DNA from: a virus
Strand: one strand, 5' to 3'
DNA length: 64,000 bases
Virus record (IMG/VR): IMGVR_UViG_3300030090_005562
Location: 32,001 to 96,000 of that record
The notes under the pieces were generated by a model. It was not told the DNA's origin. It did not search any database and worked only from the letters and a program-made list of their open reading frames with translations. Below are positions 1 to 64,000 of the stretch, piece after piece (positions within the stretch are counted from its first letter, which is position 1; each line of letters starts with the position of its first letter). The position numbers were made by a program, and so were the translations under genes.

Positions 1-475
1 AACAGACTTAATTGTGGAGTGCGCCAGACATTTTGACACAGTAAATGTAAAGAAGGGTCAGTGGATTGGTCCGAATAATCTTGTGGCGTCTGTAGACAAA
101 ATAAGGCACACAAACGATAATTGTAAAGCTTGGATTACAGACAGGGGGTCAAACTTTGGCTATGACAAGCTAATTGTTGATTTTGGAATCGTAGACGAGC
201 TTAAAGAAAGCTACGATAAAGTTATATTAGACTGTACACACTCCACGCAAAGAAGTAGAACTGTATACGGAAAACAGGGTGATGTTGAGCTTGCTAAAAG
301 ATATTTTCTTGCCGCACCTATTTTTGAATATGATGGTGTTTTTGTAGAAACTCACCCCAATCCGTCAGAGTCCTGCTCTGATAAAGAGTGCCAAATACCC
401 TTAGACGAAATGATAGACTTACTAGCAGAACAGAGGATTATATCGCATGCAAACGATAAAAGAATTTCAATCTGA
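1..475 (+). CDS. kdsA: KDO8P synthase (KdsA/DAHP synthase I family), 5'-truncated by window edge
   Basis: Frame is open back to nt 2 (TDLIVEC, matching the RQTDLL motif); motifs VNVKKGQW, DRGSNFGY, DCTHSTQ, ETHPNP..S.SD. Confidence 0.85.
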   Translation, partial: TDLIVECARHFDTVNVKKGQWIGPNNLVASVDKIRHTNDNCKAWITDRGSNFGYDKLIVDFGIVDELKESYDKVILDCTHSTQRSRTVYGKQGDVELAKRYFLAAPIFEYDGVFVETHPNPSESCSDKECQIPLDEMIDLLAEQRIISHANDKRISI

Positions 476-1154
476 ATTACTTAAAGACGCAGAGAGCATG
501 CGTAATGACTCTCAACTTCAAGATGACGCGTTTAGTGTTTTAGTTAGAGCAGACCGGCATAGATGGATACATCAAACTAATTTCGCTGGCATTCCAGCCC
601 TACAACTTCCTCAAGACCTGTTTACTATGCAGGAGATTATATTTAAGACTAAACCTCAAGTTATTGTAGAGCTTGGAGTGGCTTGGGGAGGAACTACAAT
701 GTTCTTTGAGTCTTTTCATCAAGGGGATATTATTGGGGTTGACCTGCAAATACCAGACCACCTCAGAGATGCAACTGCGTTTAAGGGCAATATCAGATTT
801 CTTATTGGCGATAGCGTTTTGAGCGCAGAAATAGTGAAAAAATTTGTTGGGGATAGAAGCTGCATGGTAATAGTAGATTCTATGCATACCCACGAACACG
901 TTCTTGCCGAATTGAACGCCTTCTCTAGCATTGTTACTCCTGGCTGTTACATGGTTGTGTGTGATACTTTAGTCGATGACTCAAGATATCACGAAGACGG
1001 AGCCGCTAGAAATCGCCCTTGGGGTCCAGGCAATAGCCCCAGAAGCGCTTTAAATCAGTTTCTCGATGAAAACCCAGATTTTGAAAGAGACGAAGATATA
1101 CGAAATAAACTTCTGTTTTCTTGTCAACCAGATGGATATATATATAAAAAATGA
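447..1154 (+). CDS. CmcI/cephalosporin-hydroxylase-like sugar O-methyltransferase
   Basis: G.PALQLPQDL..MQEII...KPQVIVELGVAWGG, DSMHTHEHVLAEL, RPWGPGNSP, PDGY. Confidence 0.85.
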   Translation: MQTIKEFQSELLKDAESMRNDSQLQDDAFSVLVRADRHRWIHQTNFAGIPALQLPQDLFTMQEIIFKTKPQVIVELGVAWGGTTMFFESFHQGDIIGVDLQIPDHLRDATAFKGNIRFLIGDSVLSAEIVKKFVGDRSCMVIVDSMHTHEHVLAELNAFSSIVTPGCYMVVCDTLVDDSRYHEDGAARNRPWGPGNSPRSALNQFLDENPDFERDEDIRNKLLFSCQPDGYIYKK

Positions 1155-2170
1155 AAGACTTATTAACGCTAGTTGTGCCTCTTTTAGATAGGCATGCCTT
1201 AACACACAGGGTTCTTCAGAACCTTAATAGGCAAAAGTGTGAATTTAAAATAATAGTTGCTGACGGCAGCTTAACGGAATTTAATAAAGAGCGTCTGAAG
1301 CAGGGGGTGTTTTATGAAAATCTAGACATTGAGTATTTTTATAATGGCCATGACTATGACATAAACCGATATATGAATAAAATGCACAACGCATTTCAAA
1401 AAATATCCACCCCTTTTGCGATGATATTTGATAACGACGATTTGATAGACATCTCTGGAATCAGAAGAGGTGTTTACTTTATGTCAAATAATTTAGATTA
1501 CAGCACATATAGAAACGACGTTAGAACTCTAGAGTTTTCAGATAGTTATGTTGACATAAAAGACAGCCTATATACATACCCATCCATTGAGCAGGAAGAG
1601 GCTAAAGATAGACTGATTGATTCTGTGATAAATTTTAACAGTTTTAATTATGCAGTTTTTAGGTCTGAGCAAATAAAGTGCTTTTTTGAAATTATGGATT
1701 TGTTTGACAACAACGACTTCCAACTTTTTTCAAAATCATTAGCGTACTTTTTTGCGTCTATAGGCAAGTGCAAAAGGCTTTTTAACGAATCTTACTACTA
1801 TTTTATACCTGGATATACAATATTACAAACTGGGAATAAGATACACAAGTTTAGAGAATGGATGGACACAAAATTTTGGGACAAGTCATGCCCCTTAATG
1901 ATTTCGATGGCGTCTTCAATATGCGAGCATTTGCACAAAGAAGATGTTCGACGGCCATTCGCGGAAGTTTTTATCAAAGAGGTCTGCGAAAAGGCGGGGA
2001 TTAGTGATTCACAATATAAAAATTTAAACAGAGATATAGAAGAGTCTAAAAAATTTGACTCTAAAATACGTCAAGTATTAGAAAAATATAAATTTGAGGA
2101 CAAAGAATATGGTTGCGAGCAGTGTGATGCAAAGACAAATGAGGAGTTTGTACAATCGCTAAACATATAG
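1151..2170 (+). CDS. Glycosyltransferase family 2 (TIGR00180-like)
   Basis: LTLVVPLLDR, IIVADGS, TPFAMIFDNDD (DxD) GT-A signature. Confidence 0.75.
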   Translation: MKDLLTLVVPLLDRHALTHRVLQNLNRQKCEFKIIVADGSLTEFNKERLKQGVFYENLDIEYFYNGHDYDINRYMNKMHNAFQKISTPFAMIFDNDDLIDISGIRRGVYFMSNNLDYSTYRNDVRTLEFSDSYVDIKDSLYTYPSIEQEEAKDRLIDSVINFNSFNYAVFRSEQIKCFFEIMDLFDNNDFQLFSKSLAYFFASIGKCKRLFNESYYYFIPGYTILQTGNKIHKFREWMDTKFWDKSCPLMISMASSICEHLHKEDVRRPFAEVFIKEVCEKAGISDSQYKNLNRDIEESKKFDSKIRQVLEKYKFEDKEYGCEQCDAKTNEEFVQSLNI

Positions 2171-3033
2171 TGTTAGATTCTTTAGCTCGCTCAGGCACCA
2201 CCTTGTTGAGTGCGCTATTAAGAAGTCAGAAGAATACAATTGCTTTTTGCCCAGGATTTAACGAACCTCTATGTTGCGAAAACATAGGGGAATGGCCTCA
2301 TGGATTTTGCAAAAGCGAATTTGTTGAAAACCCAAAATTTGATTTCAAAAAATTTCAAGAAGAAAGCATTTCACATATAAAAGACTTTGCGCAGTATTAT
2401 GGAATTGAAGCGTCTGATTGGGAAAAGCTGATATTAGATAGCGATAGCGCACAAGAGATTAGAAGTAAAATAGAAAATAAATTTAGTGAATGTAAATTTA
2501 TATGCTATAGATGGAATCAATGCCTTTGGTATTTTTACGAGTGGGTTTCAAGGGGCGAAGATTTTTTATGGCTAACAATGATAAGGAACCCTCTTGATAG
2601 GGCATGCTCATCTTGGAAAAAACACAGGTGGAGCATAAAACAAAGTCTAGAGAATACAATGCATTTCGCGCACAAAGTTGAGCAAATTTCAAATCATAAA
2701 AATTTTCACCTTATATATTATGAAGACCTTGTAAGCAATCCAGAGAAAATACTCAAGGAGATTTATTCTTTTTTTGGACAAAACATTCAATATGTAAACT
2801 TAAGTAATATAAAGGGGTCAAATGGGGAGGACTTTATTCCACAAAGCTCTGACTTAAAGAATGTATATCAAAAAAAAGACGGCTACTTAACTGAAGGAGA
2901 CGCGTTTTCTGGATTGTATAATAGTAAGATAAATAGGTATAAAGACGAAGAATACATAGACGAAATTACATATCAAGCCTTTAAGAGATTTTTATCAGAG
3001 TTCAGCGTTTACAAAAGATACTTTAAGGATTAA
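2155..3033 (+). CDS. Sulfotransferase family protein (start uncertain: ATC 2155 or GTG 2170)
   Basis: PAPS-binding motifs SLARSGTTLL and IRNPLDRACS, plus YEDLV. Confidence 0.8.
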   Translation: MAKHIVLDSLARSGTTLLSALLRSQKNTIAFCPGFNEPLCCENIGEWPHGFCKSEFVENPKFDFKKFQEESISHIKDFAQYYGIEASDWEKLILDSDSAQEIRSKIENKFSECKFICYRWNQCLWYFYEWVSRGEDFLWLTMIRNPLDRACSSWKKHRWSIKQSLENTMHFAHKVEQISNHKNFHLIYYEDLVSNPEKILKEIYSFFGQNIQYVNLSNIKGSNGEDFIPQSSDLKNVYQKKDGYLTEGDAFSGLYNSKINRYKDEEYIDEITYQAFKRFLSEFSVYKRYFKD

Positions 3034-3034
3034 A

Positions 3035-3661
3035 ATGGATTTATTAGCATTTAACGGACAAATGAACTTTATACTTGATAAAATATCAGGTGTAGATGGA
3101 GATATAGTTGAACTCGGCGTTCATACGGGAAACAACTCTATACAGTTCATGCTTCAATCTCCACAAACAAAATATTGGGGATTTGATACATTTTGCGGCT
3201 ACACAAAAGAGGACATTGAAAGCAGTCCAAATAAACAAGGCCTTTTAGATAATGAGGGCAGATGGGTTTGCGACGAAAATGAAACAATAGATAGAATAAA
3301 GAGATTTAGGGGGCTCATCAAAGAGATAACTCCTAGCGATAAAAAATTTGCAAATTTTGAAATAATAAAAGGAGACCTAAAGAAGACTTTGCCTGAACAA
3401 ATAAACTCAAACAATCTAAAGAAAGTCGCGTTGCTATATGTAGATTGTAATGCATATTTACCAGCAATAAAAGGAATAGAGGCTATATACCCAATACTTT
3501 CAAGAGAAGGAATAATTTGCATAGACGAACACCAGGACGGAGGAGAGACTAAGGCAATAAAAGAAACTGCACAAAAATATGGGTTGGATATTAACGAGAC
3601 AGGTTTTAAATTTGAAAGTGGAATTCATTCTAATCCCTCTAAATACATTGTAAAAAAATGA
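3035..3661 (+). CDS. TylF/MycF family O-methyltransferase
   Basis: GDIVELGVHTG, WGFDTFCG, IIKGD, LLYVDCNAY, IDE. Confidence 0.8.
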   Translation: MDLLAFNGQMNFILDKISGVDGDIVELGVHTGNNSIQFMLQSPQTKYWGFDTFCGYTKEDIESSPNKQGLLDNEGRWVCDENETIDRIKRFRGLIKEITPSDKKFANFEIIKGDLKKTLPEQINSNNLKKVALLYVDCNAYLPAIKGIEAIYPILSREGIICIDEHQDGGETKAIKETAQKYGLDINETGFKFESGIHSNPSKYIVKK

Positions 3662-4350
3662 AAAGACTGGCTATTATTCCCGCAAGAAGCGGAAGCAAAA
3701 GATTCCCAGGAAAAAATTGGGCAAAGTTAGGAGAGCATCCTTTGTGGCTGTGGAGCGTTGAGGTTGCCTCTGTTGCTTTTGAAACCACTGTTTTCACAAC
3801 AGACTCAGAAAACCTTCTGCACGATGTTATAAATAGAGAAGGGAGTTTCGTGACAGGGCTTCTTAGGCCTAAAAATCTATGCTCAGATACATCTAAAGTT
3901 ATAGATACGGTGAATTGGATTTACGATATATATGACAAAAAGCCAAGCAAGCCTGATGAGATATGGCTCCTTCTTCCAACTTGCCCGCTAAGAAAAGTTG
4001 AGGATGTAACTAATGCTCAGAACAAATTAAGAGACAGCGATGAGTGTGACGGCATAATTAGTATTACAGATTATGAGTTTCCTCCTCAGCTTGGATTGAC
4101 ACATGAGAATGACCAGATAATGGATTGGCATGAAAGTAAACCCTGGCAGTCTGGAAACAGTAGAAGTCAAGACCACGAAAAAATATACAGACCAAACGGA
4201 GCGCTTTACGGAATGAGGTGGGAGGCATTTAGAAAAAACAGAAATTTCTATAAAGGAAAAATATGCAGTCACTATATGCCTAGAGAGCGCTCAGTTGACA
4301 TAGACAATGAAATTGATTTAAAATTAGCGGAGGCGTTAATACATGAATGA
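3658..4350 (+). CDS. Acylneuraminate/ulosonate cytidylyltransferase (NeuA/PseF-like)
   Basis: IIPARSGSKRFPGKN, LLPTCPLR, PNGALY, SVDIDNEIDLKLAE. Confidence 0.88.
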   Translation: MKRLAIIPARSGSKRFPGKNWAKLGEHPLWLWSVEVASVAFETTVFTTDSENLLHDVINREGSFVTGLLRPKNLCSDTSKVIDTVNWIYDIYDKKPSKPDEIWLLLPTCPLRKVEDVTNAQNKLRDSDECDGIISITDYEFPPQLGLTHENDQIMDWHESKPWQSGNSRSQDHEKIYRPNGALYGMRWEAFRKNRNFYKGKICSHYMPRERSVDIDNEIDLKLAEALIHE

Positions 4351-4981
4351 CATATTAAGACAGGTGTATGAAAATGGGTTATACGTGTTTCCAGAACTTG
4401 TTGAAGATAGTGTGGTACAAAATATAAAAAAGCAAACACTAGCTTTGCTCGAACGGGACGGAGACAAAGATTACAAATTTGGAACAGCCATAAATATGGG
4501 GCCTTTGTCAGAGCAGTCTGGTTCAATAAAAGATTTTTTTGATACAGAATATTTTAACGATATCGCATTTAGGTACGGAACAAGAGACGCCAGAGCAGTA
4601 ATGGCTACTCACGATTATGAAAACGATAACGGAACTGAAAGGAATGGGTTTCTTCATTTTGACAGAACTCATACGTTCAAGTTTTTTCTTTATCTCACCG
4701 ACTGCGATGAATCTAGCGGAGCGTTTAAATACGTCCCTGGTTCTAGGGAGCTAGGCGAAACTTTAAGAACACAGGCAACTATTGACGCTGACGGAGAATA
4801 CAAAACAATAGCTAATAGATTAGAGCTAGATTATTTAGATTTAAACTACACGGCAGAGGACGCCGAGCCACTTGTTGGCAAGGCCGGAACTCTGTTTGCT
4901 TTTGACACAGACACATTCCACATGGGTGGTATAGTACAAAATGGAAAAGAAAGGGTTGTAATTAGGTCACATTATGTCTAA
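4343..4981 (+). CDS. PhyH-like 2OG-Fe(II) dioxygenase
   Basis: HxD (LHFD), FLYLTD...SGAFKYVPGS, GTLFAFDTDTFHMGG, distal R. Confidence 0.8.
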   Translation: MNDILRQVYENGLYVFPELVEDSVVQNIKKQTLALLERDGDKDYKFGTAINMGPLSEQSGSIKDFFDTEYFNDIAFRYGTRDARAVMATHDYENDNGTERNGFLHFDRTHTFKFFLYLTDCDESSGAFKYVPGSRELGETLRTQATIDADGEYKTIANRLELDYLDLNYTAEDAEPLVGKAGTLFAFDTDTFHMGGIVQNGKERVVIRSHYV

Positions 4982-6149
4982 AACAAAATTTTTAGATTTG
5001 GGCACACAGCCCATCGCAAACGGGTTTTTAAAAGAATCAGACCTGGATAAAGATGAGTATACCTTTAATTTATCTGTTGGCATATGTAGTGATACGTTTT
5101 TGGTTTCTCTTGTGGATTTTGTAGACCCGCCAAAAATGTTCAATGAAAGCTATCCATTCCACACATCCGCTTCTCCAGTAATGGAGTCTCATTTTAAGAG
5201 AACGTCTAATTTATTATCAAAATTAAATCCAGACAAAGTCATGGAGATAGGAAGCAATGATGGAGCGTTCTTGAAAAATTTTCACCCATCTAATGCCATA
5301 TCAGTAGAGCCATGTTCTAATTTTGCTAGACATACACAAGAACTTGGATATACAACCTATGATGAGTTTTGGACACAAGAACTCGCAGACCGTATATGTT
5401 CATCCAATGGAAAGCAAGACCTAATATTTTCTGCGAACTGCATGTGTCATATACCAGACATAGAAGGCGCGTTTAAAGCGGTTGCCTCTTGTCTTAGCAA
5501 GGATGGGGTTTTTGTTTTTGAAGACCCGTCACTTGTGTTTATGCTTATGAGAAACTCGTATGACCAAATATATGATGAACACGCACACATATTCTCCCTA
5601 CATTCTTTATCCATACTGCTTAAAAGAGCCGGTCTAAAGATATGGAAGGTTGATGTTCTTGAGAATGTGCATGGAGGCTCTTGTAGGGTTTATGCTGTTC
5701 ATGAAAACAACCCCGTAAAAAAGCTTGATTCCACACTAATGCAGTTTGAGAGAATTTGCGGAATAAACAAGAGTGGGTTTGAAATATATTACTCGTTTGC
5801 TAGGAACGTGCAGAAAAGCAAAGAGGCTCTTGTTGACGCTCTATCTGGTCTAAAAGACAAGGGGAAGAAGGTTATCAGCTTTGGAGCAACCTCCAAGTCT
5901 ACCACAGTATTTAATTATTGCGGAATTGGCAATGACTTAATAGACTATATAACTGATAGGACAGATGATAAGATTGGAAAATTCTCTCCGGGCAAACACA
6001 TACCGATTATAGCAGAAGGAGTGGGGTTTGATGATTCTGTTGACGCTGCATTTCTTGGCGCTTGGAATTATAAGGACGCGATACTTACTAAGTATTCAGA
6101 TTTTAAAGGCTCTTGGATTACTCACGTTCCAGAGGTTTCTGTAATATGA
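4974..6149 (+). CDS. NDP-hexose C3-methyltransferase
   Basis: FLDLGTQPIANGF, EIGSNDG, YDQIYDEH, HGGSCR, GATSKS, PGKHIPI, AWNY. Confidence 0.88.
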   Translation: MSKTKFLDLGTQPIANGFLKESDLDKDEYTFNLSVGICSDTFLVSLVDFVDPPKMFNESYPFHTSASPVMESHFKRTSNLLSKLNPDKVMEIGSNDGAFLKNFHPSNAISVEPCSNFARHTQELGYTTYDEFWTQELADRICSSNGKQDLIFSANCMCHIPDIEGAFKAVASCLSKDGVFVFEDPSLVFMLMRNSYDQIYDEHAHIFSLHSLSILLKRAGLKIWKVDVLENVHGGSCRVYAVHENNPVKKLDSTLMQFERICGINKSGFEIYYSFARNVQKSKEALVDALSGLKDKGKKVISFGATSKSTTVFNYCGIGNDLIDYITDRTDDKIGKFSPGKHIPIIAEGVGFDDSVDAAFLGAWNYKDAILTKYSDFKGSWITHVPEVSVI

Positions 6150-7048
6150 AAATTTTGGTGACAGGCGGTCTTGGTCATATAGGCTCTTACGTTATAAGGA
6201 CTACGTTTGCTGGCAGAGGAATTTGTGTGGTTGACGATTTATCAACTAACAGATATTGCTCCCTAATGAACCTTCCGTACCCAATAGATTTTATTAATGA
6301 TGGGTTTGAGAATCTCAGCGAAGACTTTTTAGAGCAGTTTGATACAGTCGTGCATTTTGCTGCGGTAACAGACGCGGCTAGAGGAGACTCTGAAAGCATC
6401 GAGAAAATAAATGTTGGTCACACCAGAGACTTTATAAAAAAGCTTATGTCTCTGGACAGCCCTCCTTTGTTTATATTCCCGTCATCAACAAGCGTTTATG
6501 GAACCGCGTCTGATATAGTCAAGGAAGATGACGAAAGCGTTTTAAAGCCACAAAGCCACTACGCATCATCAAAGCTAATAATAGAAAATTTCCTCAGAGA
6601 AAATTATCCTAGATATTTGATTCTCAGATTCGGTACAATATTTGGAGCAACTCCAGGAATGAGATTCCACACAGCAATCAATCACTTCTGCTGGGCTTCT
6701 TCAATGAAACAGCCGTTAGAAGTTTGGGAGCAAAACTATCATTATCACAGGCCGTATCTAGACGTAAGGGATGCGGAAAGGTCTATTTCACACCTTCTTT
6801 ATAATCGCGTTGAAAATGAAACCTACAATATTCTTAGCGACAATTATAAGTGTAGCGATATAATAGAGATTATAAAAGAATACGTGCCAGATATTAAAGT
6901 AAATATGGTTAAAACGCCTCTCTTAAATCAGTTCTCATATCTTGTTGACGACACTAAGTTAAGCAATACTGGAATAAATTTAAACGGCAGCTTAAAGAGG
7001 GGTATAAAAGAGACATTGGAGATTCTTAAATGCGTAAAAAGATATTAA
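6146..7048 (+). CDS. NAD-dependent epimerase/dehydratase (extended SDR)
   Basis: MKILVTGGLGHIG, SSTSVYG, YxxxK (YASSK), LRFGTIFG; the ATG at 6146 overlaps the upstream stop. Confidence 0.88.
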   Translation: MKILVTGGLGHIGSYVIRTTFAGRGICVVDDLSTNRYCSLMNLPYPIDFINDGFENLSEDFLEQFDTVVHFAAVTDAARGDSESIEKINVGHTRDFIKKLMSLDSPPLFIFPSSTSVYGTASDIVKEDDESVLKPQSHYASSKLIIENFLRENYPRYLILRFGTIFGATPGMRFHTAINHFCWASSMKQPLEVWEQNYHYHRPYLDVRDAERSISHLLYNRVENETYNILSDNYKCSDIIEIIKEYVPDIKVNMVKTPLLNQFSYLVDDTKLSNTGINLNGSLKRGIKETLEILKCVKRY

Positions 7049-7743
7049 TCTCTGGAGGAGATGGAAAATTCGCCAAACAGCTTTTTTCCTGCGGCTGCGA
7101 TATTTTTGAGATAAGCAAGCCGTCTAGAAAAAATATGAATATATCAAGCCCACGCGATATTTACTCAAACATAGTTAGGTTTAATCCCGATTATTTCATT
7201 CACGCTGCCGCTATGACGCGACCCATGAAAAACCATGAGATAGCCCCCATGAAAAGCATGAAAATAAATATTGAGGGAACATGCAATGTCGTAGAGGCTT
7301 GTTGCACTACTGGCATAAAGCTTATATACATATCAACAGACTATGTATATCCAGGTAGAGATGGAAATTATTCTGAAGATGACGGAGTTCTCCCGTTCAC
7401 TAAATATGGTTGGTCAAAGCTTGGCGGTGAGTGTGCAGTAAAAATGTATGAAAAGTCTTTGATACTTCGTATAGCTATGTGCGAGAAGCCTTTTCCTCAT
7501 CCAGCAGCCATGATAGATGTTAAGAAAAGCTCTATTTTTAATGACGATGCAGCAAAAATTACTTTACAATTACTTGATGAAGTTGGTATAATAAATATTG
7601 GAGGACCAAATCAATCCATATACGATTTTGTAAGCTCGCATCAGGACGTAGATTCTATGACTAGAAACAGAGCAGATTCCAGCATGATGCCAGACGTTAG
7701 CATGAACACGGAGAAACTAGATGAGATTTCACGAAGACGATAG
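7030..7743 (+). CDS. rmlD: dTDP-4-dehydrorhamnose reductase-like
   Basis: ILISGGDGKF, IHAAA, YISTDYVYPG, YGWSKLGGE. Confidence 0.75.
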   Translation: MRKKILISGGDGKFAKQLFSCGCDIFEISKPSRKNMNISSPRDIYSNIVRFNPDYFIHAAAMTRPMKNHEIAPMKSMKINIEGTCNVVEACCTTGIKLIYISTDYVYPGRDGNYSEDDGVLPFTKYGWSKLGGECAVKMYEKSLILRIAMCEKPFPHPAAMIDVKKSSIFNDDAAKITLQLLDEVGIINIGGPNQSIYDFVSSHQDVDSMTRNRADSSMMPDVSMNTEKLDEISRRR

Positions 7744-8104
7744 AGCGCAAAGATTTTGCGATATTTTTCCAGAGGCAGGTGGACAAACTATGGTCTCAAG
7801 GATAAGAGCTCCTGGTCATGTTGTTGCTTGGCACAGACATAAAATACAAAATGATTACTGGTGCTGCTTGCAAGGCTCTTTTAAAGTTGGATTGGCAAAA
7901 GAAAATGGAGATTTTGAGTTTGTATATCTATCCGAAAGAAACCCAAGGACAATACACATACCTCCTGGGATATATCATGGCTACATGGCGTTAGAGCCAA
8001 ACTCCATTCTGCTATATTATATGGACCAGCCTTACGACCCATCAGACGAATACAGGGCCGAAGTAGGGCATTTTGGAGATGAATGGAGCATACCCAACAA
8101 ATGA
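7721..8104 (+). CDS. rmlC: dTDP-4-dehydrorhamnose 3,5-epimerase-like cupin
   Basis: HEDDR, AWHRH, IHIPPGIYHGY, Y.....YDP.DE. Confidence 0.7.
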   Translation: MRFHEDDRAQRFCDIFPEAGGQTMVSRIRAPGHVVAWHRHKIQNDYWCCLQGSFKVGLAKENGDFEFVYLSERNPRTIHIPPGIYHGYMALEPNSILLYYMDQPYDPSDEYRAEVGHFGDEWSIPNK

Positions 8105-9111
8105 GACTTTGGTTTAATTCAAAAAAACATAGGCTGTTTAATATAAACAACTATAAAATAGACACAGGCAAATTTAAAAATCTGCTACATGATTTTGAAG
8201 ATGAGCTTGAGGAAAAGTTTGCTAATTACGTTGGTGCTAAGTATGCTTGTATCGCTAATAGCGCAAGCAGTTTATTGGAGTTATGTCTGGCACAATTTGT
8301 TAATAATTGCCCTCATCATTTTTTAGAAGTTTATAAATTACAGCTTCCCAGTATGATACCGATAGCTGTTTCAAATATAGTTCAAAACTCACACATGCCA
8401 GCAGTTTGGAAAGATGACGTTGATTGGGTCGGAAGCTCTTATGTACTATATGACACAGAGAAGGTTTTATCAAGATTTAAAAATAGCATACATCCATATA
8501 AGATAATAGACTCGGCGCAGGAGGTAAGAAGAAATCAATTTAAAGAAGACGCTAAAGATAATGATTTAATGATTTTTAGTCTATACCCAACAAAGCCTGT
8601 GGGTGGGATTGATGGCGGAGTAATGGTGTCTAATAATAAAGATACCATAGATTACTATAGGTCAATAACTCACCTTGGAGTTTCTTCTGTCAGTAAAAAT
8701 AGCTGGGAAAGAGTTCTAAAATTTTCGGGATGGAAAATGCACCCAAACAGTGTTCAGTGTTATGTTGCAATAAAAAATCTTGAAAAATTAGAATATAAAA
8801 ATCAAAGGCTAGACGATATAAAAAAACAGTATAATGAAGCTTTTGAGCTAAATAACAACAGCAGGCACCTGTATAGAATTGAGGTGAACGGTGGCAGAAA
8901 AGCATTTACAGAAAAAATGTCGTCTCTAGGTATAGAAACCGGGTTTCATTACGGACCCGCTCACTTAAACCCTTTCTACAATATAGAAATGAACGCACCA
9001 ATGACAGAGACCTTACAAGCATCTACAAGGACAGTAAGCATACCCTTTAATGAAAAATTATCAAATAAAGACGTTAAGTTTATAATAGACAAGGTTAATA
9101 AATACAAATGA
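8083..9111 (+). CDS. DegT/DnrJ/EryC1/StrS family sugar aminotransferase
   Basis: LEEKFANYVGAKYA...NSAS, IIDSAQ, FSLYPTKPVGGIDGG (PLP lysine), GIETGFHY. Confidence 0.85.
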   Translation: MEHTQQMRLWFNSKKHRLFNINNYKIDTGKFKNLLHDFEDELEEKFANYVGAKYACIANSASSLLELCLAQFVNNCPHHFLEVYKLQLPSMIPIAVSNIVQNSHMPAVWKDDVDWVGSSYVLYDTEKVLSRFKNSIHPYKIIDSAQEVRRNQFKEDAKDNDLMIFSLYPTKPVGGIDGGVMVSNNKDTIDYYRSITHLGVSSVSKNSWERVLKFSGWKMHPNSVQCYVAIKNLEKLEYKNQRLDDIKKQYNEAFELNNNSRHLYRIEVNGGRKAFTEKMSSLGIETGFHYGPAHLNPFYNIEMNAPMTETLQASTRTVSIPFNEKLSNKDVKFIIDKVNKYK

Positions 9112-10022
9112 AGATAATGACAACTGGTGGAAGAGGCTTTATTGGAAGCCACTTTGTTGAAAAGGTTCTGCAATTTAAGAATGTTTCATCGGTAATAGAT
9201 TACGACTGCATGACCTATGCGGCAAGCAAATCTTTGCCCTTTGACGATAATCCTAAATATGAGCATGTAAATGAAAATATACAAGACATACAAAGACTTC
9301 CTCCGAATATAGACTATATCATTAATTTTGCCGCAGAGAGCCATGTAGATAATTCCATAGCTTCTCCAACAATATTTATCGAAAGCAATGTGCTTGGCGT
9401 CTACAATTTGTTAGAGCTTATACGAGGAAAGGTATACTCTAGACCTCAGTTTATACACATCAGCACAGATGAAGTTTACGGTGATGCAGATGACGGGGAT
9501 AGTCATTTTGACGAGGACCATAAGCTAACTCCAAGCAACCCATACGCTGGTTCCAAAGCCGCAGCTGAAATGATGATTATGTCATATGGAAGAACATTTG
9601 GAATAGATTATAAAATTACAAGAAGCACAAACAATTATGGTCCAAGGCAATATCCTGAAAAGTTAATACCTAAGTGCATAGATTCAATTCAGTCTGGCAA
9701 AAAAATACCGCTACATGGAAATGGTAGCTACGTTAGAGATTGGATTCATGTCAAAGATAATGTTGATGGAATCTGGTATGTTATTGAGTATGGGGAAAAT
9801 AGAAACGTATACAACATAAGCGGCGACAACCCCTTATCTAATATTGAGGTCGTTAAGCAAGTTTGTTCTTGGTTTGGAATAGAAGACTACGAAAGTCATG
9901 TTGAGTTTGTAGAAAACAGGCTAGGGCAAGACGCAAGATATTCAATCAATAGTAGGAAAGCAGAAGACTTGGGGTGGTCAAGAAAATTTGAAAAAGGATT
10001 AAATAATTATGTTGAACATTAA
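9108..10022 (+). CDS. rmlB: dTDP-glucose 4,6-dehydratase
   Basis: TGGRGFIGSHF, NFAAESHVDNSI, HISTDEVYG, NPYAGSKAA, NNYGPRQYPEKLIP. Confidence 0.93.
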   Translation: MKIMTTGGRGFIGSHFVEKVLQFKNVSSVIDYDCMTYAASKSLPFDDNPKYEHVNENIQDIQRLPPNIDYIINFAAESHVDNSIASPTIFIESNVLGVYNLLELIRGKVYSRPQFIHISTDEVYGDADDGDSHFDEDHKLTPSNPYAGSKAAAEMMIMSYGRTFGIDYKITRSTNNYGPRQYPEKLIPKCIDSIQSGKKIPLHGNGSYVRDWIHVKDNVDGIWYVIEYGENRNVYNISGDNPLSNIEVVKQVCSWFGIEDYESHVEFVENRLGQDARYSINSRKAEDLGWSRKFEKGLNNYVEH

Positions 10023-10392
10023 TAAAGACGATAGAGGTAGGCTAATATCCATGAATGATTTAATTTCTAGCATACCATTCACGGTTAAGAGGTTCATGGA
10101 CATCAGTGGAGTTCCTAATGGGCAGACAAGAGGATATCACGCACATAAAACTAATGAACAGTTGCTGCTTTGCTTTAAGGGTCGAGTGGTGGTTAGGACA
10201 GTGCTGAAAAACTCTGCGGGAGAGCTTGTAGAACAGTCACACGAACTTAATGAGGGCGACTTTTTACACACACCTGCCATGACATGGGGCGAACAAACTT
10301 ACTATGACGATGCGATTCTGCACGTTCTTTGCTCTAAAAAATATGATGAGGATGATTATGTCAGAGACTATGAAGAATTTAAAGAACTTTAG
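10009..10392 (+). CDS. fdtA: dTDP-6-deoxy-3,4-keto-hexulose isomerase (FdtA/QdtA cupin)
   Basis: DDRGRL, IPFTVKR, RGYHAHK, VLCSKKYDEDDYVRDYEEF. Confidence 0.85.
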   Translation: MLNINKDDRGRLISMNDLISSIPFTVKRFMDISGVPNGQTRGYHAHKTNEQLLLCFKGRVVVRTVLKNSAGELVEQSHELNEGDFLHTPAMTWGEQTYYDDAILHVLCSKKYDEDDYVRDYEEFKEL

Positions 10393-10843
10393 TGTTCTGG
10401 TTCCAAATACTGGAGCCAATCAAATATCATTTTGTCTTATAAATCAGGTGAATAGACTCTTTGACGTTCATCCAGAAATAGACGTTATGATATTTTACGA
10501 AAACATGCACAAGAATTGCATTCCCACTAACTTCGCCTGCATGGAAATATCTAGCGCGTTTAATCACAAAGGGCCTATGATAGCGACCACAGTTTCAACC
10601 GCTAGAAAATTAATTTCTTTTGCGTCTGAAAAAAAGTTTTTCTATGTTTGGGATTTATCGTGGGTGAGAAATTCTAGAGGCACACAGCAATACGAAGCAT
10701 ACAAAGATGTTTATTTAAATAAATCGCTTGAACTGATAGCTAGAAGTGAAAGTCACAAACAGGCTATAGAAAGCTGCTTCAATAGAGAGGTTAAGCATGT
10801 AATATCAGATTTCAAAATTGAAGATATACTGGAGATACTATGA
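10370..10843 (+). CDS. Hypothetical protein, resembles a single Rossmann domain of a GT-B glycosyltransferase
   Basis: IATT..TA, KFFYVWDLSW, LIARSESH pattern; last gene of the glycan operon; ATG 10370 preferred over 10304. Confidence 0.45.
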   Translation: MKNLKNFSVLVPNTGANQISFCLINQVNRLFDVHPEIDVMIFYENMHKNCIPTNFACMEISSAFNHKGPMIATTVSTARKLISFASEKKFFYVWDLSWVRNSRGTQQYEAYKDVYLNKSLELIARSESHKQAIESCFNREVKHVISDFKIEDILEIL

Positions 10844-11619
10844 GCAAACTAAATGATAAAAAGTGGTGCAATAAACAATATTGGACCCTAGAGAGAAGTG
10901 TCGGAGACATAGCCCAGGAACTGGGAACTTATCCCAATAAAGTACGCAGGGCTTTAAAATCGCACGGTATTAAACTAAGAGACAAGGGGTCCGCACAGGC
11001 AGTGGCTTTAAAAAAGGGCCGCAGCAGCCATCCTACGAAAGATAAGGGGCACTCTGAGGAGTCTAAGATTAAAATTTCAGAATCGGTTGCTCAAAACTGG
11101 GAAAACTTGTCGGAAGAAGAGCTTGAAAGCAGGAGAGAATCAGCCAGAAAACAGTGGGCTAATATGTCTGAGGAAGACAGAATGAAGCTTAGAGAGGCGG
11201 CTGTTCCTGGTATAAAAAAGGCCTCTCAGGAAGGCTCTAAATTAGAAAAATACATTAGAGATAAATTGACAAAAGAAAGCTATGTGATAGAATATCATAA
11301 GAAGGGGATTGTGCCTAATGCTAATCTTGAGGTAGATATATATTTACCAGAGTTAGGCACAGCCATAGAGATAGACGGACCATCTCATTTTTTACCAATA
11401 TGGGGAGATGAGGCTTTAAGGAAAACAATAAAGTCTGACAATGAAAAAAACGGACTTCTTAGATATCATGGGATAATGGTTCTTAGGGTGGCGCAGAAGA
11501 AAAAGACGCTATCTCAAAAGGCTATGAGAGATACATGGAATAGTATTAAAAAAGAGCTTGAAGTTATATCTGTAAAGATGCCAACAAAATCAGAAAGATT
11601 CAAAGAAATAGAGGTTTAA
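10840..11619 (+). CDS. HTH + NUMOD3 + DUF559/Vsr-like endonuclease (homing-endonuclease-like)
   Basis: SVGDIAQELG..PNKVRRAL (HTH), GHSEESKIKISES (NUMOD3), SKLE...EVDIYLP...IEIDGPSHF. Confidence 0.75.
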   Translation: MSKLNDKKWCNKQYWTLERSVGDIAQELGTYPNKVRRALKSHGIKLRDKGSAQAVALKKGRSSHPTKDKGHSEESKIKISESVAQNWENLSEEELESRRESARKQWANMSEEDRMKLREAAVPGIKKASQEGSKLEKYIRDKLTKESYVIEYHKKGIVPNANLEVDIYLPELGTAIEIDGPSHFLPIWGDEALRKTIKSDNEKNGLLRYHGIMVLRVAQKKKTLSQKAMRDTWNSIKKELEVISVKMPTKSERFKEIEV

Positions 11620-11622
11620 TTT

Positions 11623-12555
11623 ATGACTACCAAACACGGATACGAAGATGTAAGCGTGAAGGATATCAGAGAAGAACTTAGGTCTTTAGGAGTAGAAGAT
11701 GAAAGTCTTTTGTCTCAAAGCAAAAAGCCTCTAGTTGAACTTCTTCTAAAAACTAAACAGGAAGACGACATACTGTTTGATAGCGATGAGTCTGACATTC
11801 TGTCTGCGGTTGATTCAGAAGCTTTGAGCGACGAGTCTTTTTTGGCTCAACCCGCATTTAATAGCGAGAACTGGTCGGAGTGGGTGCTGTCTCAATTTGC
11901 GGATGATGAATTGGAAAACGGCGCTCCAACCTGTGATGGCCTTCGTAGAGTTGCAGAAGATGTGCTTGGCCCAATAGCTAAAGTAGAGGTCATAAAAAAT
12001 GACACTCCAGCCGTATCTAATAAAGGAAATGCAACGGTTGTTGTAGGTATCACGATTGAGCCAGTCTTACTTGAAGGTCATCCAAGGCAAGGCAAATCAA
12101 TATATGTTGAAGATTTGGCAGATGCAAATAAACTTAATACGCCCGAGGAAATATTTAAACACCCTTCGGCTACTGCTGGCACTAGAGCCGAGTCTAGAGC
12201 GTACAGAAAAATGCTTAGGCTTAGAAAAGTTCTAACGGCAGAAGAGCTTGCCTCAAACACGCACACGGAGGAAGATTGGGCTCCATCAACTCCAATTACA
12301 GACCAGCAGATTACTGTGATAGACATGCTGTGCCAAAGAACAAATATTGATGTAGTAGACTTTATCAATTGTGGGGATGCTAAGTATGTCTGCATTGAGC
12401 AGGTTTCGGAGCAGTCTGCACAAAAGATGCTTCAGTATTTAAATAGAATTCAAAGAAAAGACGCCGAAAGACCTGATGGCGTAGAAACATACGACGAAAA
12501 CTGGAAGGTAAAAAACAATGACACAAGAGAAGAGAATTTTAGCAAAGGAGTATAG
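11623..12555 (+). CDS. Putative single-strand annealing recombinase (Rad52/Sak-like) with N-terminal HeH/LEM-like motif
   Basis: VKDIREELRSLGV...KKPLVELL; ATVVV.ITI, ATAGTRAESRAYRKML; C-terminal ITDQQ motif. Confidence 0.5.
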   Translation: MTTKHGYEDVSVKDIREELRSLGVEDESLLSQSKKPLVELLLKTKQEDDILFDSDESDILSAVDSEALSDESFLAQPAFNSENWSEWVLSQFADDELENGAPTCDGLRRVAEDVLGPIAKVEVIKNDTPAVSNKGNATVVVGITIEPVLLEGHPRQGKSIYVEDLADANKLNTPEEIFKHPSATAGTRAESRAYRKMLRLRKVLTAEELASNTHTEEDWAPSTPITDQQITVIDMLCQRTNIDVVDFINCGDAKYVCIEQVSEQSAQKMLQYLNRIQRKDAERPDGVETYDENWKVKNNDTREENFSKGV

Positions 12556-13069
12556 GATATATAAGCCTAACTCTAAAGGAAGCGGTGCGGCTTCCAAGTT
12601 TCAATGTAGAACTAAGTGGAAGACTGTAGACGGGGTTGATTATGCAGACTTAATACTGTTTTTAGAAACTGCTCAACAAACTGGGTACGACTCTAATAAT
12701 AACGCATCGTTTGCTTGGTCTTCAGGAGATAAAAACAAAGACAAGTCTGTTACAATGAAATTGGGTCTTCCTGATATAGGAGAGATACTTTTGGTGTTGA
12801 AAGGAAGAAAGAAGTTCGTTGGACCAGAGCCAAAACAGGGAAGAAGTGTTGAGCCTGGGCTTTATCATCAGAAAAAGAACGGCAACACTAGCCTTAGACT
12901 AAAGTGGAGCGAGGGTAGGCTGTATTTAAACCTTTCTTCACAAGATGCAAAGAAAAATGTAACCAAGGTTTCTCATAGCATAACTTCCGCAGAGGCGGCG
13001 GTTCTTGAGTCTCTACTTGACCATTTTATAGTTGAGTATCATGGCTGGGCTTACTCTAATAAGACGTAG
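12518..13069 (+). CDS. Putative ssDNA-binding protein (Whirly/PC4-like)
   Basis: YRIYKPNSKGSGAA, duplicated beta-beta-beta-helix pattern (MKLGLPDIGEIL; HSITSAEAAVL); adjacent to the annealing protein. Confidence 0.4.
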   Translation: MTQEKRILAKEYRIYKPNSKGSGAASKFQCRTKWKTVDGVDYADLILFLETAQQTGYDSNNNASFAWSSGDKNKDKSVTMKLGLPDIGEILLVLKGRKKFVGPEPKQGRSVEPGLYHQKKNGNTSLRLKWSEGRLYLNLSSQDAKKNVTKVSHSITSAEAAVLESLLDHFIVEYHGWAYSNKT

Positions 13070-16000
13070 TGGTTGTTCCACCGTCATCGCTTGATGTGGT
13101 TGTTGTGGTGGATGAGGTTGTTGTTGTTGTTGTTGAGGTTGACGACGCTCCTCCTCCTCCTCCGCCATCAGAGCCATAGTCTCCCATAAAAATCGTCTCT
13201 CCTAAGACTAGCCCTTGTGGCATATAATATGTCTTGCCACTAATTTCAACCTTATCCGCTCTATGAACAGGAGAATTTATCTTTGCAGTTTCTTCGTTCT
13301 CAAAAACTGGATAATGCCCCTCGACCACATTTGATTGAGTAGACGTATCTACTGTATTTGCCTCTCTATCTCCAGCATCAAAATTTTGCCCAACACAAGC
13401 AGCTAGCCCTTTGGCGCAGCTTCTTCCCTTTCCTTCGTTATAATCAGCGTGATGAATCTGAAGCATCTTTTGTTTTTCTGCAACATTATCCCAAACTTTT
13501 ACTAAATCAATCTCTGCGTTATTTAATGGATTGGTAGCGCCCTGGAATTTATTTACACCTATTGCAAATTCTGCGCCAGCAGCGGCGGAAAAAGCCCTGT
13601 CGTGCTTTCCATCAACGGGCTGAATATGTACTATTGTGTCCTGCCCCTGATGTTCCACAAGGCCGATTATACCGTTTTTCCCTTGGCCTCCCTCCGCTTC
13701 ATTCGCTTCTTTGTCGTTAGCATTATGCCAGAAGAAATAATGCGTCCACTCATCACTTGCATCAATGCTACCGTATTGAGTACCCCCCTGTTTCTCTGGA
13801 ACACTAATATACTCAGTCCCTGAATCCCCTTCACTTGAAACAACAAAAATAAGCTTGCCGTTTTTATAGAACACTCCCCACCCGCCAAGTGTTTGGGGGT
13901 ATTCGCCATTCTGACCCATTCCGTAACAATGCGTTACAACACCCTCCATTTTGCCGGATGGCGCTCCTGTTTTTTTAAACCAAAATGATACTGCTACTCC
14001 ATAACCATGCTTGTGGGGATAACCATCAATTTGTCTGGCTATAGGAGGACCAACACCTCTTCCCCATGTGCCCCCATGAGACTCGGCCATATTCCAGCAC
14101 AAATTTTCCTCTTGTCCGCTTTTACTTGTGAAGAAAGCAGTTCCGTCAAATTTTGCAGATACATTTGTAAAATCAGAAAAATGGCCGTTGCCGTCTGGAT
14201 ATACGTGATAGCCGCGTGGTGTCTGTGCGCTTCCAAAAGATACCAAATCTTTATTTCCATTTCCAGCAGGAGCGACCCCTCCGTTGACGCCAGTTAGATG
14301 GTGTGGCTGAAGCTCTTGACCTATAGATTCGCATCCTCTGGCCTCAAATTCATAGCAAGCGCATGGAGAAAAATTATTGGCTGGTATGGTTTCTTGTGCT
14401 TGAGCTTGTGGGTTGCAATTTGTTTCCTCTCTATTTTCTTGCTCGCGTATATCTTTTGCTACTAAGTGTGATGGTTTTCCAGGGGTAACATAACTCTTAT
14501 GCAATGTCTTTATAACATATTGGTCTTCTGGAGAAAAGCTTGTGGGAGACGACTCTAGTATTTGATTTTTAAACTGATAGAATATACTGTCTGTGGCATC
14601 TCTTCCGTCGCAATATTTTTCTACGTCTTGACCCATTCCTAATACTTGAGTCAACTCTTCCATTGTGACGCTTTTTCTTCGAACCGGATGTTCGACCGGA
14701 CTAGGGTCATTGTTTCCTACCCAAACAAAGCCAGACTTAATAAATTTATTTGCATCAGCTCCAGGAGCGTAAAGCTGTCGATAGAACCCCGCAGTTCCCG
14801 CAGGCATACCGGGTGATTGGCCAAGGGCATTTTGAAATATTTCATTAAATTTTTCAACTTCAGAAAATATTACAATTATAGCGCCATTAAAAAGACTTAC
14901 GGTTCCAGTGGTATAAACTAAAGTTGGGCCCTCACCGCCCTTACTCATCAGCTCATTTAATTTGCTTATAGTTGTCTTCAAAGTTTGAACGTCTTCAGCT
15001 ATTGCGTTAATTTCGTTTCCGTCGTCGTCATACCAAAGAGCTTTTACTGGTACGTTTGTTTTCTTAAATCTTCTTACAGGTGCTGCCGCACCTTCTAATT
15101 CTGTACCCCCACAAACAGTTTGAAAATGAGGAAGCTCATTGTCTATTAGGGCTGGTTCTGGCGGTATTCCAGCTCCAAGCTCATTTGTACCACAGGCTTC
15201 TTCAATACAAACTTCAAATTTTTCATCTATACATCCTCTTATTGAGCCATAGCTATTTGGTCCACCAGTTCCTTCCCCTGCTCCAATAGTATTTCCCTCA
15301 TCATCAACAGGGTCCGCTGCCACGCTAGGAGGTATGTTTCCCGCGTTGTCTCCAACTAATTCATCGCAGCATTCTGGGCCGACAACACGTAATCTTAAAA
15401 ATTCAAACGAGCTTGCCTGCACTCTTTCAGTGATGTTATGATGATTCAATATTTGATTGCTAGGCACCCAATTAGTAATTCCATCAGAAATATCATTATC
15501 TGTGCTTGTCGCATAAAGTCTAGATGTTCCTTTTGCTGGGTCTACCTCTGGTCCTTGAACAGCGTTTTGGTCATAAGAAAACTCTGGACCGTAAAGATAC
15601 CAAGTTCCACCTTCATGAGCAACTCTGTAAGAGCCTCCGTCCCGCTTATTCCATGGAGAGCCCTTGCCGTTTGGGTTGTTTGTTTTATCGTCGCATGGAG
15701 AAGAAAGTTTTTTTGTGGAGCCACAAGCTACGCCGCCAACCTGTAAGCCGCCGCATTCATTTAAAGCCTGAAAAACCCATTGCACACCAGCATAAGTCCC
15801 CACCCAACTACTGGCGTTATCTGAATTAGCAATGATGCTTAGTGTTACGGGTCCCGAAGCCTCGCCAAAATTATGCTGTAAAACCACTGGGTCTTCCGCA
15901 CCCGGCAAAATAGTAACCTCTTCAACAGTTATATTTGTTTCCCCAGGTCTCTCCCATATTTTTGGTGTGACAATAGCTCCAGAAGCTGTTCTAGGCTCTA

Positions 16001-19000
16001 AGCAAAAAGCTGTATTAGAGTCATCTTTTTTAGTAACACACCAAGCAGGTACATTTTGAACATCTTCTGCGCTAGGGGCGCAATTATCAGGAGCCTCATA
16101 TCCAGAAACATAGCAGCCTCTAAAGTATTTGGCTGGTCCGGAAATACCGACTGTTAAAGACTCTGTGACATCTATGCACAAGTGAGTTGCGGTTGCAATT
16201 TTACCATCATTTCCACCTCCATCTACAGGTGCTGAGCCATACTTCTTGCAGCAGTAGCGGTATTCGGGCTTACTATTGGTTGCTGGTACGATATGCGTTG
16301 AGCCCCCATCTGCATGGCAATCTTCAATAAATTTACCTACTTTTGGGTCAGTATCTGGACCATATATTCCACCGGTTGGAACCCCCTCTCCTTCGTCACA
16401 AGAAGGGGCGTCTCCTCCAGGGTCTCCTGGATAGTTGTCTTCTCCACTTGATTCAGGCTCACAGCAGAAATTATAACGCGGTATGGGGGATGATGATGCT
16501 GTTAGTTCAAAGTTGCTCAAATCCTGAACACCAGAAAGCTCTTCCCACCCACCCTTTACAGTTTCTTCTGGACAATCAGGGAAATGTGAATTTGGGTCGG
16601 ATAGCTTGTACATAATAATCGGAAACCCAGGCGGTCCAGGGTTATAAGGAAACCATGTCCATATAGACCATTGAGTTACAGGGGTGGTGGCAATTGCGGT
16701 CGTCCAAAGTCTAATAAAATAGCGACCATCATCTTTTGCCCAAATATTTCTTCCGCCCTCACCGCCAAAGTCTATTGGTGTTCCGTCAGGCTTTGTTGTG
16801 GGATAATTTTCTGGCGCAAGATATTGATATGTACCATTAATTTTGAACACGGAGTCGTTTGGGAATCCAGACGCAGTTATAGTTGTGCTACAATCTAAAG
16901 GGGTTCGAGGCGCCGGTTGTCCCGGAATATGCAAAACAGTTCCACCTCTTTGCTCACACTCTTGTGTAAACTTCACCACATCTTCGTCACCGGTATTACC
17001 ATATATTCCATCTGTTGCCTTTTTGTTGCTTCCACACGCTTCGTTTGTATCCTCTCCGCCTGGAGGAGGAGGATAAAAGTTTGCTGGCCCAGAAGTTTCG
17101 TCTCCGCATATATCATATATCCCACCACAAGCAGCCGTGCCGCATACAACAGGACCAGCACGAGTGGTGCTACTGCAACGGTAATCATCGGATGTAACGT
17201 CGCTGACACCGCAACCGTCAACATAACTCAAAGTGTATGTAACGCTCGGGATACCGCTAGAAAATTCGACGGGCATAGATTTTATATCTAAAAGTGCATA
17301 TATAAAAGAAAGCTCTCCTTCCGGAACATTTTGATTTTCAATCCGAATATTGCAAAAGTCTTTCTTACCCCGTGTTTGTCTACCGACAATCACTATAGCG
17401 TTTTCTTTAAGGCCGCCACCAACCCCAGTATTGCGTTCTATCTGTCTAACAAACTCCACAATGTTGCCTTCTGCAAACGTCAGCATTTCCGGCGGACCAT
17501 CAAAAGCCTGATAATCTGAGAGTGGTATGTCCTGGCCATCAGAGTCGAGAGACCGATAAAAAGAATAACAGCCAGCTAAAGGACCGTCTCCGACAATGCA
17601 AAAAGCCACATCATCTTCGTAATTAGTCGTGCAGCAACCCTCAGACGACAAAAGACACTCTTTGATTGGGACCAGTTCAAATTTGCCGCCTCCATATGAA
17701 GCGATGAAAGAATCGCCTTCTTTATCAAACACCATAGTAAGATTCTCGCGATACGTTAAACTAAAATACCAACTGCCGTACTGCTCGACAAGTGTAATCT
17801 TGGGATTTCCAAAAATCGGGCGAACCTGCACCCAACTCACCGTATCGCCTTCAACATTTCTAGTGTAACACCCTTCAACCAAATCTGAAATTTTTACATT
17901 CGAGCCATCAGGAAGCTCTACTTTATCATTTACCGAAGAAATATCATCCGTTACACAAAATGCTGGAATTTTTTTTATGTTTTCAATATTTTGATTGCAC
18001 GGTATACTACCAATAGTATTCTCGCCCTCTCCTGGAGACAAAGAGTCTCCTTCGCCAGAAGTTGGAGGAGACGCAGAGTCACTCCCACTGCTTGGTTCTT
18101 CTGGAGTTGTCGGCGGTTCTTCCGGAATAGGCGGCGTGCTTTCGTCACAATCGTCAGATTGGCAGCATGTCCCACTAGATATTTGAACATTTGAATTTTG
18201 GTGAGGAATGCTTACTGATTGCCAAGCATAAATGGAGTCGTTTACAGTTGGTGGTGAATCTGAAATAGTACTTCCAAGGTATGGATGGTAAAATAAAACC
18301 GAATGATGATGACCCGAACCCGTGCAGGATGCGTTGGTAAGAGCTGATAATTTACTACTAATATCAGCGGCAGTATCTTTACTGGATATAACACTTTCGT
18401 ATAGCATTGAGATTATCTTCTTATCAAGGCAGAAAAAGTCGAAGGGGAAATAGCCCTCGTCACTATACCGTGCGGTTGATTTGAAAAGGACGGTATCAGC
18501 TGTACCCTGATGAAAATAGTCCGCATCGTCATCGTCTATTTGAGGGGATTTTAGCAGTCCGAGAGACTTAGCTATAGCTTTTCTTATAATTAAATTTCTC
18601 TCGTCCCCTGTTCTATCTTCGTTAATATAAATCTGAGCGCGTGAAAAGTTCTCAGAATCGAAATAATTTCTAACGTCGACGAAAAATCTCTGGTTCGCGG
18701 GCATAAGACCTCTAGCAGCTAGACCGTCGCTGCTATAATAACCTCCATTTCGGTAGCCTTTATTAACAAATTTAAACCTATCCTCGTCGCAAAAAAATAA
18801 ATGAATTGCTCCGGTAGGAGGTTCTGTTCCAGCAGTTTGTCCAGCTGTTGTAACTTCAATAGTTTTTCCAATATCAAGCTTACTAAAGAGAGAGTTTATA
18901 TCTGCAATAACTTTGTTAATCTCGGTTAAATCGTCGGAGGTTGCCCCCTCTATAATGTTTATGTAAACATTTTCATCGGCCCATTTTTTTATTGTTTCCG

Positions 19001-20684
19001 AGGGTTCGTCTTGGATTGCCGCACCCAAAGCTATTCTAGAAAATAACTCTATTTCTTTATCTGTATATTTACGTCCGATAATGTCTTGACCGCTACCGCC
19101 AATAAACCCTATAACCCATACCGGCTCTTTAAAATCTTCATCAACACAGAAGCATTTATTGTAATCGGTTAAAAATATTAGAGGCCTCTCTCCATTAGGG
19201 CCTCTTGTAGTCTCTCCGCAAATATCTGTTTTTTTATAGATAGGTCTGGTGCGGGTTGTATTATAAATAACATCTGTAGCAGTGCTGGTTGTTAGTGATG
19301 ATTTTTGATAAGTTCCATTGAAGAGGTCTGAATTTTCTCCTACAACCCCGCTAACACAAAGAAAATTATTTAAATCTTGTTCATCTTGAGAGCCACCAGG
19401 AACACAAGGATACTCTTCGTTATCTCCTGTTGTCGTTTCATCTCCTTCCTCTACCGGCCCATCATTTCCAGCAGAATCGCTATCTGCATTGTTTGAGCCG
19501 TCTTCTGGATGAGAGGCGCCGTCGCCGCTAGGCGGAGTAAAGGGTGTAGAGCCTTCTCCATCGGAAGGCGGCTCTGATGAGTTTTCTTCTTCTGGCGGGC
19601 TGTCTGCGTGTGGGCATGCATTAACTGTAAGCTTATATTCAATGAGGCCACCACTCCCAGCGGGTGGAAACAAATCAACCTCCGCTGGATTTCTAACTGT
19701 CGTCGATTCAGACACCGCCACTACGGTTCTATCAGAACTCGCATCTGTTTTTTTATATAGTGTCCATATATCCTCCTCCCTAATCAATCCGTTTTCTGGA
19801 ATGAGCGAATATATGGGATATTGGCCGCTGCATCGTTCGAGTTCCGTGGACTCGAAAGGACAACTGTAATAAATACATCTGCTTACGCCAAGACTTTGGC
19901 TATAAACTGGCTTAGGATGGCCTGGAACAGTAACTCTAAAGAAGGCGCCCTCTGAATCAGCTAAGCTATTTTCCACATCGGGCTCATTCAAAAACTTTAT
20001 AAACATTCTAACTTTATAAGGAGCGTTGCCGCATGTAGGGCTGCCAAGGGGAATTGGAGGTCCCGATAAACTAGCGTTAAAAGTAGCGATATGATTTTTA
20101 TATCTAATTGTAATTTTCGCTACGGCACTTTCTCCAGGATGATAAAGATATGCATAGACAACTGCGGTTCTATCTCCAGAGCTTCTTGCAATTTGCTCTC
20201 CGTTTATAAACATAAATTCTCTTTGCTCGCCGTTCTCAAGAAAAGCGTCAGAGAGATTCATGAAATAACTCAGATTTTTTTGATACATGAAAGACTCTAC
20301 AACGTGCGTGCGAAAGCTACCGGCGTCCAAGTGTGGTAGAATTTGTTTCCACTCTGTTAAAGAAACCCAAAGAGGTTTTTGAGGTTCTACATCTCCTGTA
20401 AACCAATCAAAGTTCGGATATCCTGGATTTCCTAAGTCGTCGACTAAACACTGACCCGCTTGTTCCCCTAGATATTCAGCCTCTAACTGCAAATCGGAGT
20501 GGCTTTCACTATCAAGGAGTTGCGCTTCAATCCTTGCGGTTGCAGGAAATGAATCTGGCGGCAGGGGGGTTCTGTATGCGCCTCGTGCTGTCAAAGTTTT
20601 TTTCAATTGTCCAGTTGAATCTGTTAAACATAAATATGGTCTCTCGTAGCATCCAAAGCTTAAATCATCAGATTCATGAACCAT
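13056..20684 (-). CDS. Giant (2542 aa) Cys-rich modular virion adhesin/tail-fibre protein with two DUF2927-like zincin domains and a LamG-like domain
   Basis: Long ORF at the end of the tail operon; EELTQVLGMGQD..DSIFYQ; SFWFKK...WTHYFFW...IDLVKVW; acidic Pro/Gly linkers. Confidence 0.7.
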   Translation of the reverse strand: MVHESDDLSFGCYERPYLCLTDSTGQLKKTLTARGAYRTPLPPDSFPATARIEAQLLDSESHSDLQLEAEYLGEQAGQCLVDDLGNPGYPNFDWFTGDVEPQKPLWVSLTEWKQILPHLDAGSFRTHVVESFMYQKNLSYFMNLSDAFLENGEQREFMFINGEQIARSSGDRTAVVYAYLYHPGESAVAKITIRYKNHIATFNASLSGPPIPLGSPTCGNAPYKVRMFIKFLNEPDVENSLADSEGAFFRVTVPGHPKPVYSQSLGVSRCIYYSCPFESTELERCSGQYPIYSLIPENGLIREEDIWTLYKKTDASSDRTVVAVSESTTVRNPAEVDLFPPAGSGGLIEYKLTVNACPHADSPPEEENSSEPPSDGEGSTPFTPPSGDGASHPEDGSNNADSDSAGNDGPVEEGDETTTGDNEEYPCVPGGSQDEQDLNNFLCVSGVVGENSDLFNGTYQKSSLTTSTATDVIYNTTRTRPIYKKTDICGETTRGPNGERPLIFLTDYNKCFCVDEDFKEPVWVIGFIGGSGQDIIGRKYTDKEIELFSRIALGAAIQDEPSETIKKWADENVYINIIEGATSDDLTEINKVIADINSLFSKLDIGKTIEVTTAGQTAGTEPPTGAIHLFFCDEDRFKFVNKGYRNGGYYSSDGLAARGLMPANQRFFVDVRNYFDSENFSRAQIYINEDRTGDERNLIIRKAIAKSLGLLKSPQIDDDDADYFHQGTADTVLFKSTARYSDEGYFPFDFFCLDKKIISMLYESVISSKDTAADISSKLSALTNASCTGSGHHHSVLFYHPYLGSTISDSPPTVNDSIYAWQSVSIPHQNSNVQISSGTCCQSDDCDESTPPIPEEPPTTPEEPSSGSDSASPPTSGEGDSLSPGEGENTIGSIPCNQNIENIKKIPAFCVTDDISSVNDKVELPDGSNVKISDLVEGCYTRNVEGDTVSWVQVRPIFGNPKITLVEQYGSWYFSLTYRENLTMVFDKEGDSFIASYGGGKFELVPIKECLLSSEGCCTTNYEDDVAFCIVGDGPLAGCYSFYRSLDSDGQDIPLSDYQAFDGPPEMLTFAEGNIVEFVRQIERNTGVGGGLKENAIVIVGRQTRGKKDFCNIRIENQNVPEGELSFIYALLDIKSMPVEFSSGIPSVTYTLSYVDGCGVSDVTSDDYRCSSTTRAGPVVCGTAACGGIYDICGDETSGPANFYPPPPGGEDTNEACGSNKKATDGIYGNTGDEDVVKFTQECEQRGGTVLHIPGQPAPRTPLDCSTTITASGFPNDSVFKINGTYQYLAPENYPTTKPDGTPIDFGGEGGRNIWAKDDGRYFIRLWTTAIATTPVTQWSIWTWFPYNPGPPGFPIIMYKLSDPNSHFPDCPEETVKGGWEELSGVQDLSNFELTASSSPIPRYNFCCEPESSGEDNYPGDPGGDAPSCDEGEGVPTGGIYGPDTDPKVGKFIEDCHADGGSTHIVPATNSKPEYRYCCKKYGSAPVDGGGNDGKIATATHLCIDVTESLTVGISGPAKYFRGCYVSGYEAPDNCAPSAEDVQNVPAWCVTKKDDSNTAFCLEPRTASGAIVTPKIWERPGETNITVEEVTILPGAEDPVVLQHNFGEASGPVTLSIIANSDNASSWVGTYAGVQWVFQALNECGGLQVGGVACGSTKKLSSPCDDKTNNPNGKGSPWNKRDGGSYRVAHEGGTWYLYGPEFSYDQNAVQGPEVDPAKGTSRLYATSTDNDISDGITNWVPSNQILNHHNITERVQASSFEFLRLRVVGPECCDELVGDNAGNIPPSVAADPVDDEGNTIGAGEGTGGPNSYGSIRGCIDEKFEVCIEEACGTNELGAGIPPEPALIDNELPHFQTVCGGTELEGAAAPVRRFKKTNVPVKALWYDDDGNEINAIAEDVQTLKTTISKLNELMSKGGEGPTLVYTTGTVSLFNGAIIVIFSEVEKFNEIFQNALGQSPGMPAGTAGFYRQLYAPGADANKFIKSGFVWVGNNDPSPVEHPVRRKSVTMEELTQVLGMGQDVEKYCDGRDATDSIFYQFKNQILESSPTSFSPEDQYVIKTLHKSYVTPGKPSHLVAKDIREQENREETNCNPQAQAQETIPANNFSPCACYEFEARGCESIGQELQPHHLTGVNGGVAPAGNGNKDLVSFGSAQTPRGYHVYPDGNGHFSDFTNVSAKFDGTAFFTSKSGQEENLCWNMAESHGGTWGRGVGPPIARQIDGYPHKHGYGVAVSFWFKKTGAPSGKMEGVVTHCYGMGQNGEYPQTLGGWGVFYKNGKLIFVVSSEGDSGTEYISVPEKQGGTQYGSIDASDEWTHYFFWHNANDKEANEAEGGQGKNGIIGLVEHQGQDTIVHIQPVDGKHDRAFSAAAGAEFAIGVNKFQGATNPLNNAEIDLVKVWDNVAEKQKMLQIHHADYNEGKGRSCAKGLAACVGQNFDAGDREANTVDTSTQSNVVEGHYPVFENEETAKINSPVHRADKVEISGKTYYMPQGLVLGETIFMGDYGSDGGGGGGASSTSTTTTTTSSTTTTTSSDDGGTTTTSY
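13064..13167 (+). repeat. Imperfect trinucleotide repeats (GTT/GTG/CCT) encoding a Gly/Ser/Thr low-complexity C-terminal tail
   Basis: gttgttgttgttgttgtt and cctcctcctcct; protein GGGGGGASSTSTTTTTTSSTTTTTSSDDGGTTTTSY. Confidence 0.8.
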
Positions 20685-20685
20685 T

Positions 20686-22323
20686 TTAAATACCCTCCCA
20701 AGCAGTTCCGGATAAATCGCATCTATTGATGGCGTCTAATAAAACACAGACTGGGTGAGGCACGTACTCTAAAACTTCAATTTTCAATCTTGTTGTTCTT
20801 GGAAGTTCTTCAGGAAAAGAAATCATAGCGTCATTTAATTCTGGAACAGACCTATCCCAGCTATTTTGCGTCCTTACTCTATAATATGGAACGTCTTGAA
20901 CTCCATGCTGTGTATAATCTGGAAGGCCTATCAAATTTTTAACCTCACACATATCAAACGCTTCAAGCTTTGGTATAGTAATTGGATAGTCCCATTTTGC
21001 ATTAGTAACAACAAAATTTTTATATCTACTTATATCTGAGTTATAGAAATTGCTTAGAGAGCCATTTTCACAGAAAGGAACATAAACCTCATTAAGGTCA
21101 TTGACGCTGCTAGTTTGTGGTATTTGTATCCATCTTGGTTTCGTCGCCTTTAAAGCGTACTTAACTCTAAGTTGGGATGGTTCCTGATTCTGTCCATCCT
21201 GCTCTTCTTCAACATCAAGATAAACATTTAAATCTCCAATGCGACTGCCGTCTCGTGCAACTGCGTAAGAAAGAGTTGGATTTGAACCAAGCTGAATAAA
21301 TTCTGTTCGTAGGAAAAAGCCTCTGCCATAGGCCCTATTTGCGCTGCCTTGCCCGTCTGCTGAAGTTTCTGCATAAAGATAATAGTCGCCACTGTTACCT
21401 GTTTCTAGACCAGTGTTACTACTGGGCGTGCCTCCGCTGTCTCGATTCCACCTTCCATTATTAGTGGCGGTCTCTATCGGAACCCAGTCAACGTCGTCGT
21501 AACTAGAAATATCTCCATACTTATCTATGACATCGGTCCCCACTCCACTACCGTCGCTGGTTTCCCATCCTTCGGGCACTCCATTTTCAAATGAATAATT
21601 TGTTCCATCAATGTTTATATCGTCTAGTTGTAAATCAGCCCTAAAAGTGAAACCTTCAGACTGTTGAACGTAATGAAAAACAAGTTTAACTTTTTTGTTA
21701 CTGTAACTAGAAAGGCCAGAGACCGTCCTAGTCTCCCAAACCCTGGCGGTTGTTCCAGGCAAAGAATCTAAAGACTCTGTTAACCCTCCTGGCTCTGTAG
21801 ACGGACATCGCTCATAAAGCGGATTTGGTATCCACATAGCAGGGTGAATCATCCATCTAAATACCCACTTTGGAGTATTGTAAGTGCTATCTAGAGTGAG
21901 GAAGAAGTCAGAGCGATTTGTTCCGTCCCAGTAACCATTAACCCTTGAGCCCCTGTAAACACTCCAATCATAAACATTATTTGGAATATGATAGTCTGGG
22001 AAAACAAATGGAAAGTCTGTTGGGGCTAAGCTCTCTTTGAGATAATATGTAGTTACAGGAGATATGTTAAAGGAAACTCTTTCTTGAAGTATCCTGCAAG
22101 ACATAAATGCTGTTTCACCCCTACCCTGCTCATCTCTTGATTGATATAAGTTTCTAGCGTGAGAGCCTGTAATGTAATCAATGTATTTTTCAAGCTCGTC
22201 TTTATTTACGGCCTCATAAATACCCATTGGGTACATATCAGTTCTATTTGCAAGTGGTATAGGGTCTCCAGGACTTTCATCGTGAGTGACCCTTATTTTA
22301 GTAGGCACTCTAATTTCTGACAC
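20686..22323 (-). CDS. Virion-associated protein with a (permuted) MAM domain
   Basis: GRWNRDSGGTPSSNTG...GDYYLYAETS and ADLQLDDINI MAM signatures. Confidence 0.7.
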   Translation of the reverse strand: MSEIRVPTKIRVTHDESPGDPIPLANRTDMYPMGIYEAVNKDELEKYIDYITGSHARNLYQSRDEQGRGETAFMSCRILQERVSFNISPVTTYYLKESLAPTDFPFVFPDYHIPNNVYDWSVYRGSRVNGYWDGTNRSDFFLTLDSTYNTPKWVFRWMIHPAMWIPNPLYERCPSTEPGGLTESLDSLPGTTARVWETRTVSGLSSYSNKKVKLVFHYVQQSEGFTFRADLQLDDINIDGTNYSFENGVPEGWETSDGSGVGTDVIDKYGDISSYDDVDWVPIETATNNGRWNRDSGGTPSSNTGLETGNSGDYYLYAETSADGQGSANRAYGRGFFLRTEFIQLGSNPTLSYAVARDGSRIGDLNVYLDVEEEQDGQNQEPSQLRVKYALKATKPRWIQIPQTSSVNDLNEVYVPFCENGSLSNFYNSDISRYKNFVVTNAKWDYPITIPKLEAFDMCEVKNLIGLPDYTQHGVQDVPYYRVRTQNSWDRSVPELNDAMISFPEELPRTTRLKIEVLEYVPHPVCVLLDAINRCDLSGTAWEGI

Positions 22324-22333
22324 AGTAAATCCT

Positions 22334-22975
22334 CTATAGATATTCTAAAGAGAAGAATAAGCCATATTGAGTTTTATTACCAATAGAATCAGGGCTAGCA
22401 GAAATAGCTGCATACCAATCATGTCTAGCAGACTGTTTAGTTGATATAACGCTAACGCCATCTCCCGCATAAAAGCCGCTAATTCCAGGAGAGTTGGCAA
22501 ATGCCGCAACAACACCAGAGCCTTTAGGCGTTATCCATTGGCTGTCTCCAGAGCCAGTGGCAAACTGTGTTACTCTAGGGTGAATAATTTCAGCAACTTT
22601 AGTCGTTACACCAGACGCAGGATTGTTAATGTTAGTTCTGTCGTATATTCTCATCTCACAGTTTTGCGTTTTAACTTTACTTGAGTGAGTGAATCTAATG
22701 TTTAGAGTCGCTTGATAATTTGGAATTGCTTGAAGGCCTATTCCGCTCGACGCAGCGCCAATAATACCGCTGCCAATATTCAAAAACTTTATGTTTTGAG
22801 CTTGGGCGCCTTTTGTTGCTCCTGTGCCATCAGACACAAAAGTTGTCCCTTGATAAGCTCCAACTTCAACACTAGAGCCAAATCCAGCACTGCCAAAAAA
22901 AGCAAGTCCTGAGCCGCCTAGTTTTAAGTCATAATCAAAGCCTGTTTGATTTATAAGAAAGTCTATTTGTGCCAT
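22334..22975 (-). CDS. Putative structural (tail) protein, beta-rich
   Basis: Strong SD AGGAGA, own TGGTGTATA motif upstream, Gly/Ser-rich beta composition. Confidence 0.6.
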   Translation of the reverse strand: MAQIDFLINQTGFDYDLKLGGSGLAFFGSAGFGSSVEVGAYQGTTFVSDGTGATKGAQAQNIKFLNIGSGIIGAASSGIGLQAIPNYQATLNIRFTHSSKVKTQNCEMRIYDRTNINNPASGVTTKVAEIIHPRVTQFATGSGDSQWITPKGSGVVAAFANSPGISGFYAGDGVSVISTKQSARHDWYAAISASPDSIGNKTQYGLFFSLEYL

Positions 22976-23000
22976 TTTAAAATATCTCCTGTTATGGGAA

Positions 23001-23009
23001 TATACACCA
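23001..23009 (-). promoter_or_regulatory. Putative late promoter TGGTGTATA
   Basis: Intergenic copy of the recurrent 9-mer, 25 nt upstream of ATG 22975. Confidence 0.7.
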
Positions 23010-23010
23010 T

Positions 23011-23253
23011 TTATTGTTGTTTAGGCCATTTGTTCTCAGGGCAGTCTTCACTTCTCCACCAAGCCTTTTTTGAAAGAACACAGCCGCATTTAATGCATTC
23101 GCCGTCTTTGTGATATTCGCAGGCGTTGCACGCATTTAATCTCTCTATATATTGTTCTAATGATACATCTTTAAATCCATCTTCAGCATGTTTTTTAACA
23201 GCTTTTGCAAAATTTGTTGCTTTTTTTATTATTCCTGGTTTATTATCATTCAT
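23011..23253 (-). CDS. Small Cys-rich metal-binding protein (DUF6171-like)
   Basis: ERLNACNAC...CIKCGC...K......CPENKW; SD GAGGAG. Confidence 0.7.
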   Translation of the reverse strand: MNDNKPGIIKKATNFAKAVKKHAEDGFKDVSLEQYIERLNACNACEYHKDGECIKCGCVLSKKAWWRSEDCPENKWPKQQ

Positions 23254-23284
23254 TTTTTTTCTCCTCTTGTTTAAGTGCCCCAGT

Positions 23285-24937
23285 TTAAGGGTTTAAATAA
23301 CAATATTCTTTTGTAGGAACTTTTTTATGTGATGAATAATCAGTCGGATTCTCAACGCAGGGAGGGGTTCTCCATCCACCCAATCCTCCTTCGAGGAGTT
23401 TTGAAGACATGAAAGCGGGGTCATGAAAGAATATGGTCTTTTGACTAAACGGCTCCTGTTCAGCCCCGTCTAATAAAAGATTGACATTTAAACATTTATT
23501 ATAGTCTGCAATTAGACACCAATAATCGTAAACTCTATATTCTGGCTCAACCCAGCCAGGAACAGGAACTATATCTCCCTCATAAGGCCAAAGAATATTT
23601 CCAAATTTTTCACTTTCATAGACTTTTCTTGTTGGCGGACAGTCTTCGTTCTCTAAAGCTCTATCCCAATATCTTAACCACCTTGGATTGGCATTACTTG
23701 GTTGTTCAGGAAGTCTGCCTCCTCCAGTCCATCCTATCCAGCATGGGTCGTAAACGCAAGTAGGGGTATCCCTGGTAACACTTGCAACTGGGTTCAACTC
23801 TTCCTCTCCTGTGTTCTCATTCTTTTCTTTCTTAAACAATCCGGAGTCCTCTTTGCATTTATCACTAATGTCTGGTGATGGGCATTTTGGAAAAATCTTT
23901 TTAAGACCATCTTGAAACCAAAGCAATTCACTCCACAGTCCTTTAGAGCTAGAGTTACAATTTGGCTCAGGCTGAACATTATATTCTGGGTCTCCTGGGT
24001 CTTCCATATTTGTATATCGCATCTCATATGAGGTAAAATCCCAAGAAACTCCCCTATTTGAACCGTGAGAACCAAGGTCTCTCCAAGCGTCTGATGCAGA
24101 AGCCGGTGTGTCAAAAGCAGTGGCGGAAGGGCTTTCTAAGTTTCTATCACTGCAATAATTGGTTGAACAATCTCTTGCTTCTGAAAACTGAACGTTTGCG
24201 GCCCTTGTTTCCATACCATAGCTGCTATAACCGACCGCAGTTCTTGCGCAGTTGTGGGTTTTCTCGTCAGGTTGATTTACACCCATGAAATCTTTTAAAA
24301 ATTTTTCAAAATTTTCTGACCAATATGTTGTTGGTAAAAATTCACTAGGTCCGCCATATGCCTCAGAGCCCGCCTCGCAAGGATGGCAAGGAACGTCTCT
24401 TCCGCAGTCTTGGTATTCACACGCAGGCGGTACGCCATCTGCGGGAACCTTAGTGACAGGAGCAGGGTTGGCACATTCACTAATAAAATTTCCTGTTAAT
24501 ATATTACATTGCGGAAAGCTAGCAATCAAGTCAGTTCCAGCTATATTTCCCTCACACTGTTCGCTTCCTCCAATAAAGGCGTTGCGTGACGCAGCTGATG
24601 CTGGATGAGAGCCGTTTGTAAGTATAGCTTTAATTACTGGATACGAAGAAACTGAAGAGTTGGTTCTATGGCCTTGAACTGGACCTAAAGAAATGACTGT
24701 GCTACACCAGCCTCCGTTTACGCCTCCATTAGCAAGCTGCCAATAATGATGAGCATCCCAGCAATCTCCTTGTGCTATTGCGTCTGCAAGAGGCATTGTC
24801 CTTTGGCCTGGAACTAAATGAAAAGAGTTTGGTGTAAAAGAAAACCTTCCACTTTCCATATACTGAGTTTTAACTTCCCCTGAAGCTGAAGGAGCCTTAC
24901 ACCAAGAGGCTATATGTGGTTGACATAAATTTGACAT
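23285..24937 (-). CDS. Cys/Trp/Pro-rich hypothetical tail-associated protein
   Basis: 550-aa ORF directly downstream of the tail-tip gene, SD AAGGA. Confidence 0.6.
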   Translation of the reverse strand: MSNLCQPHIASWCKAPSASGEVKTQYMESGRFSFTPNSFHLVPGQRTMPLADAIAQGDCWDAHHYWQLANGGVNGGWCSTVISLGPVQGHRTNSSVSSYPVIKAILTNGSHPASAASRNAFIGGSEQCEGNIAGTDLIASFPQCNILTGNFISECANPAPVTKVPADGVPPACEYQDCGRDVPCHPCEAGSEAYGGPSEFLPTTYWSENFEKFLKDFMGVNQPDEKTHNCARTAVGYSSYGMETRAANVQFSEARDCSTNYCSDRNLESPSATAFDTPASASDAWRDLGSHGSNRGVSWDFTSYEMRYTNMEDPGDPEYNVQPEPNCNSSSKGLWSELLWFQDGLKKIFPKCPSPDISDKCKEDSGLFKKEKNENTGEEELNPVASVTRDTPTCVYDPCWIGWTGGGRLPEQPSNANPRWLRYWDRALENEDCPPTRKVYESEKFGNILWPYEGDIVPVPGWVEPEYRVYDYWCLIADYNKCLNVNLLLDGAEQEPFSQKTIFFHDPAFMSSKLLEGGLGGWRTPPCVENPTDYSSHKKVPTKEYCYLNP

Positions 24938-24946
24938 TTTTTATCC

Positions 24947-27900
24947 TTAACAGTCGGCTACATCCATCCATTTAACAGGACATGCACCAGATTGACCTGC
25001 ATCATGACCTAAAATTTGTGCTTTATTTTCGTTATACCCAGGTATACTGGTCCAGTCAAAAGTGCTGTTGTCACAGGGGTCTGACCTTCCTATAACAGGG
25101 GTTCCTGTCCCTGGCCCGCTGCCTCCTCCTGGAATACTTGGCGTCACGGCGCCGCAAGCTTGAACTTGAGCCCATCTAGTTTCAACCCCTACAGTTGGTG
25201 GTGCTTGAGTGTATATAATTCTTGTTGTGGCCGTTAAATCTAAACAGTCGGGGCTTGGAGAGCCTGTATTGTACGCCTCAAGGTCTGTAACAACGCAAAT
25301 CGGCATAAATTCTGCTTGCATAACAACCCATTCACATCCATCTGGATTAAAATAAGCAAATATGTGTTGCCCTGAACAAAGAGGCTGGCCAAGGCGATTA
25401 GTAACAACAAAAGGAGATTGGTCGTCTGAGCCATCTCCAACAGGAGTCGCCTGCTGTGTCCCTCCTGGGACTAAATCTCCGTTTAGCTTAGCGTAGACGA
25501 TTATATTTCTATCTTTTTGTTGAACTGGAGGCGGAACCCACATTTTTTTACAGTCGTCCCATCTCACATCTAGCGGGCCAGCTTTCCAAGTATCAGGCCT
25601 CACTAACCAATCATCAGCAAATTTGCATGGGTCATTTGGTTCAGCAGGGACAGGACTACCCTCTACATCATAGCCCCAACCAACTATCACAACTGGGCCC
25701 TTCATACCTAATGGTCTAATTCCATCCGGCTCTTGCACTCTTGGCTGCAAACCATCTGAAGGCAAAGATTGGTCAAAAACTAAAGTTCTTATATCGTTTC
25801 CAGGTAAGAACTCAGGTTTGACACTTGCAAGAGTTTTAGCAAAAGTACTTGTCATGAATGGATTAGCTGTTTGAGATGTAATTTCTATTTCACAGCCAGA
25901 AGACGGGTCTGGCGAACAGCAGGGAGAGTAAACACTTGATAACCCCGCATTGAAAGTTGGGCTATCTGGACAAACGCTGCATGGAGGACTGCCAAATTCA
26001 TAAACTGTGAAATCAGCATTTTGTTCTGTAATTTGATATGGCCTAAATAAGCCTTCTAATCCAACTCCGGCAGATTTTTTCCAAATCTTTCCATCTGGAG
26101 AAGGGTCCGCCTCTTCCATCATTTGACGTAAACTCTCAGCAACAACTGTAGTACATTTGCCATGGTCTGGATAATTTGCTGGTCTTTTTGGGTCTTCTGC
26201 AAAATCTAAAGTAATCGCAGCCAGCCCATTCATTGACGTTCCTTTGCGAAAACCCCCTCCTGGACCAAACTCTTTTCCGCCATGAGCATTAGCTTGTTTA
26301 TCCGCTACTTTACCACCCTCACCTCCTCCTCCAGCTTGAATAGCATTTCTTAAAATAGACCTCTGTCTTCTTTCAACGGCTTCTGTTCTAAAAGCTCTTT
26401 GGAATTTTTGTTGAGCCTTGGCCATCTTTTCCATAAACTCCAACCTGCTTTGAGCTAAATCTCCAAAATTTGGAACAAAAGTTCTAAAAGTAAGGCTTGT
26501 AGTTACGCCTCCAACGCCAAGATTAAAAGACACGCTTGTGCATGCCGCTCCACCTAAAGAGCTTCCCAATCCAGGCACTCCTGCGTCAGTAGGAAGGCCT
26601 GTGAATTTAGCGCTACCACTTTCAAGGATTGTTCTGCCTGAAGTTTTAAGCTCTGTTTGAGCATTTCCGGCGATGTTCATAAATCCTATGCCATTAAAAT
26701 TCCAAGGCGTTAAACTTTCATCTCTTTCATATTCAGCCGAGCCAGCATCTCCATCATCATCAGCCCAAGGGCCATAGCAAAGCTCTCGACTTTGAAGTGG
26801 AACAATAGCACCATCGGGCAAAACAGGCTCAGTAGCAAGTCCTAAGCCTAGCAAACTTGCTCCGCCCCATCTTTCTGTTAATATTTCCCGCAATGTCTCA
26901 AGTTCATCCTCGTCGAGTTCTCCGTCTGCATTCGCTTCGGTCAAGATTGGTAAGAGGGCATTAGCTAATCCAACGACAACACCGCCTGGAACACCGCAAG
27001 TTGGCTTATGCAGCCTAAGCCCTCCACTAACATCAATTATTGCTGCGTGCTGAAAAGGATTGCCTTGATTGTCAAGTAGACAATTATCGGGCTGTTTTGG
27101 GTTGTCGCAATTATACAATATGATTTCATCAACAGACGACTTTATATAATAGTATTCTTTTTCAGACCACCAATCAGTTTCTAGTCTAGCAACATCAACT
27201 GTAAAGCCTGCTGGAACATCATCTTTTTTATATCTAACAAATGAGCCCACCTTTCCTTCTTCTGTTTTAAATACTTCCAGGCCTATGCCATAAAAATCTA
27301 GCAATAGTATCTTTGCATTTTCATCATATGGCCATCCACCGTCTGTTTGCTCAAAGTTTTTTTGAGCATTTGGGGGGTCGCTTGTAGATGGACAACATAA
27401 AATTGGAGGTATTGTATCTCCACCCACATCCTTTGATTCTGTGGGTAATAGAACAGCAAATTTCTTGCCATAATATTGACCAAACGAAGAAACAAATTCG
27501 TGACAACTGTGAAGAGCGCTATCTTGGCACTGCCGAGCCGCTTTCGCCAGGATAGCCTCCTCAGACGCATCCTCTATCTCAGCCGCAGTTAAATTAACCA
27601 GCCCTCTGGTTAGATTAGCCGCTATCATCTGCCAATTTAAACCAGGAACGGGTTCAACGTCGATTAGGTCTTGAATTCTGTCTCTTGCAAAAACCACGCA
27701 ATATTCATACCAAACTTCAAAACTTTCCTCTGCTGCACGTATTTCAAGTTCAGTTATAAAAATTGTATCTGTGCTTAACTCTGAGGCAAATGGCTGCAAG
27801 GTTATATCAACATCAAACCCAAGGCCAAATGGAACGGTTGGAAAAAGAACATCTTCATGAAGCTCTGGACAAATTAACTCTCCTGTTGTAGGGTCATTTC

Positions 27901-29017
27901 CATAATACTGCCTTATTTGTCTAGGGGGTGGGTCGTCGTCCTCATCGTCAAAATCAAACGGCTCGGCTTCTTCTACTTGATAAATCAGGCTTTTAAATCC
28001 GCCATTCACCATAGCGTGAGTACAGGCTTCTCCTGCCTCAATACCATAGTTTAGACTTATTAAATTTCCAGTTGTGGCGCATTCTTCTTCAGATAAAGTA
28101 TTAGTAAAACCTAGAGAGCTTCTATTTATTGCTCTATACACAGAACCTCTAACAAGTTTATCTTGAGCTGGAAGCTCTCCCTCGTCGATATCAAATGCCC
28201 CAGGTGGAGCTTGGCGAGATACGGTTGGTCCGCCCTCACCAGTATCAGTAAATATTTTAATTATATTTATACCAATAAGCTCAACAAATATACGAAGGCC
28301 TTGAGCTTTAGCAGCTTTCTCAATTGCCGCCATGACATCAATGTTGTCGCCACTAAATCTTAAATCACATCCTGGAACTGAGCCAGCCACCAGCAGAGTG
28401 TAGTCAAATCCTCGATGATAAAATCTGTGGCCTTCGATAACTGATAATATCTGCGACCATGTTACGCCCACATCATTGCACCAGGACGCTGATTTTGGGA
28501 ATGATTCAAGATGTAAATTAATTAAATTTGGCGATGAAGTAAAAGAGTCGTCTAGTCCTTGTAATATAACTTGAGAATTTTTTAAAACGACAGTTGGGCT
28601 TTCCATTCTAACAGTATAACCACGCTTACTAACACTAGTAACGCGTTCAACATTTTTAATTAAGCCTCCATACTGAAAAGTTCCGTATCTAAAAACTTTT
28701 GGAGTGCCGACTTTGGGCATGATAAAATTATCCGCCTCGCCATCATTGTCTGTGCCCTCTCCGCTAAATTCCTCTGAACCGCTAGAATAACTTCTTCTTA
28801 CACTATTGGCACAGCTATCCTCCACTAGCTGAATACTTATATCGCTAGAATTTGTTCCAAAACCTAGCTTTCCGCTAAAGTCCGTGACTGTAGCGCCTAA
28901 AAATGTAGTTTGGTGATATGGGGACGTAATTAAATCAGGGCCACCCGGCGAAATCTCCTTTGAATACTCTGGAGGCGTGAGACCGCTTTCACTTTCTATT
29001 CCATCTTTTAAACCCAT
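24947..29017 (-). CDS. Tail tip / baseplate hub-like protein
   Basis: 1356 aa downstream of the TMP; QTTFLGATV, YGPW, DESLTPWNF, GGVTTSLTFRTF, WKAGPLDVRWD; C-terminal IPGY...QILGHD...KW. Confidence 0.6.
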   Translation of the reverse strand: MGLKDGIESESGLTPPEYSKEISPGGPDLITSPYHQTTFLGATVTDFSGKLGFGTNSSDISIQLVEDSCANSVRRSYSSGSEEFSGEGTDNDGEADNFIMPKVGTPKVFRYGTFQYGGLIKNVERVTSVSKRGYTVRMESPTVVLKNSQVILQGLDDSFTSSPNLINLHLESFPKSASWCNDVGVTWSQILSVIEGHRFYHRGFDYTLLVAGSVPGCDLRFSGDNIDVMAAIEKAAKAQGLRIFVELIGINIIKIFTDTGEGGPTVSRQAPPGAFDIDEGELPAQDKLVRGSVYRAINRSSLGFTNTLSEEECATTGNLISLNYGIEAGEACTHAMVNGGFKSLIYQVEEAEPFDFDDEDDDPPPRQIRQYYGNDPTTGELICPELHEDVLFPTVPFGLGFDVDITLQPFASELSTDTIFITELEIRAAEESFEVWYEYCVVFARDRIQDLIDVEPVPGLNWQMIAANLTRGLVNLTAAEIEDASEEAILAKAARQCQDSALHSCHEFVSSFGQYYGKKFAVLLPTESKDVGGDTIPPILCCPSTSDPPNAQKNFEQTDGGWPYDENAKILLLDFYGIGLEVFKTEEGKVGSFVRYKKDDVPAGFTVDVARLETDWWSEKEYYYIKSSVDEIILYNCDNPKQPDNCLLDNQGNPFQHAAIIDVSGGLRLHKPTCGVPGGVVVGLANALLPILTEANADGELDEDELETLREILTERWGGASLLGLGLATEPVLPDGAIVPLQSRELCYGPWADDDGDAGSAEYERDESLTPWNFNGIGFMNIAGNAQTELKTSGRTILESGSAKFTGLPTDAGVPGLGSSLGGAACTSVSFNLGVGGVTTSLTFRTFVPNFGDLAQSRLEFMEKMAKAQQKFQRAFRTEAVERRQRSILRNAIQAGGGGEGGKVADKQANAHGGKEFGPGGGFRKGTSMNGLAAITLDFAEDPKRPANYPDHGKCTTVVAESLRQMMEEADPSPDGKIWKKSAGVGLEGLFRPYQITEQNADFTVYEFGSPPCSVCPDSPTFNAGLSSVYSPCCSPDPSSGCEIEITSQTANPFMTSTFAKTLASVKPEFLPGNDIRTLVFDQSLPSDGLQPRVQEPDGIRPLGMKGPVVIVGWGYDVEGSPVPAEPNDPCKFADDWLVRPDTWKAGPLDVRWDDCKKMWVPPPVQQKDRNIIVYAKLNGDLVPGGTQQATPVGDGSDDQSPFVVTNRLGQPLCSGQHIFAYFNPDGCEWVVMQAEFMPICVVTDLEAYNTGSPSPDCLDLTATTRIIYTQAPPTVGVETRWAQVQACGAVTPSIPGGGSGPGTGTPVIGRSDPCDNSTFDWTSIPGYNENKAQILGHDAGQSGACPVKWMDVADC

Positions 29018-29036
29018 TTTCCTGCTTCCTCTTTAT

Positions 29037-30833
29037 TTAACAATCTTGATAATTCCATGTAACACTTCTTGAATATTTTTTAGTCCAAACGTCGTAGTTT
29101 TCTTGGTCTGAAGTTCTGTAAACAACACCTCCTAATGGCTGGTATTGTAATATTTTATCTGTCACTGATTGAGTCATTGCGTCATACTCAGCGGTAGATG
29201 CCTCTGTTGATAATTGAATATCGATTGATATCGATGCCGATGCTATGCTTTGTGTTCCCATCGGCTGCAAAACTGGACCAGCAGACCTACCAGGAACTTC
29301 AATAACTGCAACTTTTGGTACGGGATTTTGGTAAACTATATTTATAGTTTCAGATATTGGGGCAACAGATAAGCCTAGATTATTCGTTCTTGTGTTAAAA
29401 ACAAAACTTAAATTTATTGTTCCCGCCTTTTCGTTTTTAGCAACTGTTTTTGAAATTGGGTGAGAATGAAGCGAACCCGAAGCTTCGCCATAAGATTTAG
29501 CCAACAAAAAAGCGTTTGCCTCTCCTGTACCTCCAGACCATTTTGAATTATATCTGGTTAAAGCATTAGTATATTTTGATACGGATATTACGTCATATTG
29601 CCCTGCCTGATTGTCTGACCCCCTTTCATCATACCCAGTAATATTACAGTTAACTGTGATAGTGCTTATGTTTCCTGTATAATCATAAGACTCATCTATA
29701 TCTACCTCTTCGATAACTTTGTTGTCAAATTGATTCGTATCTATTAATAAAAAAGTTTCTGTTATAGAATAAGAGCCTGAAGAGATATCTACATCTTGAG
29801 AACGAATAACATTCACAGGACTGTAATTAGTCAGTGCATTGTCACTTCCCTCTCTTGATAAAATTCCACCCCAGTCATTTTGTTGAAAAGTTGTAGCATT
29901 TTTTCTGTCTTTTTTATAGCCTTTAATTTTACCCTCTGGATTTCCAAGAATTTCTTCATAAGAAACATAATCTTTTGGGTCTCCGCCAACTCTAGCTCCA
30001 ACACCTACTCTAGATTGAACCCAAATTTTAGCATTTTCCCAAGCGTCTCTAATAAGTCCTCCAGGACTAATAGACCCTTCACTAACTGGACCATAAGCTC
30101 TTTTACCCGTAGCTGAAATACTATGACTCACTTCATAAATTGGAGACTGTTTTGCCGACGTTCCATCCGGAACAAACGACCCAAGAGAACCAAAGTCAGT
30201 TATTGCCGCATTAGAATCTGCTTCGCTTATAGACCAGCTTTCGCTAGCATCAGAAAGATAAATCCTGTGGTTGCCTTTATAGGAAAACCTTTCAGTAAAA
30301 TTTTCAGTTTCCTCTGTTGTAATGTTTAAATTAGCATTTTTAAAATCTTCAAGGCCAAGTGTATTTGATAAATCAGAAGTATGAAATATTTCATCGACCT
30401 CTAAAGTAACAGTATACGGCATGGGGTCAATATATCTGTTATCGTCTATGCTTACGCTAATTACCCTTGGAAAACAATAGTACCCTATGCTATAATTTCC
30501 GTTGCTGTCTTTTTTCCATGTTAAAAGATAAAGACCTCTTCCATCTCTAGAAAACAATTTTCTAATTGCAGACGCTTTATTGAAAAGAGAGTATTGAAGT
30601 TCTTCAGGCTCTGCTGATTGATTGGACGGCTCTTCATATTTTTGACCCAAGCCAGGAATAGATGTAAAAGTGCCTGTTTTAGTTGGAGAGCCCTTATGTG
30701 ACAAAAATGTTCCCTCTAGGGTTATAGAATAAGTTGCCCCTATTTTCTTTCCGTCGCTTCCTCTGACATAATCTTTGCTTATAGAAACAAGCGGAGCAGG
30801 GCTTAGGAGGTTATTGTCGTAATAAACTGGCAT
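29037..30833 (-). CDS. Distal-tail-like structural protein
   Basis: PAPLVSISK..., repeated beta-strand modules (YSITLEG, YEVSHSISATG, YSITETF), IEVPGRSAGP; position after the TMP. Confidence 0.55.
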   Translation of the reverse strand: MPVYYDNNLLSPAPLVSISKDYVRGSDGKKIGATYSITLEGTFLSHKGSPTKTGTFTSIPGLGQKYEEPSNQSAEPEELQYSLFNKASAIRKLFSRDGRGLYLLTWKKDSNGNYSIGYYCFPRVISVSIDDNRYIDPMPYTVTLEVDEIFHTSDLSNTLGLEDFKNANLNITTEETENFTERFSYKGNHRIYLSDASESWSISEADSNAAITDFGSLGSFVPDGTSAKQSPIYEVSHSISATGKRAYGPVSEGSISPGGLIRDAWENAKIWVQSRVGVGARVGGDPKDYVSYEEILGNPEGKIKGYKKDRKNATTFQQNDWGGILSREGSDNALTNYSPVNVIRSQDVDISSGSYSITETFLLIDTNQFDNKVIEEVDIDESYDYTGNISTITVNCNITGYDERGSDNQAGQYDVISVSKYTNALTRYNSKWSGGTGEANAFLLAKSYGEASGSLHSHPISKTVAKNEKAGTINLSFVFNTRTNNLGLSVAPISETINIVYQNPVPKVAVIEVPGRSAGPVLQPMGTQSIASASISIDIQLSTEASTAEYDAMTQSVTDKILQYQPLGGVVYRTSDQENYDVWTKKYSRSVTWNYQDC

Positions 30834-30869
30834 TATATGATTTCTCCAAAAAATAGAATTCTATACATA

Positions 30870-33797
30870 CTATACACCACTTGCATTAATTGCTATTTGA
30901 GAACCCAAAATGAATAGGGATATATCCCCGTTTTTCAAAAACTGCTTAGTATAATACTTATAATCCGTGTCAAACTTCTCCTCCATAGCGGCTGGGCTGC
31001 AGACCTTATTTGACACAACAAGTTCATCTATTAAAAACTCGTCTTGTTGTTTCGGGTCAGCGCTTAAATTGTATCCAAGATTACTGTACGGAACCGAATC
31101 AGACCCTCTTTGTAAAAGACCTCCGACTTTAAGTTTTATATCATCTGTATCAGTTTTTACTTCGTATCCATCCCATTTTTGAGATACGTCAGTGATGGGT
31201 TTAATTTCAGGCATATATCCAGATTGCCCTGGATGCCCTTTTGCTGGAGAGGCAACTCTGACGAATGATTTGTATAGTTCTGTATCCACCCAATAATTTA
31301 TAAAATACCACCTATCGTCGTCAAACGGAATCATTAAGTCTGGAAGGTGTTCTTGAACTAATTCTCCGTCGTCATTGGTTTTCAAGATTCCGCCCATTCT
31401 TCCTCCTGCTGTAGTGTTTACAAAAGGAATCAGCCCTCCAAGAGTGTCGCTATTGGGTCGTAATCTATTTTCGCTATCAGACTTGAGTAAATTTTTAAGA
31501 GAATTAAAAGGCCCGTCTCCGCTCGCTTTAACGTTTGAATTATGACCGGCATAATAAATTGACCACTGACCAGATGTTGCCGTGGTACTCCCTGTAAAGC
31601 CAATCTCGCAGTTTCCTAATACCGACCTAATACCAAGTCCAAATGGAGTGGCGATTCCAGGTGCGGGGCCTTTTCTTTTTATCCAGAAAGATGTGGAAAC
31701 ACCTCTTCTTGGCGGAGTAAAGTTTCCAGCAGAATCAATATGCCCGTCTTTGGGCGTAATTCTATGCTGGTCACCAATAGACGGAGAGCCAGACTGTACC
31801 AATACAGTTCCATAATAAGGCGTTGACTGCTTGCCTTTAAATCTTGCTACTCCAGAACCGGTGAGGGATGACGATGGAAATCTATCGCTAGTTTGAAAAA
31901 ATCCAGATTCAGGGGTATAAGACCCAGGAAACGAGCTTTCAGCACCGGAACGCCATCCGCTAGCATATAATTTAAATCCATAATCCTGAGAATTATCATT
32001 TGTATTATTATCAAATTTATACAAAGAGCCGTCAGCACAATTTGTTTCAGACGCCGCAAACATAAGTGCTTCTCTTCTATCTGGAATATATTTATCACTG
32101 TTGACATTAACATCACGATAGAACAACCAAGAGTTAGGAGCTGTTACACCGCTAAATCCTTGAGTATTTAATCCTATGAAGTTCGTGCCAGCTAGTTCTG
32201 TGTCTAAAGTAAAAGCGTTTATATCTCTAGCGCCAGAAGCAGAGGGTGTTGCGTCTATGGAAGATTGTCCTCCAGAAATACCTCTTGCTATCTTCAAGTT
32301 TGATATATTAATTTGGGCTTGAATGAAAAGGTTCGCATCATTTAACACGCCAGAAGGCTTAGCTAGCAATAGCTCTGCTTGGCTTCCACCTCCTCCTTCA
32401 CCGCCTGTAATATCAATCCCGCCAAACAAGCTGCCAAGACCGCCAATTCCTTGAGCTTCTGCAGCGGTCGGACCTTTAACAAATAAGGGTTCTTTTCTTT
32501 TTAGAGTAAAGTTTCCTATATTAAGAGCAGCAAAACCAGATGAAGGTATCGGCGGCACACACTGAAGATATAGATTAGGGGTGGATGTTTCAGTAATGTG
32601 CCCTAAAGTAAAAAAGTTTGCGTCAGCTATTCCCGAGGGGAAGCATTTTAAGTAGAGGGATGTCTCGGCGGTTGCTGGGGTTGGAGCAAAAATAAAAAGG
32701 TCGGCGCCGCTCGAAGCGGGCAATGGGGCGTGAAGAAAAAGCGTCATAGCTTTTGTGAACAAGCCATACTCATAAGCCCCTATATCATATAAATTCCCAT
32801 ATGGTCTTTTAAACGACCTAATATCTTCAGTTACAGACGATATAGTAGTTCCAGCATCTCTAGCTGGTGAGTTTTTTCTAAGATAAAAATCTCCGGACGG
32901 ATAAATATTTACGCCGCTTCCAGCAACACTCTCAACTCTAATTTGTTTTGAAGGAATCCTAAATACCCTAGATTCTTTTTGATTTATAAGATGCCCAGCT
33001 AAAGTCACGCCCTGAGAAACAGACATGTCATCTGCAGAACTGTCGCTAGAAAGATTATTGCTGGTGCTTATGAAACCGTTGCCGTTTGTATTAGCATAAG
33101 AAAAGTCTATGCCGCTACAAGCCATTGATATGCAGTTTTGCACTGTGACATCAGCGCCGCCATAAAATCCAGGCAGATTTGTATTTGTAACTTTAAATCC
33201 AGTATTTATGTGCCCATAAGAGGTGCAGTTAAAACATTCTATTCCAGGCTTTCCTCCTAGCATGTTTTCCCCACCAAGCTCAAAACCCACATCGTTGCCA
33301 GTTTCAGTTCCTATTGCAAAGCAGTTTTTAATTAAGTTTCCTGAGCTAGCTGTGGTACTAACGTCTACTTTAGCTTTAAAACATGTGCCGTCTTTGTGAA
33401 AAGCCCAGCATTTATCTATTTCCATATTTGATGCAGAATTTATATCTAGTGTGAATCCGCGAGTGCTTCCTATTCCCTCTACTTTTGCATAGCTAACTGA
33501 TATTGTACTTGTTTGTGTGCCATCAATTGGAGGGGCAATCGTAGGGCCTTTATATAAATTACCCTGGTGAACCTCTCCAGAGGCAGCATAAATTCTTGGG
33601 TATCCAGATGAAGTAGGGGTAGACGCCCATCCAGACAATGTAAAGGTGCCAAGGTCAAATCCTTCATAACACTCAGCCCACTGAAATGGGTTTATTTTGT
33701 CGTCTACAAAATCTTCCCAAGCTTGAATGGTTGTAAAATCTCCAGTTCCAAGCGGGTGCGTAGATGCGCGAATTGTCCTTATTTTTGGTCTAGCCAT
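30870..33797 (-). CDS. Tail-associated protein: pectate-lyase-like beta-helix/choice-of-anchor-Q-like module, LFI-G repeats, LamG-like domain
   Basis: NC ladder (IKNC, CFNC, VQNC), FYLRKNSPARDAG...DIGAYEY, SFWIK...RWYFINYW...IDELVV. Confidence 0.7.
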   Translation of the reverse strand: MARPKIRTIRASTHPLGTGDFTTIQAWEDFVDDKINPFQWAECYEGFDLGTFTLSGWASTPTSSGYPRIYAASGEVHQGNLYKGPTIAPPIDGTQTSTISVSYAKVEGIGSTRGFTLDINSASNMEIDKCWAFHKDGTCFKAKVDVSTTASSGNLIKNCFAIGTETGNDVGFELGGENMLGGKPGIECFNCTSYGHINTGFKVTNTNLPGFYGGADVTVQNCISMACSGIDFSYANTNGNGFISTSNNLSSDSSADDMSVSQGVTLAGHLINQKESRVFRIPSKQIRVESVAGSGVNIYPSGDFYLRKNSPARDAGTTISSVTEDIRSFKRPYGNLYDIGAYEYGLFTKAMTLFLHAPLPASSGADLFIFAPTPATAETSLYLKCFPSGIADANFFTLGHITETSTPNLYLQCVPPIPSSGFAALNIGNFTLKRKEPLFVKGPTAAEAQGIGGLGSLFGGIDITGGEGGGGSQAELLLAKPSGVLNDANLFIQAQINISNLKIARGISGGQSSIDATPSASGARDINAFTLDTELAGTNFIGLNTQGFSGVTAPNSWLFYRDVNVNSDKYIPDRREALMFAASETNCADGSLYKFDNNTNDNSQDYGFKLYASGWRSGAESSFPGSYTPESGFFQTSDRFPSSSLTGSGVARFKGKQSTPYYGTVLVQSGSPSIGDQHRITPKDGHIDSAGNFTPPRRGVSTSFWIKRKGPAPGIATPFGLGIRSVLGNCEIGFTGSTTATSGQWSIYYAGHNSNVKASGDGPFNSLKNLLKSDSENRLRPNSDTLGGLIPFVNTTAGGRMGGILKTNDDGELVQEHLPDLMIPFDDDRWYFINYWVDTELYKSFVRVASPAKGHPGQSGYMPEIKPITDVSQKWDGYEVKTDTDDIKLKVGGLLQRGSDSVPYSNLGYNLSADPKQQDEFLIDELVVSNKVCSPAAMEEKFDTDYKYYTKQFLKNGDISLFILGSQIAINASGV
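30871..30879 (-). promoter_or_regulatory. Putative late promoter TGGTGTATA overlapping the last codons and stop of the upstream gene
   Basis: Recurrent 9-mer, 37 nt upstream of ATG 30833. Confidence 0.65.
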
Positions 33798-33799
33798 GA

Positions 33800-36700
33800 C
33801 TATGCGTCTTGTCCTTGGAATAAATCTTGAAATCTAGCTGTAACAACTTGACCAACCTTTTGCATTAATCCTGATTCAGCTAGGTTGGCAAAAGCCTCTA
33901 CCCCATTAAGATTTACATCAACTCCGTTACTTTCCATTTTTACCTCTATAGCATTTGAACCAAACGTGTCGCTAAATCTATTTAATGCAGTTATAAGACC
34001 TTGAACTCCTGTGCTAGTTGGGAAGTTTGTTAGGGCTGACGCTAAGGCAGCAAAGTCTGTTGAGCCAGAGTCTCCTCCTTGGCCTGACATGCTTATGCTA
34101 GACACGGCTTGAGCAAATAATTGAACTGCTGACGTAAAAGCTCCAAAACCTGCGGAGCCGCCGTTGCCGCCATTTTGAAAATAACCAATTCTTCCACCAC
34201 TACTCGCATTTATAGTATTGCCATTATTTATGGCGTGGAGAAGACTTAGATTTTTAGCAGTAGCGGCTCTATTGACAACAAACTCTCCAGGAGTTAGCAC
34301 GGCGAGCCTTGTGTCTGTCCCCTTAGATAAAGAGCCAGCCATTGGACCGCTTCCGGCGCCAAATGGACCTCCTGATGATGAATAGTATGGTTCATCATCA
34401 AAAGACGAATAGTTAAGGGTTCTTTCGCTATTTTTAATTCCATCCGGATTCTGTGGATATAGCTCTCTTGTATAGTAGTGTTTCGGGTCAAAGGAAGGGG
34501 GGTCATCACGCTGTTCAGTAGGGTCAAAAAAGCGCTTTTCAAAGCATTTTTTATTCACTGAATCAAAATATTTGGCGTTTTCCGGACAAACCATTTGAGA
34601 TTGTCCTAGGCCTAAACTGGATTGTTGCTCTTGGTTTTCAATACCTGGGTCAAAAGGGTCGGCAAAATCGGAAGCGGGCTTTCCGCGCGTTGTCGTAAGG
34701 TTGGCCCTGTCAGTACCTAAACCAGCTCTGTCGGTGTCGATTTCACTCTGCCCTTCGTCAATTTTTGTGTCAAGGTTCCCGGATTGGGTTTGCAGCTGGC
34801 CTGTGGTTGGTCTTGCAGCATCTGGGTCGCGATTTTTTTCTCTATCGTCTTGCCTTCCCGCCGCTGCAGCTGCTGAGCCGGGGTCTATGCTAAGCTGGTC
34901 AATCTCGTCATCGGTCAAAGCGCCTGGTCCGGTCTTCAGATTTTGGGTTGATACTTCTGCTTCATTTTGAACATCCGCGTCCTGCTTTTCTTTGTAATTT
35001 ATATATGCTTTAACGCCTTTTTCAAAAGCGGATTTTACCACATTGAGTCTGTCGCCAATTTCAACCGCGCTAGTAAATGAATCCATAAAAATTCTAAGGC
35101 CTTCGGTGTCAACATGTGGAGAAAAAGTTTCCATGAAAACGTTCCTAGCTTTTGCAATTATCGACTTCATACCCCTTGCAGTTATTGTGCCTTTGTCCAT
35201 GCCACCGGGCGTCGAGACAGCAGATTGGGATATGTCTGAGCTCGTTTCCTTTAAAGCATCTTTCCCTAAAGCGCCGCGGCCTTTAGTCTGAATTTTTTCC
35301 AGTTCTTTTGCCGATTCTCTTCCAGCCTTGATATTGGCAAGGTCCCCACCGCCTGCAGCTACTTTGCCAAGCTTTCCTCGGTCACCAGCAACACTATCAC
35401 CAAGAGTTTCTCTGTCTTCTAGCTCAGCGTCTATGTCAGCCTTTTCTTCTCTTAAATTTTCAACGTTCTTTTCTTTCTCTTCAATTTCAGTCTCTTTCTC
35501 TTTTATTTTATCCTCTCGTATTTTAATTTCATCTGCTTTTCTTCTTTCATTCTCCGCCTGCGCCCTTTGCATTTCCATAGATAAGGCTAAGGCCTCCATA
35601 GCCCTTACCTGTCTCTGCACAAGCTGCGCCTCCTCATCTTGCAGTCTTCTTCTTTCCGCTAGTTGGGCTCTAATGCTATCTTGAAATGCCTCTAATTCGT
35701 CTCCTGCTAGCCCAGACTGTGCCCCTAATCTTTGCACGGTAAACTCATCTAAAGAATCGTCAATATTAGCCGTAGTACCATCAGCAAGCTGGAGTTCATT
35801 AATCCCCATATCCTGAAGACCTTGAAGATAGTCTCGCCCTCCCTGAAAAAACTCCGCGCTAATGTTGCCAAACTCGTCAAATTGAGCTGCCGCAGACTCT
35901 GGATTAAACGCTATCTGCATACCCGCCATACTGTCATCTGCAAGTTGTTGCTGTTGTTCCACGTTCATGAAAGCGGCGTCTTGTAGGAAGTTCCTCTTTT
36001 TCTCAGCAATAGCCAGCTCAGCCTGAACAGCTGCAAGCTCTTCTCCAGATTCAGACATATGCTCGAGAGCCTCTTGAAATCTTCTAGACCTGTCAGAAGC
36101 TTTTGACAATTCATCTGCCAACGCAATTGTTTCTTCTGCGGTAAGATTTGATGAGTTGGCTAATTTATTTTGAATGTCAATAACCTCTTGTTGAGAATTG
36201 AGAAGTCCGGCCCGAAGAGCGTCTGAGTCTCCAGCGGCGCCAGCATTTTCCGGACCCAGTATTACCCTTTGCTGTCGTTGAAATTGCGCTGAAGCCTGAG
36301 CTCTTGATAGCGCGCCGCCTCTACCAGCATTTCTGTTTTGAAGTTTTAATAGCTGAGATTCTTTAGCTATAGTTTTTAACCTAAGCTGAGCTACTTTTTT
36401 CTCTGTATTAAATATTTGTTGGTTAATTTTTAAAACGCCATCAAATAAAGCCTGTTGTTGCTTGGCAGCATCTTGTATTCCTGCAATAAGAGCTTTTGCG
36501 GAATCGCTTTGTATCTTTTGTGCAAATGCGGCGGAGTCTTCTTGTATTTCATCAATAATGCTGCCCTCAGATTCGCTTCTTCCACCTGCCAAACCTCCAA
36601 TTCTCGTGGAGAGCGCCTCTATTGCTTTTCCTGTGAAACCCATACTTTTTGCAACTTCAGTAAAAGTTTTCTGAAATTTATCTGGGTTCCCGGCAGATTC

Positions 36701-39700
36701 TCTTGCTGCTTGCGATAAAATGTCAGGCAGCTGAGACATTAGCTGTGCTGCGGCAAACCCTTCGGTTGCTATCTCCTCGGTTGGAGAGCCAATTTTAATG
36801 GCATCTTCAAGCTGAGATGTGCTAACACGTTCGCCCGCTGCAGCGCGTCCTATAACGCTTGTATCAACGGAGCCTATTCTGCCAGCAGCTGTACCCTCCA
36901 TACTGCTGTTAAAATTATCTATATTATTTGAGGCCGTACCAAAGAGTGAGGCAACGTCTTTGAAAGCTGAGGCGACATTTTGAGTTTCTCTGACAAGATT
37001 TTTCATCTCTTTTGCGGCTTCAATCTCTGCTTGCTTTGATTCTCTTAGTTTATTGTTTATATCTATTTGTTGTTGAAGCTCATCTTTAAGCACACGGTAT
37101 AAACTTGGGTCTACAACAGAAATGGACTCTAGTATTTTTTTGCCTGCTCCTCCCATTTTATTTTCAAAATCTTCAAAACTTGTAGATGACGCAGCAAGTT
37201 TATCAAGTAGACCTCTTACCTGAGGAAACTGTTTATTCAAATTATCTCTAAATTGCTCTCTATTTTCAGCGTCTGGAGTATTCAATAGTTCAGTCATTTT
37301 GGTAAATTGGGTTGCAAAAGCATTCATATTACTAAGTCTCATCCCATTCTTTTCAATACTTCTTAACGAATCAGACATCTCTTTTTGAATCTGAACAGAC
37401 CTACCTCTTTCTATAGCGGCTTCAACTTTAGCCATGCTAGGAGGTATAATCCCTCCAATTATTCCTCCAACTACACTCCCAACAACCACTCCCATCGGAC
37501 CTGCAATAGCACCAATCGCAGCTCCTGCCAGCATTCCCGTGCCAGCGTTGGCCATTCTAGAGCCCGATTCAAAATTTTCTCTAGCTGTCTGTTCATCTGC
37601 CATAGTTTTTACATTTTCAGCAGATTTTATAGCCGCATCTTTTACGCTGTTACCAAAAAGTAATAAAGCCGCTCCTGCAGCAACATAGCCCACAGCCAAA
37701 CTGTTCATTAGCACCCCAGCGGTCTTAAACTGAGTGACCATATTGGCAAGAGGACCACCCATCGATGTAAACAATGCTGGTATTCCAGAAAGCGCCGGAA
37801 CTAACATTGAAATTGTTCCGCCAAGCATAGCGATTGTGTTAAAGGTAGAAAGAAGGTCTTGGGTGGTTTCGCCAAGACCCCCAAAAGAGTCTGCCAACAT
37901 TTGAGCTGCCATCGGGACCATCATTAGGCCCATGCCAACGTTACCGGCTGTTGCCATACCGCCGCCTTGAAACTTCTGTACCCCTACAGGCCCACCGCTT
38001 GCAAAGCCCTGCACCCTTCCTTTATTAATTGCGTTAAGATTATTGACACCAATTCTTTGTGCTGATTTTTTGTTAACTACAAATTCACCAGGAGTAAGAA
38101 GTGCGGGTACAGTATCAGAGCCAGAGATTCCTCCTCCAGAGGCCCTGAATATAGTCGCCATTATTTCTTGAGTAGGCTTAGACATCTTGGCGGCCATTGA
38201 ATCAAATACTTTATCTAACTCAAAGCCAGCCTCTTCTATATTGAAGTTTTTAACTTTTTTAAGAAGCGCGCCAAGATTATCGGAAGTAAAATTACTTTTT
38301 GCATCAGTTGGTCTATTTTTAACTCTACTCATACTTGGAACATTAAAGTTCTCAAGGTTTACACCCAGGCCTTTTGGAAAGTCAAATGGGGCGTTGGCTG
38401 GGTCAGAGTCCTTCGGGCTATATGGAACATCAGTAACAGAAAGAACATTCTCAAATAAGTTGCCCATAACTTGGTCTATGTTGGCGCTTTTCATTTTAGC
38501 ATAAACAGCATTTTTATCAGTGTTAGCAACAACTTTTGAGCTAATCTGCCTTGCTGCATTAAAGACAGAGGACTCTACGCCTTCTAAGAGTATGCCCTCG
38601 ACCCTCTCAGAAACACCCTTTTTTAACGCTCCAGCCTGTATTCGAAACTCATTTTTTGAAGTATATTTGCCTACAACAGCCTTAGCTTCTGCTTCCGCAA
38701 CTGCAGCTCCAGCTAACAAGTTAGGGCCATGTGGGGCCCCCGCTTTTTTAGCCGCTGCTTTAATTTTCTCGATTTGTGAAGTGAATTTTTTATATCCGTC
38801 GCTTGACTTCAACACTTTTTGAAGAACAATTTGACTGTTATTGCCCTGCTTAAAGCCCGCAGAGGCGTTAGCGTGCGCCATAAAAGCTCCGCCATAAATA
38901 TCTTCATCAGCAAAACCTTTGGCTAATTGGCCGCCATCTTTTGTGACAACTTTCATTGCCAATCTGCCTCTTTCTATCAGCGCTGTTTTTTCTGGGTCAA
39001 ACGGCTTTAACGCTTTCGACCTACCCTGAGCAAACGCAGTTTGCCTAGCTGATGTTTGGGCAGCACGCAGTCCCGCACCAGGAGCTGCAACTATTGGTAA
39101 CGACATTCCTCCGTTGGCAAATCTCTGAACCGGAACAGTGCCTCCAGAATTCATTTGAGCAAGATTTTCTGCGCCATACTTTTTAACAGAGCTTTTTCTA
39201 ATAACAAACTCACCAGGAGTTAACATAGCAGGGACGGTGTCTCTATTGCCTGTTCCTGGAACAATTCCGCCAGTAGCAAATCTTCTGCCTCCGCCCATGG
39301 GCATTACAGAGAGCCTCATTTGCTTTGGGAGAGCCACCACTGCTGTTGTTAGCTTTTGTAAAGCGGATGTATTTGCTCCTAATGCAGTTACGAGCTTAGA
39401 CATGGCTTGGCTTTGAGCCTGTCTGCTAGCTCCACCCGCTGCGCCACCAAGATTTGCACCAGCCGCTCCAGCTCCTCCAGCTCCTCGAATGCCGCCTAAA
39501 AATCCAGCCCCAAATTGAAAAGCCATTTTGGCTCCTTGGAACGCTGCGAGGGCTCCTAGTAATGGCAGAACTGGCTTGATAGCATCTGCCACTTTAATGA
39601 ATGAAGAAGCCATTCCTAATATCACAGTCGTAATCGACTTAAAAGTTCCTGAACCAGCTAGGTCTCTGAATAAGCCAAGGAATTCTTCTCTAACTTTAGA

Positions 39701-40924
39701 TATTTGAACAGCCAGGGAGGCTTGAGCTGTTGCGGCATCCTTAGCAAGAGAGCCTTGACCCTGCTGAGCAACACGTAGGGCCTGTTGTGCTGTAGCAAAT
39801 TGCTGAATAAGAGGAATAACTTTAGACACCTGCCTGAACCCACCAAGCTCTTCAACAATTTTTGCAAATCTTGGGTCTGTAGAATCTAAGCTTTTAAGAG
39901 CTGCGCTTAATCTTTTTACAGCCTCAAAAGGACCGACAAAATTGCCTTCTAAATTTTGAAGCTCAATACCAGACTGTCTCAAAAATTCAATTGTTTTTGG
40001 TCTTTGAATTCTTGTAAAAATGGTTCTAAAGCCAGTCGCAATTGTTTCAGCGCTTTCACGGGTTGTTGCTCTAACGCTAGTGAACAAAGCAAGCAATTCC
40101 TCTAGAGAACCACCCGCAGCCTGAAATGCACCACCGGCTCTTCTAATTGCAAAAATCAAGTCTTGGGACTCAACAGCAAACTGACCTGCAAGAGCATTGA
40201 TGGAACCGAGCTTTTTGCCTAACTGGTCAGCGGTTACGCCAAACTGACGCATAATGGCAATTGCACCCTCTGCAGTATTTGCCATATCTTTAAAGGTAGG
40301 AGCTAAAGAACTTTGAGCCAGGGCTTTCATGGCTATAGTGACATCTCTAGCAGCGAGACCGGTTTGAGATAATGTTCTAGCTACATCAACAAGTTCGGAT
40401 GAAGAAACGCCAAGGCTTGAAGATAAATTTCCAATCTCTGAGGAAAGCCCTTTTAGATTAGACATTGTTTTTCCAGTGACTTGAGAAATCTTAACCATCT
40501 GTCTCTCAAAGTCAATGGCGGCCCTCGTACCCTCTTTTATAGCATTAGCCACCCCCATCATAATTCCGGCGCCAACACTAAACGCAGCAAATCTTTTAAC
40601 GGCTAATGCAGACTGCTTTCCAAAAGCGGCGGCGCCTGTAGCAGCAGAATTTAGTTGTGCGGCGGATTGTTTAGCCGCATTTCCAACTTTGCTTATAGAG
40701 GTGGATGCATTTTTTGCCGCTGCAGATGTTTGCTTAGAGGCCGCAGATATTTTATTAAGAGATGCAGCTATTGATTTTAGTTGAGCTGCGGTTTTTTTAT
40801 CAAGCCTTATGTTTACATTAGTGCTTACTTTACTAAGCTTGCTTTGAATTTGCTTAGTGACTTGATTTAAATTTTTTGGTCCACGAAGCTGAAGCTCAGC
40901 GACAATGTTAAATTTTGAAGACAT
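33800..40924 (-). CDS. Tail tape measure protein (2374 aa)
   Basis: TP901-type core (AIDFERQMVKISQVTG, LSQTGL, FAVESQDL, RESAETIATGFRTIFTRI), Ala/Gly-rich hydrophobic segments, coiled coils. Confidence 0.92.
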   Translation of the reverse strand: MSSKFNIVAELQLRGPKNLNQVTKQIQSKLSKVSTNVNIRLDKKTAAQLKSIAASLNKISAASKQTSAAAKNASTSISKVGNAAKQSAAQLNSAATGAAAFGKQSALAVKRFAAFSVGAGIMMGVANAIKEGTRAAIDFERQMVKISQVTGKTMSNLKGLSSEIGNLSSSLGVSSSELVDVARTLSQTGLAARDVTIAMKALAQSSLAPTFKDMANTAEGAIAIMRQFGVTADQLGKKLGSINALAGQFAVESQDLIFAIRRAGGAFQAAGGSLEELLALFTSVRATTRESAETIATGFRTIFTRIQRPKTIEFLRQSGIELQNLEGNFVGPFEAVKRLSAALKSLDSTDPRFAKIVEELGGFRQVSKVIPLIQQFATAQQALRVAQQGQGSLAKDAATAQASLAVQISKVREEFLGLFRDLAGSGTFKSITTVILGMASSFIKVADAIKPVLPLLGALAAFQGAKMAFQFGAGFLGGIRGAGGAGAAGANLGGAAGGASRQAQSQAMSKLVTALGANTSALQKLTTAVVALPKQMRLSVMPMGGGRRFATGGIVPGTGNRDTVPAMLTPGEFVIRKSSVKKYGAENLAQMNSGGTVPVQRFANGGMSLPIVAAPGAGLRAAQTSARQTAFAQGRSKALKPFDPEKTALIERGRLAMKVVTKDGGQLAKGFADEDIYGGAFMAHANASAGFKQGNNSQIVLQKVLKSSDGYKKFTSQIEKIKAAAKKAGAPHGPNLLAGAAVAEAEAKAVVGKYTSKNEFRIQAGALKKGVSERVEGILLEGVESSVFNAARQISSKVVANTDKNAVYAKMKSANIDQVMGNLFENVLSVTDVPYSPKDSDPANAPFDFPKGLGVNLENFNVPSMSRVKNRPTDAKSNFTSDNLGALLKKVKNFNIEEAGFELDKVFDSMAAKMSKPTQEIMATIFRASGGGISGSDTVPALLTPGEFVVNKKSAQRIGVNNLNAINKGRVQGFASGGPVGVQKFQGGGMATAGNVGMGLMMVPMAAQMLADSFGGLGETTQDLLSTFNTIAMLGGTISMLVPALSGIPALFTSMGGPLANMVTQFKTAGVLMNSLAVGYVAAGAALLLFGNSVKDAAIKSAENVKTMADEQTARENFESGSRMANAGTGMLAGAAIGAIAGPMGVVVGSVVGGIIGGIIPPSMAKVEAAIERGRSVQIQKEMSDSLRSIEKNGMRLSNMNAFATQFTKMTELLNTPDAENREQFRDNLNKQFPQVRGLLDKLAASSTSFEDFENKMGGAGKKILESISVVDPSLYRVLKDELQQQIDINNKLRESKQAEIEAAKEMKNLVRETQNVASAFKDVASLFGTASNNIDNFNSSMEGTAAGRIGSVDTSVIGRAAAGERVSTSQLEDAIKIGSPTEEIATEGFAAAQLMSQLPDILSQAARESAGNPDKFQKTFTEVAKSMGFTGKAIEALSTRIGGLAGGRSESEGSIIDEIQEDSAAFAQKIQSDSAKALIAGIQDAAKQQQALFDGVLKINQQIFNTEKKVAQLRLKTIAKESQLLKLQNRNAGRGGALSRAQASAQFQRQQRVILGPENAGAAGDSDALRAGLLNSQQEVIDIQNKLANSSNLTAEETIALADELSKASDRSRRFQEALEHMSESGEELAAVQAELAIAEKKRNFLQDAAFMNVEQQQQLADDSMAGMQIAFNPESAAAQFDEFGNISAEFFQGGRDYLQGLQDMGINELQLADGTTANIDDSLDEFTVQRLGAQSGLAGDELEAFQDSIRAQLAERRRLQDEEAQLVQRQVRAMEALALSMEMQRAQAENERRKADEIKIREDKIKEKETEIEEKEKNVENLREEKADIDAELEDRETLGDSVAGDRGKLGKVAAGGGDLANIKAGRESAKELEKIQTKGRGALGKDALKETSSDISQSAVSTPGGMDKGTITARGMKSIIAKARNVFMETFSPHVDTEGLRIFMDSFTSAVEIGDRLNVVKSAFEKGVKAYINYKEKQDADVQNEAEVSTQNLKTGPGALTDDEIDQLSIDPGSAAAAAGRQDDREKNRDPDAARPTTGQLQTQSGNLDTKIDEGQSEIDTDRAGLGTDRANLTTTRGKPASDFADPFDPGIENQEQQSSLGLGQSQMVCPENAKYFDSVNKKCFEKRFFDPTEQRDDPPSFDPKHYYTRELYPQNPDGIKNSERTLNYSSFDDEPYYSSSGGPFGAGSGPMAGSLSKGTDTRLAVLTPGEFVVNRAATAKNLSLLHAINNGNTINASSGGRIGYFQNGGNGGSAGFGAFTSAVQLFAQAVSSISMSGQGGDSGSTDFAALASALTNFPTSTGVQGLITALNRFSDTFGSNAIEVKMESNGVDVNLNGVEAFANLAESGLMQKVGQVVTARFQDLFQGQDA

Positions 40925-40933
40925 GTTAATTGC

Positions 40934-40985
40934 GTACCTATATTGCTGCTATAAAAATAAACCCGCTAACCAACAATATAGTTAC
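40934..40985 (-). promoter_or_regulatory. Stem-loop in the TMP leader occluding a weak SD
   Basis: Minus strand GTA-A-CTATATTGTTG ... CAGCAATATAG-G-TAC; AGGT lies in the 3' arm about 11 nt before ATG 40924. Confidence 0.5.
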
Positions 40986-41000
40986 TATCCAAGGGCCGTC

Positions 41001-41900
41001 TTAAGACTCAGATGATTGCTTGTCTTTTTTGGGTCTTCCTCTTCTTTTTTTTACTGGCTCTTTTTCCTCTTTATCTTCATCAGTAGCTCCTATCGGATTT
41101 CCCTTTTCGTCCAAAAATGGCTTTACCCTGTCTGATATAGGCTCTCCACTTTCATCAATCCTTTCCCCGTTAATGTCTACATATTCACCCTGCTCGTTAA
41201 TATATCTAAAGTTGTCATCAATTAGCCTTCCTTGATAATCAACTTTTCTGCCTTGTTCGTCCAGTAAAAAATCTTTATCTGCAAATTTATGTTCACTTAG
41301 AAATTTATTTTCGATTAAATTACTCTCATAGTCTTTTTCTAATCCAAAATAAAACTCTGCAAATTTTCCTGCCGCCAAAACTGCAACGCTATCCTCATCA
41401 GAATCCTCTGACGAAAAGTCGTCCATTGTTTTGTAGACCCTTTCAAAGTTACCGTTATCATCAGTCCTATCATTATACACCAAACAATTAATTAATAAAA
41501 AGTTAAATCTTGCGTTTTCAGCTTGTCCTTGGGCGCTATTTACATCCAAAGCATTTCTGTTTTCAATCATGGCCTTGACAAGGTTTCTGCAAGCTTTTAT
41601 GTTAATGGCTAGCTCTTTGGCCTCAGACAATTTTATACCACCAAGTTTTAAAAGCTTCTCTTTATCAGAAATTTCCATCAAAAGAGAGGTGTATTCGGCT
41701 TCTTTTTCATCATCCCACAGACCCTGCTCTCTCATAAAGGTGTCTAAAGACTCTCTTAAAAGTGCCCCATTCCTAAGAGATTTGCTGAAGACTCTATTGT
41801 ATTCCATAGACGCGTCTTCATTGATTTTTGAAGTTGGAGTGAGTATTGCATAAGTCTCGCCTTTGAACTCAAAAACCTCGGCCTTTTTCTTTTTAACCAT
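41001..41900 (-). CDS. Putative tail assembly chaperone
   Basis: Directly upstream of the TMP; SD AAGGAG before ATG 41900; C-terminal D-x-x-G repeats and an RRGRPKK motif. Confidence 0.6.
   Translation of the reverse strand: MVKKKKAEVFEFKGETYAILTPTSKINEDASMEYNRVFSKSLRNGALLRESLDTFMREQGLWDDEKEAEYTSLLMEISDKEKLLKLGGIKLSEAKELAINIKACRNLVKAMIENRNALDVNSAQGQAENARFNFLLINCLVYNDRTDDNGNFERVYKTMDDFSSEDSDEDSVAVLAAGKFAEFYFGLEKDYESNLIENKFLSEHKFADKDFLLDEQGRKVDYQGRLIDDNFRYINEQGEYVDINGERIDESGEPISDRVKPFLDEKGNPIGATDEDKEEKEPVKKRRGRPKKDKQSSES
41474..41482 (-). promoter_or_regulatory. Intragenic copy of TGGTGTATA(AT), possible promoter for the TMP transcript
   Basis: Matches the 44976 site over TTTGGTGTATAAT; about 550 nt upstream of the TMP start; could be chance. 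Confidence 0.35.
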
Positions 41901-42285
41901 TAAATTGCTCCTTATTTTTATCAATATTTATTCCAAGGCTATATCTTTCCCAGTTTATTGAATAGTTATCTATCTCGTTCATGGCCGCACGTAATTGAGT
42001 GTTGCCATTGTCTAGTATTTCAGTTCTTACCTCTTCCCATATTTCTTTCATTTCTAGTTCTTGCTCATTTAAATCATCGTCATCTTTGCCGTGTCCCCAA
42101 AGAAAACCAAAATTTTTTTCACAAGACGATATCGCTCCTATGAATGAGGTTTTAATTTTTGTGTTTACTATATTAGAAAGTCTTTTTTTTGATTTGTCCT
42201 TATATTTTATCTCTTTAGCTTCTCGCTTTTTTTGTTGGCTTGCCGCTAATTGATAGTGGCTTAGCTTATTTTCATTGTGTTCCAT
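41893..42285 (-). CDS. Hypothetical protein of the tail-assembly cluster
   Basis: SD GAGGA before ATG 42285; FGFLWGH, RTEILDNGNTQLR. Confidence 0.65.
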   Translation of the reverse strand: MEHNENKLSHYQLAASQQKKREAKEIKYKDKSKKRLSNIVNTKIKTSFIGAISSCEKNFGFLWGHGKDDDDLNEQELEMKEIWEEVRTEILDNGNTQLRAAMNEIDNYSINWERYSLGINIDKNKEQFNG

Positions 42286-42286
42286 G

Positions 42287-43351
42287 CTATCCTCTTGCCT
42301 TTTGTTTAAATTGCTCATTAGCCATTTGTCTCATCTCAAGCTGAGCTTCAACGGTTTGCTCAGTTTTCAATCCTTTGCCTTTTTTAGATTGATTGTCTAA
42401 TTGCTTATTCAGGCTTTTTATCGTTGATTTACCCTGAATATCATTCAAATCGTGTATTCTCTTTGCGTCTTCTGCGGTATCAGCAAAAAGAAAAACTTCA
42501 TCACCTTTCACATCAGACCCTTTTTTGGAAACAGCGGATTTAGACCTTTCACTTTCCGCCTTTCTGTTTTGATATATTAACCAACCATCAAGCATATCAT
42601 CGTCCTCAATAACGGTGCTAGCAGGGCACTCATGGCTAGATAGAACGCTATCATATATTTTAGACCAAGTTATCAATGACCTTTGTTGAGGTGTAAGCTC
42701 AATTGAAGGTTTATTAAAAACGCCTCCTTCAGCCTTGCCAGGGCCCCAAAAACTTTTCCACACATCGTTCTTGGATATAGTCCTTATACGTTTATCTGTT
42801 ACATAGAAAGAAAGATATTTTATGGCAACGTCAGAAACAATATTATTGTCACTTTGGTCATAATCTTCAAAAAAAACATCATCATTTTCATAAAATGTAT
42901 TTGTACATATTAAATATCTAGATTTTGTAATCGACGCTAGCCCCTCGCAAGTTTGTTCTGATAATATACCTCTTTTTTTAGAAAGCTTAACGTATTCCTC
43001 ATTTAAATCTTTTATTCTTTTCCTTATTGGGTCTCTAGATTTAAAATTCTTATACGCTAAATAAAGCTGAACTTTAGCATCTTCTATTTTTTTGGGAATG
43101 CTATCTAGCTGTTCTTGTTCGAGCTTGCTCCACAAATTAACAGAAATCAATTTTTCAATCATCTCCTCTTCTTTTATTGTGCCTAAATATTCAGACTTAT
43201 CAAAAATTTTTTTATAAATTAAAGAGCCCTTTAGCATGCTTGAAACGCTCGGTTCTTTAACATATAAAGAATTACCAAAAACCTTAATTCTAGTTTTTCC
43301 TTCAATTATATCATACAGTTGTATTTCAAGTTGATGTTCATCATCAATCAT
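42287..43351 (-). CDS. Putative tail assembly chaperone, long form (paralog of 41001-41900)
   Basis: Lies between tail tube and TMP; shares the P...Y...F...LW...EG.A pattern with the 41001 gene. Confidence 0.55.
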   Translation of the reverse strand: MIDDEHQLEIQLYDIIEGKTRIKVFGNSLYVKEPSVSSMLKGSLIYKKIFDKSEYLGTIKEEEMIEKLISVNLWSKLEQEQLDSIPKKIEDAKVQLYLAYKNFKSRDPIRKRIKDLNEEYVKLSKKRGILSEQTCEGLASITKSRYLICTNTFYENDDVFFEDYDQSDNNIVSDVAIKYLSFYVTDKRIRTISKNDVWKSFWGPGKAEGGVFNKPSIELTPQQRSLITWSKIYDSVLSSHECPASTVIEDDDMLDGWLIYQNRKAESERSKSAVSKKGSDVKGDEVFLFADTAEDAKRIHDLNDIQGKSTIKSLNKQLDNQSKKGKGLKTEQTVEAQLEMRQMANEQFKQKARG

Positions 43352-43353
43352 TT

Positions 43354-43602
43354 CTATACCAATTCACGCTCTTTTTGAGATAATGACGGCGCAATCTCCT
43401 CCTTTAAAGACTCATTCTCTGAAATAAGCTCTGAAACTTGAGAGGTTAGATTCTCTATGATAGAAGTGTAGTTATTATCAATCGAGGACCTAGAATTGTG
43501 CAGCTCGATGTAAAGATGCCCAATCATTTGACAAACCGAGTTGTAATCTAAAGTTCTCGGTGGCGTTGAGCTATTTTGACTAGACGTATTTGAATTATCC
43601 AT
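43354..43602 (-). CDS. Small coiled-coil hypothetical protein
   Basis: SD AGGA, IGHLYIE, heptad C-terminus; abuts the next gene. Confidence 0.65.
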   Translation of the reverse strand: MDNSNTSSQNSSTPPRTLDYNSVCQMIGHLYIELHNSRSSIDNNYTSIIENLTSQVSELISENESLKEEIAPSLSQKERELV

Positions 43603-43619
43603 TTTTCCTTTTTCCTATT

Positions 43620-43654
43620 AAAATGGCTTGGGGGTCAAAAGACCCCCTTCGCCA
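43620..43654 (-). terminator. Intrinsic terminator/attenuator after the major tail gene
   Basis: GGGGGTC-TTTT-GACCCCC stem, extendable by TGGC/GCCA, followed by TTTT. Confidence 0.7.
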
Positions 43655-43664
43655 AAAATCTTAA

Positions 43665-44903
43665 TTAGCTATAAACATTCCCAAGAGCCCTAAATCCAGT
43701 ATTGCTGTAGTTGGGGTCTTGAGGATGATAAACAGTCATATCATTAAAGTTGGTATAACTGTAAGTAATTTCTTCATTTCCACCACCAGCGTCACCACCA
43801 GTAACAGAAACGCTAGAAAGTTTGTTTTTGCGACCTAAGTCAACAATTAAACCTTCTCGCATGTGCAATCGAATGGTCTGGTCAACCAAGTTCGTGCTAG
43901 TAGTTGGGTCAGGGTGGCCTGCTTCAGTTGCTGAAATCAAGTCGCCAGACGTTGAAATGATTGTAACCTCACAGGTAACCTCTGTTGGAAACGGAAGGAA
44001 CCTATGATAACGACCTTTTCGACCCAATTCAAAAATATCCTCACGACCAAAGTCGCTCGAACAGCTAAAGCTTTGAAGGTGAGTCGTAAAGCTTCCGTCT
44101 GCTGCCTGCTTGTTTTGTCCTTTGGTATTGATACCAGGAATATGAATGGGAAGCACTGTTCCAATTCCAGAACGAGGATATTCAGACTCTTGTTTTCCAA
44201 TGCTGCTGTTTGCATAATCAAACAGAACGTCTTCTCTTCTGTTAACACCGCCAGATGCCGAAACTGGATATGCACTTCTCAAAGCCAAAGGCTCATCGTC
44301 ATTGGTGGTAATTAAGTCTGTAGTAGACCAAGTAATCGCATTACCAGCTCTTGTGGAGCCTTTAGCCTGACTATACCAGACCTTATCTTGACCAACGAGA
44401 CTGACAGATTCAGTTGCATTGCCATCGATGCTAACATTGTAAGATACTGAGTTAACAAAAACGCCAGAACAAACAACGTGCGATTCAGCTAAGTGGCCTT
44501 CTGCATCTTGCGAATCCCTAGCGTTATAAGCTATTTCATCGGTATCTTTGTAGATAGCCATACAAAAATCAGCCTGCGCTCTAGAGCGGCCAATGAGAGA
44601 AGGGGCTGAAGACTTTCCATCTTCACCCGTGGAAGTAACGCCATTTATCGAGGTTGCCAAAACATAAACCGGACAATAACCATCCAAGACTTTTTCTATA
44701 TCAATCGAAACATCAGGGATACCCTCAATGTTTTCATAAATAGCAAGCTGACCAAGCTCAAAAGCCTGCTCAAGATTGAAAGTTGTTGTCATCCCAACGG
44801 ATTGGAGTCCGTGCAGTTGCTGGAATTTTTTTGCGCCGTTACCAACACCAGTACCGCTCAGACCGGCTTTTTTAGTGGCATAAAATACTCTTTTATTAGC
44901 CAT
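43665..44903 (-). CDS. Major tail (tube) protein
   Basis: GLQSVGMTTTFNLEQAFELGQLAIYEN, GREDIFELGRK (internal duplication); strong SD, own promoter motif and terminator. Confidence 0.8.
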   Translation of the reverse strand: MANKRVFYATKKAGLSGTGVGNGAKKFQQLHGLQSVGMTTTFNLEQAFELGQLAIYENIEGIPDVSIDIEKVLDGYCPVYVLATSINGVTSTGEDGKSSAPSLIGRSRAQADFCMAIYKDTDEIAYNARDSQDAEGHLAESHVVCSGVFVNSVSYNVSIDGNATESVSLVGQDKVWYSQAKGSTRAGNAITWSTTDLITTNDDEPLALRSAYPVSASGGVNRREDVLFDYANSSIGKQESEYPRSGIGTVLPIHIPGINTKGQNKQAADGSFTTHLQSFSCSSDFGREDIFELGRKGRYHRFLPFPTEVTCEVTIISTSGDLISATEAGHPDPTTSTNLVDQTIRLHMREGLIVDLGRKNKLSSVSVTGGDAGGGNEEITYSYTNFNDMTVYHPQDPNYSNTGFRALGNVYS

Positions 44904-44975
44904 TATTTACTCTCCTATTTTTCTATATATAGAATCTATAATTCGCTACCGAGGGGTTTGAGCTAGTTACATTAT

Positions 44976-44984
44976 TATACACCA
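44976..44984 (-). promoter_or_regulatory. Putative late promoter TGGTGTATA
   Basis: Intergenic, upstream of the major tail gene. Confidence 0.75.
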
Positions 44985-44987
44985 AAA

Positions 44988-45998
44988 TCAAATGTTGGCT
45001 ATATTTGTGTTTACACCTGTAATAATGGAAAAAGTTGCCCTAACAGTAGAGCGATGAAGCCAGCTATTAACTGGAGGCATATCTGTGCATGTAAGCGCAT
45101 CAAATCTAGCCGTACTGCTTCTGTACCCTCCTTCTCCGCTAGGCTTTATCAAATCCGTGTAAACTTTCGCGTTTTTGACAGGAGTACCATTTCTGTCAAG
45201 CTGAAGAGGATACTTTTTGTCTTGTTTCATTATGCTTCTGTTTATTAAATGTATCGCTTTTTCACTTTGGCTCAGCAAGACATCCTTAAGATTGTTTTTT
45301 TCAAACTCATTGTCAGAAAAAATATGAAATAACATGTCGCTGTAAACTATATCCCCGCCGCCTAGTTGATACCCCTTTCTAGCAGGGGAGCTGACCATCT
45401 CTAGTGCAATTATTGGTAATTGTAATCTTCTATTTCCAAGCTGGTTTCTTGCCCCAGATGAAGCCATTAGGTAAGTGTTGAGGTCTTCCATGTCATAGGC
45501 GTTAAACATTAGCTCTTGAACATAGTCTTCGGAGGCGAGTGTAATTCCCACGGTCCTGTGAGTAAAATTTGCCTCAATTTTATTTCCAATGGGTATTCCA
45601 TAGTCGAAAACAATTCTGCCATTTGGATAATCTACAAAGTGCGAATATGTCGTGTCGTTTGGCAAATAAAAATTATTGTTTATCCAGACTCCGCTAACTT
45701 GTATTGGTTTTGTGTCGTCATAACTAACACCAGACTCCCAGACCCAATTATTACGAAAGCCTTCCCAAACTTGACCAGCTTCGTAGCTTGGGTCATCTGA
45801 ATTTCTTAGCCTGTATCTAGAGTGACCGTCCGAAAATGAACCCGACACAGCTGGAGACCTTGTGATATTTTGAAAGGCGCCGACATTCAAAAATCCCCAA
45901 GAAAGAAAATCTTGAACTCCCAGCATTAAAGTATTGCTAATATTGTCTTTTTGAAAAGCGGTAACGCCTTTAAATGTAGCGGGATTATTAAATGCCAT
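44988..45998 (-). CDS. Tail completion/terminator-like protein
   Basis: Immediately upstream of the tail tube; RLQLPIIALE, GYQLGGG, VDYPNGRIVF. Confidence 0.55.
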   Translation of the reverse strand: MAFNNPATFKGVTAFQKDNISNTLMLGVQDFLSWGFLNVGAFQNITRSPAVSGSFSDGHSRYRLRNSDDPSYEAGQVWEGFRNNWVWESGVSYDDTKPIQVSGVWINNNFYLPNDTTYSHFVDYPNGRIVFDYGIPIGNKIEANFTHRTVGITLASEDYVQELMFNAYDMEDLNTYLMASSGARNQLGNRRLQLPIIALEMVSSPARKGYQLGGGDIVYSDMLFHIFSDNEFEKNNLKDVLLSQSEKAIHLINRSIMKQDKKYPLQLDRNGTPVKNAKVYTDLIKPSGEGGYRSSTARFDALTCTDMPPVNSWLHRSTVRATFSIITGVNTNIANI

Positions 45999-46001
45999 GC
46001 C

Positions 46002-46637
46002 TTATCCCCTTAGTCCGTTAGAAAATAAATCCATCAAATCTTTTTCTATTTTAGGCAAAACAGAATCAATTGCTTTGGTAAGAAAATTATTATCTTCATT
46101 ACCAGCGTGTTGAGGAGGAACTCTCCAGCCTTTTCCCCTTACCATAATTTTATCTCCCGTTCTAGACCTGTCTGCAAAGCCCGCTTTAACCTCAAACTCT
46201 TTAACTATTACAGCATCGCCAAGTGTTAGCAGCCACTCTAACCATCGTAATTTTTGACCCTTTTCTGTTTCTTGAATTCCGTCAACAGCCCCTTTTATTG
46301 TGTTTAAATCCGTTTGTCCTCCCTCTATTCTAACTTTAAGAAGTATTTTGTCACCAGTCATTTTTGGCCCGTCAACTTTTACCTTTACAATTTGTGAAAC
46401 AGCCAGTGCTATTCCAGCTGTATTTGCTTTTTCAACTCCTAGCTCACCTCTTAAGTCGCCGCTCTCCAGCGCTTTTGTAGTTGGAGAACTTAGAACAGCG
46501 TCCATAATTGTGTTTTGAACTCTACTTTGCATCAATCTAACAGTACCTTTAAGATTATTGCGGATATGTTTTTGAATAGCCCTTAATATATCTTTTTTCA
46601 TTTTTTCAGGCTTAATTAATTTCATAGACAGTTTCAT
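46002..46637 (-). CDS. Neck/tail-completion protein (HK97 gp10-like position)
   Basis: Basic protein, WLEWLL, SRTG..IM, NNFLTKAI; synteny. Confidence 0.5.
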   Translation of the reverse strand: MKLSMKLIKPEKMKKDILRAIQKHIRNNLKGTVRLMQSRVQNTIMDAVLSSPTTKALESGDLRGELGVEKANTAGIALAVSQIVKVKVDGPKMTGDKILLKVRIEGGQTDLNTIKGAVDGIQETEKGQKLRWLEWLLTLGDAVIVKEFEVKAGFADRSRTGDKIMVRGKGWRVPPQHAGNEDNNFLTKAIDSVLPKIEKDLMDLFSNGLRG

Positions 46638-46644
46638 GGGAATA

Positions 46645-48171
46645 CTAACCGCCCTTCACTCTTCTAAGCATTTGCGCAAAATATTTATCCTGAGCTAAGC
46701 CCCAAGGCACAGCCTCTCCCTCTCTTTCGCAAACCCATTTTCTATATGCAGACAAATCTTTGTTTAGCAATATTCTGTCACATTTTTCAATTTTTGGCAA
46801 ATCATGCATTCTGCCAATAATCATCACAGCAGTATCTGGATTTTCTACAGCTCCTGTGATGGACCAATCTCTTGGAGTCCAATAAACTCTCAGCCTAACA
46901 TCTTCCTTAATCGCACGATTAGTCCTGCCTTCTCCTCCGCACCAAGGACAAATCGTATGATTTTCAAAAGGAACTGGCCCGCCTGTCTTGTATATATTTG
47001 ACGACCTTTTTTGTCTTGGGCTATAAATGCAGTTTGGGCAAACTGAATTTTTTGTTATTGGGTAAATCAATTGACAGTTTTGGCCTGTGTTTCCAGATAT
47101 TAATGAATCAACTATATGTTCATGGCTAGATATTACCTCGTTGGGAATTGTAAAAGGCTTTGGGACACCATAAACTATTTCTGTTCTAATTAGCTTTTCT
47201 AAGGCCCCTATATCATAAGCTGTGCCTTGCGGCCTAGCGACTCCAAGCATGTCAACCGTAACAGACGATACCGTTTTTCCAGCATCTAAAGCTAAAGATG
47301 TCTTTGATAAGGCAAAGCTATTGTTTGGTGCGTCTTTAAAAACATTAGAGGCTGTGGCATTAATTTGGTGATTCAAACCGCTAAAATCATCAGCTGTTCC
47401 ATCACTACTGATGTTATTGTTAAATTGTTTTGAGCCAGTGTCAAATGTAATTTGATTAAAAGCGTATGTTATCGATTCATTGCTAGAGGTTACTGCGCCG
47501 ATGATAACATTATTTTCAACTGTTATATTTAAGGTGCAAGAAGCGGTATTTGCAAATCTTATACCGTAGTTATTAACGCTACCAGGATTTGCTACATAAA
47601 TTGAATTATTATATATAAACATATTTGTTACTCCGCCAGAACCGTCCGTAGCGTAAGCATAAATCCCAGCCGGTGTAGTGCCAGCCGTACCGTCTATAAT
47701 AATGATATTATTAGTAACATTGTTGGAGCTAGTAACTCCAGTGGAGCTTTGACCAATAAAAATGCCGTATTGAAAAGTACCATGAATAATACAATTATCA
47801 ACCCTACAATCTCTCGAAGTTCCAGAAGTTAAAAAAGAAATTGCCGTGTTTGAATTTGTAGCCCCTGTTACTCTGAGTCCGTCTATTTGCGTATAAGGAA
47901 CCCCAATCGTCATTGGCGTGCTTGCTTCCACGTATGCGCCAGCAGTTACATCTGCCTCATGCCCGTGGCCGTCTGCCGCATAAATTTTTGGAAAATTATC
48001 TGAATCCGGCGTTGAAGACCATCCTGAAAGAGTTACGGCTCCTAAATTGCCTCCAGTGTAACACTCCGCATGTTGGTCGGCGGTGGATTCTCCATCAGCA
48101 AAGTCTTCCCACAACGCCAATGTTGTAAAATCTCCATCACCAGCAGGTTTAATTGTTTTTATTGTAGGCAT
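46645..48171 (-). CDS. Fusion: beta-helix module plus head-closure/neck domain with a zinc-finger motif
   Basis: Asn ladders, ARPQGTAYDIGALE; C-terminal CPNC...CPWCGGEG, LRVYW, PWGL. Confidence 0.65.
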   Translation of the reverse strand: MPTIKTIKPAGDGDFTTLALWEDFADGESTADQHAECYTGGNLGAVTLSGWSSTPDSDNFPKIYAADGHGHEADVTAGAYVEASTPMTIGVPYTQIDGLRVTGATNSNTAISFLTSGTSRDCRVDNCIIHGTFQYGIFIGQSSTGVTSSNNVTNNIIIIDGTAGTTPAGIYAYATDGSGGVTNMFIYNNSIYVANPGSVNNYGIRFANTASCTLNITVENNVIIGAVTSSNESITYAFNQITFDTGSKQFNNNISSDGTADDFSGLNHQINATASNVFKDAPNNSFALSKTSLALDAGKTVSSVTVDMLGVARPQGTAYDIGALEKLIRTEIVYGVPKPFTIPNEVISSHEHIVDSLISGNTGQNCQLIYPITKNSVCPNCIYSPRQKRSSNIYKTGGPVPFENHTICPWCGGEGRTNRAIKEDVRLRVYWTPRDWSITGAVENPDTAVMIIGRMHDLPKIEKCDRILLNKDLSAYRKWVCEREGEAVPWGLAQDKYFAQMLRRVKGG

Positions 48172-48174
48172 AGA

Positions 48175-49194
48175 TTAACCATTTCCATATCCGTTAGCGT
48201 CATTATGACTAACTCTTTTTGATTTTACGAACCTATCATTTAATTCATCAACTTGAACCTGTGCGTCAATGCTGTCTGTATTGTCTCTTTTCTTGAAATT
48301 AATACCTCCGCTATGAACTGTAATTCCAGCCTGTGTTCTAAGATTAGCTGTAATAATTTCATGAAGAACATCGTTGCCTGTAAGCGCAGCTTCGTCTGAG
48401 GCTTCTTCTTCGCCGCCACCGCCTCCTCCTCCTCCAGAAGAGGTAAACGGAATAGTATCAGTTCCCATGTAGGTATTGGGATAAAACATTCCAGCGCTAG
48501 TGCTATACATGGTTGGAGTTGCTGCGAACGTAGGACTACTAGTTTCATCTAAGTCATAAGTGTTCATAACGTCTCTGTACGCACCCGCTGCTGTAGCAGT
48601 GCTTCCAACATAAGGGCCTCCCATAGGAAAATAAGCTCGCATATTTCCAGGACGAACAAAAAGAGGGGAGGCTCCGTTGTAAAGACTTGTTATTTCTCCG
48701 GCGGTAAGAGCTGCGTCCCAAGCCGCCCACTCAGCTATCTCTCCATCAAAATAATATGCGGTGCCAGGGTTACCAGCATAGGCCAGACCAATTTTAAAAT
48801 CAAGCCCGGCTGTGCTGTGGTCGCTAGTTTGATTGCTAGTGTGTGAAACCGCTGAAGCGTTATCTACAAAAAGCTCTCTTGAACCGTATTGATGTATCGC
48901 AAGAAGATGATACCAAGTAGTGCTATTATCAGCTATAACAGCGCTAGATGATGCTACATAGCTATTTTTAAAGCGCAACCTAATCTTACCGTTAGAGAGC
49001 AAATATAAGCCTAATCTTCCAGCTCCAACAGAGCCGTCATACTGCTCCCAAACGCCTCCGTTCTGTCTGCCATGAGGCTTAATCCAACAAGAGGTGGTGA
49101 ACGCATAGTTAGTATTGCTAAACCCGCTAGAGTTTAATATACTTATATTGTCTTTGCCGATACAATCGTCGGTGCCATCAAATATAATGCTCAT
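48175..49194 (-). CDS. LamG/concanavalin-A-like lectin domain virion protein
   Basis: IFDGTDD, FTTSCWIK, WYHLL, LFVDN, YFDGEIAEWAAWDAALTAGEITSLYNG. Confidence 0.85.
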   Translation of the reverse strand: MSIIFDGTDDCIGKDNISILNSSGFSNTNYAFTTSCWIKPHGRQNGGVWEQYDGSVGAGRLGLYLLSNGKIRLRFKNSYVASSSAVIADNSTTWYHLLAIHQYGSRELFVDNASAVSHTSNQTSDHSTAGLDFKIGLAYAGNPGTAYYFDGEIAEWAAWDAALTAGEITSLYNGASPLFVRPGNMRAYFPMGGPYVGSTATAAGAYRDVMNTYDLDETSSPTFAATPTMYSTSAGMFYPNTYMGTDTIPFTSSGGGGGGGGEEEASDEAALTGNDVLHEIITANLRTQAGITVHSGGINFKKRDNTDSIDAQVQVDELNDRFVKSKRVSHNDANGYGNG

Positions 49195-49703
49195 TACGTC
49201 TCCTCGTATAAAGATACGGATGCAACGTAAACGTCTCCGCTAACTCCATCTTCACTAACGTCTCTCACAATTCCTATTCTAACTATATCTCCTGCGGCTA
49301 CACTATCTTTTGCTGATAGTGTATATGTTAAAATGTCTGGGTGTCCAGCCGTTCCTGGAACAGTTTTTGTTGATGCGGCCGCAGATAAATCAAAACTGGC
49401 TGCAGCCTCCATATCCAAAGAGTCTCCATCAGTAACCGCTTCTACTGCAACAAACATTGCAAGGTCGCCAGATGTGGCGCTTGCCGTATAATAACAAACA
49501 TCAGCCTTAAGAGTTCCGCTTCCGGTGTATTCAGCGGGCATTACAAACATGCCAGTTACAGCGGCTTCGTCAGCAGAATCATCAAAAGCCAGACCAACTC
49601 TTGAAAAGGGAGTGGTGCCATGATTAACATAAGTTGGGCCTGTAGTGGTATGTGCTGGGCCAAACGCCGTAGATGGGAAATTTAATGTAAAGTTTCTAGC
49701 CAT
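49194..49703 (-). CDS. Beta-sandwich virion accessory protein
   Basis: LAFDDSADEA, MPAEYTGSG, VAAGDIVRIGIVRD; 1-nt overlaps with both neighbours. Confidence 0.6.
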   Translation of the reverse strand: MARNFTLNFPSTAFGPAHTTTGPTYVNHGTTPFSRVGLAFDDSADEAAVTGMFVMPAEYTGSGTLKADVCYYTASATSGDLAMFVAVEAVTDGDSLDMEAAASFDLSAAASTKTVPGTAGHPDILTYTLSAKDSVAAGDIVRIGIVRDVSEDGVSGDVYVASVSLYEET

Positions 49704-50212
49704 TATTCAATCCCCTTTGCTGTTCTAATTACTACTTGTGGGTCAGCGGCTAGCCACGCATCAAGATTTAGCTCCATCGCAGAAACCTCATCTTCGGTAG
49801 TAGCAGCATCAACATTGTCTTGAGCAGCGTAAAGTAAGTCTTGTCCTTGGTCAATCCAAGCGGCGAGCTGAGAGACATAAGTCACTCTTGCCGTATTTCC
49901 GGCTGCGACTGCCAATTGAAGGACGAGCAGAAGGCTGAGCTTCTCGTCATCCGTATACTTGCTTCTAAGTGCTTCACCAAGCTCTTCTTTGAATTCGTCT
50001 TTTTTATCAGACTTAACCTGAGATAGCCACTCAGCGTCCGCAGAAGCTATCTGTGAGGCTGTTTTTAAAGTAAGGCTGTCTCCAGACACCTTCCAGTGTC
50101 GTTTAGGAGCGTCGGGAATATCAGGGTTTATAAGCCATTCGCTAGGGTCATATTCTGGAGTATTTACACTCTGAATAACCTGAAGCGTTGTTTTATTTAC
50201 TACTGTTGCCAT
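49703..50212 (-). CDS. Tail-fibre-assembly-like protein
   Basis: SVNTPEY...WLINPD, HWKV, helical C-terminus ending VDAATTEDEVSA. Confidence 0.5.
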   Translation of the reverse strand: MATVVNKTTLQVIQSVNTPEYDPSEWLINPDIPDAPKRHWKVSGDSLTLKTASQIASADAEWLSQVKSDKKDEFKEELGEALRSKYTDDEKLSLLLVLQLAVAAGNTARVTYVSQLAAWIDQGQDLLYAAQDNVDAATTEDEVSAMELNLDAWLAADPQVVIRTAKGIE

Positions 50213-50869
50213 TTATGTACTCCAACTATCTAATGGTTCAACTTTTCTTGAAAGAAATTCTTGTATGTCTGTAGTTTGGTCTCTTCTAAGTGCTGTAGCT
50301 GCATGCAAAATAGGATTAGGGGTAAGTATATCCCTGTGTTCCTTTATTCCTCTCTCATGTGGCTCTCTTTTGTCTATACCCCTCTCTTCAATATAAATAA
50401 CTAAATCATCTGCGGCTAGAAAATTAGCCTCTATTTCTGGGTCAAAAACATCGTCTGTTTCACTTTCGGGAAGAGCGTCAAAATCAAAATGAAGAACGCT
50501 TCTATTTGTCATTACCGTTTGTGTCATAGGCTGTCCGTCTGGTGCAGTCATTTGAACTCCATTGTCATCTTCTATGGGCTCTGTTACAATCTCACAAAAA
50601 GGAAAGTCTACGGTTGGATTTGGTTCTCCCCATTCTTTTTTCTTATTCAATATTGCTAAGGCAAGTGCTGCGGACTGAAGCTCTAAAACAGATGCGTTAT
50701 TTCCTGGCCAAGTCACGACTTGATGCACCTTTAGCTCTTGACTCCCCCATTTACCTCCAGCCAACCTGCAAGTAATTACGTCGCCTCTTCTTTTGACGCC
50801 CTTTTCTCCTTGACGCCTAACAGAAACCATAAGCTCTATTTCATTAGACACCGTACCTGTCTCCGTCAT
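50213..50869 (-). CDS. Hypothetical protein, paralog of 51053-51595
   Basis: KRRGDVITCRL...WGSQE..VHQVVTW. Confidence 0.65.
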   Translation of the reverse strand: MTETGTVSNEIELMVSVRRQGEKGVKRRGDVITCRLAGGKWGSQELKVHQVVTWPGNNASVLELQSAALALAILNKKKEWGEPNPTVDFPFCEIVTEPIEDDNGVQMTAPDGQPMTQTVMTNRSVLHFDFDALPESETDDVFDPEIEANFLAADDLVIYIEERGIDKREPHERGIKEHRDILTPNPILHAATALRRDQTTDIQEFLSRKVEPLDSWST

Positions 50870-51050
50870 TTTCTATAAATCTATTGTCAAGTTCGTCTAT
50901 TGCGTTTTGCGATTTAGGAATTTGTTCTCCTCGTCTTTCATCAAAATTTATTCCGCCATTGCTCATTTTCATACCAGCCTGTATTCGTCTGTTGGCTGAA
51001 ATGGTCTCTGTAACCACATCGCTGCCACTCAATGCGTTTTCACCTGCCAT
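50844..51050 (-). CDS. 68-aa protein homologous to the C-terminus of the LamG protein (possible anchoring module)
   Basis: ALSGSDVV...ANRRIQAG...GGINF...DELDNRF matches ALTGNDVL...ANLRTQAG...GGINF...DELNDRF. Confidence 0.75.
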   Translation of the reverse strand: MAGENALSGSDVVTETISANRRIQAGMKMSNGGINFDERRGEQIPKSQNAIDELDNRFIENDGDRYGV

Positions 51051-51052
51051 TT

Positions 51053-51595
51053 TTATACCCTCACTAACTTGCCGTCTATTATTTCAGTTTTTATTCCATA
51101 TCTTGATAACTGCTCGCTTAAAGTATCTAAATAATCTAAATATTTTTGATTGTTGTGAATTGGAGTTTCATCTCCAACAGGTGGTCCTGGCTTAGTTTTT
51201 AAACATTCAGTTTTAGCGAATTCTTTGTTGCTCTCAAATTCTTGTGAAACTTCTTCATCGGTTTTTTCTTTTGCTTCACCTAGCTCAATATTAAAATATT
51301 TTTTTGAACGAGTTTTGGTAACGTCGCCCTCATAAATTTTTATGCCATTATTATCAAAAATAGTGCAGTTTTCAACCTCTTTGTAAGGCGTCACAACCGT
51401 AGGGGGAGATTTTGTTTTCCCAAGTTGCTGCCTCATTGACTCTTCTAAAGATTCGTCATCCCAATCTAAAACCATGTGGACCCTCTGTTCCATAGCCCCC
51501 CAATCTGCAAACTCTTTTAATTTAACACATATAACATCTCCGCCTCTTTTGTCCGCACATGCAGAATTTTTCGTTCTAATCAGAGCTTCTAACAT
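51053..51595 (-). CDS. Hypothetical protein, paralog of 50213-50869
   Basis: KRGGDVICVKL...WGAME.RVHMVLDW. Confidence 0.65.
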   Translation of the reverse strand: MLEALIRTKNSACADKRGGDVICVKLKEFADWGAMEQRVHMVLDWDDESLEESMRQQLGKTKSPPTVVTPYKEVENCTIFDNNGIKIYEGDVTKTRSKKYFNIELGEAKEKTDEEVSQEFESNKEFAKTECLKTKPGPPVGDETPIHNNQKYLDYLDTLSEQLSRYGIKTEIIDGKLVRV

Positions 51596-52093
51596 TTATT
51601 CATACCAAACTGTTACCCAGCCTCTATTGTAGCTGGTTGAATCAAAATCAGCAGAATCGAAGCTTCCGCCAGTTTTTCTAATTAAAACAACTTTTTTGTT
51701 AGTAATGCCAGAAACAGCCACATCAACAGCAGTCATGTGCGTGCCGCTGTTTGAGTGATTATCTCCAAAGTATACTGTGTCCGCATCATTTCTAATTGTG
51801 AATGCGGTATTTCTTGTGCCCTTCCAGGTGTCTGAATATTCAAGCCCATGATTTACTTTAACAAATCCCGTGCTATCCATATTCCAGTCGCCAATCTCGA
51901 CAGTATTTCTTCTGAGCCCATAGTCATCAAATCTGGCTTGATAGTCTCCAGAAGCTCTAACCGCGAAATCAAGTTCAGTAATAGTCGATGTAACATTAAC
52001 ATCGATTCTTTGTGTGTCTCCAAGTTTATTTACAGAAACAACACCGTCATTGTTATTGTATCCGTCGCTAGACTTTATTTTATGTATTGGCAT
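51596..52093 (-). CDS. Hypothetical virion accessory protein
   Basis: SD GGAG; EIGDWNMDS...HGL, FDS.DFDSTSYNRGWVTVWYE fibre-tip-like C-terminus. Confidence 0.6.
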   Translation of the reverse strand: MPIHKIKSSDGYNNNDGVVSVNKLGDTQRIDVNVTSTITELDFAVRASGDYQARFDDYGLRRNTVEIGDWNMDSTGFVKVNHGLEYSDTWKGTRNTAFTIRNDADTVYFGDNHSNSGTHMTAVDVAVSGITNKKVVLIRKTGGSFDSADFDSTSYNRGWVTVWYE

Positions 52094-52108
52094 AGTGTTT
52101 TATCTCCG

Positions 52109-52630
52109 CTAATGTCTATTTCTTGTATTTTGGTAGTCTGTTCTTCCAGCTCCACCATAAATTGCATTTCTATGTGGTCCGATAATCGCCTCTCCAACAT
52201 TGCTATTACCAAGTCTGTATTCTAATTCTGCCTGTTCGTAGTTTGCACACGCCATCTGCATCATTTCTTTTTTTGCGGCAACCATACCTCTGGGGTCAAC
52301 TGTTGATGGCCCATCTCTTACAACTATGGCATGGTTTGTAGATGACCTGTACTCACCCTTAGCTAAAAGGCAGGCGGCTTTTAAAACAACAAGATTTACA
52401 AAAGATTTATCATTTGTTGGCGTAGGAGATATTCCAGAATTAGGTATGTCAACAGTATAATCTGCCGGAAAATCTACAACGCCGAGTGTTAGGTGTGCGG
52501 ATGAGACTAAAAGGCTGCAGAGCCTTTCGTCGGTAAATTCTCTGGTTGTTTCATCGGCGTCATTTATAACATACCTCAAAAGGGTAGTCATTTCTGTCTT
52601 CCAGCCATCGGTGCTTTTACCGTAAGCCAT
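52109..52630 (-). CDS. Head-tail adaptor
   Basis: First gene after the MCP; LRYVIND...FTDERL, LVVLKAAC, VRDGPSTVD. Confidence 0.65.
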   Translation of the reverse strand: MAYGKSTDGWKTEMTTLLRYVINDADETTREFTDERLCSLLVSSAHLTLGVVDFPADYTVDIPNSGISPTPTNDKSFVNLVVLKAACLLAKGEYRSSTNHAIVVRDGPSTVDPRGMVAAKKEMMQMACANYEQAELEYRLGNSNVGEAIIGPHRNAIYGGAGRTDYQNTRNRH

Positions 52631-52672
52631 GTTTTTTTCTCCTGTCTGCGCAGATAGAGTGGTACGATATAG

Positions 52673-52681
52673 TATACACCA
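52673..52681 (-). promoter_or_regulatory. Putative late promoter TGGTGTATA, directly downstream of the MCP terminator
   Basis: Intergenic 9-mer 8 nt after the terminator U-tract. Confidence 0.75.
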
Positions 52682-52689
52682 ATAATTAC

Positions 52690-52720
52690 AAAAAAAGCTG
52701 GCCCCGAAACCGAGGCCAGC
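52690..52720 (-). terminator. Rho-independent terminator after the major capsid gene
   Basis: GCTGGCCTCG-GTTT-CGGGGCCAGC followed by TTTTTTT. Confidence 0.9.
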
Positions 52721-52747
52721 CCTTTATTTTGCCGTAAATGCTTAGTT

Positions 52748-53761
52748 TTACAGCGAGCCAAGGATTACTCTACGGTTGTCGAGAACGGCAAAGCCATGCT
52801 CAGCAAAACCATAGAATCCAGCTCTACGCTGACGATGGAGGTTCTCATCCTCGTAAACCTGAACGTTTTCACGAACCGGACGCACAAACGAATCGTTTGA
52901 GCTGAGGTCCAATCCAACAAGAAGCTCAACATCAGAAGCCTGAAGACTTCCGCTGAGTTCATTCTTGAAGAAGTTCTGGTACTCTTGACCAACACCAAGC
53001 TCATCAATGTCTTGAATGTTGACAGAGAAAATACGATTGATGGTCGCTGCGCCATCTTCAGCCGTGTAAATTTCACGACGAGTGATGTCGTCAACTTGGT
53101 CTACGCCCCAGTTACGAATATCTTCGATAGCTTCGGGCGAAACGTACAAGTCTGTCAATTTGCCACGATTAATGCTGCTGGAGTTTCCACCACCATTACG
53201 TCTCATGACAGTCTTCAACAGAGACACGATTCTCTTCGTAAACTGACCAGCTGCTGCGTCAGCGTCGTAAACCAAAATATTTCGGTCAACGCCAGCGGCA
53301 AGCAACGTGTGCCAAGCATCGTCATTAGTCTTCTTGACGAAGCTAGACTGTAAAACCTGAAGCGCTCTACTGACGATATCCCAACGAGCGTCACGAGCGT
53401 AACGAAGCGTCCAGTCAATACTGGAAGCAATCTCGAAAGTAGGAATCATCACATAGTCACCTTCCACATAACGCTCAGGAACACGACCATGATTAGGAAC
53501 GCTGTAAGCAACGAAATCTTTTTCCGTGCCAGGAGCAAGAAAATCCAAAGGAAATTCTGGCGTGGCGCCGGGTTCAAGATTGATAGTCTCAAAGATATTA
53601 CCCGTAATATCTCCGCTCATCACGCCCTGACGCAGAGGCTGTTCAAGCGCAACAGCTAGCTGATGCGTAGCCTCAAGCGAATCGGCTCGATTTGCAGAGC
53701 CGCTCTTCTTCAAAAGTGCGGTCATCTCTGGCGTAGGAGCGCTAATAATATTTCTACTCAT
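52748..53761 (-). CDS. Major capsid protein (HK97 fold)
   Basis: 337 aa from ATG 53761 with SD AGGAGA; follows the scaffold and decoration genes; GFYGFAEHGFAVLD C-terminus; followed by a strong terminator. Confidence 0.85.
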   Translation of the reverse strand: MSRNIISAPTPEMTALLKKSGSANRADSLEATHQLAVALEQPLRQGVMSGDITGNIFETINLEPGATPEFPLDFLAPGTEKDFVAYSVPNHGRVPERYVEGDYVMIPTFEIASSIDWTLRYARDARWDIVSRALQVLQSSFVKKTNDDAWHTLLAAGVDRNILVYDADAAAGQFTKRIVSLLKTVMRRNGGGNSSSINRGKLTDLYVSPEAIEDIRNWGVDQVDDITRREIYTAEDGAATINRIFSVNIQDIDELGVGQEYQNFFKNELSGSLQASDVELLVGLDLSSNDSFVRPVRENVQVYEDENLHRQRRAGFYGFAEHGFAVLDNRRVILGSL

Positions 53762-53771
53762 TTTAGTTCTC

Positions 53772-54287
53772 CTATCTATTTGGATAATAATTAGCATCTG
53801 CTTGCGGTAGGTTTACATAAACCTTTGCATAACCGTCTTCATCTTTCAAACTTCCGAACTCACCAATGACTTTACCACCGGTGCGATTCTGACGATTCAA
53901 CAACGGCGAGGAATTAGTATTAGTAATAAGTCCGCTAGGACCAACAAACGCTAAATCGCCTGCTGCGATAGTCACGCCTGGGTCAATCTGGTTTGTAGTA
54001 ACCCAACCCTTACGAAGCAGAGTTACCTTGCCGCCTTTTTGCATCTCATTCTTGTGGAAATTGATGTGCTGACGAGTCTGGTCGATGTTGACCATATCGT
54101 TGAGCAGGATTCCAACCGGAGTAAGACCCGACTGGGCGGCTGCATATGTAACCAACGCGGCTGATTGGTCAAGAGCAGCACCAGAACCTGCAGTGCTAAG
54201 AGTAACGCAACCGCCACGTTCAGCAACTTCATTCAAGAAGAAGTCTGTGGTGGTTTCGAACTCGTATCGGTCGCCTTTAAGTGCCAT
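53772..54287 (-). CDS. Capsid decoration/cement protein
   Basis: Between scaffold and MCP; PVGILLND, GGKVTLLRKG, KDEDGYAKV. Confidence 0.7.
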   Translation of the reverse strand: MALKGDRYEFETTTDFFLNEVAERGGCVTLSTAGSGAALDQSAALVTYAAAQSGLTPVGILLNDMVNIDQTRQHINFHKNEMQKGGKVTLLRKGWVTTNQIDPGVTIAAGDLAFVGPSGLITNTNSSPLLNRQNRTGGKVIGEFGSLKDEDGYAKVYVNLPQADANYYPNR

Positions 54288-54301
54288 AATTTATTTCTCC
54301 T

Positions 54302-55111
54302 TTACGACTCTTTTTTATTGCCAGTGCCACTTAAAACTTCGTTAAAGTATTGATTCAAGCTAGCCACAATTTGCTCGCTCTCCTCTTCATTGGTAGCGGC
54401 AAGTGCTGCTGCCTCTGCTTCTACTTCAACGTTATCTAAGATTTCTGCATCCTCTGCCTCTTCGGCAAACTCTGCATAATCTTCGGAATCAGCCTTTGCT
54501 TCCTTCTTCTCTGCCATTTTTTTATAATGGCTAGGTGCCTCGGCCTTTTTCTCATCGCCTTTGTGTCCAGCCTTCTTGTAATGCATGGGTGCATCAGCTT
54601 TCTTCTCCTCATCCTTCTTTTTATGCATGGGAGCTTCAGCCTTCTCTTTGTCTTCCTTCTTCTTCTTTTCATCTTTGTCATGAAAAGGAGCTTCGGAAAG
54701 CTTCAGAACAAGAGCGTCAAACTGCTCATCGGTAATACCAGCGAAAGTTTCAACCAAAGATTCAGCTTCAGTTTTTTCTACGCCGCTATCAACAAGAGCG
54801 CTAATACGACTGGTTTTCAAGCTTTCAGCTTCAATAGCATCAAGCTTTTCTGTTAATTCAGAAATCATTTTGTCAGCTTCCGCTTTCGCGGTAGAAACCT
54901 CATCATAAGCCTTCTTAGACTCCGTGAGAGTTTCACTGACAGCTTCAATTTTGGAGCTAAGTTCAGAAATTTCCGCGTCTTTGCCAGCACATGCTGCCTC
55001 AAACTCGGAGATTTGAGCCTGCACCTTCTCTTCATCCAAAGCTTTAAGTCGAGCTTCAAGTGTTTCAACCTGAGCCTTCAAAGCTTGGACTTGCTCATTG
55101 TTATCTGACAT
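54302..55111 (-). CDS. Nested in-frame scaffold protein (internal start)
   Basis: AAGGAG 8 nt upstream of the in-frame ATG 55111 (MSDNNEQVQ), at the start of the coiled coil. Confidence 0.6.
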   Translation of the reverse strand: MSDNNEQVQALKAQVETLEARLKALDEEKVQAQISEFEAACAGKDAEISELSSKIEAVSETLTESKKAYDEVSTAKAEADKMISELTEKLDAIEAESLKTSRISALVDSGVEKTEAESLVETFAGITDEQFDALVLKLSEAPFHDKDEKKKKEDKEKAEAPMHKKKDEEKKADAPMHYKKAGHKGDEKKAEAPSHYKKMAEKKEAKADSEDYAEFAEEAEDAEILDNVEVEAEAAALAATNEEESEQIVASLNQYFNEVLSGTGNKKES

Positions 55112-55975
55112 TGAGCTTTCTCCTTTACTACTAGTAACTAGTGCATTGAAATTTGGTTGTGACGTAGCCACACCTTTAAAAATCTCATTATCTTCTCGCT
55201 TGAAAATAATAGACTCAGGATTGCCTGGATTTTCAACCAACCCTTTTCCACTAAAAGTCATATTCCTCATAAGTCTGCCAACCCTGCTGCCTTCATATTC
55301 ACCAGCTCCGCCATAAGAGCGAAGATGCTTGCTCAGGAAAGCTGTGTCTTCATTTCTGTTGACAATAGTTTGCTCTCCGCTAGCAGTCATTAAAGCATAG
55401 TCGAAATTTGAAAATAAAGCCTCCATTGAAACAAACCACTTTCCTTCTAAAATTTCTTGCAAAAGAGCTTTGGTAGCTAAACTCAATTTTTCATCTTTAC
55501 TAGATATGTGCTTATAAATAACAGCACTAGTCAAGATATGAAACTTATCTGGAAGTGAATCAACTTCTGACTCTTCTCTAACTAGCTCATAGTTGTCATC
55601 AACTACAGCATTCCCAGTTATATGTCCAATGATAACATTGGGGTCATGCCCTTTATTAAAGGGCTTGTCCTCAGCAGTGCTTCTCGCAGACCATGTTTCG
55701 TAACTGTCAAAAACATCATCATTTCTATTCCATCCTGTAGTTGCTAGTATGGAATATATATATTCTAAATCAAACTGCTGTTGATTAGCTGCTTTGGATT
55801 GGTAGAATGAATCTACATCTTTAATCTTTGTTTGTTCTAACGCAGCAGCTGAAATTATATTTTTATCAGTAAATATTGGACAATAAGCCGCAACGGACCT
55901 ATTCTCATCAGCTTGTATGGCTTCGGATAATCCAGCCTCAGCCTCAGCTTTATATACCGGTATTTCTCTGTACAT
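54302..55975 (-). CDS. Prohead protease-scaffold fusion
   Basis: GWNRNDDVF, KPFNKGH...IIGHI, VSME, FSGKGLVENP; acidic coiled-coil C-terminal half. Confidence 0.8.
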   Translation of the reverse strand: MYREIPVYKAEAEAGLSEAIQADENRSVAAYCPIFTDKNIISAAALEQTKIKDVDSFYQSKAANQQQFDLEYIYSILATTGWNRNDDVFDSYETWSARSTAEDKPFNKGHDPNVIIGHITGNAVVDDNYELVREESEVDSLPDKFHILTSAVIYKHISSKDEKLSLATKALLQEILEGKWFVSMEALFSNFDYALMTASGEQTIVNRNEDTAFLSKHLRSYGGAGEYEGSRVGRLMRNMTFSGKGLVENPGNPESIIFKREDNEIFKGVATSQPNFNALVTSSKGESSMSDNNEQVQALKAQVETLEARLKALDEEKVQAQISEFEAACAGKDAEISELSSKIEAVSETLTESKKAYDEVSTAKAEADKMISELTEKLDAIEAESLKTSRISALVDSGVEKTEAESLVETFAGITDEQFDALVLKLSEAPFHDKDEKKKKEDKEKAEAPMHKKKDEEKKADAPMHYKKAGHKGDEKKAEAPSHYKKMAEKKEAKADSEDYAEFAEEAEDAEILDNVEVEAEAAALAATNEEESEQIVASLNQYFNEVLSGTGNKKES

Positions 55976-56013
55976 ATTTTATATATCTCTGTTTTCAAAG
56001 ATGCTTACAAATT

Positions 56014-56022
56014 TATACACCA
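56014..56022 (-). promoter_or_regulatory. Putative late promoter TGGTGTATA
   Basis: Intergenic, upstream of the protease-decoration-MCP operon. Confidence 0.75.
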
Positions 56023-56042
56023 TTTTTAAAAATAGGATAAAA

Positions 56043-58217
56043 TTAGACGCATAACGCATAGGCTGCAGCCTGTATACTTCTAATTTCCTCTAAGGAAGGC
56101 TGTCTTTTTACGTTCTTTACATGGTGCGAAAGAAGAGAATTGTAGCATTTAAGTATGTGGGATGAAATCTGGGGATTACTAGAAACTGTGTCAGATACGG
56201 TCTTTTGGGTTATAGGCGAGTTTTTTGGAAGAGAACAAAGGACTTTAAATTTCACAGATTCAAATGATGTAGCCTGCTCCGCAGATAAACTCCTTAGGTT
56301 TTTCTTCCCGTAATGCTTTAATATTCCAGGGGATAGTATTGATGATATTGAGGACTGATGACTTCTAGCCAAAGCCATATTGTTTAAGAACTCGCTAACA
56401 TCACCCGCTATTGTGGCAGAGGTTCTTGGTTTAAAAGAACGGTCTCTAACTATAGATGGGTCATCTTTAGTGTTTTTAGGGCGACCTTCACCAGGGACGC
56501 CAATCTCCTTATCGTCTACTTGTGGATTTACGGTGTTCATAGGCTCTGCATTCTCAGGCTCGGCCTTTTCTTCAACTTCAATTCCAGCGTCATCTGGTTC
56601 TATGAGGCCTTTTGATAATGCTATTTTAACCAGTTCATGTATTTTGTCTTTCGAGTAAGGACCAAGCTTTTCAACTCTTCTTCCAGAGTCTCTTTCTCTT
56701 TTCTCTCTTTTCTTTCTGCTGTTTTCTAATTCAGGTATCGCACCAAACATCTCTATAACCATTTCTTCGCTAACTAAGTTTCTGTCTAGCAGTTGAATAA
56801 GCAATGCTTTTTCTGCCGCTTCGTCTTTTAAAATCATGTGGTCAAACTGAATTGACGGAGCTTTGCCCCATCCCATTGCTTTTGTAAGAAGCTCTAGCTC
56901 TTGTTGCCAAAATTTAGTGACTTGCTGTCTTCCATACTCAAGCCTCTGAACAAGCGTTTGTAAAGATATAAAATTATTAGTCGCCCCAGAAGACCTTGAA
57001 GAGCCTGTTAATGTAGGGGGAACACCAAGGCCGCTAAATATATTGTCAAGAATGGGCTCGTATTTCGTAGAGCCAAGAAAGTTGTGTACGGATGTAGTAA
57101 CCTCCTCAAAGCTCAATTCAGGACCCCATATTAAATCAAAAGCGCCTCCTCCAGGATTGCTAAGCAGAATGTCTGCGAGCTTTTGTATAGCGGCGTCTGT
57201 TGGAAGTATTCCCTTGTCTAGGTCTCCAAGCCTCCATACTCTAATCTGAGATATTGCGCCGTCTAGTGCGGCTAAATCTGCAAGCTTCATCTTTTCTAAA
57301 ACTGATAGGTCGTCAAGAATTGACTCAAGCATTGGAGACGCCCAAGCGTCCCAATCGTCTTTTTTGTAGCTGTACGAACTAATTTTAGAATTGTCTAGAG
57401 GAAGAACATTAACCCCTTTTCTGACAGCCTCTACAAGCTCTGCTGGAAGTTTTTCAACAAGAGTTTTCTCCATTTCATTTTTAGGAGATGTAATCTTCAT
57501 TCTAAGCCTACCTGTAATTTTTAATCCGTAGGCTTGTGTGCCAGCAAACTGCGCAAGCTCTCCTCCAGCAATTTCAAGGGTTAAAGGATTAAGGAAAGAA
57601 TAACCGCATGGTATAACTCTTTTTCTTGGCTTGAGCGGTTCCTCTGGTGTATGAGTCGGCTCTAAAATTGTATCAGCCATCGCAAGTCGTCTTTCCTCAG
57701 TGATAGACATCTTAGCCATTTGTCTTTGCGATACAACCGTGCCAATTCTATATAAATAATTCAAAAATCTTTCTGTAACTCTAACACCATCTACTTTGTG
57801 ATTGAACCATCTCTGCGCAAATCTTTGTATTCTTTTATTTTCGTGAGAGACCCTAACTCCTTGACATCCAAAGTCTGCCATTAAATCTATTACATTTCTA
57901 ACAATACCAACTTTTTTGTAGGCTGTATTACAGGCGCCCATTATAGCTTTAGCCCTAGCGGGACGAGCCTCAGAGTCTCTGTATGCGTCATAGTCGCTTC
58001 TAGAAAACTCATTCCTTACAGATATATTTTTGCTAATATCTTCAAATCTATCCCTAGCGCCAGAGTTTCCAACAGCTTGATACAAATCCAGGGCTCTAGC
58101 ATTATGCATGGCATTTGCTGCTTCTTCAGGATTATTTGGGTCAAAAGTGACAAACGCAACCCCATTGTTGCTTTCTGGAATTTTATTAGTTTTTATAGGG
58201 TCTTTTCGCTGAGCCAT
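56043..58217 (-). CDS. Portal protein
   Basis: Between TerL and protease; VGIVRNVIDLMADF, YKKDDW..WA.P, GLGVPPTL; C-terminal GRP extension. Confidence 0.85.
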   Translation of the reverse strand: MAQRKDPIKTNKIPESNNGVAFVTFDPNNPEEAANAMHNARALDLYQAVGNSGARDRFEDISKNISVRNEFSRSDYDAYRDSEARPARAKAIMGACNTAYKKVGIVRNVIDLMADFGCQGVRVSHENKRIQRFAQRWFNHKVDGVRVTERFLNYLYRIGTVVSQRQMAKMSITEERRLAMADTILEPTHTPEEPLKPRKRVIPCGYSFLNPLTLEIAGGELAQFAGTQAYGLKITGRLRMKITSPKNEMEKTLVEKLPAELVEAVRKGVNVLPLDNSKISSYSYKKDDWDAWASPMLESILDDLSVLEKMKLADLAALDGAISQIRVWRLGDLDKGILPTDAAIQKLADILLSNPGGGAFDLIWGPELSFEEVTTSVHNFLGSTKYEPILDNIFSGLGVPPTLTGSSRSSGATNNFISLQTLVQRLEYGRQQVTKFWQQELELLTKAMGWGKAPSIQFDHMILKDEAAEKALLIQLLDRNLVSEEMVIEMFGAIPELENSRKKREKRERDSGRRVEKLGPYSKDKIHELVKIALSKGLIEPDDAGIEVEEKAEPENAEPMNTVNPQVDDKEIGVPGEGRPKNTKDDPSIVRDRSFKPRTSATIAGDVSEFLNNMALARSHQSSISSILSPGILKHYGKKNLRSLSAEQATSFESVKFKVLCSLPKNSPITQKTVSDTVSSNPQISSHILKCYNSLLSHHVKNVKRQPSLEEIRSIQAAAYALCV

Positions 58218-58269
58218 TTTTATGTTCTTTCATTAGTATTGGTATTTGATTGGTAATACTATTGTATGT

Positions 58270-58278
58270 TATACACCA
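58270..58278 (-). promoter_or_regulatory. Putative late promoter TGGTGTATA
   Basis: Immediately after the TerL stop, upstream of portal. Confidence 0.75.
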
Positions 58279-60324
58279 TTATTTTCTTCTTACCCCAATC
58301 CCGTATATCCCAGACATTTTTTTAATTAAATGCTCTGGTCCTGTATAAAGTTGCCCCTTTTTTGCGCCTCTGTCTTGATTCGCATACCCTCCGACAAACT
58401 TGTGTTCTTGGCCAGAAAGCTGGTTATGTAAAGTATGCGCAACCTCATTTGCCATGAGCAGTGACGAGTATCTATCTTTTCGGAGCCTTCCCTTTTTCCC
58501 TCCGGCCTCTACAGTCTGAGGGGTGTCCCATTTATCTCTACCGGTTGAGGTTTGAGTGTGTTCTATAGTCGCCAATTCGTCTTTCAAAGATTCTATTTCC
58601 ATAACGCAATCTTCTAGAGTATCATAATGCCTGTTAGATAATTTGTCTTGGATTATTGCTTCTGAAAGCAGAACGGTATCAAATTTAGGGAATAGTAAAC
58701 AGTTCGTTTCAAAGTCTTTTCTTAAATTGTGGTTTGCTTTAAATGTAAACTCAGATTTAGCAAATTGAATCATGTGCAATATGTGCAAACCAGCTTCGCC
58801 ATCTGTAGGTTTATTTGAAGATTCCCAGTAAAAACCGTCTTTTTCATCATGCTTTACATATGGCCAAAGAGGCTGTTCTCCGTCTTTCAGAAGATTCTTG
58901 TCGTGCAAAGCTTCCATGATTGCTATTCCGCCGCCCTGAGCATCAATGGCTATGTTATTTGTTGGAAATACTTTGGTTAAATCTAGTATTTTTCGAGCGC
59001 AGTAATTATAAAAACTTTCAAGCGTAGAGTCTTTTTTAGTTTTTATTCTTTCTCTCATCACCTGTCGGCTGCAAGTCCAGACGTAAACTATTCTTCTGTG
59101 TGATTCATTTTGTTCTAGGATAACTATAGAAAAATTATCTGTTTCTGATGCGGGGTCAACACCATATATGTATTTTTTATTTGGATTGCCCGTAAGCATG
59201 GCGTCAAATTGAACCTCATCTCCTGACGGTAAAGCTACCACTTCGTTTGTTACACATCTTTCTATTAGGCTTCTCTTAAAGAAACCCTCCGAGTCTTTTG
59301 CAAAACATGCCTCATATTCCATTTCATACCTTGATGAATGTAGCATAGCTTTGGCTTGTGCTAATTGAGATTTATCCATAAACCCATCAGGCAATAATCC
59401 TTCGGGTATTCTCATAACTGAGTATTGTTTCCAGTCAAAGCCATCTGGTATTTGACCTTTAAATACCTTTTCTTCTAAATATTTCTCGTCTCCCCTGCTT
59501 TTGACTATTTCCCTTTGTCTTGTGAAATATTCATAAAAATGATTAAAAGCATAATATGCAGTTCCAGCTATAATAGTTTGGTTTCCAAAGCCCATTTCAT
59601 CTTCAATTTCTTCGGCCTGAGAATACATACCTAATTCTTTAAGCTTTTGTATTTGAGCGTATTCCTTTACTCTGTCTGCTGGATTTGCTGACACCGCACC
59701 AAAACCCTTAATAACAACTTCAAAAATTTCCTGCGGAATAGATGCAAATTCGTCAGCTATAATATAGTTTGCGCGAAGACCACGAATCTTAGAGCCATCA
59801 CCAAGAGGTATTGCAATTATTTCGCTTTTTCCAACGTAAAATGTACATCGGTCTATATCTCTCTTTGGGCCCTGGCCTTTGCCCGCACCAACCATATTTG
59901 CAAATACAGGAGAATTTTTATAAAATGTCTCCATGTATTCAAACAAAAGTTTTGACTGCCTGAAAGCCGCACCAATTACGATAATTTTACAGCCTTGCAT
60001 AAAAAACGCTCTAAGTAAAGAGTACAGCGCAAGAATCCAAGTTTTACCTGCTCCGCGAGTGGCTATTAACATTGGGAATTTTCTATTCCATAGCTCTTCA
60101 AGTATACACAATTGAAATGGTAAAAGGTCAACATTAAGTAGATATTTGCATGTGAACCAAAAGTTTTCTGGCTTAGACATGAAGTCTAAGTATTCCATGA
60201 TAGGGTTATCATAGTCATGCTCTGGATTAATGAGTTTATTTTTAACATTGACGTTTTGAACATCGCCAAGGTTTAAATGCGCATGTCTTAAAAGATTTTC
60301 TATGTGTTCTTTACTTGTGTCCAT
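58279..60324 (-). CDS. terL: Terminase large subunit
   Basis: LLPFQ, Walker A ATRGAGKT, Walker B YIIADEF, nuclease GVDPA..TD and KDRYSS; ATG 60324 preferred. Confidence 0.92.
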   Translation of the reverse strand: MDTSKEHIENLLRHAHLNLGDVQNVNVKNKLINPEHDYDNPIMEYLDFMSKPENFWFTCKYLLNVDLLPFQLCILEELWNRKFPMLIATRGAGKTWILALYSLLRAFFMQGCKIIVIGAAFRQSKLLFEYMETFYKNSPVFANMVGAGKGQGPKRDIDRCTFYVGKSEIIAIPLGDGSKIRGLRANYIIADEFASIPQEIFEVVIKGFGAVSANPADRVKEYAQIQKLKELGMYSQAEEIEDEMGFGNQTIIAGTAYYAFNHFYEYFTRQREIVKSRGDEKYLEEKVFKGQIPDGFDWKQYSVMRIPEGLLPDGFMDKSQLAQAKAMLHSSRYEMEYEACFAKDSEGFFKRSLIERCVTNEVVALPSGDEVQFDAMLTGNPNKKYIYGVDPASETDNFSIVILEQNESHRRIVYVWTCSRQVMRERIKTKKDSTLESFYNYCARKILDLTKVFPTNNIAIDAQGGGIAIMEALHDKNLLKDGEQPLWPYVKHDEKDGFYWESSNKPTDGEAGLHILHMIQFAKSEFTFKANHNLRKDFETNCLLFPKFDTVLLSEAIIQDKLSNRHYDTLEDCVMEIESLKDELATIEHTQTSTGRDKWDTPQTVEAGGKKGRLRKDRYSSLLMANEVAHTLHNQLSGQEHKFVGGYANQDRGAKKGQLYTGPEHLIKKMSGIYGIGVRRK

Positions 60325-60799
60325 ATTTTTGTTGAGACTCCATAAACCTCTTAAATATACTAGAACAAACTTCTTTAGCGTACTTGCCACAAAAGATAAA
60401 TGGAACGTCGTATTTCTTTTGAAATTCTAGTATTCTCTTTAGGAAGAATGGTCCTCTCACTTTCATGTATTTTCTCTTATAGGCGGGTATTTTACTTCCT
60501 TTAGGAAATTCAACCACATCTTTCATTTCAAACTCTAACAATACATATCTCCATGGAAACTCTATCATTCTCTCAAGCTCTCTCTCAAACCTTGGTTGTG
60601 TTATGTTTGTTGCTAGCTCTGATACATTTCCTTTTCTCTCTATACATATATGATTTTCGTATCCGTATAAAGTATAATCCCCAGTCTTTATGGTTTGCTC
60701 CTCTGTTCCGGCGCAATATCCAGACTGTGCAAATTCCCAGCCGTCTTTTTCTCTGGTATCCCTATAAACTAAATAAGGGTCGTATTTTTCTTTGGACAT
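60311..60799 (-). CDS. ERCC4-domain nuclease
   Basis: RDTREK, KTGDY, CIERK...EL, RF.RELERM. Confidence 0.85.
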   Translation of the reverse strand: MSKEKYDPYLVYRDTREKDGWEFAQSGYCAGTEEQTIKTGDYTLYGYENHICIERKGNVSELATNITQPRFERELERMIEFPWRYVLLEFEMKDVVEFPKGSKIPAYKRKYMKVRGPFFLKRILEFQKKYDVPFIFCGKYAKEVCSSIFKRFMESQQKYGHK

Positions 60800-61836
60800 G
60801 ATTCGTTTATGTCATGCTCTACCATTCTTTTAACCATTTCATTGAAGGGAGTTTCTACAGTCCATCCAATCTCATTTTTTGCCTTATTGGCGTCTCCATG
60901 TAAAAACTCTACCTCCGCAGGTCTATAAAATTTGGGGTCAACAACTACTAAGTTTTCCCATTCTTTTATGCCTATAAAGTCAAAAGCTATTCTAACAAAA
61001 TCCCTAACGGTTCTGCTAGTTCCGGTAGCTATAACATAATCCTCTGCTTGTTCTTGTTGTAACATCATCCACATCGCCTTAACGTAATCAGGCGCATAGC
61101 CCCAATCTCTGGCCGCATCCAAATTTCCTAATCGCAGTTTTGGAAAGCTTTCCTCTGGGTTCATTACAGAAAGTATGTTGTCTGGGTCAGAGACTGCATC
61201 GAATGGCTTGTTCTCGCTAGCCATCCAGTTTCTAAATTCAGCTACCCATTTCGTAATCTTTCTGCTCACAAACTTCTCTCCTCTTCTCTCGCTCTCATGA
61301 TTGAATAAAATACCACTGCAAGCATACATTCCATAAGCCTCTCTGTAGATTCTTACTTTGTGGTGTGAAGCAAGTTTTGCTATGGCGTATGGAGACTGAG
61401 GCTCAAATGGCGTGCTTTCTCTTTGATAGCCATCTGGGTCAACAGAGCTTCCAAACATTTCAGATGTGCTTGCCTGATAAAATTTAGCCTTAAAAGAGTG
61501 TCTTCTGACTGACTCAAGTATATTTAGTGGGCCTTCAGCGTCAACCCTCCATGTATGTAGAGGCTCATTGAACGATGTCGCAACATGAGACTGAGCCGCA
61601 AGATTGTAAACTTCGTCAGGCTGAAAGTCATTGATAATCGAAGAAACACTGATAAAATCAGTCACATCGCCTTCGACTAGGCTAAAACCATCATTTTGTT
61701 CTAGGTGTCGTAATCTTCCTGTGTTGTCTATGCTTGCTCTGCGAATAACGCCTAAAACTTTGTATCCTTTTTCTAAAAGAAGTTCGGATAGGTAAGAGCC
61801 GTCTTGTCCTGTAACCCCAAATATAATAGCTTTCAT
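60769..61836 (-). CDS. gmd: GDP-mannose 4,6-dehydratase
   Basis: GVTGQDGSYL, NLAAQSHV, FYQASTSEMFG, SPYAIAKL, GILFNHES, RDWGYA.DYV. Confidence 0.96.
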   Translation of the reverse strand: MKAIIFGVTGQDGSYLSELLLEKGYKVLGVIRRASIDNTGRLRHLEQNDGFSLVEGDVTDFISVSSIINDFQPDEVYNLAAQSHVATSFNEPLHTWRVDAEGPLNILESVRRHSFKAKFYQASTSEMFGSSVDPDGYQRESTPFEPQSPYAIAKLASHHKVRIYREAYGMYACSGILFNHESERRGEKFVSRKITKWVAEFRNWMASENKPFDAVSDPDNILSVMNPEESFPKLRLGNLDAARDWGYAPDYVKAMWMMLQQEQAEDYVIATGTSRTVRDFVRIAFDFIGIKEWENLVVVDPKFYRPAEVEFLHGDANKAKNEIGWTVETPFNEMVKRMVEHDINESCPKKNTTLI

Positions 61837-61838
61837 TG

Positions 61839-62657
61839 TTAATCCTTTTGCTCGTCTTCAAGTTCCGCTTCTGGCGTAAGCCATACTTTGTCAACCTCTC
61901 CATCAGCAAAAACCATATTTTGCTTCATTTGTCCTTCTTTAGTTTTAGATGCCTCATAAACCAAACCGGTCATTCTACCCTCTGTCTCGCGCATCTTTTG
62001 TTCATCCAGTAACTTGATGAGGGCAAATATATTTTTACCCGATTCTTCCACCGTCTTGAGCCTTTCATTTCTCGTGGCCTTCAGGTCTTTAAATTTACCA
62101 TCCTTTGTTTTCTTAATTTCGTTTATCTCTTTTGTGTACGCTTCTGAGGTGCCGCGAAGTTGAACAATGGTGCGAAGTGCATTCGTCATAAAATCAGAGT
62201 CCCTGTCGTCCATGTCTTTTTCTCTCTCCTCGGCCAACAAACGCTCGTTCTCTTTTATTTCCTCTAATATGTTCTTCTTCTGTTCCAAAGCCCGGTGCAG
62301 CAATATGTCTTCAATTATAACATCCTTCATCATTATCTCGTCAGTCGCAGTTACGCCTTGATGAAAGAATTGGGAATAGAGAGAGGCCCAGCTATTTTCA
62401 AATGTTTCTACCTCCTCATGAAGTAGGCTCTTTTTGATAGTCGTCCAGAAATGCTTAGAATGAAGTTGGGAAACATAGCCCTGTAGCTCTGTGTTTGCGT
62501 TTTCTTGAGGGGCAACAGCCCTTCTTTGGGATATTGCCTCAACGCTTCTATCTAGCTTCTGCGCAATCTGCTCGTCAGTCATGTTGGACAGATTGGAGTC
62601 TATGAAAGATATCTCGTCTTTTCTAAGCCTGCCCGTCTTCATCTTCGCTCCATTCAT
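61839..62657 (-). CDS. HTH/coiled-coil protein, putative terminase small subunit
   Basis: N-terminal HTH (MTDEQIAQKLDRSVEAI), helical body, upstream of TerL; start 62657 or 62642. Confidence 0.45.
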   Translation of the reverse strand: MNGAKMKTGRLRKDEISFIDSNLSNMTDEQIAQKLDRSVEAISQRRAVAPQENANTELQGYVSQLHSKHFWTTIKKSLLHEEVETFENSWASLYSQFFHQGVTATDEIMMKDVIIEDILLHRALEQKKNILEEIKENERLLAEEREKDMDDRDSDFMTNALRTIVQLRGTSEAYTKEINEIKKTKDGKFKDLKATRNERLKTVEESGKNIFALIKLLDEQKMRETEGRMTGLVYEASKTKEGQMKQNMVFADGEVDKVWLTPEAELEDEQKD

Positions 62658-63252
62658 AATGTTCAGACAGAATATTTTTTATTTCCTGCATAAGATTGTC
62701 TCTTTTGTTTTTTGGAAGCTTAACGCCATCAATAAACATTCTGTAATCGGACCTAATCGAAGCTGGAATATGCTCATTTAAAATCTTGATAATGTCTGAT
62801 GATAAAAGCTTTTCGTTGAAATTAGAGACGAATGATGCATCTCTTGTGTGTATTTCGTCAACGTCAAACGGCTCCATCAGACTTCTCTTTGCCATATTTC
62901 TCTGAACCCAGTTTGAGTATTTCTTACAGTCTAGTCTGTTGGCTGAGTCTTCTTTGCATAATTTACAGTCACATAGAGGCGGCTCAATCCTCGTAAGGCT
63001 TTTCCTTCTCATGTTCAGAAACCTCCACCTGACATGAGTTTTTAGAAAAGTCAAAAGCGCGTCCTTTACATCGTCCTGATTTGATTTATTGAAATTGAAT
63101 GACGGTAAGGCCTCGATGCAGAATATAGTGCCCTCCTGCTTCATGTCGTCTATATCAAAATAGCCAAATTTGAAGCTGGGGGCTAAATATGCCACGGCCT
63201 TATCAATAACTTGTAAAACGTCTTCTTCAGTCAGTCCCTTGGGTATTTTCAT
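62623..63252 (-). CDS. Phage RNA polymerase sigma factor (region 2 conserved, region 4 degenerate)
   Basis: DIDDMKQEG..FCIEAL..FN...LLTFL..HVRWRFLN..RK; Cys cluster CDCKLC...C. Confidence 0.75.
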   Translation of the reverse strand: MKIPKGLTEEDVLQVIDKAVAYLAPSFKFGYFDIDDMKQEGTIFCIEALPSFNFNKSNQDDVKDALLTFLKTHVRWRFLNMRRKSLTRIEPPLCDCKLCKEDSANRLDCKKYSNWVQRNMAKRSLMEPFDVDEIHTRDASFVSNFNEKLLSSDIIKILNEHIPASIRSDYRMFIDGVKLPKNKRDNLMQEIKNILSEHYEWSEDEDGQA

Positions 63253-63376
63253 CAATTATTTCTTTGGCAATCGATTTTTCTGGGTCAGGCGTATTAAGCT
63301 CATCCTCAGTTTTTTTCTTGCTTTCTTCGGCCTCTGTTGTGTATAATATCGAAGGGGTAAGTTTTTTATCGGACAT
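63227..63376 (-). CDS. 49-aa acidic ORF absent from the ORF track (MSDKKLTPSILY...ENTQGTD)
   Basis: SD GGAG before the ATG; first ORF after the sigma70 promoter; overlaps the sigma gene start. Confidence 0.5.
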   Translation of the reverse strand: MSDKKLTPSILYTTEAEESKKKTEDELNTPDPEKSIAKEIIDENTQGTD

Positions 63377-63407
63377 ATTTTGTCTCCAAGGAAAAAGTGG
63401 ACATTAT

Positions 63408-63436
63408 ATTATACCCTAAAAATGCGAAAAAGTCAA
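63408..63436 (-). promoter_or_regulatory. Sigma70-type promoter TTGACT-N17-TATAAT
   Basis: Minus strand TTGACT ttttcgcatttttaggg TATAAT in the divergent intergenic region. Confidence 0.85.
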
Positions 63437-63452
63437 TAAAGTGAGGAAAATT

Positions 63453-63680
63453 ATGAATCAGGTATGGACGGAAGCCGAGCGGCAATTTATCAAAGATTCC
63501 GCTGGAACCTTGACAGATGAGGCTGGAGCTGTAGAATTAAGTAAGGTTTGTGGTAGAATCATCACTGTTAATGCTTGGAGAAAGCAGAGACAGAAGATGG
63601 GTATTAAAAAGAACCCTGGTAGAGGGGTTTGTTCCGTAAAGAAAGAAGACCAAATATGCGAAAACTCACATTCGGATTGA
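63453..63680 (+). CDS. Small HTH/Myb-like DNA-binding protein
   Basis: WTEAERQFIK...GR.IT.NA.RKQRQKMGI; SD GAGG before ATG 63453. Confidence 0.65.
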   Translation: MNQVWTEAERQFIKDSAGTLTDEAGAVELSKVCGRIITVNAWRKQRQKMGIKKNPGRGVCSVKKEDQICENSHSD

Positions 63681-64000
63681 TTATATTCTGTGTAGTATGC
63701 ACTGCTAGTGGACAAAGCTGGCAGGACGAGGAACATGTATGGAATGAGGAGAAAGGTAAGTGGGAAGTGATAAATAAGGCTGGTGCGACAGTGACAAACG
63801 TTGAGCCTAGTTCTCATACAGCCATAAAAAACAGGCCTTTTGAGGGAGAACCTTGGGAAAAATACCTATCTAAGAACGTCAAATATGGTAGAAGGGCTCC
63901 TAGCGAATGGGAGCTTAACGAGGCTAAAAGGAAGTATTCAGCAAATGAAGCTCTTAAGGAAAGGGGACGGAAAAAAGCAGAAGAGCGAAAGCAAATTATA
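63656..64000 (+). CDS. Secreted/periplasmic hypothetical protein, 3'-truncated (absent from the ORF track)
   Basis: Open 115 codons to the window end; MRKLTFGLIIFCVVCTASG-Q Sec signal peptide. Confidence 0.65.
   Translation, partial: MRKLTFGLIIFCVVCTASGQSWQDEEHVWNEEKGKWEVINKAGATVTNVEPSSHTAIKNRPFEGEPWEKYLSKNVKYGRRAPSEWELNEAKRKYSANEALKERGRKKAEERKQII

What the first reader, a model, noticed from the sequence alone, without database searches (positions are those of the whole stretch)
23001..63436. Candidate late-promoter motif TGGTGTATA with a cognate truncated sigma factor: a two-step transcription cascade
Seen: TATACACCA (TGGTGTATA on the coding strand) occurs at 23001, 30871, 41474, 44976, 52673, 56014 and 58270, always in the orientation of the structural genes. 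Six copies sit at gene junctions 25-72 nt before a start codon: portal, protease/MCP operon, adaptor (right after the MCP terminator), tail tube, distal tail and the 213-aa protein. Rough chance expectation is below one per strand in 64 kb. I see no shared -35 element, and the spacing does not match the TGnTATAAT extended -10. The sigma gene (62623-63252) keeps region 2, carries a Cys cluster, lacks a clear region-4 HTH, and lies behind TTGACT-17-TATAAT. Known: T4 gp55 is a truncated sigma that reads a -10-only promoter. Inference: host sigma70 expresses the phage sigma, which then reads TGGTGTATA.
Basis: partly seen in the sequence, partly recalled or inferred. Interest (0 to 1): 0.78.

Follow-up and report, generated by a model that had tools for sequence, protein, structure and literature searches.

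The report
Phage promoter motif with its own sigma
An uncultured marine phage marks the start of its virion and other non-early gene blocks with the 9-base word TGGTGTATA. The word is conserved across hundreds of related phages and is most likely a one-piece promoter read by a small zinc-cluster sigma factor that the phage makes from an ordinary host-type promoter.

Summary
TGGTGTATA occurs 7 times in the window, all on the minus strand (0.35 expected). It occurs 12 times in the 148.8-kb contig, always co-oriented with the local genes and at gene junctions.

It is conserved. The core GTGTAT sits in 62 of 70 distinct terminase-to-portal junctions of related phages, against 1 of 70 on the opposite strand. 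Orthologues of motif-preceded genes keep it in 18 of 32 cases, controls in 2 of 32. There is no -35 element.

The 209-aa gene is a real sigma-70-family member. 26 of 37 family members hit Pfam Sigma70_r2, and its N-terminal domain has the sigma-2 fold. It is not truncated like T4 gp55: a Cys cluster and a weakly sigma-4-like C-terminal domain follow. It lies behind a conserved TTGACT-17-TATAAT promoter and is the only sigma-like gene shared by all five genomes compared.

The closest known system is phiEco32 gp36, whose single-element promoter is tAATGTAtA, though no sequence homology was detected.

The cascade idea is plausible but unproven: no start sites are mapped. Two further sigma genes lie outside the window, and the motif also drives non-structural genes. 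I rate it a new variant of a known kind.

The parts
58270..58278 (-). TGGTGTATA site directly after the large-terminase stop codon, 52 nt before the portal ATG
   Evidence: The core GTGTAT is kept at this junction in 62 of 70 distinct relatives.
56014..56022 (-). TGGTGTATA site 38 nt before the 557-aa gene that heads the block containing the major head protein
   Evidence: Orthologues in L001-L007, G001 and G002 keep the motif.
52673..52681 (-). TGGTGTATA site 10 nt after the terminator that follows the major head gene, 42 nt before the 173-aa gene
   Evidence: The same terminator-plus-motif arrangement occurs in L003 and L005.
44976..44984 (-). TGGTGTATA site 72 nt before the 412-aa gene
   Evidence: Orthologues in G001, G002 and G004 have the motif 57-66 nt upstream.
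41474..41482 (-). TGGTGTATA site 47 nt before the in-frame ATG at 41426, which opens a 141-aa gene just ahead of the 2374-aa protein
   Evidence: Orthologues in G001, G002 and G003 have the motif 32-59 nt upstream.
30871..30879 (-). TGGTGTATA site overlapping the TAG stop of the 975-aa gene, 37 nt before the 598-aa gene
   Evidence: Not conserved in the four relatives tested, so this is the weakest of the seven.
23001..23009 (-). TGGTGTATA site 25 nt before the 213-aa gene
   Evidence: Orthologues in G001, G002 and G003 keep the motif.
63337..63345 (+). One-mismatch variant TTGTGTATA(AT) pointing rightwards out of the divergent control region
   Evidence: Conserved as TAGTGTATAA at the same place in L001, L002, L003 and L006.
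62623..63252 (-). 209-aa sigma-70-family protein: sigma-2 domain (residues 1-87), Cys cluster (C94, C96, C99, C109), C-terminal helical domain (about 150-200)
63227..63376 (-). 49-aa ORF with its own Shine-Dalgarno sequence, between the promoter and the sigma gene and overlapping the sigma start
63408..63436 (-). Host-type promoter TTGACT-17-TATAAT that drives the leftward operon (small ORF, sigma, probable small terminase and onward)
   Evidence: 11 of 12 matches. A matching promoter sits at a conserved distance in 19 of 36 relatives.
63510..63537 (+). Divergent host-type promoter TTGACA-16-TAGAAT. It is the first of about 30 such promoters, most of them in the early arm.
52692..52725 (-). 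Intrinsic terminator after the major head gene
61839..62657 (-). 272-aa protein with an N-terminal helix-turn-helix and a coiled coil. Probably the small terminase, not a sigma region 4 partner.
   Evidence: The Sigma70_r4 hit is only E=0.05.

Best explanation
TGGTGTATA is a single-element promoter. Its family-wide core is T(G/A)GTGTAT(A/T)AT, preceded by an A/T-rich stretch and with no -35 box.

Proposed sequence of events:
1. Early in infection the host primary-sigma holoenzyme uses the roughly 30 canonical TTGACA-N16-18-TATAAT promoters.
2. One of these (63436-63408, minus strand) transcribes a 49-aa ORF and the 209-aa phage sigma.
3. This sigma has a sigma-2-like N-terminal domain, a Cys-cluster linker that probably binds zinc, and a small sigma-4-like C-terminal domain. 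It binds host core RNA polymerase.
4. The new holoenzyme starts transcription a few bases downstream of each TGGTGTATA. This restarts expression after terminators and at the heads of the portal, head, tail and several non-structural gene blocks.

Shown here: the motif's statistics, orientation, position and deep conservation; the sigma-family membership and fold; the host-type promoter upstream; and the co-occurrence of sigma and motif.

Inferred: that the motif is a promoter, that this particular sigma reads it, and where transcription starts.
For: Motif reality:
- 7 copies against 0.35 expected.
- 12 of 12 co-oriented and at junctions.
- GGTGTATA is the most intergenic-enriched 8-mer in the genome.

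Conservation:
- the exact 9-mer is kept at orthologous junctions while the flanks diverge.
- one complete relative (G002) has 30 exact copies against 0 for the reversed control.
- G002 has 41 GGTGTATA copies in total.
- GTGTAT is in 62 of 70 terminase-to-portal junctions, against 1 of 70 on the reverse strand and a shuffle mean of 2.9.
- orthologues of motif-preceded genes keep it in 18 of 32 cases, against 2 of 32 controls (Fisher p=1.2e-5).

Promoter-like anatomy:
- the motif overlaps a -10-like TATAAT, with less than 0.3 bit of information anywhere in the -35 zone.
- one copy sits 10 nt after a strong terminator.

Sigma identity:
- 26 of 37 family members hit PF04542 (best E=3.2e-8).
- all 7 Protein Data Bank (PDB) profile hits are sigma factors.
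- all listed Foldseek hits are sigma-factor chains. The best VIA-align match is 8b3z_A at Z=8.5, rmsd 2.9 over 77 residues.
- the nearest ESM Atlas clusters carry Sigma70_r2.

Cascade:
- a host-type promoter lies upstream of the sigma gene and is conserved in position.

Cognate link:
- the 209-aa sigma is present in all five genomes. The two region-4 sigmas are absent from G001 (95% complete).
- G001 still carries (T/G)GGTGTAT at nine intergenic sites by my crude ORF calls.
- the sigma gene is syntenic, 4-6 kb upstream of portal, in 28 of 33 loci with at least 4 kb of upstream sequence. The five loci without it are contig fragments or reach only 4.3-8 kb upstream.

Precedent:
- phiEco32 gp36 reads tAATGTAtA, with starts 6-8 bp downstream, through an N-terminal domain, a linker and a C-terminal domain of the same general layout (PMC8948821, PMC12276001).
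Against: - No transcript 5' ends, expression data or biochemistry exist. The phage is uncultured and the host unknown (one search gave only inconsistently binned metagenome-assembled genomes (MAGs)).
- The window's own protein does not itself reach any Pfam or PHROG threshold. Its sigma assignment rests on homologues and on a model with mean pLDDT 71.
- The motif contains a good TATAAT in many copies, especially in G002, so the host primary sigma might read it.
- Two other phage sigma genes exist in this genome.
- The contig is only about 60% complete by CheckV, so a phage RNA polymerase could lie in the missing part.
- The sigma was the seed used to collect the first set of relatives, so part of the co-occurrence is by construction. 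The portal-seeded set corrects this only partly.
Confidence: 0.55

Rival explanations
1. The motif is a promoter, but the host primary sigma reads it as a -10-only or unusual extended -10 promoter (GTG directly abutting TATAAT). A phage factor that disables -35-dependent initiation would shift the polymerase to these sites, as Thermus phage P23-45 gp39 does. The 209-aa sigma would then serve another promoter class.
For: Family consensus positions 4-9 of GTGTATAAT read TAT(A/T)AT, and G002 sites are almost all GGTGTATAAT. The P23-45 middle and late promoters are of the extended -10 class, lack a -35 and are read by host sigma A (PMC3950348).
Against: The TG lies one base too close for the canonical TGnTATAAT. 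In this genome the base that would be -7T is T in only 6 of 12 sites, while the five bases upstream of TATA are invariant. That is the reverse of the sigma-70 pattern. The upstream GTG is kept across phages of 37-49% GC from many environments, which fits a reader that travels with the phage. The early promoters of the same genome use a proper TGn spacing, for example TGGTAGAAT.
Confidence: 0.2
2. The motif is a promoter read by one of the two other phage sigma proteins with a canonical region 4. These are the 206-aa and 164-aa genes at contig positions 138058-138678 and 141163-141657, outside the window.
For: Both have clear Pfam Sigma70_r4 (E=2.7e-10 and 3e-12). A motif copy lies at the 3' end of the 164-aa gene in G000, G002 and G003.
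Against: Neither has a homologue in G001 (95% complete), which still has the motif at junctions. G003 lacks the 206-aa type. Sigmas with a full region 4 normally need a -35 box, and none is present. An earlier scan note assigns a sigma-28-like bipartite motif in the early arm as a possible target for such factors (e1-5784211). I saw its GnCGATAA part inside early promoter spacers.
Confidence: 0.07
3. The motif is not a promoter. It acts on the transcript as an RNase processing site or translational operator, or it is the DNA site of a regulator or antiterminator.
For: It is strand-specific and sits in 5' leaders, which an RNA signal would also do. One copy lies only 9-10 nt from a start codon.
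Against: Its distance to the start codon varies from 9 to 72 nt. It follows a strong terminator, after which a new start is needed. It resembles a -10 element and the experimentally proven phiEco32 gp36 promoter. No paired or palindromic structure accompanies it.
Confidence: 0.1

Closest known systems
phiEco32 (Kuravirus) gp36 sigma factor and its middle/late promoters tAATGTAtA
   Same: - Both use a single 9-bp promoter element ending in TGTATA, with no consensus -35.
- Both have several copies at the heads of middle and late operons.
- Both sigmas are about 210 aa, with a sigma-2-like N-terminal domain, a long linker and a small sigma-4-like C-terminal domain.
- In both, the host sigma-70 drives early genes first.
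(PMC8948821; PMC12276001.)
   Different: - No detectable sequence homology (hhalign E=0.52; BLASTP E=0.73).
- Positions -14/-13 are GG here and AA in phiEco32.
- A conserved Cys cluster sits in the linker here.
- No gp79 homologue was found (the tool notes an empty result here shows nothing).
- The phage family, genome size (over 148 kb against 77 kb) and habitat all differ.
- Here nothing has been tested experimentally.
T4 gp55 late sigma with the TATAAATA promoter
   Same: A phage-encoded divergent sigma-2-like protein reads a -10-only element. The gp55 chain 7d7d_F appears among the fold matches (Z=7.3).
   Different: gp55 lacks any C-terminal sigma-4-like domain and needs gp33 and the gp45 clamp. 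The protein here has a Cys-cluster linker and a C-terminal domain. The motif differs. No PHROG or Pfam link to gp55 was found.
Extended -10 middle/late promoters of Thermus phage P23-45, read by host sigma A under gp39 and gp76
   Same: The non-early promoters lack a -35 and rely on the -10 region plus bases just upstream. There is a switch away from -35/-10 early or host promoters (PMC3950348).
   Different: Here the upstream bases are TGGTG in a different register, and a phage sigma is available.
ECF-type (group 4) two-domain sigma factors
   Same: The domain plan is sigma-2 plus sigma-4 without regions 1.1 and 3. The region 2 consensus of the family (DMKQQ...PLENFLWTHVRNRLFNxKR) resembles the ECF pattern. 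The best PDB profile hits after SigB are SigW, SigH, CnrH, SigR and sigma E.
   Different: There is no recognisable region 4 by sequence, a Cys cluster sits in the linker, and the promoter is single-element rather than a bipartite -35/-10.

Membership tests
Sigma-70 family (region 2 / sigma-2 domain) | Sequence match to Sigma70_r2 (PF04542) | tested here: met
   The window's own protein gives no hit. However, 26 of 37 homologues (27-72% identical to it) match PF04542, best E=3.2e-8. The family profile hits only sigma factors in the PDB.
Sigma-70 family (region 2 / sigma-2 domain) | Sigma-2 three-helix fold | tested here: met
   AlphaFold2 model, residues 1-87: 8b3z_A (SigE N-terminal domain) Z=8.5, rmsd 2.9 over 77 residues. 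RpoS region 2 and sigma-70 1sig both give Z=8.0. Foldseek probability is 1.0 to 8b3z_A, and all listed Foldseek hits are sigma chains. Caveat: helical folds give middling Z scores easily.
Sigma-70 family (region 2 / sigma-2 domain) | Region 4 / sigma-4 helix-turn-helix domain | tested here: inconclusive
   No Pfam region 4 hit. The C-terminal-domain model (pLDDT 77.5) gives Z of only 3.3-4.8, but about 19 of the top 50 chains are sigma-4 domains. Foldseek found nothing.
Sigma-70 family (region 2 / sigma-2 domain) | Binds core RNA polymerase and confers promoter-specific initiation | not testable with these tools
   Needs biochemistry or a reporter assay.
phiEco32 gp36-type sigma and promoter system | Single-element promoter nnnTGTATA without a -35 consensus, in multiple copies before non-early operons | tested here: met
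   The literature consensus tAATGTAtA is from PMC8948821.
phiEco32 gp36-type sigma and promoter system | Sigma homologous to gp36 | tested here: not met
   hhalign of the family profile against gp36: probability 0.1, E=0.52. BLASTP E=0.73.
phiEco32 gp36-type sigma and promoter system | Transcription starts 6-8 bp downstream of the element | not testable with these tools
   No RNA data. The geometry is compatible: in G002 the Shine-Dalgarno sequence begins 8-10 nt after the 9-mer, and one gene starts 9-10 nt after it.
phiEco32 gp36-type sigma and promoter system | gp79-type co-factor | tested here: inconclusive
   No match to gp79 in the contig. The protein is small, the contig is incomplete, and the tool warns that an empty answer shows nothing.
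T4 gp55-type late sigma | Sigma-2-only protein with no C-terminal domain, and a TATAAATA promoter | tested here: not met
   A linker with a Cys cluster and a four-helix C-terminal domain are present. The motif is TGGTGTATA. No PHROG or Pfam link exists.
Canonical extended -10 (TGnTATAAT) sigma-70 promoters | TG at -15/-14, one base upstream of a hexamer with A at -11 and T at -7 | tested here: not met
   If TATAnn is the hexamer, the TG abuts it and the last base is T in only 6 of 12 sites. If TGn is honoured, the hexamer is TGTATA, with G at -11 and A at -7.

The most novel reading that the evidence does not exclude
The conserved Cys cluster between the sigma-2 and sigma-4-like domains is a zinc module that takes the place of sigma region 3.0. 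It would read the duplex bases just upstream of the melted region (the TGG of TGGTGTATA). This would give a new sigma architecture whose specificity has diversified across a very large uncultured phage family: G or A at -14, A or T at the last position. The phage would then run a multi-sigma programme combining host sigma-70, this sigma, two region-4 sigmas and a reported sigma-54-type promoter.
Probability: 0.2. Interest if true: 0.72.

Novelty: new variant of a known kind. Interest (0 to 1): 0.55.

Why it matters
Phage-encoded sigma factors with one-piece promoters are known from only a few cultured models: T4, SPO1 and phiEco32. Here the same logic appears in a family with more than 560 portal relatives in IMG/VR from marine and other metagenomes (sample types not tabulated), none of them cultured.

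If the link holds, it has three practical consequences:
- The 9-mer gives a direct way to annotate transcription units and temporal classes in these uncultured genomes.
- It provides a compact orthogonal sigma and promoter pair for synthetic biology.
- It offers a natural series of promoter variants and sigma variants for studying how sigma-2 and adjacent modules read the -15 to -7 region, including a -11 G type element as in phiEco32.

Tried and rejected
- Nucleotide and tblastn searches of 50,697 deposited phages found no relative of the region or of the sigma. The large terminase reaches only about 27% identity, to Bacillus siphoviruses.
- A literature search for the 9-mer returned only unrelated primers.
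- Pfam and PHROGs on the window's own sigma gave nothing.
- Profile comparison with the two region-4 sigmas of the same genome gave only a weak alignment in the correct register over region 2 (E=0.021, probability 2%).
- I considered the 272-aa downstream ORF as a split-off region 4, because of a weak r4 hit at E=0.004. I rejected this: it is a helix-turn-helix plus coiled coil, typical of a small terminase.
- The T7-type RNA polymerase family was not found, but the control genomes were silent too, so this says nothing.
- The host could not be inferred. The GTDB hits are MAG contigs binned to unrelated phyla.
- I began to look for co-variation between the bases at -14/-13 and sigma residues, then dropped it. 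There were too few independent sites per locus and heavy phylogenetic confounding.
- Loci L064 and L077 have the motif but no sigma within 7-8 kb upstream. Both are contig fragments, so they are not counter-examples.

Full report
**Observation.** TGGTGTATA occurs seven times in the 64-kb window, at the coordinates given and only on the minus strand. Dinucleotide-preserving shuffles expect 0.35 copies.

The window is bases 32001-96000 of a single 148,761-bp viral contig, which CheckV estimates at about 60% complete. The contig has twelve exact copies. The other five are on the plus strand, in the arm whose genes run on the plus strand, so all twelve point with the local genes (p=5e-4).

By a crude ORF map, nine copies lie in the 7.6% of the contig that is intergenic or within 12 nt of a gene end (p=1.5e-8). 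The other three are explained as follows:
- One sits in a spurious 57-aa ORF that overlaps a terminator.
- One sits in a probably spurious antisense ORF, directly after a stop codon.
- One (41474) sits in an over-called 307-aa ORF, and is in fact a conserved upstream site of a shorter gene.

GGTGTATA is the most intergenic-enriched 8-mer of the genome. The site at 52673 lies 10 nt after the best intrinsic terminator in 44-64 kb, the one behind the major head gene.

**Anatomy of the element.** Aligning the twelve sites plus 21 distinct sites from relatives shows an A/T-rich run, the invariant 9-mer, then A and T at about 55-60% each. The extended consensus is therefore TGGTGTATAAT.

In the complete relative G002 (49% GC) there are 41 GGTGTATA copies (30 exact TGGTGTATA against 0 for the reversed control). 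Their consensus is tttGGTGTATAATAtAGTAGgagg. Across 35 of them, no position in the -35 zone carries more than 0.3 bit. It is a single-element signal.

Two reading registers are possible:
- TATAAT is the hexamer. The TG then abuts it, one base too close for the canonical TGn, and the -7 T is present in only 6 of 12 sites here.
- TGn is honoured. The hexamer is then TGTATA, with G at -11.

**Conservation.** The 209-aa protein has 69 close metagenomic homologues from TARA, ENA and JGI sources, with no annotation. It also has 16 loci in IMG/VR at 73-30% identity.

In those loci the exact 9-mer recurs at the same junctions while the flanks differ. The junctions are: after the terminase stop, before the gene that begins MYREIP, after the head-gene terminator, and before the MPLPKREK gene on the other arm.

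A portal-seeded search found at least 568 relatives. In 70 distinct terminase-to-portal junctions, GTGTAT is present in 62 on the coding strand and 1 on the opposite strand. Shuffles give a mean of 2.9 and a maximum of 9. The family consensus is T(G/A)GTGTAT(A/T)AT.

Subfamilies carry variants:
- GGTGTATTT in G004
- AGGTGTATGAT in G003
- TAGTGTAT and AAGTGTAT in more distant loci

I then compared four fully fetched relatives whose sigma is 30-40% identical to the window's. Orthologues of the genes that follow the motif here have GTGTAT within -200 to +30 in 18 of 32 cases. Orthologues of internal operon genes have it in 2 of 32 (Fisher p=1.2e-5). The element and its positions are therefore under selection.

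**The sigma-like gene.** The window's own 209-aa protein hits nothing in Pfam or PHROGs. Evidence from homologues and models is nonetheless strong:
- In an alignment of 37 diverse homologues, 26 match Pfam Sigma70_r2 (best E=3.2e-8).
- The family profile hits only sigma factors in the PDB: SigB, SigW, SigH, CnrH, SigR and sigma E.
- The nearest ESM Atlas clusters carry Sigma70_r2.
- An AlphaFold2 model (mean pLDDT 71) has three N-terminal helices that superpose on sigma domain 2. The matches are 8b3z_A at Z=8.5, RpoS region 2 and sigma-70 at Z=8.0, and T4 gp55 at Z=7.3. All listed Foldseek hits are sigma chains.

After residue 87 comes a Cys cluster. In this clade the cysteines are C94, C96, C99 and C109. 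Family-wide the pattern is PCxxC...C...DC. A low-confidence linker follows, then a four-helix C-terminal domain.

Folded alone, the C-terminal domain has pLDDT 77.5. It matches nothing strongly, but about 19 of the top 50 chains are sigma region 4 domains at Z 3.3-4.8. Its sequence keeps the (I/L)xxxLxxxxPxxxRxxY pattern of region 4.1 but has no recognisable -35 reading helix-turn-helix.

So the protein is a minimal two-domain sigma with an unusual metal-binding linker. It is not a gp55-like truncation.

**Expression of the sigma.** The two best sigma-70-type matches in 44-64 kb are a divergent pair at 63436-63408 (minus strand, TTGACT-17-TATAAT) and 63510-63537 (plus strand). The leftward one is followed by a 49-aa ORF with its own Shine-Dalgarno sequence, and then by the sigma gene.

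A promoter scoring at least 10 of 12 lies at a similar distance (about 177-250 nt) upstream of the sigma gene in 19 of 36 distinct relatives. Shuffles give 3.8.

Genome-wide, about 30 near-consensus TTGACA-N16-18-TATAAT promoters crowd the small-gene arm at contig 95-125 kb. That arm lacks the 9-mer apart from one copy next to a repeat element. This is the pattern expected of an early class read by the host, and a later class read by something else.

**Which factor reads the motif?** The contig also encodes two sigma proteins with clear Pfam region 4, of 206 aa and 164 aa, outside the window. Their distribution argues against both:
- G001 (95% complete) lacks both yet keeps (T/G)GGTGTAT at nine intergenic sites by my crude ORF calls.
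- G003 lacks the 206-aa type.

The 209-aa gene is present in all five genomes. It sits 4-6 kb upstream of portal in 28 of 33 portal-seeded loci that have at least 4 kb of upstream sequence. The five exceptions are contig fragments or reach only 4.3-8 kb upstream.

This makes the 209-aa sigma the best candidate. It remains an inference.

**Comparison with known systems.** The closest precedent is phiEco32. Its gp36 sigma (214 aa) has a sigma-2-like N-terminal domain, a linker and a sigma-4-like C-terminal domain. It reads the single element tAATGTAtA, with starts 6-8 bp downstream (PMC8948821). In the cryo-EM structure the 9-mer spans -15 to -7, with T at -12 and G at -11, and with -14 and -13 read in duplex form (PMC12276001).

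The present motif differs from it only at -14/-13 (GG for AA). These are also the positions that vary most within this phage family.

No sequence homology to gp36 is detectable, and no gp79 homologue was found. The system therefore works like the phiEco32 system but is not a member of that family.

T4 gp55 and the P23-45 extended -10 switch (PMC3950348) are more distant analogies. The P23-45 switch defines the main rival explanation.

I put about 0.85 on the motif being a promoter. I put about 0.55 on the full statement: a promoter read by the 209-aa sigma, which is itself expressed from a host-type promoter.

The finding is a new variant of a known kind. What is new is the Cys-cluster sigma architecture, the size and habitat of the family, and the multi-sigma setting.

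Noticed in passing
window 58218-58269 (minus strand) and portal leaders in L056-L135: The 5' leader between the motif and the portal ATG carries repeated ATTACAAT-type words. ATT[AG]CAAT occurs 34 times in 62 distinct leaders, against 0.65 in shuffles. Only 12 of 62 leaders have a Shine-Dalgarno-like word in their last 20 nt. This may be a Shine-Dalgarno-independent translational enhancer or operator. From memory, it resembles the ACAAUUAC repeats of the TMV omega leader.
   Followed up: partly
contig 96202-96222 (window coordinate 64202, just past the window end); L001:3762, L002:372, L003:1842: A 424-aa gene with DUF3721 starts only 9-10 nt after TGGTGTATA in this phage and in relatives. Its N-terminal peptide is conserved. 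This predicts a leaderless or near-leaderless mRNA.
   Followed up: partly
contig 138058-138678 and 141163-141657 (L021:7058-7678, L021:10163-10657): There are two further phage sigma-like genes with clear Pfam Sigma70_r4. The 206-aa gene lies behind a TTGACA-type promoter and a tRNA-Met. The 164-aa gene has a TGGTGTATA at its 3' end in three genomes.
   Followed up: partly
contig 101.5-112.4 kb (outside the window) and early regions of L010 and L015: A repeated intergenic module (GC-rich hairpin flanked by TAAGTCGTTAC-type boxes) lies in front of the TTGACA promoters of the early cassettes. Many of those promoters have GnCGATAA in the spacer. Both features were already noted by earlier scan reports.
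   Followed up: no
window 41001-41924 (minus strand): The 307-aa ORF is probably over-called. A conserved promoter-like site at 41474 and an in-frame ATG at 41426 suggest a 141-aa gene. The upstream part overlaps the 141-aa ORF at 41893-42318 by 32 nt, just ahead of the 2374-aa protein. That layout would suit a frameshifted tail chaperone pair.
   Followed up: partly
window 61839-62657 (minus strand): The 272-aa protein has an N-terminal helix-turn-helix and a long coiled coil, and is syntenic with the sigma gene in all five genomes. It is probably the small terminase. GDP-mannose 4,6-dehydratase and an ERCC4 nuclease lie between it and the large terminase.
   Followed up: partly
window 20686-48171 (minus strand): Ten large structural-arm ORFs (141-975 aa) have no PHROG match at E<=0.001. 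The virion module is very poorly covered by known families.
   Followed up: no
L091, L099, L100 (upstream of the sigma gene): In some distant relatives a GTGTAT word lies inside the spacer of the host-type promoter that precedes the sigma gene. This might allow feedback by the phage sigma on its own promoter.
   Followed up: no
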